Origin: a virus
Lineage: Duplodnaviria > Caudoviricetes
Strand: one strand, 5' to 3'
DNA: 28,506 bases
Virus record (IMG/VR): IMGVR_UViG_3300012041_000054
Span: 1 to 28,506 of that record
Below, in pieces: positions 1 through 28,506 of the stretch (the first letter of the stretch is position 1; each line of letters opens with the position of its first letter). A program made the position numbers and the translations under genes. Below the pieces are notes generated by a model. It made no database searches. It saw only the letters and a program-made list of their open reading frames with translations, and was not told the origin of the DNA.

Positions 1-2
1 TC

Positions 3-119
3 AAGAAGCATCACAAGGCCAACAGATCGGCTGTTGCCGCCACGATACCGAGTGCCGCTGATGCGGCGTCGACCGTGAGGCCAGCCGTTCCCGACTCGAC
101 GCGGGAGCGCCGGATGTAG
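3..119 (+). CDS. 3' end of an upstream gene (partial; frame uncertain)
   Basis: Frame 3 is open from the window start to TAG at 117-119 (KKHHKANRSAVAA...RERRM*), just before a terminator. The other two + frames stop earlier. No homology recognisable. Confidence 0.3.
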   Translation, partial: KKHHKANRSAVAATIPSAADAASTVRPAVPDSTRERRM

Positions 120-180
120 AGAGAACCATCCGACGCACGTCGAGACTTACACGAGTTACCAGAGGCGAACGCACATGCGA

Positions 181-215
181 GCCCGGTCTCCCGAAAGGGG
201 GGCCGGGCTTTTTTT
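181..215 (+). terminator. Intrinsic (Rho-independent) terminator
   Basis: 12-bp stem GCCCGGTCTCCC / GGGGGGCCGGGC (two G-U pairs), GAAA tetraloop, followed by T7. Confidence 0.85.
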
Positions 216-266
216 GTTGTTGGGCCTCACTCCGAACGCGCTGGAGCGAACGCGCGGTTTCAATCC

Positions 267-282
267 GCGGCCTTCGGGCCGT
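267..282 (+). promoter_or_regulatory. UUCG-tetraloop hairpin just upstream of the scaffold RBS
   Basis: GCGGCC-TTCG-GGCCGT immediately 5' of AAGGAG (288-293) and ATG 303. Confidence 0.45.
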
Positions 283-302
283 GACGCAAGGAGAGCAACG
301 CG

Positions 303-1355
303 ATGGCTATGGACACACAGGACACGAGCGACATCACGTCAATCGGCACCACGCTGGACGACTCAGGCACCCCGCATACCACGGAAACGCCGAGCGAAGG
401 CTCGGAGACTCCCAAGGTTGCACCGACACCGGATCCCGCGGCGAAAGCTGCGACACCTGCGACCCCTGATCCGGACGCGACACCCAAGCCCGAGGCCACA
501 GCAGACGCGACCGATGACGAGGACGTTCAGCCTGGCGATACGCCGCAAAAGACGGCGGCTCGCACCCGTGGACGGTTGCAGAAGCGCATCGACAGCGTCA
601 CCGAACGCGCCTACAAGGCCGAGGGACGCGCCGAGCTGCTCGAGCAACGGCTCGCGGCGTTGGAACAGCAGGCCACCGCGCGGACGACCGAGCCGCAACC
701 GGGTACGCCGCCCCAGACACCAGCAGTCGAATCATTCCGCTTCGGGAAATCGCCCGAGGAATTCAACAGCTACGAAGAGTTCCTCGATGCGCGAGATGAC
801 GCGCGAGACGCATGGAGGCAGCAACGAGCCGAACACGCAGCGGCTGTTGCCAGGGCGACGGCAGACGCCGATCGAGCCGCAGCCACCGAACGCGAGCTCG
901 CCACGACAGCGGCAGAACGGCTGACCACGTTCAAGGCGACGAACCCCGATTACGACCAGGTCGTTCCACAGCTCCGGATCAGTGTCGCTCGGCCCGTGAT
1001 GAACGAGTTGCACGCCTCCGACTACGGCGCGCACATCGTCTACAGCCTGGCGAAAGACCCGACGGCGGCCGCGGCCTTCGCGGCGATGTCCCCCACACAA
1101 CAGTTACGCGAGATTGGCCGTCGCGAAGCCGCCTTCGCCGCTGCAGACGCAGCCGCGACCGCGGCCAAACAGGCTCCGCCTAGACCCAAACCCACAACTG
1201 CGGCCCCTGAACCCCTCGAACACGAGGGCGGGCCATCAGCTGGCGTCGTGAGCGATGAGGACTTGGACACCGATGCACGCATCGATCGGTGGCAAGCCAA
1301 AGAGCGAGCGGAGCGGCAGCGGAGGCTTGGTATCCCGACACGCGCCAACGCGTAA
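303..1355 (+). CDS. Capsid scaffolding protein
   Basis: AAGGAG RBS. Acidic P/T-rich N-terminus, coiled coil (LQKRIDSVTERAYKAE), FNSYEEFLDA and YGAHIVYSLAKDP...MSPTQQLREIGRRE segments typical of scaffolds preceding P22-type coat genes. Directly upstream of the capsid gene. Confidence 0.8.
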   Translation: MAMDTQDTSDITSIGTTLDDSGTPHTTETPSEGSETPKVAPTPDPAAKAATPATPDPDATPKPEATADATDDEDVQPGDTPQKTAARTRGRLQKRIDSVTERAYKAEGRAELLEQRLAALEQQATARTTEPQPGTPPQTPAVESFRFGKSPEEFNSYEEFLDARDDARDAWRQQRAEHAAAVARATADADRAAATERELATTAAERLTTFKATNPDYDQVVPQLRISVARPVMNELHASDYGAHIVYSLAKDPTAAAAFAAMSPTQQLREIGRREAAFAAADAAATAAKQAPPRPKPTTAAPEPLEHEGGPSAGVVSDEDLDTDARIDRWQAKERAERQRRLGIPTRANA

Positions 1356-1379
1356 ACCGGGTGACCTCGCGGCACAGCT

Positions 1380-2594
1380 ATGAGTGTTCCAGCATTCTCA
1401 AATCCCCGCATGATCGCCGAACGCGCGCTCATGCGGTTGGAGAACAACCTGGTGATCGCCGGACTGATCAATCACCAGTACAACGACCAGTTCTCGCGAA
1501 CCGGCACCAAGAAGGGCCGCACGATCGATATCCGCATCCCGCCCCACTACATCGGTGGAGAGGGACAGGAGTTAACCGTTGAGTCACCGAGCGACCCCAC
1601 GGTTCCGTTGACCATCGACACACAGCTTCACGTCGGTCTCGGTTACAGCTCGGAGCAGGAAGCCCTCAACCTCGAGGACTACGACGAACAGGTCATTCGA
1701 CCCGCGGTGAGCCGCATCGCACACAAGGTCGACATGAAGATTTACGAGGCGGCGACAACGTCCGTCCCGAATCATGTCGGCACCCTCGGCACCGACCCCA
1801 ACTCGATCGACACCTACATCGACGCCGGCGTCAAGCTGACGAACAACGCCGTCCCTGGTCGTGACGACCTCTGGCGGATGGTCATCAGCCCCTCAATGGA
1901 AGGCTCGGTCATCAAGGGTGAGAAATCGCGGTTCAACGACCGCGGCACGCTCTCCCAGATGATGAAGACCGGCATGATGGGTCACGAGGTCGGTTTCGAC
2001 TTCTACGCGGCCCAAGGCGTCAAGCGGCACACCGTCGGCGCGTATGCCGGCACCCCGCTCACCAATGCCGCGACGGCGCAGAGCGGAACCTCGCTCATCA
2101 CCGACGGCTGGACTGGCTCCACGGGCCTCAAGAAGGGCGACATCTTCACGATCGGCGACGTCTACGAGGTCAACATCGAGACCAAGGAGTCGACCGGCGA
2201 ACTGCGCCAGTTCGTGGTGACCGCGGACGTCAACCCCTCCGGTGGCAACATGACGATCTCGTTCCTCCCGGAATTGGTTCCGGCAGGCGCGTATCAGAAC
2301 GTCACCAACGCGGCGGCCGATGGGAAGGCCATCACCGTGTTCGGCGCGGCCTCTGGGACCGGCTCACAGGGTCTCGGCTTCCACCGCGACTTCGCGACCA
2401 TCGTCTTCGTCGACCTCTACATCCCCAAGAACGCAGACCTGGCTGGACGCGCGCAGAGCAAGAAGCGCGGATTCGCGATCCGGTTCGTGCGGTTCTGGGA
2501 TGGCTACAAGGACCAACTCGTCACGCGTCTCGATGTGCTGTTTGGCGTGAAGGTGCTGCGGCCCGAAATGGCCGTGCGCGTCTCCGGCCGCTAA
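1380..2594 (+). CDS. Major capsid protein, P22 coat protein (gp5)-like
   Basis: 404 aa with IAERALMRLENNLV, KKGRTIDIRIP, LKKGDIFTIGDV...LRQFVVT and C-terminal RLDVLFGVKVLRPEMAVR, characteristic of the P22 coat family. Confidence 0.92.
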   Translation: MSVPAFSNPRMIAERALMRLENNLVIAGLINHQYNDQFSRTGTKKGRTIDIRIPPHYIGGEGQELTVESPSDPTVPLTIDTQLHVGLGYSSEQEALNLEDYDEQVIRPAVSRIAHKVDMKIYEAATTSVPNHVGTLGTDPNSIDTYIDAGVKLTNNAVPGRDDLWRMVISPSMEGSVIKGEKSRFNDRGTLSQMMKTGMMGHEVGFDFYAAQGVKRHTVGAYAGTPLTNAATAQSGTSLITDGWTGSTGLKKGDIFTIGDVYEVNIETKESTGELRQFVVTADVNPSGGNMTISFLPELVPAGAYQNVTNAAADGKAITVFGAASGTGSQGLGFHRDFATIVFVDLYIPKNADLAGRAQSKKRGFAIRFVRFWDGYKDQLVTRLDVLFGVKVLRPEMAVRVSGR

Positions 2595-2639
2595 CGGTCA
2601 AGAAAAAACGTAACGGAAAAAGGGAGCACAGACACCATC

Positions 2640-3344
2640 ATGGCCACCACACTCAGTTCCACCACTCTCGCGTCTGCCGCGGCGGTGGCAGACGGCACGC
2701 TCAATCTCGCGAGCGTGTCAGGCATCGAAGTCGGCTACATCCTGTTTTGCGGGCGCACGGCGTACGAGGTCACGGCGATCGGCGGCACGCGCTGCAGCGT
2801 CGTGAAGGGCGTCCTTGGCACCCGTCCGGAAGCCTACCCCTCCGGCAAACGGGTCTGGATTGCCGAGCAATACGATCTGGCGCTCTCGAGGAAAGCCGGT
2901 ACCGGCGATCCCGCGAACGAGGTCGTGTTGCCGCGCATCGTCGTCGGCCCGTCTGGTCCGGTCATCCAGGATCTGGTCGGCAACGCCGAGAACGGCTACG
3001 TGTGGGTCACCGTGGCGGACGAACCGCCCACGGCGAAACCGCGCGGCGTCTACAACTACACCGAGCCGGGAGCGATTCAGATCGCCGACGGCGTGCATCA
3101 GTTGTCCGGGAACGGCGCCGATGCGATGACGCTGGCGGCTCCGGCGATTCAGGATGCCGGCAAGCGCCTCCTGATCATCGCGACCACCGCGAACGCCTTC
3201 ACGGTTGACGTGACGGGTGCGGCTGCGGGATCGGGCGAGAACCTCAATACCTTCGGCGGGGCCGTGGGTGATGGGTTTGAGGTCGTCGCGGGCAATGACG
3301 CCAAGTGGTACACGCTCGCGCTGAATGGCGTGACGCCGTCGTAA
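2640..3344 (+). CDS. Putative capsid decoration / virion structural protein
   Basis: Directly follows the capsid gene with a GGGAG RBS. Beta-rich; the C-terminal ~95 aa are paralogous to the C-termini of ORFs 16024 and 16680. Confidence 0.6.
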   Translation: MATTLSSTTLASAAAVADGTLNLASVSGIEVGYILFCGRTAYEVTAIGGTRCSVVKGVLGTRPEAYPSGKRVWIAEQYDLALSRKAGTGDPANEVVLPRIVVGPSGPVIQDLVGNAENGYVWVTVADEPPTAKPRGVYNYTEPGAIQIADGVHQLSGNGADAMTLAAPAIQDAGKRLLIIATTANAFTVDVTGAAAGSGENLNTFGGAVGDGFEVVAGNDAKWYTLALNGVTPS

Positions 3345-3361
3345 ACCCCCGGCGTGACGCG

Positions 3362-3414
3362 GGGCCGCTCGTCTGGGAGGCGGGCGGCCCAACTTCAACC
3401 CTTTTGCCTTTTTT
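3362..3414 (+). terminator. GC-rich hairpin with displaced T-tract (possible weak terminator or processing site)
   Basis: 13-bp stem GGGCCGCTCGTCT / AGGCGGGCGGCCC with a GGG loop. T-runs begin about 11 nt downstream (CTTTTGCCTTTTTTG). Confidence 0.5.
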
Positions 3415-3430
3415 GTGAGGACCGACGCAC

Positions 3431-4477
3431 ATGCGCAAGCTCTTTTCGTTCACCTACGCGGCTCTGGCGGTGCTCGCACTGGCCGGACTCGCCGTCGCTC
3501 AGGGTGTCAGCTCGGGCGGTGCGTTCCTGCCGCTTCAGGACTACCAAGTCGCTGGCACGTGGCTGTTCAAACACACCACCGCCCCGATCAAACTCGAAGG
3601 CGCGACAGACAACGACTACGAAACTACGCTCATCGCGGCCGACCCCACGGCGGATCGCACGTTCACGTTCCCTGATACGAGCGGCACGCTCGCCGTGACC
3701 GACGCCACGCAGACGCTCTCTGGTACGTCCACGGTCACCGGCCGATGGTTCGTGCGCGACAGCTTCGACCAGGGCTACATCGTCGCCGAGAACGACGCGA
3801 CCGGGCTCCTGATTAAGTCGGTCACCGACACCGACGACAACGTCGTGATGGGCTCGCCGCTTGGGCTGATCTCCTACCGCGAGGAACTCGGCAAGACCGC
3901 GAGTTCGTGGGCGGTTGTCGACGGTTCGCTGGATATCAAAGGCGACAACACGACCGACAACGAGGGCGTCGAAATCGTGTTCGGTGGCGACGGGGCGAAT
4001 ACCACCGAAGGCGTCATCGTCGCTGGCACAAGCGGCGCGTGTCTCACCGTCAACCTCACGCTCACGGACATCAGCGGCACCGACCAACTCGTGATCGGCT
4101 GGCGTGACAACGCGACGTGGACCGACGCGGCCAACTACCAGGGCTATACGGTGTGGAACACGGTCGGGGTCACCGCCACGGACGGCTCGATTCTCTCGAG
4201 ACAGGAAGTCTCGGAGGCGACCGACGAGGACGACTCCGGCGTGAACATGGCGGACGGCGAGACGCGCACGTTCAAGTCCTGCATCAGTGCCGCAGGCGTG
4301 CCAACGGCCTACTACACAGCGGCTTCAGGCACCACGTTCACGGCGATCACGATGACCGAGACCGGGTCGACGCTCACGGCTGGCGTCCAGCTCTATCCGT
4401 TCCTCAGCTTTCTGACGGCTGGCACAGATGGGCCGAACCCGCTCATTAACTGGGTCCAACTCGAAGCCGCACCCTAA
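3431..4477 (+). CDS. Signal-peptide protein with a phage tail-fibre-type motif and a C-terminal beta-sandwich
   Basis: GAGG RBS. Sec signal MRKLFSFTYAALAVLALAGLAVA|Q. Contains LEGATDNDYETTLIAADPTADRTFTFPDTSGTLA, a motif recurrent in phage fibre proteins. 2 Cys. Confidence 0.7.
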   Translation: MRKLFSFTYAALAVLALAGLAVAQGVSSGGAFLPLQDYQVAGTWLFKHTTAPIKLEGATDNDYETTLIAADPTADRTFTFPDTSGTLAVTDATQTLSGTSTVTGRWFVRDSFDQGYIVAENDATGLLIKSVTDTDDNVVMGSPLGLISYREELGKTASSWAVVDGSLDIKGDNTTDNEGVEIVFGGDGANTTEGVIVAGTSGACLTVNLTLTDISGTDQLVIGWRDNATWTDAANYQGYTVWNTVGVTATDGSILSRQEVSEATDEDDSGVNMADGETRTFKSCISAAGVPTAYYTAASGTTFTAITMTETGSTLTAGVQLYPFLSFLTAGTDGPNPLINWVQLEAAP

Positions 4478-4502
4478 CCCTCGCGCGTAAGGAGTGACCG
4501 TC

Positions 4503-6647
4503 ATGACTCGACGCGCATGGGTGGGGCTCGCGCTCCTTCTCGGGGCGCTATTCGCCTTCACCACGCCAGTCCAGGCCCAGACCTCTGGGCCTTTCATTCT
4601 CTCGTCCGTCACGTGCACACCTGGCTACCCTGTCGCGAACAAGGGCAGCATCGGCGTCCAGATCAACGGCACCGGCACGTGGACGGCGGAGTTCCAGGGC
4701 TCGATCGATGGTGTGCGCTACGACGCCATCACGGCGACAGATCGCAGCGACACAACGCCAGCCCTCCTCACTGAAGTCACCGCCCAAGGTAGCTGGACCG
4801 GCAACGTCGGAGGCTTGAACAGCTTCCGCGTCTGCCTAACGGCCTACACGTCTGGCCAACCAGCTATTTGGATGGGCAATTCAGATAGCGGTGGCGCTGG
4901 CGGTGGCGGAGCAGGCGGCGCTGTCCCTTCTGCGGTGTCCGTGACGGACCTCGAAGACGGCGGAGGCGATTCCGTCGGTGACGTGGCGAACGACTCGATT
5001 CGCGTCACTATCGCGGCAGACGCGGTCGGCATCGGCGGCGGCATCCAATACACCGAAGCGGACATCGACGCGACGATCGTCGGCACGGCGATGATGATGG
5101 AGGGCGCCGGGAATACGCTCGTCGCCGCGCAAGGCACCGCGGCGAACGGGCTCGAGGTCGACGTTACCCGCGTCACGGGCACCGTCACGGTCGGCGCGAC
5201 CGATCTCGACGTGCAGAGCGGGGGCGCGGACATTCTCAGCACGACCGCGTTCAACACGACGCATAACGATGCCTTCGGCACGGCGGGATCGTCTGATAGC
5301 CAGGTCCGATCGATTCAGGGCATCGCCTCTGGCGTCGCGGTCACGGTCTCAGCGACCAACCTCGACGTGCAGAGCGGCGGACTCGACCTCTTACCTGGGC
5401 TCGCACAGAACGCCGCGACGAGCGGTCAGCCAGGTGCGCTCATCTTCGGCGCGGTCACCACGGCGGCGCCGTCCTACACCAACGCGCAATCGAGCGCGCT
5501 GTCGCTGACGGAGGCCGGCCTCCTCCGTGTCGCGGTCGAAGCAGGCGGCGGCACTGGCGGCACATCACAAGCGGACGGCGCGACCTACACAGCAGGCTCG
5601 ACGGCTGGCACGCCCATCATGGGGTTCTACGAAGCCTCGCCGTCAACCTGCACGACGGGTGACACGTGCGCCGCTGGCCTCACGACCAACCGTGAACTGA
5701 AGGTCAGTGTCACGAGCGGCGTGGCGTCTGGTCTGACCGATGGCGCCGCGTTCGTCGCGAATACCACGGTGGGACAGGGCTTGTTCGGCGTCTACGAATC
5801 GGCGCCAACGACGCTGACGGATAACGACTACGGGATGGCAGGGCTCACCGCGACCCGAGCAGTTCGTACACAGAACGAAATCGCTGGTGCAGCGATTTCC
5901 GGCTCGAACCCGTCCTACACCTACATCGTTTCAAATGGGTCGACCACTCCGATCACGATACCGGAGAGCCAAACCCAGAACTATCACACCGCAGCCGGCA
6001 CGGACACGATCGAATTGTTCGGGATGGCAATTCCATCAGCGAGTGGGGCTGTCGGCGTGGACTCGAATAACCCCTTTCCTGTGATCACGACGTCGGCTTC
6101 AGTGATCACGGCGGTCGGGAATGCGGCGCACGATTCACCCGCCACGGGAAACCCGCTCACGATGGGCGTGACTGCGCTGGCGTACGGCGCGGACCCAACC
6201 GCGGTGACGGCTGGCGATGTGACGCGCGCACATGCGAACCGCGATGGTGTGCTGTTTGTGCTCGGCGGCCACCCGAATATCCAAACCTACGAATTTCAAG
6301 TACAGGACGCGGACGGTGCACAGACCGATCTTGCAATGGCGACGTGTGGCACCGGTTGCAAGGTCGTTGTGACTGAGGCCGATGTCACCTGCGACCCGGA
6401 CACGTCCGACGATACGTCGATGCGTATGGGGTTCGGTACGGCGAACGTGCCATCAGGCGCGCATACCGGGACGGCTGGCGTGGTGCTCGCCTGGGACGGT
6501 ATTCCACAAGGCGGCGGCAGAATCCGCGGCGACGGCTCGGGGATTATCGGCGTTGGTGCTGACGGCGAGGATTTGCGGTTGACGATCGCTGACCCGGTTG
6601 GTGGTTCCTGCAACGTGCTCGTCTCTTACTTCACGATTGAGAGCTGA
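4503..6647 (+). CDS. Signal-peptide, G/T/A-rich fibre- or adhesin-like protein with internal repeats
   Basis: AAGGAG 8 nt before ATG 4503. Signal MTRRAWVGLALLLGALFAFTTPVQA|Q. N-terminal beta domain, Gly linker, repeats VTVxATxLDVQSGG x2. 8 Cys. Confidence 0.7.
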   Translation: MTRRAWVGLALLLGALFAFTTPVQAQTSGPFILSSVTCTPGYPVANKGSIGVQINGTGTWTAEFQGSIDGVRYDAITATDRSDTTPALLTEVTAQGSWTGNVGGLNSFRVCLTAYTSGQPAIWMGNSDSGGAGGGGAGGAVPSAVSVTDLEDGGGDSVGDVANDSIRVTIAADAVGIGGGIQYTEADIDATIVGTAMMMEGAGNTLVAAQGTAANGLEVDVTRVTGTVTVGATDLDVQSGGADILSTTAFNTTHNDAFGTAGSSDSQVRSIQGIASGVAVTVSATNLDVQSGGLDLLPGLAQNAATSGQPGALIFGAVTTAAPSYTNAQSSALSLTEAGLLRVAVEAGGGTGGTSQADGATYTAGSTAGTPIMGFYEASPSTCTTGDTCAAGLTTNRELKVSVTSGVASGLTDGAAFVANTTVGQGLFGVYESAPTTLTDNDYGMAGLTATRAVRTQNEIAGAAISGSNPSYTYIVSNGSTTPITIPESQTQNYHTAAGTDTIELFGMAIPSASGAVGVDSNNPFPVITTSASVITAVGNAAHDSPATGNPLTMGVTALAYGADPTAVTAGDVTRAHANRDGVLFVLGGHPNIQTYEFQVQDADGAQTDLAMATCGTGCKVVVTEADVTCDPDTSDDTSMRMGFGTANVPSGAHTGTAGVVLAWDGIPQGGGRIRGDGSGIIGVGADGEDLRLTIADPVGGSCNVLVSYFTIES

Positions 6648-6650
6648 TAC

Positions 6651-7109
6651 ATGGCGCGGACACACTTCACTGTTAAGACGCAAGTTCGGGAGGGTCGGTC
6701 GCTCAAGTTCGTTGCCGACTACCACGACGGGTCAGCCGTCGGACCGATCGTTGGTTCACAGACGTTCATCTGTGAAGCGGCGGCGACGAGAGCCGACCAA
6801 GAGAAGTTGATGGCCGCGGCGGTGAGGCGCGAGATCGTTGCCGAGGACGCGGCGATCGCGGCGCCGTTGCTGGTGCCGGCCAATACAACGATCGCGTTGA
6901 CTGCGGCTGACACGTTGACAGTCAACGAAACGCTAGTGAAAGACCTCCAGCAGAAATTACGCCGGCATCGGCTCGCGCAAAAGGCTGTTGTTGAGGGCGC
7001 GTTGACCGCGGCCGATAACCAAGTGGTTACGCGGAAAAACGAATTCGTCGCGGCGTTCGGCGCGCTCGTCACCGCAACGAATCTCAACACCGCGCTCGAT
7101 ATTCTGTGA
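6651..7109 (+). CDS. Hypothetical protein (no signal peptide)
   Basis: 152 aa ORF filling the gap between neighbours; its stop overlaps the next start (GTGATG). Confidence 0.65.
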   Translation: MARTHFTVKTQVREGRSLKFVADYHDGSAVGPIVGSQTFICEAAATRADQEKLMAAAVRREIVAEDAAIAAPLLVPANTTIALTAADTLTVNETLVKDLQQKLRRHRLAQKAVVEGALTAADNQVVTRKNEFVAAFGALVTATNLNTALDIL

Positions 7110-7810
7110 TGAAACGCCTGATCCTCGCGCTCTCGCTCGCCGGAGTGTTCGCGTTTGTCGGTAGCGTGCAGGCCGCGCTTCCGGCGAGCGCGAATTGCAA
7201 CAACGCGGGCGCAGGGCTCGATAGTGACTGGACTGGTATCACCCAAAACCTCCTGGCCTATGACGGGCTTGGTGCGTGTGCGGGATTCGCAGAGGCGTAT
7301 CAGGTTGCGTTATGGGCGACCGATGCATTCGGCGACGACCAATACACAGAAATCGTACTTGGCACGGTTGGGAGCGGCCAATTTGCGGCGCCTGCGGTGC
7401 GGCTCGCTGATGGGGCTGGAGATGACAATTCCCGAGGCTATTACTTGTTTTGTGGCAATGCGAGCGCGCCGTGCAATGTGCAGGAGTGCTCGGATGCTGC
7501 ACCGTCGTCGTGTGCGGTAATTGGCGAGTATTCGGAGTCTGGCACGACGGCCGACACGATGAAGATCGCGATCGCGGGCGCACGGTTCTATGTCTACAAG
7601 AACGGATCCGAGATGACCTGCGATGCTGGCTCCGGGTGTGCTGGCGGCGTGTTGACAGACAACACGTTTTCGAGCGGTAGCGGCGGCATGGCTGTTTACG
7701 GCTCTGGGACAATCGACTCATGGGCTGGAGATAATTTTGAGGCACCGCAAGGCGGCGGAGGAGGGAGTTGCGGGTTGCTCTTACTCGGGGTGAGTGTGCC
7801 ATGCGCGTAG
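7109..7810 (+). CDS. Secreted Cys-rich concanavalin/lectin-like beta-sandwich protein
   Basis: Signal MKRLILALSLAGVFAFVGSVQA|A. DDQY...PAVRL...GYYLF...FYVYKNG...FSSGSGGM...IDSWAGD pattern. 10 Cys. Ends GGGGGSCGLLLLGVSVPCA. Confidence 0.65.
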   Translation: MKRLILALSLAGVFAFVGSVQAALPASANCNNAGAGLDSDWTGITQNLLAYDGLGACAGFAEAYQVALWATDAFGDDQYTEIVLGTVGSGQFAAPAVRLADGAGDDNSRGYYLFCGNASAPCNVQECSDAAPSSCAVIGEYSESGTTADTMKIAIAGARFYVYKNGSEMTCDAGSGCAGGVLTDNTFSSGSGGMAVYGSGTIDSWAGDNFEAPQGGGGGSCGLLLLGVSVPCA

Positions 7811-10794
7811 TGGTCGCTGGCGTCGTCTTCGCGCTCGCGCTCCTAGCGTCGGCGTCCTCGGCTGACGCGGTGACGGCGGCCTCGTGCAACAGCACAAACG
7901 CACTCAACCATATCAACGAAGCCATCGCGGCGACGGCGGACGGCGGAACAGTGACCGTGCCGGCCGGCTCGTGCACGTGGACAAGGCAAGTCGTTCTCTC
8001 GGGTCGCAATGTCACGCTCGCTGGGGCTGGATCCTCGTCCACGCTGATTACAGCTGGTGTCTGTGGAGGGCAAGCGTCACTCGTGTGGAACACCAGCGGC
8101 GGCACACCGCGCCTGACCGGGTTCTCCTTTGTGAACTCGTGCGGGAATGACGGAAACTCTGGCGGCGGGATGATCAACATCAACGGCCAGACAGATAACC
8201 TCCGCATCGACCATAACGTATTCGTGCAGAGCGGTCAGGCGAGAGCCGTGATGATGCACGGCAACGGCATCTTCGGTGTGATGGATCACAATGTCTGCAC
8301 GTTCAACACGTCACAGTGTATTTTTCTCGTCCATTTGTATTCGTACTTAGGCGTCGGTCAGTACGGCGACAAGTCGTGGTCTGAGCCGACCAACATCAAC
8401 TCCGACGACTTCTTTTTCATCGAAGACAACGACTTTACCTGGGGAGGACCGACACAGTTTTGTCAAGTCGGGTTCGTGTGGGGATCAGATCAGCATAGCG
8501 GCGCGCGGTCATGGTTCCGCCGCAACCGGATGCACAACTGCGCCAACCTCTCCAACCACGGGGCTGAGACTGGTGGGCGCGCGGTTCGCAGTTCACGATT
8601 CTTCGGACTCCTCCAGAACACCTTTGACGTGCCAGCGAGTGCGGTGACGGCTGGCATCATCAGCACGCGCGGTGGGACGGGGCCGGTGATTGACAACCGT
8701 CTCACGATTGGTTCCGGAGGGTTCGTCAACGAGTTTATCGGGCTTGTCACATATCGCGGGGTGACATCGGAGACACGGACGTTCTACGTGTTCGGCGCGT
8801 CTGGTCAACGATCCGTCTCGAGCCTGACGTGCAGTGCTGGCGTGGCGATCGTGACGCTGACCACGGCGCGGGCTGGAACGTGCGACGACGGCAACGGTGG
8901 AGGGGCATGGATCACCATCGCCGGGGCGAGTCCGGCCGGGTTCAATGGCAACTGGATCGCGTATACCCCAGGCTTGGGATGTGGTGGAACATCCACGAAC
9001 AGCTCCCGCTACACAATCCCCGGTGGGTGTCCGGCAGCCTCTGCGACAGGAACGATCACCTATACCAGTCCTGCCGATCAGAATGCGACGGCCTCTGGGT
9101 ATCGCCTCTTCGATGGGGCTGGCGCGGGGCAAGGCGACTACATCTCTGGAACGTTCTTCACGCCAACGACATGGCCGAATCAGGCGATTGAACCGATCTA
9201 CATCGTCAACAACCTCGTCAACGGCTCACTCCAGAACGCCGAACACTTTCGGAATGCGTCTGACACGGTTCAATTTGAGAATATCCAGTACTACCTTGAT
9301 AACTCTGGCTGTGCCGCTCCAAGCGCCTGCACTTCAGGTGTCGGTCGTGGAACGCTTGCGAACCGTCCAACGTCGTGCACGTCCGGTGCTGCCTATTGGG
9401 TGACGAACGCAGGCGAATGGGATTCAACGGATGGCGAAGGGACTGTTTTTTCGCATGATAACGGGGCGTCTGCTCCGGCCGGAGCTGACGGGAGGCTCGA
9501 TATCTGTGTTGCTGGTGCGTGGTCCGATGGTGCGATCACCCCATACACCTATCCGCATCCGTTAGTGTCTGGGAGTCCGCCACCGAATTCGTCGCCGTCC
9601 ATCGCGATCACGTCGCCTGCGGCCTTCTTTAATACGACGGCGTCAACGCTGAACTTCTCCGGAACCTGTACCGATGACAGCGGCGCGTGCAGCAGCGTCT
9701 CGAGGTCGAATAGCAACGGCGGAGGGACGACGCCGGCGCCGGTGCTCGTTGGCTCGAACTGGACGATTACCGCAGGAGAAATCAATTCCGGTACGAATAC
9801 GTACACGGTCACGGGTAGCGATGGCACGTTGACAGGTAATTCGACGGCTTCGGTGTTGCGCCGGGCGGTGGTGTCGTCCTTGCCCTATACAGAAGATTGC
9901 TCGTCGTCGGTGGCGTGGCCGTCGCGCGGCGTGCACTTTACGCATTACGGCTCGACGCAGGCCGCGTACGGCATGACCTCCGGTCAATGCCGCACGAACG
10001 TCTTTGCGTTCGATGCGTCGGCGTTTACCGGGTTCTCGCTTACGACGAATCAGTATTTCAAGGTAAAGGTCTTCGACATTGCCGCGGTCTCCAAGCAACT
10101 CCGCCTCTGCGTCAACGTCACCGGGACGACGGGACAAAACAACGATCTCTCTGGGCTCTTTGTGCAGGTTGAGGCGTCTGGCGCCTCGGCGAATAACTTG
10201 ATCGGTCGGTACACGAACGGCGCGCTCGATCACGTGTACCAGTCCGGAATTAACGTGGGAACGATCACGCCTGGCGCGTCATTCGTTGAAGCACGGCGAG
10301 ACGGCGTCTTCCTCTATCTCGTTGTTGATGACGTGATTAAGGGCACGGCGGACGTCGGCTCCGGATTTCAAGGGGGCACGGTCGCTGATTGTTCCGTCGG
10401 CGTCGGAACGGCTTGGGACGACGGCGAGATCGGCAATGTCGATGCTGGCCCAGACGAAGACCCTCCGGTTCCGGTCATCGCCGTGCCGACGACGGACCCT
10501 GGCTATTTTACCGAGGAGGCGACGCTCGCAACGCTGTCTGGGGCTGTGACCGACAATGTCGGCGTCGTGAGTTGCACGTACGAAAGCAATCAAGGGCAGG
10601 GGCAAGTCGCGATGACGTTAGATATGGGCGATTTCTCTGCGTCTGACGTGCCGCTCGTCGTTGGCGTCAACGTCATCACGGTGCGCTGTTTTGATGCCTC
10701 TGTGCTCACGGGAGTCGATATCTTGACAGTGACGCGCGGCAATGAGGGGCAAGGCGGGCCACAAAGCCCGAGTGCGCTTCGGGGTATCTTCTGA
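7801..10794 (+). CDS. Large secreted multidomain protein: right-handed beta-helix + Ig-like + lectin-like + Ig-like
   Basis: Signal MRVVVAGVVFALALLASASSADA|V. Beta-helix start GGTVTVPAGSCTW, RIDHNVF, FFFIEDNDF, YTYPHPL. Two Ig-like units (PSIAITSP...GTCTDD...GTNTYTVTGSD; PVIAVP...GAVTDNVGV...GVNVITVRCFD). 24 Cys. Confidence 0.75.
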   Translation: MRVVVAGVVFALALLASASSADAVTAASCNSTNALNHINEAIAATADGGTVTVPAGSCTWTRQVVLSGRNVTLAGAGSSSTLITAGVCGGQASLVWNTSGGTPRLTGFSFVNSCGNDGNSGGGMININGQTDNLRIDHNVFVQSGQARAVMMHGNGIFGVMDHNVCTFNTSQCIFLVHLYSYLGVGQYGDKSWSEPTNINSDDFFFIEDNDFTWGGPTQFCQVGFVWGSDQHSGARSWFRRNRMHNCANLSNHGAETGGRAVRSSRFFGLLQNTFDVPASAVTAGIISTRGGTGPVIDNRLTIGSGGFVNEFIGLVTYRGVTSETRTFYVFGASGQRSVSSLTCSAGVAIVTLTTARAGTCDDGNGGGAWITIAGASPAGFNGNWIAYTPGLGCGGTSTNSSRYTIPGGCPAASATGTITYTSPADQNATASGYRLFDGAGAGQGDYISGTFFTPTTWPNQAIEPIYIVNNLVNGSLQNAEHFRNASDTVQFENIQYYLDNSGCAAPSACTSGVGRGTLANRPTSCTSGAAYWVTNAGEWDSTDGEGTVFSHDNGASAPAGADGRLDICVAGAWSDGAITPYTYPHPLVSGSPPPNSSPSIAITSPAAFFNTTASTLNFSGTCTDDSGACSSVSRSNSNGGGTTPAPVLVGSNWTITAGEINSGTNTYTVTGSDGTLTGNSTASVLRRAVVSSLPYTEDCSSSVAWPSRGVHFTHYGSTQAAYGMTSGQCRTNVFAFDASAFTGFSLTTNQYFKVKVFDIAAVSKQLRLCVNVTGTTGQNNDLSGLFVQVEASGASANNLIGRYTNGALDHVYQSGINVGTITPGASFVEARRDGVFLYLVVDDVIKGTADVGSGFQGGTVADCSVGVGTAWDDGEIGNVDAGPDEDPPVPVIAVPTTDPGYFTEEATLATLSGAVTDNVGVVSCTYESNQGQGQVAMTLDMGDFSASDVPLVVGVNVITVRCFDASVLTGVDILTVTRGNEGQGGPQSPSALRGIF

Positions 10795-10814
10795 AATGGT
10801 CGACAATAGGACAT

Positions 10815-11177
10815 ATGACTAGACTGTTCGCCCTCACCCTGATCGCCGTGCTCGCGGTGACCGTGTCCGTGGTCGCCCAGGAGACACCGGAAGCCGTCCC
10901 GGCTGAATTCACGGCGCTCCAGAAGCAGGTCACCGAACTGCAGCAGCAGCTCGCGAATCAGACCAAGCTATTCCTGCAGCTCCAGCAGCAACTCACGCAG
11001 GTACAGCAGTCCGTCTCAAAGCAGTCACCGGAGGACCAGCAGCAGGCGCTCGCCGGGAACATCGAGGCAGGCGAACAGGAGATTCGACAGACGTGCCGGG
11101 AGAAGCGCGCCCGTTGGTTAGTGCTCCTCGGCATAGTCGACGGCAAGCTGACGCGATTCGTCGGCTGCGTCGACTGA
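10815..11177 (+). CDS. Signal-peptide Gln-rich coiled-coil protein
   Basis: AGGA RBS. Signal MTRLFALTLIAVLAVTVSVVA|Q. Heptad segment LQKQVTELQQQLANQTKLFLQLQQQL. 2 Cys. Confidence 0.7.
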   Translation: MTRLFALTLIAVLAVTVSVVAQETPEAVPAEFTALQKQVTELQQQLANQTKLFLQLQQQLTQVQQSVSKQSPEDQQQALAGNIEAGEQEIRQTCREKRARWLVLLGIVDGKLTRFVGCVD

Positions 11178-11179
11178 CG

Positions 11180-11199
11180 CGTTAGAACATCGTTAGAAC
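11180..11199. repeat. 9-bp direct repeat CGTTAGAAC x2 (11-bp period) containing GAAC-N7-GAAC
   Basis: CGTTAGAAC at 11180-11188 and 11191-11199, intergenic. Confidence 0.6.
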
Positions 11200-11224
11200 C
11201 GGTCGGGCTATCGAACAAACCGAG

Positions 11225-11268
11225 GCCCGGCGTGTTGAGTCCACTGCGACTCCGCGCCGGGCTTTTTT
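11225..11268 (+). terminator. Intrinsic terminator
   Basis: GCCCGGCGTG / CGCGCCGGGC stem, TT bulge, GAGTC / GACTC upper stem, then T6. Confidence 0.8.
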
Positions 11269-11285
11269 CTTGTGGAGCCGTCCAT

Positions 11286-12020
11286 TTGACATCCCTGACG
11301 GGCGAGGCCCTCATCAGCGCCGCACTCGAGCGACTCGGCGCCAAGGATCCGCAGAACGATCTCTCAGCTGAGGATGCCGCGCAGGGGCTCGGTGTGCTGC
11401 GACGGATGGTGGGGCTCTGGAACACGAAGACGCTCCTGCCTCCGGTGCGCCAGCGCAGCGTGTTCAGCATCACGGCATCCGACGGGAACTACACGATTGG
11501 CGAGGCCGGGCACACGCCTGATTTCGCGGGCGACCGCCTTCGCTTTCTGGAAGCGGCCGCGGTGATCGCCTCTGGTGAGGACCGCGAGCACAAGCTCGGG
11601 ATTCTGACCCCACAACGCTACCAGGCCGAGAGCGACAAGGGCGTCACGCAGACGGGAATGCCGCAGTCGATCTACGTCGAGCCGACCGTCCCGGTCGCGA
11701 CGATCACGCTGTTCCCGCCGCCGAGCGCGACGATGACACTCGTCCTCTACTACAAGCCACTCATCGCGCAGTTCACCGATCTCGTGACCGGGCACTACTT
11801 CGACGAGGGCTACGAGGCGGCCTTGGTCAGTAACCTCGCCGTCTGGCTCGCCGGACCGTTCCGGATCAACGTCAACGAAGACCCCATGCTCCTCGCCGAG
11901 GCGGCCGATACACGCGGCGCGATTGCCTCGCTCAACGAAGGCCCAGAAGAGATGGCCGCCGACCCGAACGGGTATTTCTCCGATGCCGACTCCGGATGGC
12001 TCATGGAGACGGGGGAATAG
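11286..12020 (+). CDS. Head-to-tail adaptor, P22 gp4-like
   Basis: TTG start 8 nt after GGAG. LISAALERLG...LSAEDAAQGLGVLRRMVGLW and GYEAALVSNLAVWLAGPF motifs. Lies directly before the gp10-like gene. Confidence 0.8.
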   Translation: MTSLTGEALISAALERLGAKDPQNDLSAEDAAQGLGVLRRMVGLWNTKTLLPPVRQRSVFSITASDGNYTIGEAGHTPDFAGDRLRFLEAAAVIASGEDREHKLGILTPQRYQAESDKGVTQTGMPQSIYVEPTVPVATITLFPPPSATMTLVLYYKPLIAQFTDLVTGHYFDEGYEAALVSNLAVWLAGPFRINVNEDPMLLAEAADTRGAIASLNEGPEEMAADPNGYFSDADSGWLMETGE

Positions 12021-13553
12021 ATGGCGCCCTTCACTGGCTTCGTCAACGGCAGTGGTCAGGCGCGCTCGCCGAATGTCAACGCCGAGCAGTGCATCAATTT
12101 CTATCCCGATTTCGCGGACGGCACACCGAAGGCGCGCGTCTGGCTGCGTCCGTCGCCGGGATTCTCTGAAGCCTACATTCTGACTGGCGCGCGGAATCAC
12201 TGCGTGGGACTCGCGACCATCGAGGCCCGAGCGTTCGCGGTCGCCGGGATGGGGTTCTACGAGCTATTCGAAGACAACGGGCAGAACACGCTCCGCGGGA
12301 CCCTCGTCCTCGACGCCGACACGACGGCGGCCCAGATCGTGAGTAACGGCATCGGGCGCCAGGTAATGGTGATTGCGGGTGGGAAGGGCTACATCTTCAA
12401 CCTCGACACCAACGTCTTTACGCAAATCACCGACGCGCAATTCCCTGATCCCGTGATCTGGGGCGGGTTTGCCGACGGCTACTTCGTCGCGGTCGGGGTC
12501 AACAAAACACAGTTTTCGTTCAGCACGCTGAGCGATGGACTCACGTGGGCGGCTGCCGATATCAGCGTCAAGTCGAAGACGACCGACGCCATTGTGGCCG
12601 CGGTGTTCGACCACGGCGAACTGCTGTTGTTCGGGACGCAGACGACCGAGGCGTATACCAACACGGGCGACCTTCGCTATCCGTGGACGCCGCGGCCTGT
12701 GCCCCTTGAGACCGGCATTCTCGCGCCCGCCTCGCTCGCGAAGGGGAAAGAATCCATCTTCTACATTCAAGGCTCGGAGCGCGGGCCAGCCACGATTGTG
12801 GCGGCCGCCGGCTTCAATGCCGTGCCCATCGGGAGCGCCGCGGTGCACCAGGCGCTCCGCGACTCCGAGCATCCGGAGCTCGCCCGCGCGTGGTTCTACG
12901 AAGATGGGGAACACGGGTTCTACGTGCTGTCGTTCGATGACCAGACGTGGGTCTACGACACGCTCACGCGCGTGTGGCACGAGCGGTTGCTCTGGAATGC
13001 GGGCACGGGTAGCTATCTCGCGTATCAGGGACTCTGCCACACCTACGCCTTTGGGAAGCATCTCGTCGGGATGCGCGGGCTGAATCCGTGGTTTGCCATC
13101 AACGATGACGCGATCGTGTGCGAAATGCACGACCGCTACTCCCGAGAGCTGCCGACCACCGAGACCCCGCAATCCCCCTCGTGGACGATCCGTCGGGTCC
13201 GTCGATGCCCCTACGTGCACGCCGAGGGGCGCATGGTGTTCCACGACCGCCTCGAACTGGACATGGACACCGGCCTGGCCGTCGAGACGCTTGACGATCC
13301 GGACGTCGCGGACGATGCGCTGAATCACTACATCTCGATGCGCTATTCGGATGACAACGGCAAGACGTGGAGTGCCGAGCGCAAGGCGCAACTGGGCGTC
13401 GAGGGCGAGTATGGCCGTCGCGTGTTCTGGACCAACCTCGGGCGCTCGCGTGCGCGTATCTACGACGTGATCGTAGACGGCGGCTCGACGAACCGGGCGG
13501 TGGTCCTTGGGATTGCGGGCGCCGATCTCCAGGTGCGGGTGGGCTTGAAATGA
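12021..13553 (+). CDS. Tail hub / DNA stabilization protein, P22 gp10-like
   Basis: 510 aa with EQCINFYP, GFADGYFV, LLLFGTQTTE, TWVYDTLTRVWHER and MRYSDDNGKTWSAER...GEYGRRVFWTNLGRSR hallmark motifs. Confidence 0.88.
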   Translation: MAPFTGFVNGSGQARSPNVNAEQCINFYPDFADGTPKARVWLRPSPGFSEAYILTGARNHCVGLATIEARAFAVAGMGFYELFEDNGQNTLRGTLVLDADTTAAQIVSNGIGRQVMVIAGGKGYIFNLDTNVFTQITDAQFPDPVIWGGFADGYFVAVGVNKTQFSFSTLSDGLTWAAADISVKSKTTDAIVAAVFDHGELLLFGTQTTEAYTNTGDLRYPWTPRPVPLETGILAPASLAKGKESIFYIQGSERGPATIVAAAGFNAVPIGSAAVHQALRDSEHPELARAWFYEDGEHGFYVLSFDDQTWVYDTLTRVWHERLLWNAGTGSYLAYQGLCHTYAFGKHLVGMRGLNPWFAINDDAIVCEMHDRYSRELPTTETPQSPSWTIRRVRRCPYVHAEGRMVFHDRLELDMDTGLAVETLDDPDVADDALNHYISMRYSDDNGKTWSAERKAQLGVEGEYGRRVFWTNLGRSRARIYDVIVDGGSTNRAVVLGIAGADLQVRVGLK

Positions 13554-14041
13554 AGATCACCCATCTCCCGAACTTCCGCACAGAACCACTCGTGGATCAC
13601 CAACGAAAGGCGGCGTATCCCTCGATCACGCACTTTCTTGAGGGGTTATGGCGTCGCGGGCAGTGGCAAGCTGTGACCTTCAGTGCCGCCGATTTCGCCG
13701 GCACGGGCGCGATGACATGGACGGTGGCGGTTGGCGACGTCGTGACGTTTGCCTACACCCTTAACGGTCGCACGATGACGGTGTCGTTCATTCTGGAATT
13801 CACGTCGATCGGCGGCGTGCCTGATGTGCGACTCGCGATTGCGATTCCTGGCGGATTTCTCCCGAGTCGCTCGATGCACACCGCGGCCGTTGCGTATGAC
13901 GCCGGATGGGTGCCTGCCGTCATTGAAGCGTCGGAGAACGTCGCTGTGCTGTACGTCCGCCGCCTCGATTCAGCGGTCTGGACCGCCGTCGCGGACGGCG
14001 CGCACGTTTACGGACAGATTTCGTTCGAAGTGCAGGGGTAA
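13550..14041 (+). CDS. Tail needle / tip-like protein
   Basis: ATGA overlap with the gp10-like stop. N-terminus RTEPLVD...FLEGLWRR as seen in genes following gp10-like hubs. Beta-rich C-terminal domain resembling a fibre tip. Confidence 0.55.
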   Translation: MKITHLPNFRTEPLVDHQRKAAYPSITHFLEGLWRRGQWQAVTFSAADFAGTGAMTWTVAVGDVVTFAYTLNGRTMTVSFILEFTSIGGVPDVRLAIAIPGGFLPSRSMHTAAVAYDAGWVPAVIEASENVAVLYVRRLDSAVWTAVADGAHVYGQISFEVQG

Positions 14042-14043
14042 CG

Positions 14044-14823
14044 ATGGCGAAGCAGAACGAGCAACAACTCGACCAGTTCAACCAACAGCTTCGGGCGAAT
14101 CCTCGGTATCAGCAATACCTGCAATCGCTTGGCGTCAACACGAACGTGGCGCCGGGCCAGGCGTGGCGGCTCTCTGACCAGCAGCGCAAGCAGGCCGAGG
14201 CGTGGGTCAAGTCCAACGTGGGGGATATCGGCGGGCTCGAGATCGACGGCAGCGGGAATGCGAACCAGAACGAGGGATTCGGGAAGCAACTGAAGCGATA
14301 TGGACCGATTGCGGGCGGGGTCGCCCTCTCCCTGTTTGGGATTCCTGGAGTGTTCCCCGGCCTGCTCTCGGGTGGCAGCGGAGCGGCAGCGGGAGGCGCG
14401 GCGGCCCTCGATGCCGCGCCATCGGCCGCCACTGGCGCGGCGAATATGGCGAACATGGGATGGACGATGGCACCCGCGGCGGCGGCGACGAGCGTCGCGC
14501 CGGCCGTCGGGACCATCGGCGCCACAGCGCCAGCGGCGGCTGGAGGCATCTTCTCGGGCCTCAAGAGCCTCGCCTTGCCCTTGGGCATCAACGCCGGGGC
14601 CAACATCATCGGGGGCGTGATGCAGTCACGCGCGGCCAACAACGCGGCCCAGACGCAGACCGAGGCGGGCGATCGCGCGCTGAACTTCCTGCGCGAGCAG
14701 TACGTGAACCAACAGCAGAACCTGCAGCCCTACATGACCGCTGGACGGGGCGCGCTCGACACGCTCCAACGAGCCATCCCGCAGGGTGTGCCCTTGTCTG
14801 GATACGGCTCGGTGCGCCGGTAA
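14044..14823 (+). CDS. DNA ejection (pilot) protein, N-terminal-type half
   Basis: Gly/Ala-rich with hydrophobic segments. IIGGVMQSRAANNAAQTQ...REQY...NLQPYMTAGRGAL motif of podovirus DNA-transfer proteins. Confidence 0.65.
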   Translation: MAKQNEQQLDQFNQQLRANPRYQQYLQSLGVNTNVAPGQAWRLSDQQRKQAEAWVKSNVGDIGGLEIDGSGNANQNEGFGKQLKRYGPIAGGVALSLFGIPGVFPGLLSGGSGAAAGGAAALDAAPSAATGAANMANMGWTMAPAAAATSVAPAVGTIGATAPAAAGGIFSGLKSLALPLGINAGANIIGGVMQSRAANNAAQTQTEAGDRALNFLREQYVNQQQNLQPYMTAGRGALDTLQRAIPQGVPLSGYGSVRR

Positions 14824-14836
14824 TGGAGAGTCTCTG

Positions 14837-16024
14837 ATGTCAGTGATGACCGCGGAACAGGGGGCGCCGTTGGCGGAACAGGCGAATCAACAGCAGTGGG
14901 TGAAGGATACCGGCCGCGAGTCCTTGCATTGGGCCGTGATTCCGCAGGCGTATCGCGGGATTCCCGGTATCGAGCAATGGGCAAACGATCCCAACATCGA
15001 CCCGTACAAGGATCGAATCGAACCGTATCTCAACGCGCAGCGCGCCGCAGCTCCGGCAGGAACAGCCAATGCCGCCGACCAGGGCGACGCCCAACTCCTG
15101 CTCAATCAATTCGGCCAGCAACCCGCAGGGCCAGCCGCACCAGCGCCATCTAGCGGCTCGTTCACTGGTGGCACGTCGCTCGGGAGCGCCTACGCCCCGT
15201 ACACGAGCCTGCAAGCGCCGACACCCTATCAGCCCTACGGAGAGACGTTCCAGGCGCCAGAGGGCACGATGGACCAGTGGGGGCAGACGTTTACCGCGCC
15301 CACGCGGCCAGAGGATCTCGACGACCCGTGGGGCCAGACGTTCAAGTTCGACGCATCGGACCTCGAAAACGACGAGGGGTATCAGTTCCTTCAGAACCAA
15401 GGCATCGAGGCTCGCAAGCGTGCAGCGGCCGCGGGCGGGTATCTGAACAACCCCGGTCTGGCGAACGAGCTTGAGGAATTCGGACAAGGGCTCGCCGCGA
15501 CGCACTTGGGCGACGTCTACAACCGGCAACTGAGCACCTACGGGACGAATTACGACACGTTCTCCGGCGACAGGTCCAGGCGCTCAGGCGAGGCCGACAA
15601 GACGTACAACGAGGCCCTGGGCGCCTACAACACCAACTACGGCACGTTCTCGAACGACAACGCGCAACGGTTCAATCAGGCGCTTCAGGGCTACCAGACG
15701 CGGGCGGGCGTCCACGACCGCAACGAGGCGGGCCGCTTCGGCTCGCAGACGAACAACTGGACGAACAGCTTCAACCAAGGCCGCGCGACTGAGAACGACG
15801 CCTGGGACCGCCAGTTCCGCGTCGCCGACTACGGCCTCGCGGCCGCGGGCGGTCTGAACAACGCCTCGGGCACCTTCGGCGCGCAAGGCTCCGACATCAT
15901 GCAGAACCAAGGCAACGCGACCGCCGCGGGCCAGGTCGGTGCGGCCAACGCGTGGGGAAACACCTTCGGCAACATCGCCGACTACGGACAGACCATCCCC
16001 TATCTGCAGCGGAGGCTGATCTGA
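14837..16024 (+). CDS. DNA ejection protein, C-terminal-type half
   Basis: GGAG RBS before ATG 14837. DEGYQFLQNQG...RAAAAGG...FGQGLA and QGNATAAGQVGAANAW motifs. N/Q/G-rich. Confidence 0.7.
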   Translation: MSVMTAEQGAPLAEQANQQQWVKDTGRESLHWAVIPQAYRGIPGIEQWANDPNIDPYKDRIEPYLNAQRAAAPAGTANAADQGDAQLLLNQFGQQPAGPAAPAPSSGSFTGGTSLGSAYAPYTSLQAPTPYQPYGETFQAPEGTMDQWGQTFTAPTRPEDLDDPWGQTFKFDASDLENDEGYQFLQNQGIEARKRAAAAGGYLNNPGLANELEEFGQGLAATHLGDVYNRQLSTYGTNYDTFSGDRSRRSGEADKTYNEALGAYNTNYGTFSNDNAQRFNQALQGYQTRAGVHDRNEAGRFGSQTNNWTNSFNQGRATENDAWDRQFRVADYGLAAAGGLNNASGTFGAQGSDIMQNQGNATAAGQVGAANAWGNTFGNIADYGQTIPYLQRRLI

Positions 16025-16680
16025 TGGCGGGGGCGCTCTTTGTCACGCCCTACCCGGAGTTCGACACCATCGACGGGATTCCCCTCGTCAATGGCTCGCT
16101 GTCGTTCCTCGTGGACGGCGAACCGTCGCGTGTCTGGTCGCACCAGGCCATCATCACGGCCGGCGATTTCAAAGAAGGGCACCGCGTTCCGACGCTCGGA
16201 TCGTATGTGCAGCTGAACGCGACGGGCCGTCTCCAAGGCGACGGCGGAGCGCCGGTCAACATCTGGGTCGATCCGCTCGTGGCCTACGACATCACGGTCA
16301 AAGCCTCGGACGGATCAACCGTGTGGTCTGTGCCGGGGTATCGACAACCCGATCCGAGTCCGCTCATTCCGCAGTCACAGTCTGTGCGGACGAATCCCAC
16401 GGTGCTTACGCCCGTGTATGGCGTGCACCGATTCGAGCCGCCGACGGCCGCCATGCTGTGCGCGCTCACCGAGCCGACTGACGTCGAGGAAGGGATCGAA
16501 CTGCATCTCCAAGCCGCGACAGCCTTCGCGCACGTCGTGTTGATTACCTCGGGTATCGCGGGGAACGGGGCGGGTGTCGATACGGCGACCTTTGGCGGCG
16601 CGATCGGCGACGGGATCACGCTCATCGCCGTCGATGGGTTTTGGCATCTCGTCGCGAGCAGAAACGTGGTGCTCTCGTAA
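16024..16680 (+). CDS. Short tailspike head-binding-like protein (paralog 1)
   Basis: TGATG coupling. N-terminus PEFDTIDGIPLVNGSL...VQLNATGR resembles podovirus spike head-binding domains. Paralog of the next gene. Confidence 0.6.
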   Translation: MAGALFVTPYPEFDTIDGIPLVNGSLSFLVDGEPSRVWSHQAIITAGDFKEGHRVPTLGSYVQLNATGRLQGDGGAPVNIWVDPLVAYDITVKASDGSTVWSVPGYRQPDPSPLIPQSQSVRTNPTVLTPVYGVHRFEPPTAAMLCALTEPTDVEEGIELHLQAATAFAHVVLITSGIAGNGAGVDTATFGGAIGDGITLIAVDGFWHLVASRNVVLS

Positions 16681-17303
16681 TGGCTGGCGCGTTATTCGTC
16701 CCTCCGTATCCGCAGTTCCGAGACGACGACGGCTCACCGCTCGCGTTCGGGGGTGTGCTGTTCTTCATCACCGGATCCGCCACGCCGATTGACGTCTACG
16801 AGGACCAAGAGCTTCTCACGACGCTTGGCGCGAACGTCTCGCTCGATGAGGGCGGGCGCCCGGTCAACGGGTCCAATACGCCCGTGAGCATCTGGATTGA
16901 TGCGGCCTTCGCCTACAAGGTGCGCGTGCAGCGCGTCGATGCCACGCTCGTGCGCGAAGTGGACCCCTATCGGCAGGGGGATCCGAATCGCACCGGATTC
17001 GAACGGGTGAACTATACCGCCGATGGCGCGTTGTCGGTCGTCCACGGGCTCCACAAAATCAGCAAGACATCAGCCGCGGCGATGACCCTCACGAATCCGA
17101 CCTCACTTGAGGAGGGATTCGTGATGCACATTCGCGCGACGACCGCGTTCGCGCATACGGTCACGCTGTCAGGGGGATTCGCGGGTGCTGGTGCAGGCGC
17201 CGACGTCGCGACGTTCGCGGGCGCCGTCGGAGACGGCTTTCAAATCGTTGCGGTGAACGGCCTGTGGCACGTCGTCGCGCTCACCAACGTCACGCTCGGA
17301 TAA
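16680..17303 (+). CDS. Short tailspike head-binding-like protein (paralog 2)
   Basis: TAATG coupling. PQFRDDDGSPLAFGGVLFFITGSATPIDVYED...VSLDEGGR is a typical spike/fibre attachment domain. Confidence 0.65.
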   Translation: MAGALFVPPYPQFRDDDGSPLAFGGVLFFITGSATPIDVYEDQELLTTLGANVSLDEGGRPVNGSNTPVSIWIDAAFAYKVRVQRVDATLVREVDPYRQGDPNRTGFERVNYTADGALSVVHGLHKISKTSAAAMTLTNPTSLEEGFVMHIRATTAFAHTVTLSGGFAGAGAGADVATFAGAVGDGFQIVAVNGLWHVVALTNVTLG

Positions 17304-17321
17304 CGGAAAAGAGAGAGACCG

Positions 17322-17750
17322 ATGGCGAACATGGTAACGAATAGAGGCAAATACGAGGTCTTTACCCTCGATGTGGCCGCCCAGGATCTGCGCGTGCTCC
17401 TCCTGAAGACCTACAGCGTGCTGGACATCGACGACAACGTGATCGACGACCTCGTGCCTGGCACCAACGAAGTCAGCGTCGGCGGCTATTCGCGTCAAAC
17501 GCTCGCGGGCGAAACGATCACAGAGGATGACTCCGCCAACGTCGCGTATCTCGACGCCACTGATCCGGTGTTCACGTCGTTGGTGACTGGCGAAACGGTG
17601 CAGGGCGCGATCCTCTTCCGGCACACGGGCTCGGATGCGACGGCGCCGGTCTGGGCTGGCTACGATCTTACTGACACTCCGACCAACGGCGGCAACATTA
17701 CGGTGCAATTCCAAGCGCCCGCTTCTGGCGGCGCATTACAGGGGGCGTGA
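17322..17750 (+). CDS. Small acidic virion structural protein (tail/fibre-associated family)
   Basis: EVSVGGYSRQTL...YLDATDPVF...TNGGNITVQF pattern common in phage minor structural proteins. Confidence 0.65.
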   Translation: MANMVTNRGKYEVFTLDVAAQDLRVLLLKTYSVLDIDDNVIDDLVPGTNEVSVGGYSRQTLAGETITEDDSANVAYLDATDPVFTSLVTGETVQGAILFRHTGSDATAPVWAGYDLTDTPTNGGNITVQFQAPASGGALQGA

Positions 17751-17757
17751 CGTGTCG

Positions 17758-18150
17758 ATGTTCAATTTCTTTCGCAAGTCCGGCACTGGCGCCACGGCCG
17801 CCGTCCAGCAGGTGACGCCCATTACACCGGTGGAAGTGCGCGACCTCTCCGGCACGATGAAATACCACGTGACGTGGGTGTGCACTGGCCCGAAGTGCAC
17901 GATCGGGAAGCCAGGCCACGAGCCGAAGAAGGCGACCATCACCATCCACGCGCGTGACGAACGCCCAGACGGGCCGAGCAACTTCGTCGCGGTCAAGGGA
18001 GGGCATTCGAAACTGCCCTCTTCAGACCTCACATGGAACGGGCTCATCGAGGAGCGCGGCTGGAAAAGCAATCCCGTGCTGTGCCCTGCCTGCCAGCGCG
18101 GCATGACGATCCGTGAATACAAAGAGCATCGTCGGAAGGGCGGGCTGTGA
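17758..18150 (+). CDS. Putative Zn-binding protein
   Basis: CTGPKC and CPAC pairs. Start is ATG 17758 or GTG 17752. Confidence 0.55.
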   Translation: MFNFFRKSGTGATAAVQQVTPITPVEVRDLSGTMKYHVTWVCTGPKCTIGKPGHEPKKATITIHARDERPDGPSNFVAVKGGHSKLPSSDLTWNGLIEERGWKSNPVLCPACQRGMTIREYKEHRRKGGL

Positions 18151-18446
18151 AACAGCGACGTTGGTTCTGCCAGTCTTGCGGGCGCGAGTGGATTGCTCCG
18201 TTCGATGGGTGTGACCCGGACTCGGCTCCATTCCGCGTGATCCCTGCAGGCGGGATCGTCGAAGTGGAGTGGCAACCGGAGATGGGGTGCCCGATGCCTG
18301 GGTGCGGTTGGGAGGGGATCACGCTTGTGGAATACACGCCTGCGTTCCCTGGCGGGGACATTTCGCGCGAGCAGCATCTTGCGCCGCCGCCTCCTCCACC
18401 GATCACGCCTCCGCTCTTGCAGCGGTTTCTAGGGCTCTTTCGATGA
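18147..18446 (+). CDS. Zn-ribbon protein with Pro-rich tail
   Basis: GTGA overlap. WFCQSCGREW...CPMPGCG. Confidence 0.55.
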   Translation: MKQRRWFCQSCGREWIAPFDGCDPDSAPFRVIPAGGIVEVEWQPEMGCPMPGCGWEGITLVEYTPAFPGGDISREQHLAPPPPPPITPPLLQRFLGLFR

Positions 18447-18559
18447 CGCACCACTGGTTTTGCAAGCTCTGTCGATATGAATGGCGAACGATCCTGCCTG
18501 TCGCGTCCTGTCAGTGCGGCAGTCGATCTCTCGCCGTAGTGACGGTGACACCGAAATGA
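18443..18559 (+). CDS. 38-aa Zn-ribbon microprotein
   Basis: ATGA overlaps at both ends. MTHHWFCKLCRYEW...CQCGS, similar to the N-terminus of the preceding ORF. Confidence 0.5.
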   Translation: MTHHWFCKLCRYEWRTILPVASCQCGSRSLAVVTVTPK

Positions 18560-18978
18560 AGCACTCCTTGAACGACGGCGCCGGGTTTCTTGAGATCGAC
18601 CACCGCGAGAGCCCAGGCATAGACCCGGCCACGCTACCCGCGGGGTTTATCACGGCGCCAGGCGGGCAACTCTTGGAGCGGGACACGAAGTCCTGCCGGC
18701 ACTGTCAACGGACGGTTGTGCTTAATCCTGGCCGCGTGCGTGCGCGAGCGGTGTGTCAGAAGTGCTACGGCTACATCTGCGACGAGTGCGAGAAGGTTCG
18801 CGCCGTCACGGGTCAGTGCGTGCCCTTCATGCTGCAGCTCGATCGCGCGGAGGCGCTCATCGAGAAATACGCGGGAGACCCTGAACACCCGAAGTCGCTG
18901 GTGACGCCCGCTGATGTGTCTGGCCAAGCGGCGCCGACCATCGCCGTGCCGTCATCGATCACGCTCACAGACGTGTAA
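18556..18978 (+). CDS. Cys-rich multi-CxxC Zn-finger protein
   Basis: ATGA overlap. CRHC-x16-CQKC-x4-CDEC-x9-C. Confidence 0.65.
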   Translation: MKHSLNDGAGFLEIDHRESPGIDPATLPAGFITAPGGQLLERDTKSCRHCQRTVVLNPGRVRARAVCQKCYGYICDECEKVRAVTGQCVPFMLQLDRAEALIEKYAGDPEHPKSLVTPADVSGQAAPTIAVPSSITLTDV

Positions 18979-18994
18979 GGAGAACACATCCCAT

Positions 18995-19765
18995 ATGCTG
19001 CCGACCGTTGCACCTGAAGCCATCGACTACGTTGTGCGCCCTGGCACCGTCCACGTGATTGTGCCGTGCCGCCCAGACCACGCGCGCCACGTCGAGTTCT
19101 TCTCGATGTTGCTTCAGCTGCGGTTGCCTCCCGGCTCATCGGCCGACCTCTATCCTGGCTTCTTCCCACACGACAACCGGTGCAAGGGTGTGCGGGATGC
19201 CCTGCTGCACGGCTCTGAATACTGCTTCTTCTTGGATGACGACCAACTTCTCGAGCCCGACACCGTCTTGCGGCTCCTGTCGCACGGCAAAGACATCGTG
19301 ACGGTGAATCTCCTCACGAAGGAATTCCCCTGGCAACCCTACATCTTCGAGCGACTCAAGGGGCACAACGATGTGTTTCCTCTGAGTCTGGAGAATAAGC
19401 GCGGGCTACATGCCGTTGATGCGTGCGGGCTCGGTGGTGTGCTGGTCAAGACCTCGGTCCTCACAAGGCTCGACTACCCCTGGTTCAACGTCAACGAGAC
19501 GTGGCGCACCGACGATCTCTATTTCTGCGACAAGGCGCGCACGGCGGGATTCGAGATTCACTGCGACTTCGACGCAATCTCCTGGCACATCACGCACGCA
19601 GCGGTCGCACCGGAATGGAACGAAGAGACCCACACCTGGCAGACGCGGATTCGCATCTCCAGCAAGGGAGAGGTCGCGATGAAGGCCGCGGTCTGGGGGC
19701 CTGACTACGAGGCGTGGCGATCACAACAAGAGTCCGCGTTCGAGGCGGAACTAACACGGAAGTAA
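18995..19765 (+). CDS. GT-A fold (family 2-like) glycosyltransferase
   Basis: AAGGAG RBS. VHVIVP, YCFFLDDD (DxD), DACGLGGVLVKTSVL and DDLYFCDKARTAGFEIHCD motifs. Confidence 0.85.
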   Translation: MLPTVAPEAIDYVVRPGTVHVIVPCRPDHARHVEFFSMLLQLRLPPGSSADLYPGFFPHDNRCKGVRDALLHGSEYCFFLDDDQLLEPDTVLRLLSHGKDIVTVNLLTKEFPWQPYIFERLKGHNDVFPLSLENKRGLHAVDACGLGGVLVKTSVLTRLDYPWFNVNETWRTDDLYFCDKARTAGFEIHCDFDAISWHITHAAVAPEWNEETHTWQTRIRISSKGEVAMKAAVWGPDYEAWRSQQESAFEAELTRK

Positions 19766-19780
19766 AGAGGAGTCTCACAC

Positions 19781-20278
19781 ATGGCTCGATGGTCAACTTC
19801 AATTCCAACGTGGACGACTGGCTCTGGCGTGGCCGATACAACCTCGTTCACGGACAGCAATCACCACACGATTCAGGGCGGGACCACGGTCCAGCGCGGG
19901 GAAATGCGCGAGATTTACCTTGCCGGGCAGGCCGCCGCGTCTGCGCCGCAAATCGCGTGCTTCGGGCGCACGTCCACCGTCGGAGCAACCTTGACGGCGC
20001 TCCGTATGGCGGCGCTCGATCCCTCGACTGAGGCCCTTGGCACGAACGCCACGGCGTTCGCGGTCTCCACAACCAAGCCAGGGCGCAGTAACACGCTCGG
20101 GATGTTGGTCGGCTGCGGCTTCAACGCCTTCGGCGGCATCGTCCGCTGGACGAACGGCCCAGACCAGATCATCAGCTACTTGGGGAAGGCGGCGAGCTTC
20201 GGGGAACTGTCGCTCAACTTCTTCACGGGCAACGCGACGGCGTCGATTCAATCGACGTTGATGTTCGAAACGCTGTAA
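19781..20278 (+). CDS. Hypothetical beta-rich, probably virion-associated protein
   Basis: Strong GAGGAG RBS. 165 aa, T/G/A-rich, GFNAFGGIVRW. Confidence 0.65.
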   Translation: MARWSTSIPTWTTGSGVADTTSFTDSNHHTIQGGTTVQRGEMREIYLAGQAAASAPQIACFGRTSTVGATLTALRMAALDPSTEALGTNATAFAVSTTKPGRSNTLGMLVGCGFNAFGGIVRWTNGPDQIISYLGKAASFGELSLNFFTGNATASIQSTLMFETL

Positions 20279-20284
20279 CCCGTC

Positions 20285-20674
20285 ATGCGGCGGGCCTGTC
20301 TGATCGCGGCACTTGTGGCGTGGGCGGTAATCTCCGCTCACGCGCAAGGCATCGTGACGACACCGAGTTCGGATATCTCGGTCACCGTGGCGATCTTCGC
20401 CTCGACGGCCACGGACCCCAACGTCGACGTGCATGTCTCTATCCGGGGCTACAACAAGGCTGACTGTGGCGGGTATACGTTCGTCGAGGAGTCTGGCCCC
20501 TTCGTCAACCCGACGACGTTCTACTACCCGGTCGTGCAGGACGTAACGACCTACGAATGCCGCGTCGATGTGACGCAGCAAGTCGCCGAACTCCCCAACG
20601 GGAGTTACAAGGCGTCGATCAAGAGAGGCAGCGCGACGTTCATGCCACTGAGTTCGACCTTCACCCGATCATGA
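20285..20674 (+). CDS. Small secreted protein (paralog A)
   Basis: Signal MRRACLIAALVAWAVISAHA|Q. 2 Cys in the mature part. Confidence 0.65.
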   Translation: MRRACLIAALVAWAVISAHAQGIVTTPSSDISVTVAIFASTATDPNVDVHVSIRGYNKADCGGYTFVEESGPFVNPTTFYYPVVQDVTTYECRVDVTQQVAELPNGSYKASIKRGSATFMPLSSTFTRS

Positions 20675-21171
20675 TTCCATTCCTCCTCGCCCAACTCGTA
20701 ACGCTGGTGGTCTTCAACGCCGCTGGCGCGGTGGTCTCCAGCCAGGTCTACACGGTCGAATGCGGGCTCGTGCCGAAGCTGGTGCAGGAAGTGCCAGTCA
20801 TCGATCCGGTCGAAGCGTATGGCGACGACCAAGCAGACCCGACGAAGGACTGCCGCGCGTTGATTGCCGCGCAGATTCAGGCCCTTCCCTACGGGACTGG
20901 CTACAAGATGGCGGCGCTCAAAGAGGACGGCACGTATGGCCCGCCATCGGTGCCCTTTCAGGCCGGGACGCCTCCTCCTCCGCCGCCAATCAAGACGTGC
21001 GTCTACCTCGGCGTCTACTACGGAGCGCCGTTCACGTTCCAAAGCGACTTCCAATGGGACGCGACCAAGGCGGCAGCGAACGCCGCGGCGATGCAGGCGG
21101 ACGGCTGGACGCTAGTGCAGACGAAGAAAGCGAACAAGAAATGGCAGTGGTGGAGGGCAACGTGCGTATAG
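20671..21171 (+). CDS. Small, possibly secreted protein (paralog B) with Pro linker and extra C-terminal domain
   Basis: ATGA overlap. Hydrophobic N-terminus MIPFLLAQLVTLVVF. Aligns with ORF 20285. 4 Cys. Confidence 0.6.
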   Translation: MIPFLLAQLVTLVVFNAAGAVVSSQVYTVECGLVPKLVQEVPVIDPVEAYGDDQADPTKDCRALIAAQIQALPYGTGYKMAALKEDGTYGPPSVPFQAGTPPPPPPIKTCVYLGVYYGAPFTFQSDFQWDATKAAANAAAMQADGWTLVQTKKANKKWQWWRATCV

Positions 21172-22652
21172 GGATCGGCATCGCGGCAGTCGCACTCGCG
21201 CTCGCTGCGGCGCCTGCCTCGGCTCAAGTCGCCTTCCCAGGCGCCGAGGGATTCGGGTCCACAACGCGCCACGCCTACGCTGGCTCGGCCACACCGGATA
21301 TTTGCCGCGTCACGAACACGAATAACTCAGGCGACGGGTCACTGCGAGAGGCACTCGCAGGCACAGGTGGCGGGACCAGTGAGATAGATTGCGACCACGA
21401 TCCTCGCATCGTTATTTTTGAGACAAGTGGGCTGGTAACACTGACCACGAGTATCGAGATCAACGATCCATATGTGTTCGTGGCTGGTGAAACGGCTCCT
21501 CAGCCTGGGTTCGCAGTCAAGGGATGCGGCATCTACGTCTCTGGTTTCAGCACAGACACGGCCCACGATGTGGTCATTCGACATGTCGTGGTCGCTCCAG
21601 GTGGCACATGTGACTCAAACGGTGGCTTGACTATTCAATACCCTGATGGTGGGGCAAACGCGAATATCGTCATCGACCATGTGTCGATTTTCTGGTCCAA
21701 CAACGAAAGCACGTCGGCTTTTGGGAATCCGACATTCGGCAACGTCACCTATTCCAATTCGTTCATCACGGAAGGGCTCAACAGTGCAGAGATTGGCAGC
21801 GGTGGTCCTATTGCTGCGGGCACGTCCGGAGCGAGCCCAATAACAAATGTTAGTTACATCCGGAATCTCTTCGCCCACATGCCCCGTCGTGGATGTATCT
21901 GGCAGTGGCAGCAAACTGAAGCGGCATTTATCAACAACGTCTGCTACAACGCCGCGAATACCGATGCGTCTCGGGCGCATTGGTTTACGTGTTCAGATGG
22001 GACTGCCCCTCCGGGATCACAAAACGGCCCAACGGATGGGAGCGTCTACTCGATTTTCCAAGGCCAATCGTATATCAAAGGCCCCACGGACCCCGATGGC
22101 CCCGTTGCAATTCAGTGGGACGATAACGGCACCTGCAACTTTAGTGGGGGCACTTACAAAATCTACCGAGACGACAACGTCTCTGATCCAAACGGCGGGA
22201 CAGCGTGGACGATGTTCTACAACCCGGCTGGTCGGCCCGATCCCAACGTAGGCACACCGCCCGTTGAACTTGAAGTAAGCACGGGCGTCAACATTCTCGA
22301 TGTCGTGACGATTCTTAGTGGATCAGCCACCGAAGCCTATGTGTTGGCGAACAGCGGGGCGTTCCCGGTGAGCCGCAATTCACACGATTCACGCATGGTG
22401 ACTGAGGTCGGGGCCTACACTGGATCAATCAAGACGAGTTCCACGTTTGGAGAGGGATCGCCAGGCACTTGGCCTACGTTCACCGTCAACACCATTGACC
22501 ATAGTAGCGGCACGCACCCGCGCCCGGCCTCGCCGCATACGGTGAGCACTGGTGGCTACACCAATCTTGAACTCTGGGTGGCGAGCTACGGGTGCGAAGT
22601 CGAGAACGGCTCAGATTGTTGGGGCGAGTCTGACCGAGTGAGGTTGCGGTAA
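21162..22652 (+). CDS. Secreted pectate lyase (PL1)-like beta-helix protein
   Basis: GGAGG then GTG 21162. Signal ...ALALAAAPASA|Q. AFPGAEGFG, VTNTNNSGDGSLREAL, PRIVIFETSG, AGETAP and IVIDHVS motifs. 10 Cys. Confidence 0.8.
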   Translation: MRIGIGIAAVALALAAAPASAQVAFPGAEGFGSTTRHAYAGSATPDICRVTNTNNSGDGSLREALAGTGGGTSEIDCDHDPRIVIFETSGLVTLTTSIEINDPYVFVAGETAPQPGFAVKGCGIYVSGFSTDTAHDVVIRHVVVAPGGTCDSNGGLTIQYPDGGANANIVIDHVSIFWSNNESTSAFGNPTFGNVTYSNSFITEGLNSAEIGSGGPIAAGTSGASPITNVSYIRNLFAHMPRRGCIWQWQQTEAAFINNVCYNAANTDASRAHWFTCSDGTAPPGSQNGPTDGSVYSIFQGQSYIKGPTDPDGPVAIQWDDNGTCNFSGGTYKIYRDDNVSDPNGGTAWTMFYNPAGRPDPNVGTPPVELEVSTGVNILDVVTILSGSATEAYVLANSGAFPVSRNSHDSRMVTEVGAYTGSIKTSSTFGEGSPGTWPTFTVNTIDHSSGTHPRPASPHTVSTGGYTNLELWVASYGCEVENGSDCWGESDRVRLR

Positions 22653-23332
22653 TGGCATTCTCGGTCGTCGATAGTGAAAAAGGACTCCACTCGAACAATG
22701 CCGGAGGCGGCACAACGACCGTCACGCTGACAGGTATCGCCGCTGGCGACATCATCGTTGTTGGACACACGCAGTATGAGAACGGCACGCAGGCGACGAT
22801 TGCCGACGACCAACTCAACACCTACGAGACCGGGATCTCGCGTCTCCATGCCGCGAACAGTCAACGTACGTTCATGCGATGGGTGTTGACTCCGGTCGCC
22901 GCGACCACGATCGTCACCGCGACCTATGCCGTCACTCCGCCGCGAAACGACGCGGTGTTGTTCGGACTCGTGCTTCGCGGCCTGACTCCCACTCCGCAAG
23001 ATACGGACTCGTCGGAAGGCGACGGCACGACGGTGACCGGCCCTACTGTCACTGTGACCGGCGACGGCATCATTATCGGATTGTTTGGAACGATGTCAAA
23101 CGCCCCGATCACAGCAACGAACGGCTTCACGAACATCATCGTAGAGGAATCGCTTGCCGTCGCTGTGGGCGCGATGGCCTACAAGGCCGTGTCGGCAGGC
23201 AACGACAACCCCGCATGGACAAAAGGTTCGTCAACTGGCAACTTGGACGACTGGTGTTCGATCGCAGCCGTCTTCGGATTAGCCGCGTCGGGCCTCCCCT
23301 TCATCACGCAACTCGATAGCCGGCGCATGTAA
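22652..23332 (+). CDS. Thr-rich beta-sandwich minor virion protein
   Basis: TAATG coupling. AAGDIIVV...TIADDQLNTY...WCSIAAVF pattern of phage minor tail domains. No signal peptide. Confidence 0.6.
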   Translation: MAFSVVDSEKGLHSNNAGGGTTTVTLTGIAAGDIIVVGHTQYENGTQATIADDQLNTYETGISRLHAANSQRTFMRWVLTPVAATTIVTATYAVTPPRNDAVLFGLVLRGLTPTPQDTDSSEGDGTTVTGPTVTVTGDGIIIGLFGTMSNAPITATNGFTNIIVEESLAVAVGAMAYKAVSAGNDNPAWTKGSSTGNLDDWCSIAAVFGLAASGLPFITQLDSRRM

Positions 23333-25537
23333 ATGGCATCGCCGGCTATTCGCGATCAAATCATTACTAGAGGCACATCAGCCTCAGCCACTCCTGTTGT
23401 CAACCTGCCCGCGACTGTGTTTGGCGGGGATACCTTACTGGTCATCTTCAGAAGTTCTGCGGACGGAGCGATAGGGTGGCCGGGGGCTGTTGGTGAGTGG
23501 AACGAGTTAGTCGATGCATCACCCGATGCGGCGACTGGTCAGATCGCCATTGCGTGGAAGCGAGCCGATGGGACTGAAGGCGGCACCACCATTACGCTGT
23601 CGTCTGGAAACGAAAGGTTTGCTGCGGTTGCTTATGCGATTTCTGGGGCCATCGACCCGCTAGCACAGGCTCCTGAAATTTCAACAGTTGCAACTGGGAC
23701 AGGGACTGAGCCAAATGCGACAGCAGTAACGCCGACTGGTGGGTCAAAGGACTATCTCTTCCTCACGACCTACCTCATGGAGGGGGAGCAGACCGGAGTC
23801 ACCACCTATCCTACTGGCTATACATTAGGACAGTTGTGGGCGGATTCCGGCACTGCCGGTGCCGTTACGACGAACGTCACGATTGGTGCAGCAGGAAAAC
23901 AAGCGACAGCGACATCAGACGATGCTGGAGTCTGGGACGTTACCGGCACACTCGACGACTGGTCCGCCTATACCGTTGCCTTCCATCCGAATATCCCGAT
24001 TCCAGCCCCGCTAGCCTTCGCCGCCGCCGCGATGATGGCGACGCCACTCGCGCAGCCACGCCGCCGAACGGGTATCGCGTCTCGCACGATCACGCACAAC
24101 CATCAGACGGTCCTCGCGCCTGAAGCGCCCGTCGAAGGCCAGGGCGTCCAGCGACTCGAAATCTATATTCGGTCCACGCCGCGTAGCTCGACGCAGGCGC
24201 GGACCATCACCCAGAACCTCCTCCTGTCCACGCTCGGGGCGAGTGATGCCACGCTGGAGGCTGGTGAGAACACGATTACGTTCACCGCACCCACAGCGAC
24301 GGCGTCGCCGGGGAACGTGGACGTCAGCGCGGGGGTCAACACCGTCACGTTCACGGCGCCAGACGCCACGCTCATCGAGGGCGGGGTGCCGTTCGTTAAG
24401 ACCTCTTGGCCGAATCCATCCCCGCGACTCAGGTGGCCGACTCCGGCGATTGGGCATAGCCACTTACTCTACGTGCCAGGTGACGCCACGCTGGAAGCTG
24501 GCACGAACACGATCACATTCACGGCGCCAAGTGCAGCCGTCACGACGGAGGTATCGGTAGCCGCTGGCGTCAATACCATTACGTTCACCGCGCCGACCGC
24601 GACGGCGTTTGCCGAGACGAGCCTTGCCGCAGGGGCGAACACCGTCACGTTCTCGGCTCCGACCGCGACAGCCTTCGCGGAAGTGAGCCTTGCCGCGGGC
24701 GCGAATACGGTTACGTTCTCCGCCCCTGACGCGACGCTCATCGACGAGGGCGCCCCATTCCCGTTCTCGCTGAAGGACTGGCCGAATCCCAAGCAGCGCC
24801 CACGCGGGCCGCACATCACGATTCAGACTCGGCCAGCGGTCGATGCCGTAGTTGAACGGCCCTTCGTCCAGTCGGATTGGCCACTCCCGCGGAGAGCGAA
24901 GACCAGGCGTCGAGACCACATCTTCTATTTCGTTTACGACACCTACGATCCGTTCACGAAATACCAGGGCGGCCAGTGGAAGAATCCCGCACGCATGCAC
25001 GGGCGCTCCACGCCCTTTTATGCGTCCAACCTCCTCCAAACAACCTTAGCGGGTAGCGGTGGGAATCAAACGCTCGACGCCGGGACCAATACCGTTACCT
25101 TTACGGCACCGTCGGCCGCGGTCCTCGCTGAGGCGACCCTGTCGGCAGGTGCGAACACCATCACCATCACCGCCCCGACCGCGACGGCCTTCGCCGAGAC
25201 GAGCCTTGCCGCGGGGGCGAACACGGTCACCTTCAGTGCGCCAGATGCCACTGTCGCGAGTGGTGACGTGTCTCTCGCCGCTGGCGTCAACACCGTCACG
25301 TTCACGGCACCGACGGCGACGCTGTTCGCTGATGCGACGCTCGCAGCCGGCGCGAACACCATCACGCTGACGGCGCCCACAGCCACCGCCGTGCCAGGCG
25401 ACACGTCGATCGCGGCAGGGACGCCCACGATCGTGTTCACGGCACCGTTCGCCTTACTGGTTGATTCCAACGCCACGCCTCCGGCACGCGCTACGCGGTA
25501 CGGCTACCGATACCGATACGAATCGAGGGAGTACTAA
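23333..25537 (+). CDS. Repeat-containing fibre-like virion protein
   Basis: N-terminal beta-sandwich similar in style to ORF 22652, then 12 copies of a 22-23 aa repeat interspersed with PF...W(P/K)(N/L)P-Arg-rich segments. Confidence 0.7.
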   Translation: MASPAIRDQIITRGTSASATPVVNLPATVFGGDTLLVIFRSSADGAIGWPGAVGEWNELVDASPDAATGQIAIAWKRADGTEGGTTITLSSGNERFAAVAYAISGAIDPLAQAPEISTVATGTGTEPNATAVTPTGGSKDYLFLTTYLMEGEQTGVTTYPTGYTLGQLWADSGTAGAVTTNVTIGAAGKQATATSDDAGVWDVTGTLDDWSAYTVAFHPNIPIPAPLAFAAAAMMATPLAQPRRRTGIASRTITHNHQTVLAPEAPVEGQGVQRLEIYIRSTPRSSTQARTITQNLLLSTLGASDATLEAGENTITFTAPTATASPGNVDVSAGVNTVTFTAPDATLIEGGVPFVKTSWPNPSPRLRWPTPAIGHSHLLYVPGDATLEAGTNTITFTAPSAAVTTEVSVAAGVNTITFTAPTATAFAETSLAAGANTVTFSAPTATAFAEVSLAAGANTVTFSAPDATLIDEGAPFPFSLKDWPNPKQRPRGPHITIQTRPAVDAVVERPFVQSDWPLPRRAKTRRRDHIFYFVYDTYDPFTKYQGGQWKNPARMHGRSTPFYASNLLQTTLAGSGGNQTLDAGTNTVTFTAPSAAVLAEATLSAGANTITITAPTATAFAETSLAAGANTVTFSAPDATVASGDVSLAAGVNTVTFTAPTATLFADATLAAGANTITLTAPTATAVPGDTSIAAGTPTIVFTAPFALLVDSNATPPARATRYGYRYRYESREY
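24248..25460 (+). repeat. Coding tandem repeats (66-69 bp units; consensus xSLxAGxNTxTFTAPxATx), 12 copies in blocks of 2+4+6
   Basis: Read from the translation. Near-identical DNA copies, e.g. GCCGAGACGAGCCTTGCCGC at ~24611 and ~25193. Confidence 0.85.
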
Positions 25538-25855
25538 ATGCGCCGCTTCGCTGGTCAAACGGTGACGTTCACGGGCAGTGCGCAACGTCTCAGCACAGAC
25601 GACACTGAGACGTTGAATCGCATCGAGTTCCACGTCGATCCGGCAAACACGATGCCGTGCTACGTCGGGTACAGCGACGCGGTGACGTCGGCCGCGTATG
25701 CGGTGCGCTTACCGGCCCCCGACGGGCAGGGCGAGCCGCCGCCACCGTGGCTGATTGAGTTCGATGATCGTCACGCGGTCGCCCTGTCGGATATCTACGT
25801 CATTGGGACGTTGAACGAGAAAGTGCATATCAGCTACATCCGGTGGAGGCCCTAA
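25538..25855 (+). CDS. Small beta-sandwich virion protein (decoration/spike-base-like)
   Basis: PANTMPCYVG...ALSDIYVIG pattern of ~100-aa phage structural proteins. Abuts both neighbours. Confidence 0.55.
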   Translation: MRRFAGQTVTFTGSAQRLSTDDTETLNRIEFHVDPANTMPCYVGYSDAVTSAAYAVRLPAPDGQGEPPPPWLIEFDDRHAVALSDIYVIGTLNEKVHISYIRWRP

Positions 25856-27234
25856 TGGCGATCGACGCTCGGATTCCACTCGGCGTGCAGCCGATGCAGA
25901 TTCGCTCCCCGCTCGCGGCGTATGGCGACGTGGAGCGGCTCCGCGCCATCAAAGACGAGCGCGCCGAACGCGAGGCCATCAGGCGGGAGCGCGAAGAGGC
26001 GCGGCGTGTCGAGCGTGAGGAGCGCGAGTCGGAACGGGCCTATCGCGATCAGGGACGTGCCCGAGAGCAGGCCAAGCGCGACGTGTTCGCGAAGACACCC
26101 CGCAAGGCAGACGGGAGTCTCGATTACTCGCGGCTCTCGGGAGAGGTCGCCGGGCTCGATCCCGAAGCGAGTATCTCGCTCGCGAAGTTCGGACAGCAGG
26201 AAGAGACCGCGAATCTCCAACACCGCAAGGCCCTACTCGAGGAAGACCGCGAACGGCTGGCGTATACCGCCCAGGTCGTTGGGTCCGCGCAGGATCAAGC
26301 CTCATGGGACTCGGCGCTCGCCCGCCTCGCGGAGCGTCGCATTCCAGTCGAAGGCGTGTCACGTGTGTTTGATCCACGGGTGCGCGACCAGATCGTGCAG
26401 CAGGGGATGACCCACGCCGAGCGCGTCAACGCGGAGATGGCGAAGTTGCGCCAGACCGCCAACAAGCAGAAAACCGTGATCGCTTGGAATGGGAAACCCG
26501 TCGAGATATGGGGCGACCCGGATTCAGGCGAGTGGACGCTCCCAGACGGCTCGAAGTCGAGGTCAGTGGCGCACTACGAGAAACCAGAGAGCGGCGGCGG
26601 GAACGATGATGTCGCGGAGCGTCAACTGGCCGCAGACAAGCGCCAGCGCGAACGGGATGCGGACAAGTGGAAGGCTGACGCGATTGCGGATCTGAACAAG
26701 GAGCGCCGCAAACCACCTGTGATCGATCCCAACACTGGCGATATGGCGCCAGCGATGACCGAGACGCAATACCACGACGGGATGCGCGCGATCACCGCCT
26801 CGTGGCGTGAGATGCGCAGCGACGAACCGCCAAAGGTGGATACGTCGCTCGCAGCGGCCTCACGGAACCGCGTGCTGCCTCCGAGTCTGCGCACGGGACC
26901 CGTGCCTCCGGGGAACACGAGACTCGCGACCTACGGGCAACCAGCAGGTCCAGTGGCGCCGCCAGCCCCGCCACCGACTCCGCCGATGGGTCCAGCGAGT
27001 AGCGCCGCAGCGCCCGCGATGCCCCAAGCGAGCACGCCGCCAGCGATGCCGGCGAGTACGGCTCCCTCGACGCCGACGATGAACAGTCCCACGCCGGCCG
27101 CGACGAGTCCGCGTCCCACGCCGCCAGTATCTACTACTCCGGCGCAACAAGGCGAGCTCCGTCCGATTCCCGGCGTGCCTGGTGGTGTCGCGCGCTACGA
27201 CGCGGCGACGGGCAAGTGGCAGCGGGTGCGCTGA
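25855..27234 (+). CDS. DNA ejection / internal virion protein
   Basis: TAATG coupling. MAIDARIPLGVQP...PLAAYG N-terminus, charged coiled coil, AQDQASWD and Pro-rich tail, typical of podovirus ejectosome proteins. Confidence 0.65.
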   Translation: MAIDARIPLGVQPMQIRSPLAAYGDVERLRAIKDERAEREAIRREREEARRVEREERESERAYRDQGRAREQAKRDVFAKTPRKADGSLDYSRLSGEVAGLDPEASISLAKFGQQEETANLQHRKALLEEDRERLAYTAQVVGSAQDQASWDSALARLAERRIPVEGVSRVFDPRVRDQIVQQGMTHAERVNAEMAKLRQTANKQKTVIAWNGKPVEIWGDPDSGEWTLPDGSKSRSVAHYEKPESGGGNDDVAERQLAADKRQRERDADKWKADAIADLNKERRKPPVIDPNTGDMAPAMTETQYHDGMRAITASWREMRSDEPPKVDTSLAAASRNRVLPPSLRTGPVPPGNTRLATYGQPAGPVAPPAPPPTPPMGPASSAAAPAMPQASTPPAMPASTAPSTPTMNSPTPAATSPRPTPPVSTTPAQQGELRPIPGVPGGVARYDAATGKWQRVR

Positions 27235-28506
27235 ATGGGCACACCACGGATTCCTGGCATCGGGGAAGACGTCACCGCCCTGATGGAGATCCCGGCACAG
27301 CCAGTGCCGGAGATCGGCGGAGACGTCACGCACCTGATGGGTCGCCCGTATCTGCCGGGTCCGCAGGTCGACGACGAATCAGGTGCGTTGTCAAGCGGGG
27401 AAACGCGGGTAAACGCGGGGAAAGGCGGGGAATCGTCACAGCCACGGCGGACCGCGGGCGGATCTCTTCGCGATCTCGGCATCGCCATGCTGAACGGCGC
27501 GATAGGCGTCCCAGAGGCCGCGGTGGGCTTGGCTGACCTTGGGCTGCTCTCGGCTGAGTTCGGCGCGCGTGAGTTGTTCCAGGGCCCGGGGCAAGGCGCG
27601 CTCTCAGCCAAGGGCGGCCGGCTCGCTCGAGCACTCGAGCAGGTCGGCTTCCAGCCCGGCGAAGCGCGGAAGATCCTCGGCGGGTTCTACTCCGACGCCC
27701 AGAAGGCGGCGCAAGCCAACGTATCGAACGCCGAGGGCATCCTACCCACGGCCGCGGCGGCTATCCAGAATCCCTCGGTCATTGCCCAGACCGCGATCGA
27801 ATCAGCCCCGTCGATGCTCGGCGGCGCTGGCGTCGCGCGTGGCGTGGCGAAAGCGGCCGGGCCCGTCGCTGCAGCGGCCATCGGCGAGGGTGCGGTCACG
27901 GCCGGCACTGGTGCAGAGCAGGCCCGCCAAGCCTCTGGCGGCGAGATCACCCCAAGACAAGCGGCGATCGCCGGGGTCTCAGGCGCTGTCACAGGTGGTC
28001 TCGGGTTACTCGGCGGCAAACTCGCGCAGAAATTCGGGTTCCCAGACGTCGATGCGCTCCTGGCTGGTGCGCAGCAGAACCCCGCAGCCAAGGGCACGAT
28101 CGTCAAGATGATGGTCGGGGCGGCCGCGCAGGAGGGCCTCCTCGAAGAACTGCCGCAGTCGGTGCAGGAAGCCGTCGCCCAGAACCTCGCGACCGGGCGT
28201 CCAGCGTGGGAGAACGTCGATCAGGAAGCGGTCCTCGGCGCGATTACCGGTGGCGTCATGGGCGGAGGCGGCGGGGCGGTCTCGAGTATGCGCGCTCGCC
28301 GTCCACCGCCAGACGTGCAGCCGGAACTCCCCTACGAGCCGCCACAACGTAATCCACCAGCCGCGCCTCCGGAAACTCCGAATTACGTAGATAGCCAAGC
28401 GGCTGGATCTGTGCCACCGGTCGGAGCGGACGTCACCGACCTGATGGAGGCACCACAACCGGCAGTGGAGGTTCCTCCAGTTCCTCCACCGCCAGTGGTG
28501 GAGGAA
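27235..28506 (+). CDS. Large internal virion / ejection protein, N-terminal part (runs off the window; absent from the ORF track)
   Basis: ATG directly after the previous TGA; 424 codons read by eye with no stop. GVPEAAVGLADL, AIQNPSVIAQTAIESAPSMLGG and EGLLEELPQSVQE...NLATGRP resemble N-termini of large polyvalent / gp16-like proteins. Confidence 0.75.
   Translation, partial: MGTPRIPGIGEDVTALMEIPAQPVPEIGGDVTHLMGRPYLPGPQVDDESGALSSGETRVNAGKGGESSQPRRTAGGSLRDLGIAMLNGAIGVPEAAVGLADLGLLSAEFGARELFQGPGQGALSAKGGRLARALEQVGFQPGEARKILGGFYSDAQKAAQANVSNAEGILPTAAAAIQNPSVIAQTAIESAPSMLGGAGVARGVAKAAGPVAAAAIGEGAVTAGTGAEQARQASGGEITPRQAAIAGVSGAVTGGLGLLGGKLAQKFGFPDVDALLAGAQQNPAAKGTIVKMMVGAAAQEGLLEELPQSVQEAVAQNLATGRPAWENVDQEAVLGAITGGVMGGGGGAVSSMRARRPPPDVQPELPYEPPQRNPPAAPPETPNYVDSQAAGSVPPVGADVTDLMEAPQPAVEVPPVPPPPVVEE

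Follow-up and report, generated by a model that had tools for sequence, protein, structure and literature searches.

Tailed-phage particles are taken to be complete in the cytoplasm before lysis. Virion proteins with Sec-type signals are known from the inoviruses M13 and fd, in which pIII and pVIII carry such signals and pIII is disulfide-bonded in the periplasm; these proteins remain membrane-anchored and are added during non-lytic extrusion. Tailed phages also encode small proteins of the membrane or periplasm that have no virion domains, such as lambda Lom and Bor, T5 Llp and T4 Spackle, and their known tailspikes, to our knowledge, fold in the cytoplasm and carry no signal peptides. In Agrobacterium phage Milano, many disulfides link core tail, neck and baseplate subunits (PMC10811340, PMC10491603), showing that disulfides in tailed phages need no export (PMC10811340, in whose main text the term 'signal peptide' has 0 occurrences). 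In the mostly open-access literature searched, we found no account of a tailed phage that exports parts of its virion.

Here we analysed a window, the whole 28,506-nucleotide stretch of viral DNA (positions 1..28,506), that holds a virion operon. P22-type coat, scaffold, adaptor, gp10-type hub and ejection proteins are present in order, together with no tail tube or tape measure, and by this gene content the window phage is a P22-like short-tailed phage. The portal and terminase genes lie outside the window; both were seen by eye upstream in a related locus (L001). In another (L038), homologues of 17322, 17758 and 23333 precede the scaffold gene. The window contains no tRNA, and promoter and terminator scans of it gave no excess over shuffled sequence. 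Its features are as follows.

303..1355, + strand: head scaffolding protein (phrog_8865, E 1e-26); no signal, 0 Cys
1380..2594, + strand: P22-type major capsid protein (PF11651, E 7e-33); no signal or leader, 0 Cys
2640..3344, + strand: 2640, signal-less two-domain protein (DEC and C-terminal X), from hhalign to the 3431-family alignment
3431..4477, + strand: 3431, signal peptide (1-23), conserved GGAF/fibre module and ConA-like lectin domain
4503..6647, + strand: 4503, signal peptide and fibre-like protein, 714 aa, 8 Cys
6651..7109, + strand: 6651, signal-less protein, 152 aa, 1 Cys
7109..7810, + strand: 7109, signal peptide and 233-aa protein, 10 Cys (phrog_2804 'virion structural protein', E 1e-4)
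7801..10794, + strand: 7801, signal peptide and multi-domain protein, 997 aa, 24 Cys
10815..11177, + strand: 10815, signal peptide and Gln-rich coiled-coil-like protein, 2 Cys (weak match to Rz-like phrog_739, E 0.005)
11286..12020, + strand: head-tail adaptor, no signal (PF24175, E 1e-7)
12021..13553, + strand: P22 gp10-type tail hub/head closure, no signal, 5 Cys (phrog_578, E 1e-63)
14044..16024, + strand: two DNA-ejection proteins, no signal, 0 Cys (phrog_598)
16024..16680, + strand: 16024, short signal-less protein with tailspike head-binding domain and X domain (PDB 7eeq)
16680..17303, + strand: 16680, second signal-less protein with head-binding domain and X domain
17322..20278, + strand: signal-less cassette of a phrog_644 protein, small Cys-rich proteins, glycosyltransferase-like 18995, and 19781
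20285..20674, + strand: 20285, signal peptide and small domain, 2 mature Cys
20671..21171, + strand: 20671, paralogue of 20285 with borderline hydrophobic start, 4 Cys
21162..22652, + strand: 21162, signal peptide (GTG start) and pectate-lyase-like protein, 10 Cys (PDB 9buj)
22652..25855, + strand: signal-less 22652, repeat-rich 23333 (0 Cys) and 25538
25855..28506, + strand: ejection-type protein, then start of a giant ejection/virion-polymerase-type protein, interrupted by the contig end (phrog_30335, phrog_2206; synteny with L033)

We scored signal peptides with our own rule script rather than SignalP, requiring a basic n-region, an uncharged h-region and small residues at -3 and -1. Seven of the 30 window proteins were positive (3431, 4503, 7109, 7801, 10815, 20285 and 21162), against 0.32 expected from shuffled proteins, bearing out the seven signal peptides proposed in an initial sequence-only reading. 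Fake internal starts passed the same rule at a background rate of 21/6220, and chance or a start-codon artefact was rejected as the source of the signals on the evidence of shuffles, fake starts and conservation in homologues. The status of 20671, previously called borderline, is mixed: it has a hydrophobic start and is a paralogue of 20285 (phmmer E 5e-5) with aligned Cys residues, but it lacks a basic n-region and fails the rule. All eight ORFs are on the + strand at the starts first given for them, co-oriented as described; 7109, 7801, 20671 and 21162 overlap the preceding gene, and 3431, 4503, 10815 and 20285 start 6-86 bases downstream of it. Past the signal, no membrane-like segment occurs in any of the eight, and the mature parts of the exported proteins show neither a lipobox-type anchor nor a membrane segment nor a C-terminus resembling that of a barrel.

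Recounting mature Cys residues gave the same numbers as before: 2 in 3431, 8 in 4503, 10 in 7109, 24 in 7801, 2 in 10815, 2 in 20285 and 10 in 21162, with 4 in 20671. Even counts in 7/7 signal proteins have a p of about 0.002-0.008 taken alone, and this pattern is made firm by the predicted proteins of relatives. Among the 22 signal-less window proteins, 11 have 0 Cys, 7 an odd number and 4 an even number (2640, 17758, 18995 and 19781), which corrects the earlier, selective list of such proteins with mostly zero or odd counts. The local pairing of Cys residues described with that list is seen in 7109 (successive spacings 27, 7, 8, 6 and 11) but not in 3431, where the two are 80 apart. Many disulfides in a tailed virion, as proposed here, recall Milano; in contrast to Milano, the core encoded in the window is Cys-poor and the Cys pairs are in signal-bearing proteins. 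Likewise, the set shares with inovirus pIII and pVIII the idea of a signal-bearing virion protein, whereas the exported proteins of the window have no membrane anchor (no hydrophobic segment past the signal) and belong to a P22-like tailed phage.

A check proposed at the outset, whether homologues keep the signal peptides, gave a clear answer for the 3431 family, in which the signal is kept in 85/97 full-length homologues and mature Cys counts are even in 84/85. Cys204 and Cys284 of 3431 are invariant. In 67 of the 97 homologues, the DEC domain of 2640 lies directly behind the signal, and those genes adjoin the capsid gene downstream; four Cys residues are invariant across these 67, and an optional third pair is complete in 30, missing in 37 and represented by a single Cys in 0. 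Judged from these alignments, Cys residues are gained or lost in pairs in the 3431 and DEC families, and 3431 is a clade-conserved core member. The 3431 alignment found no relative in 185,579 species genomes, and the family has no member among 50,697 GenBank phage records. Naming a host from one homologue labelled Ca. Limnocylindrales by its source was rejected as too weak. The family's C-domain shares its fold with SO2946 of a Shewanella prophage (PDB 2a5z; VIA Z 15.5, rmsd 4.2, 215 aligned) and with ConA-like phage receptor-binding domains (9n6a, 5ly8), which confirms the label 'lectin' for this family only; identity to SO2946 is 13%, many cellular lectins and glycanases score equally, and the fold gives no function. 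The GGAF/fibre profile had no useful PDB sequence match.

Protein 2640 matches the 3431-family alignment (hhalign 92.8%, E 4e-7), and its gene and those of its DEC orthologues adjoin the capsid gene. From this position it is likely a capsid decoration protein, and it may represent the cytoplasmic counterpart of exported, Cys-paired orthologues. DEC is a small beta-barrel found in virion proteins, matching siphophage tail-tip/baseplate-hub proteins (8vjh, E 5e-8; 8rk3, E 4e-6), and Foldseek placed the 2640 domain among barrels of tail tube, tailspike, capsid, baseplate hub and F1-ATPase (best E 6e-4). The barrel is a common fold, as the F1-ATPase matches illustrate. We tentatively take the DEC-matched region to be the six-stranded barrel that the JBD30 paper describes in the hub; the name 'beta-tulip' was discarded, the word being absent from that paper. 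In a set of DEC+X proteins collected with a signal-less query, the Cys pair was present in 11/11 proteins with a signal vs 0/7 complete signal-less long forms, and the strongly supported branches of the DEC+X tree require just a single event in which the signal was gained or lost. The X domain was also considered as a dedicated docking site, a role that is not supported because the domain is common (1334 representatives) and 16/149 carriers examined carry a signal themselves.

In at least nine family loci, the major capsid protein itself bears a hydrophobic leader of 45-60 aa, and Met is missing from the usual start position; the scaffolds have no leader. These leaders would suit an arrangement in which subunits are kept at the inner membrane by their hydrophobic starts, the mature portions either remain in the cytoplasm or pass to the particle at a membrane site, and disulfides form on release. 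Milano makes its many disulfides without export. We consider such tethering very unlikely for the window phage, since the n/h/c anatomy of its seven signals is classical, including basic n-regions and sites of the A-x-A type, and predicts export, its capsid protein has no leader, and Cys pairs follow the signal.

The profile of the 16024/16680 type matches the 'Tailspike head-binding domain' of PDB 7eeq (E 1e-18), and 16024, 16680 and the spikes of relatives share this docking domain with P22-type tailspikes (7eeq; 9vyg/9vyh; P22 gp9). Both window proteins are signal-less, have 218 and 207 aa, end in the X domain and have no beta-helix receptor-binding body as part of the chain; the head-binding-domain profile matches none of the window's seven signal proteins. 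Unlike known tailspikes, the relatives' spike bears a signal, and in the window the docking domain sits on short signal-less proteins, apart from the large exported ones. In genomes G002 (95% complete) and G003 (86%), one protein each matches the head-binding domain and it carries a signal, although a signal-less spike could be hidden in these incomplete genomes, and the orthologue of this spike in G001 has no signal. Finished P22 heads accept purified tailspike added in vitro, as described in 10.1101/2021.09.20.461090.

Comparison of related genomes shows where signal genes concentrate. In the capsid-to-hub interval they account for 29/61 genes in nine family loci vs 1/42 in 13 distant P22-like loci; without the bait genes the family count is 18/50 (p 5e-5), with p-values overstating independence because the homologues are related. 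In G002, 6/16 genes within the virion module carry a signal vs 0/23 outside, and in G001, a complete family member, only 2/22 in the virion module do.

The remaining exported proteins are more heterogeneous. Relatives of 4503 in phage contigs include one with a signal (L085) and one with no signal and 0 Cys (L086); a weak resemblance to XepA (feature score 0.89, TM 0.35 by target) offers a tentative lead. For 10815, which has a V-V-A/Q site, no lipoprotein ORF was seen by eye in the other + frames. Three proteins, 7109, 7801 and 21162, have low GC3 (0.66, 0.70 and 0.62, lowest among large genes); they resemble recently acquired cargo and might function away from the particle. Among 7801 homologues, 11/17 are signal-positive and most of the 24 Cys residues are not conserved; 7801 had no useful PDB sequence match, and its single lipobox flag from the rule falls past an A-D-A site. 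The label 'beta-helix' given to this set has its basis in the pectate-lyase match of 21162 (PDB 9buj, E 4e-8; also phrog_27797, and NF041900 with E 6e-30, below cut-off), while the fold was not confirmed for 7801. Assignment of 21162 to PelZ or polysaccharide lyase family 1 was rejected at 104 bits vs a curated cut-off of 840, the protein being related but not PelZ, and its query found no relative in 185,579 species genomes.

Both 7801 and 21162 resemble ordinary bacterial secreted proteins, and exported accessory genes within late operons are known, as with lambda Lom and Bor and T5 Llp. The signal-bearing genes could thus encode moron-like accessory envelope proteins that stay periplasmic or at the host surface, where they would remodel that surface or prevent superinfection without ever becoming part of the particle; the pectate-lyase-like nature of 21162, the bacterial-secreted look of 7801 homologues, the lower GC3 of 7109, 7801 and 21162 and the signal-less head-binding proteins retained in the window fit this account. 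We judge it improbable, as the mature parts carry no anchor or barrel-like C-terminus, and a host-surface role leaves unexplained why relatives have exported forms in place of the capsid-adjacent gene and of their only head-binding-domain gene. As with Lom, Bor, Llp and Spackle, signal-bearing genes are here within a structural operon, but here fibre, lectin and docking-domain proteins belong to the exported set, which is conserved by position. The soluble, anchor-less state of the exported enzymes and lectins would equally suit a periplasmic stock released at lysis as free glycanases and lectins, which would cleave capsule or slime or serve as decoys while unbound to the particle. This fits 21162, 7801 and 7109 best; for the set as a whole we find it rather unlikely, since it does not explain the head-binding and DEC domains retained on exported proteins or their fixed place after the capsid gene.

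We consider it probable that these proteins are exported by Sec, folded with disulfides in the periplasm and docked on particles at lysis. Fibre-, lectin- and glycanase-type products of the late operon would be exported through predicted Sec signals, the signal would be cleaved, often leaving an N-terminal Gln, the host would form disulfides in the periplasm, and the products would dock on finished P22-like particles, through putative partners, at or after lysis. Since signals occur with even Cys counts and the Cys pair tracks the signal in relatives, these parts likely fold outside the cytoplasm; predicted export and oxidative folding are well supported. In the window phage, synthesis of the core and of the proteins in direct contact with the particle (2640, 16024 and 16680) would be cytoplasmic, so that whatever is exported would have to land on these or on the capsid and tail. 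The case for docking is best for clade-conserved 3431 and weakest for low-GC3 7109, 7801 and 21162. Of the original proposal of export followed by addition to particles, the first part therefore stands (signal in 85/97, Cys pairs) and the second draws real support from virion-type signal proteins in relatives, the only tailspike head-binding-domain protein among them. For the window genome itself the appendage reading stays putative, given that 2640 and both head-binding proteins are signal-less, that no docking partner emerged and that 7109, 7801 and 21162 could work off the particle. With 2640, 16024 and 16680 signal-less, the particle might need nothing from the exported set to be complete.

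For the wider group, we lean slightly towards a widespread, uncultured P22-like group with two-compartment particles, in which core and packaging would be cytoplasmic, and decoration proteins, lectin fibres and, in some lineages, the essential tailspike would be exported, disulfide-locked in the periplasm and added at lysis. Parts would switch routes as signal and Cys pair are jointly gained or lost, and certain lineages would also membrane-tether their capsid protein. Matched pairs (2640 vs its signal-bearing orthologues; the G001 spike vs those of G002 and G003) allow the idea to be tested without a phage in culture. If true, the large host repertoire of secreted lectins and glycanases that depend on disulfides would be open to phages with hardly any change, and envelope-cutting enzymes would be kept apart from assembly, at the price of dependence on the host Sec and Dsb systems. 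Annotation practice, in which a signal peptide is currently read as 'not structural', would change.

The window is an entire 28.5-kb virus record and contains the late operon from a short-tailed phage of P22-like type, in which every called gene lies on the + strand and neighbours mostly abut:

179–218: strong, terminator-like hairpin of 14 pairs with T run, 5′ of the scaffold gene
303, + strand: scaffold
1380, + strand: P22-type coat (PF11651, E 7e-33)
11286, + strand: adaptor
12021, + strand: gp10-type hub
14044 and 14837, + strand: ejection proteins
17322–25855: ten-kb block between ejection genes, with a phrog_644 protein, small Cys-rich proteins, repeat protein 23333 and a glycosyltransferase-like gene
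25855 and a giant ejection-type protein truncated at the window end, + strand: downstream of the 10-kb inserted block

The block moves, since homologues of three of its genes precede the scaffold gene in a related locus (L038); its glycosyltransferase-like gene could possibly serve particle glycosylation. No host was named by searching the 3431 alignment and 21162 against 185,579 species genomes, or the family against 50,697 GenBank phage records.

Our own rule-based script, used instead of SignalP, called signal peptides on 7 of the 30 window proteins, exactly the seven proposed by the sequence-only reading, with false positives at 0.32 calls in all for shuffled proteins and 0.3% for fake starts. 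A further protein, 20671, has no basic n-region, yet is a paralogue of 20285. The mature Cys counts of that reading match our recount, and its contrast with signal-less proteins stands in outline but was a little too clean, because among 22 such proteins 11 have no Cys and 7 an odd number, but 4 an even one. Cleavage would leave an N-terminal Gln in five of the seven. No membrane segment was found in the mature parts of the signal proteins. Membrane-tethered assembly, with the hydrophobic starts keeping subunits at the inner membrane, is a rival reading that we consider very improbable.

Most homologues in related phages keep the signal, which the sequence-only reading had proposed to check: the 120 matches listed for 3431 include 97 full-length homologues (the window's own counted), 85 of which pass the rule, while three of the 12 failures appear cut at the start and nine are signal-like by eye. 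Mature Cys counts are even in 84 of the 85. Another 23 weaker matches share a short fibre motif only; the rule rejects 22 of these, and the motif is therefore found in signal-less proteins too. In a model of the homologue P0042 (pLDDT 86.7), the C-terminal domain common to the family has a ConA/legume-lectin fold, with prophage protein SO2946 among its structural matches. The N-terminal GGAF module of 3431 is a candidate docking piece; about ten distinct loci have it again on the gene that follows the DEC gene. The lectin module moves between phage types, since it occurs with a signal in phages of another head and neck type (L064:2698-4065, siphophage-like by eye, and L035:5535-6434).

Behind the signal, 67 of the 97 homologues carry DEC, a small beta-barrel whose homologue in the window is the N-terminal half of signal-less 2640, and their genes occupy 2640's place, directly 3′ of the capsid gene. 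All 67 have a Cys pair within DEC, and among copies from loci the pair is present in 17/17 export-type but 0/6 signal-less forms. A further, optional pair is complete in 30 of the 67 and missing from 37, with a single Cys in 0. A search with the signal-less 16680 as query gave an unbiased set: of the 149 new matches examined, 29 share the DEC + X arrangement seen in 2640; leaving out one truncated sequence and 11 short forms without the segment, the Cys pair is found in 11/11 signal-bearing proteins versus 0/7 complete signal-less long forms (2640 counted). The DEC + X tree needs five changes of signal state, one owed to the truncated sequence, and 0 of 200 bootstrap trees have a single change; strongly supported branches force only one. 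Judging from this tree, repeated switching is no more than likely. DEC profiles match siphophage tail-tip and baseplate-hub chains, with weak fold matches to tail tube, tailspike, capsid and F1-ATPase barrels, and gene position suggests capsid decoration. X, a C-terminal domain of ~95 aa common to the signal-less 2640-3344, 16024-16680 and 16680-17303, is frequent in uncultured phages (1334 representatives) and has no family name.

Major capsid proteins in several loci (L028:6778-8172, L029:7337-8674, L030:4362-5708, L031:8061-9425, L045:2991-4331, L051:2356-3708, L073:7867-9201, approximately L033:6815-8150 and L038:7150-8460, and probably L052) carry a leader of 45-60 aa, with a basic start, hydrophobic helix, acidic linker and G-L-L-L-A-N-T-type junction, and lack a Met at the usual start. 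Exported DEC is present in every such locus; loci with signal-less DEC (the window, L001, L036, L059, G001) have a leaderless capsid protein, as do L027, L044 and L063, where DEC is exported.

At their N-termini, 16024 and 16680 carry tailspike head-binding domains (PDB 7eeq, E 1e-18), and 5 of 14 proteins with this domain from the loci examined bear a signal, with none of the window's own seven signal proteins containing it. Each of three whole related records has one match: the one in G001 lacks a signal, and those in G002 (95% complete) and G003 (86% complete, read from an internal Met) bear one, the G002 protein also having a new CxxC inside the domain. P22-like phages require a spike attached by this domain, as is established for P22 (10.1101/2021.09.20.461090), so the exported protein of G002 and G003 is probably a particle part.

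With duplicates and the window's own copy removed, signal genes make up 29/61 of the capsid-to-hub interval in 9 distinct family loci versus 1/42 in 13 distant P22-like loci, and 18/50 in the family with bait genes excluded (p 5e-5). Cys counts in family loci are 34 even, 7 odd and 4 zero for signal proteins, against 35, 50 and 59 for the others. Signals in the whole records are confined to the virion module (6/16 versus 0/23 outside in G002, 2/22 versus 0/27 in G001). The low count in G001 shows that few exported parts can suffice in a member of this family. That the exported proteins are envelope accessory proteins is an alternative we regard as unlikely. Inovirus pIII and lambda Lom and Bor are comparison systems for exported phage proteins.

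Signal-bearing spikes and fibres, some with odd Cys counts, also occur in distant phages outside the 3431 family (L016:17883-20297; L017:3154-4173, 8896-10557 and 10802-11650; L085:4982-12480). By eye, a membrane-protein-like gene pair in the post-capsid cluster (L043:3595-4952, L044:3362-4578, L045:6199-7571, L051:5607-6226) is membrane glycosyltransferase-like, homing-endonuclease-like genes (L029:8697-9503, L053:296-937, L028:11520-12191, L043:1139-1546) are inserted beside the capsid gene or inside the cluster, and radical-SAM-like and neighbouring genes lie past the tailspike genes of G001 (reverse strand, 47293-49823 in our numbering).

GC3 is core-like in 3431, 10815, 20285 and 20671 (0.80-0.83), 0.75 in 4503 and lower in 7109, 7801 and 21162 (0.62-0.70), which look like secreted proteins acquired together with their signals. 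One relative of 4503 is signal-bearing within a five-signal-gene run in L085, and another, in L086, is signal-less with 0 Cys. For 7801, the rule finds a signal in 11 of 17 homologues, and few of its Cys are conserved; a homologue of 1642 aa, P0147, has a Cys-rich beginning that resembles window gene 18556 and may be a fusion or a mis-called start. Free enzymes and lectins acting at lysis would suit the pectate-lyase-like 21162; virion-type domains on exported relatives point elsewhere, and this explanation seems quite unlikely for the set. A mixture is likely, with 7109, 7801 and 21162 least certain.

In a literature search that included passages of PMC10811340, PMC11445458, 10.1101/2021.09.20.461090 and 10.1101/2020.10.09.334284, no description was found of a tailed phage whose structural proteins are exported; Milano has disulfides without reported signals (PMC10811340), and in P22 the spike can be added outside the cell (10.1101/2021.09.20.461090).

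The account we favour, and hold to be rather probable, is that the exported-protein genes would be transcribed late, their products exported by Sec and cleaved, given disulfides by host catalysis, stored in the periplasm and bound to completed particles once the envelope is breached. We infer the steps from export through docking; the genes, their signals and conservation, the Cys pairing and the virion-type domains on exported relatives are directly supported. The conserved signal-bearing set is a real feature of these phages, its export and disulfide-based folding are very likely, and that it would join the particle is the better bet.
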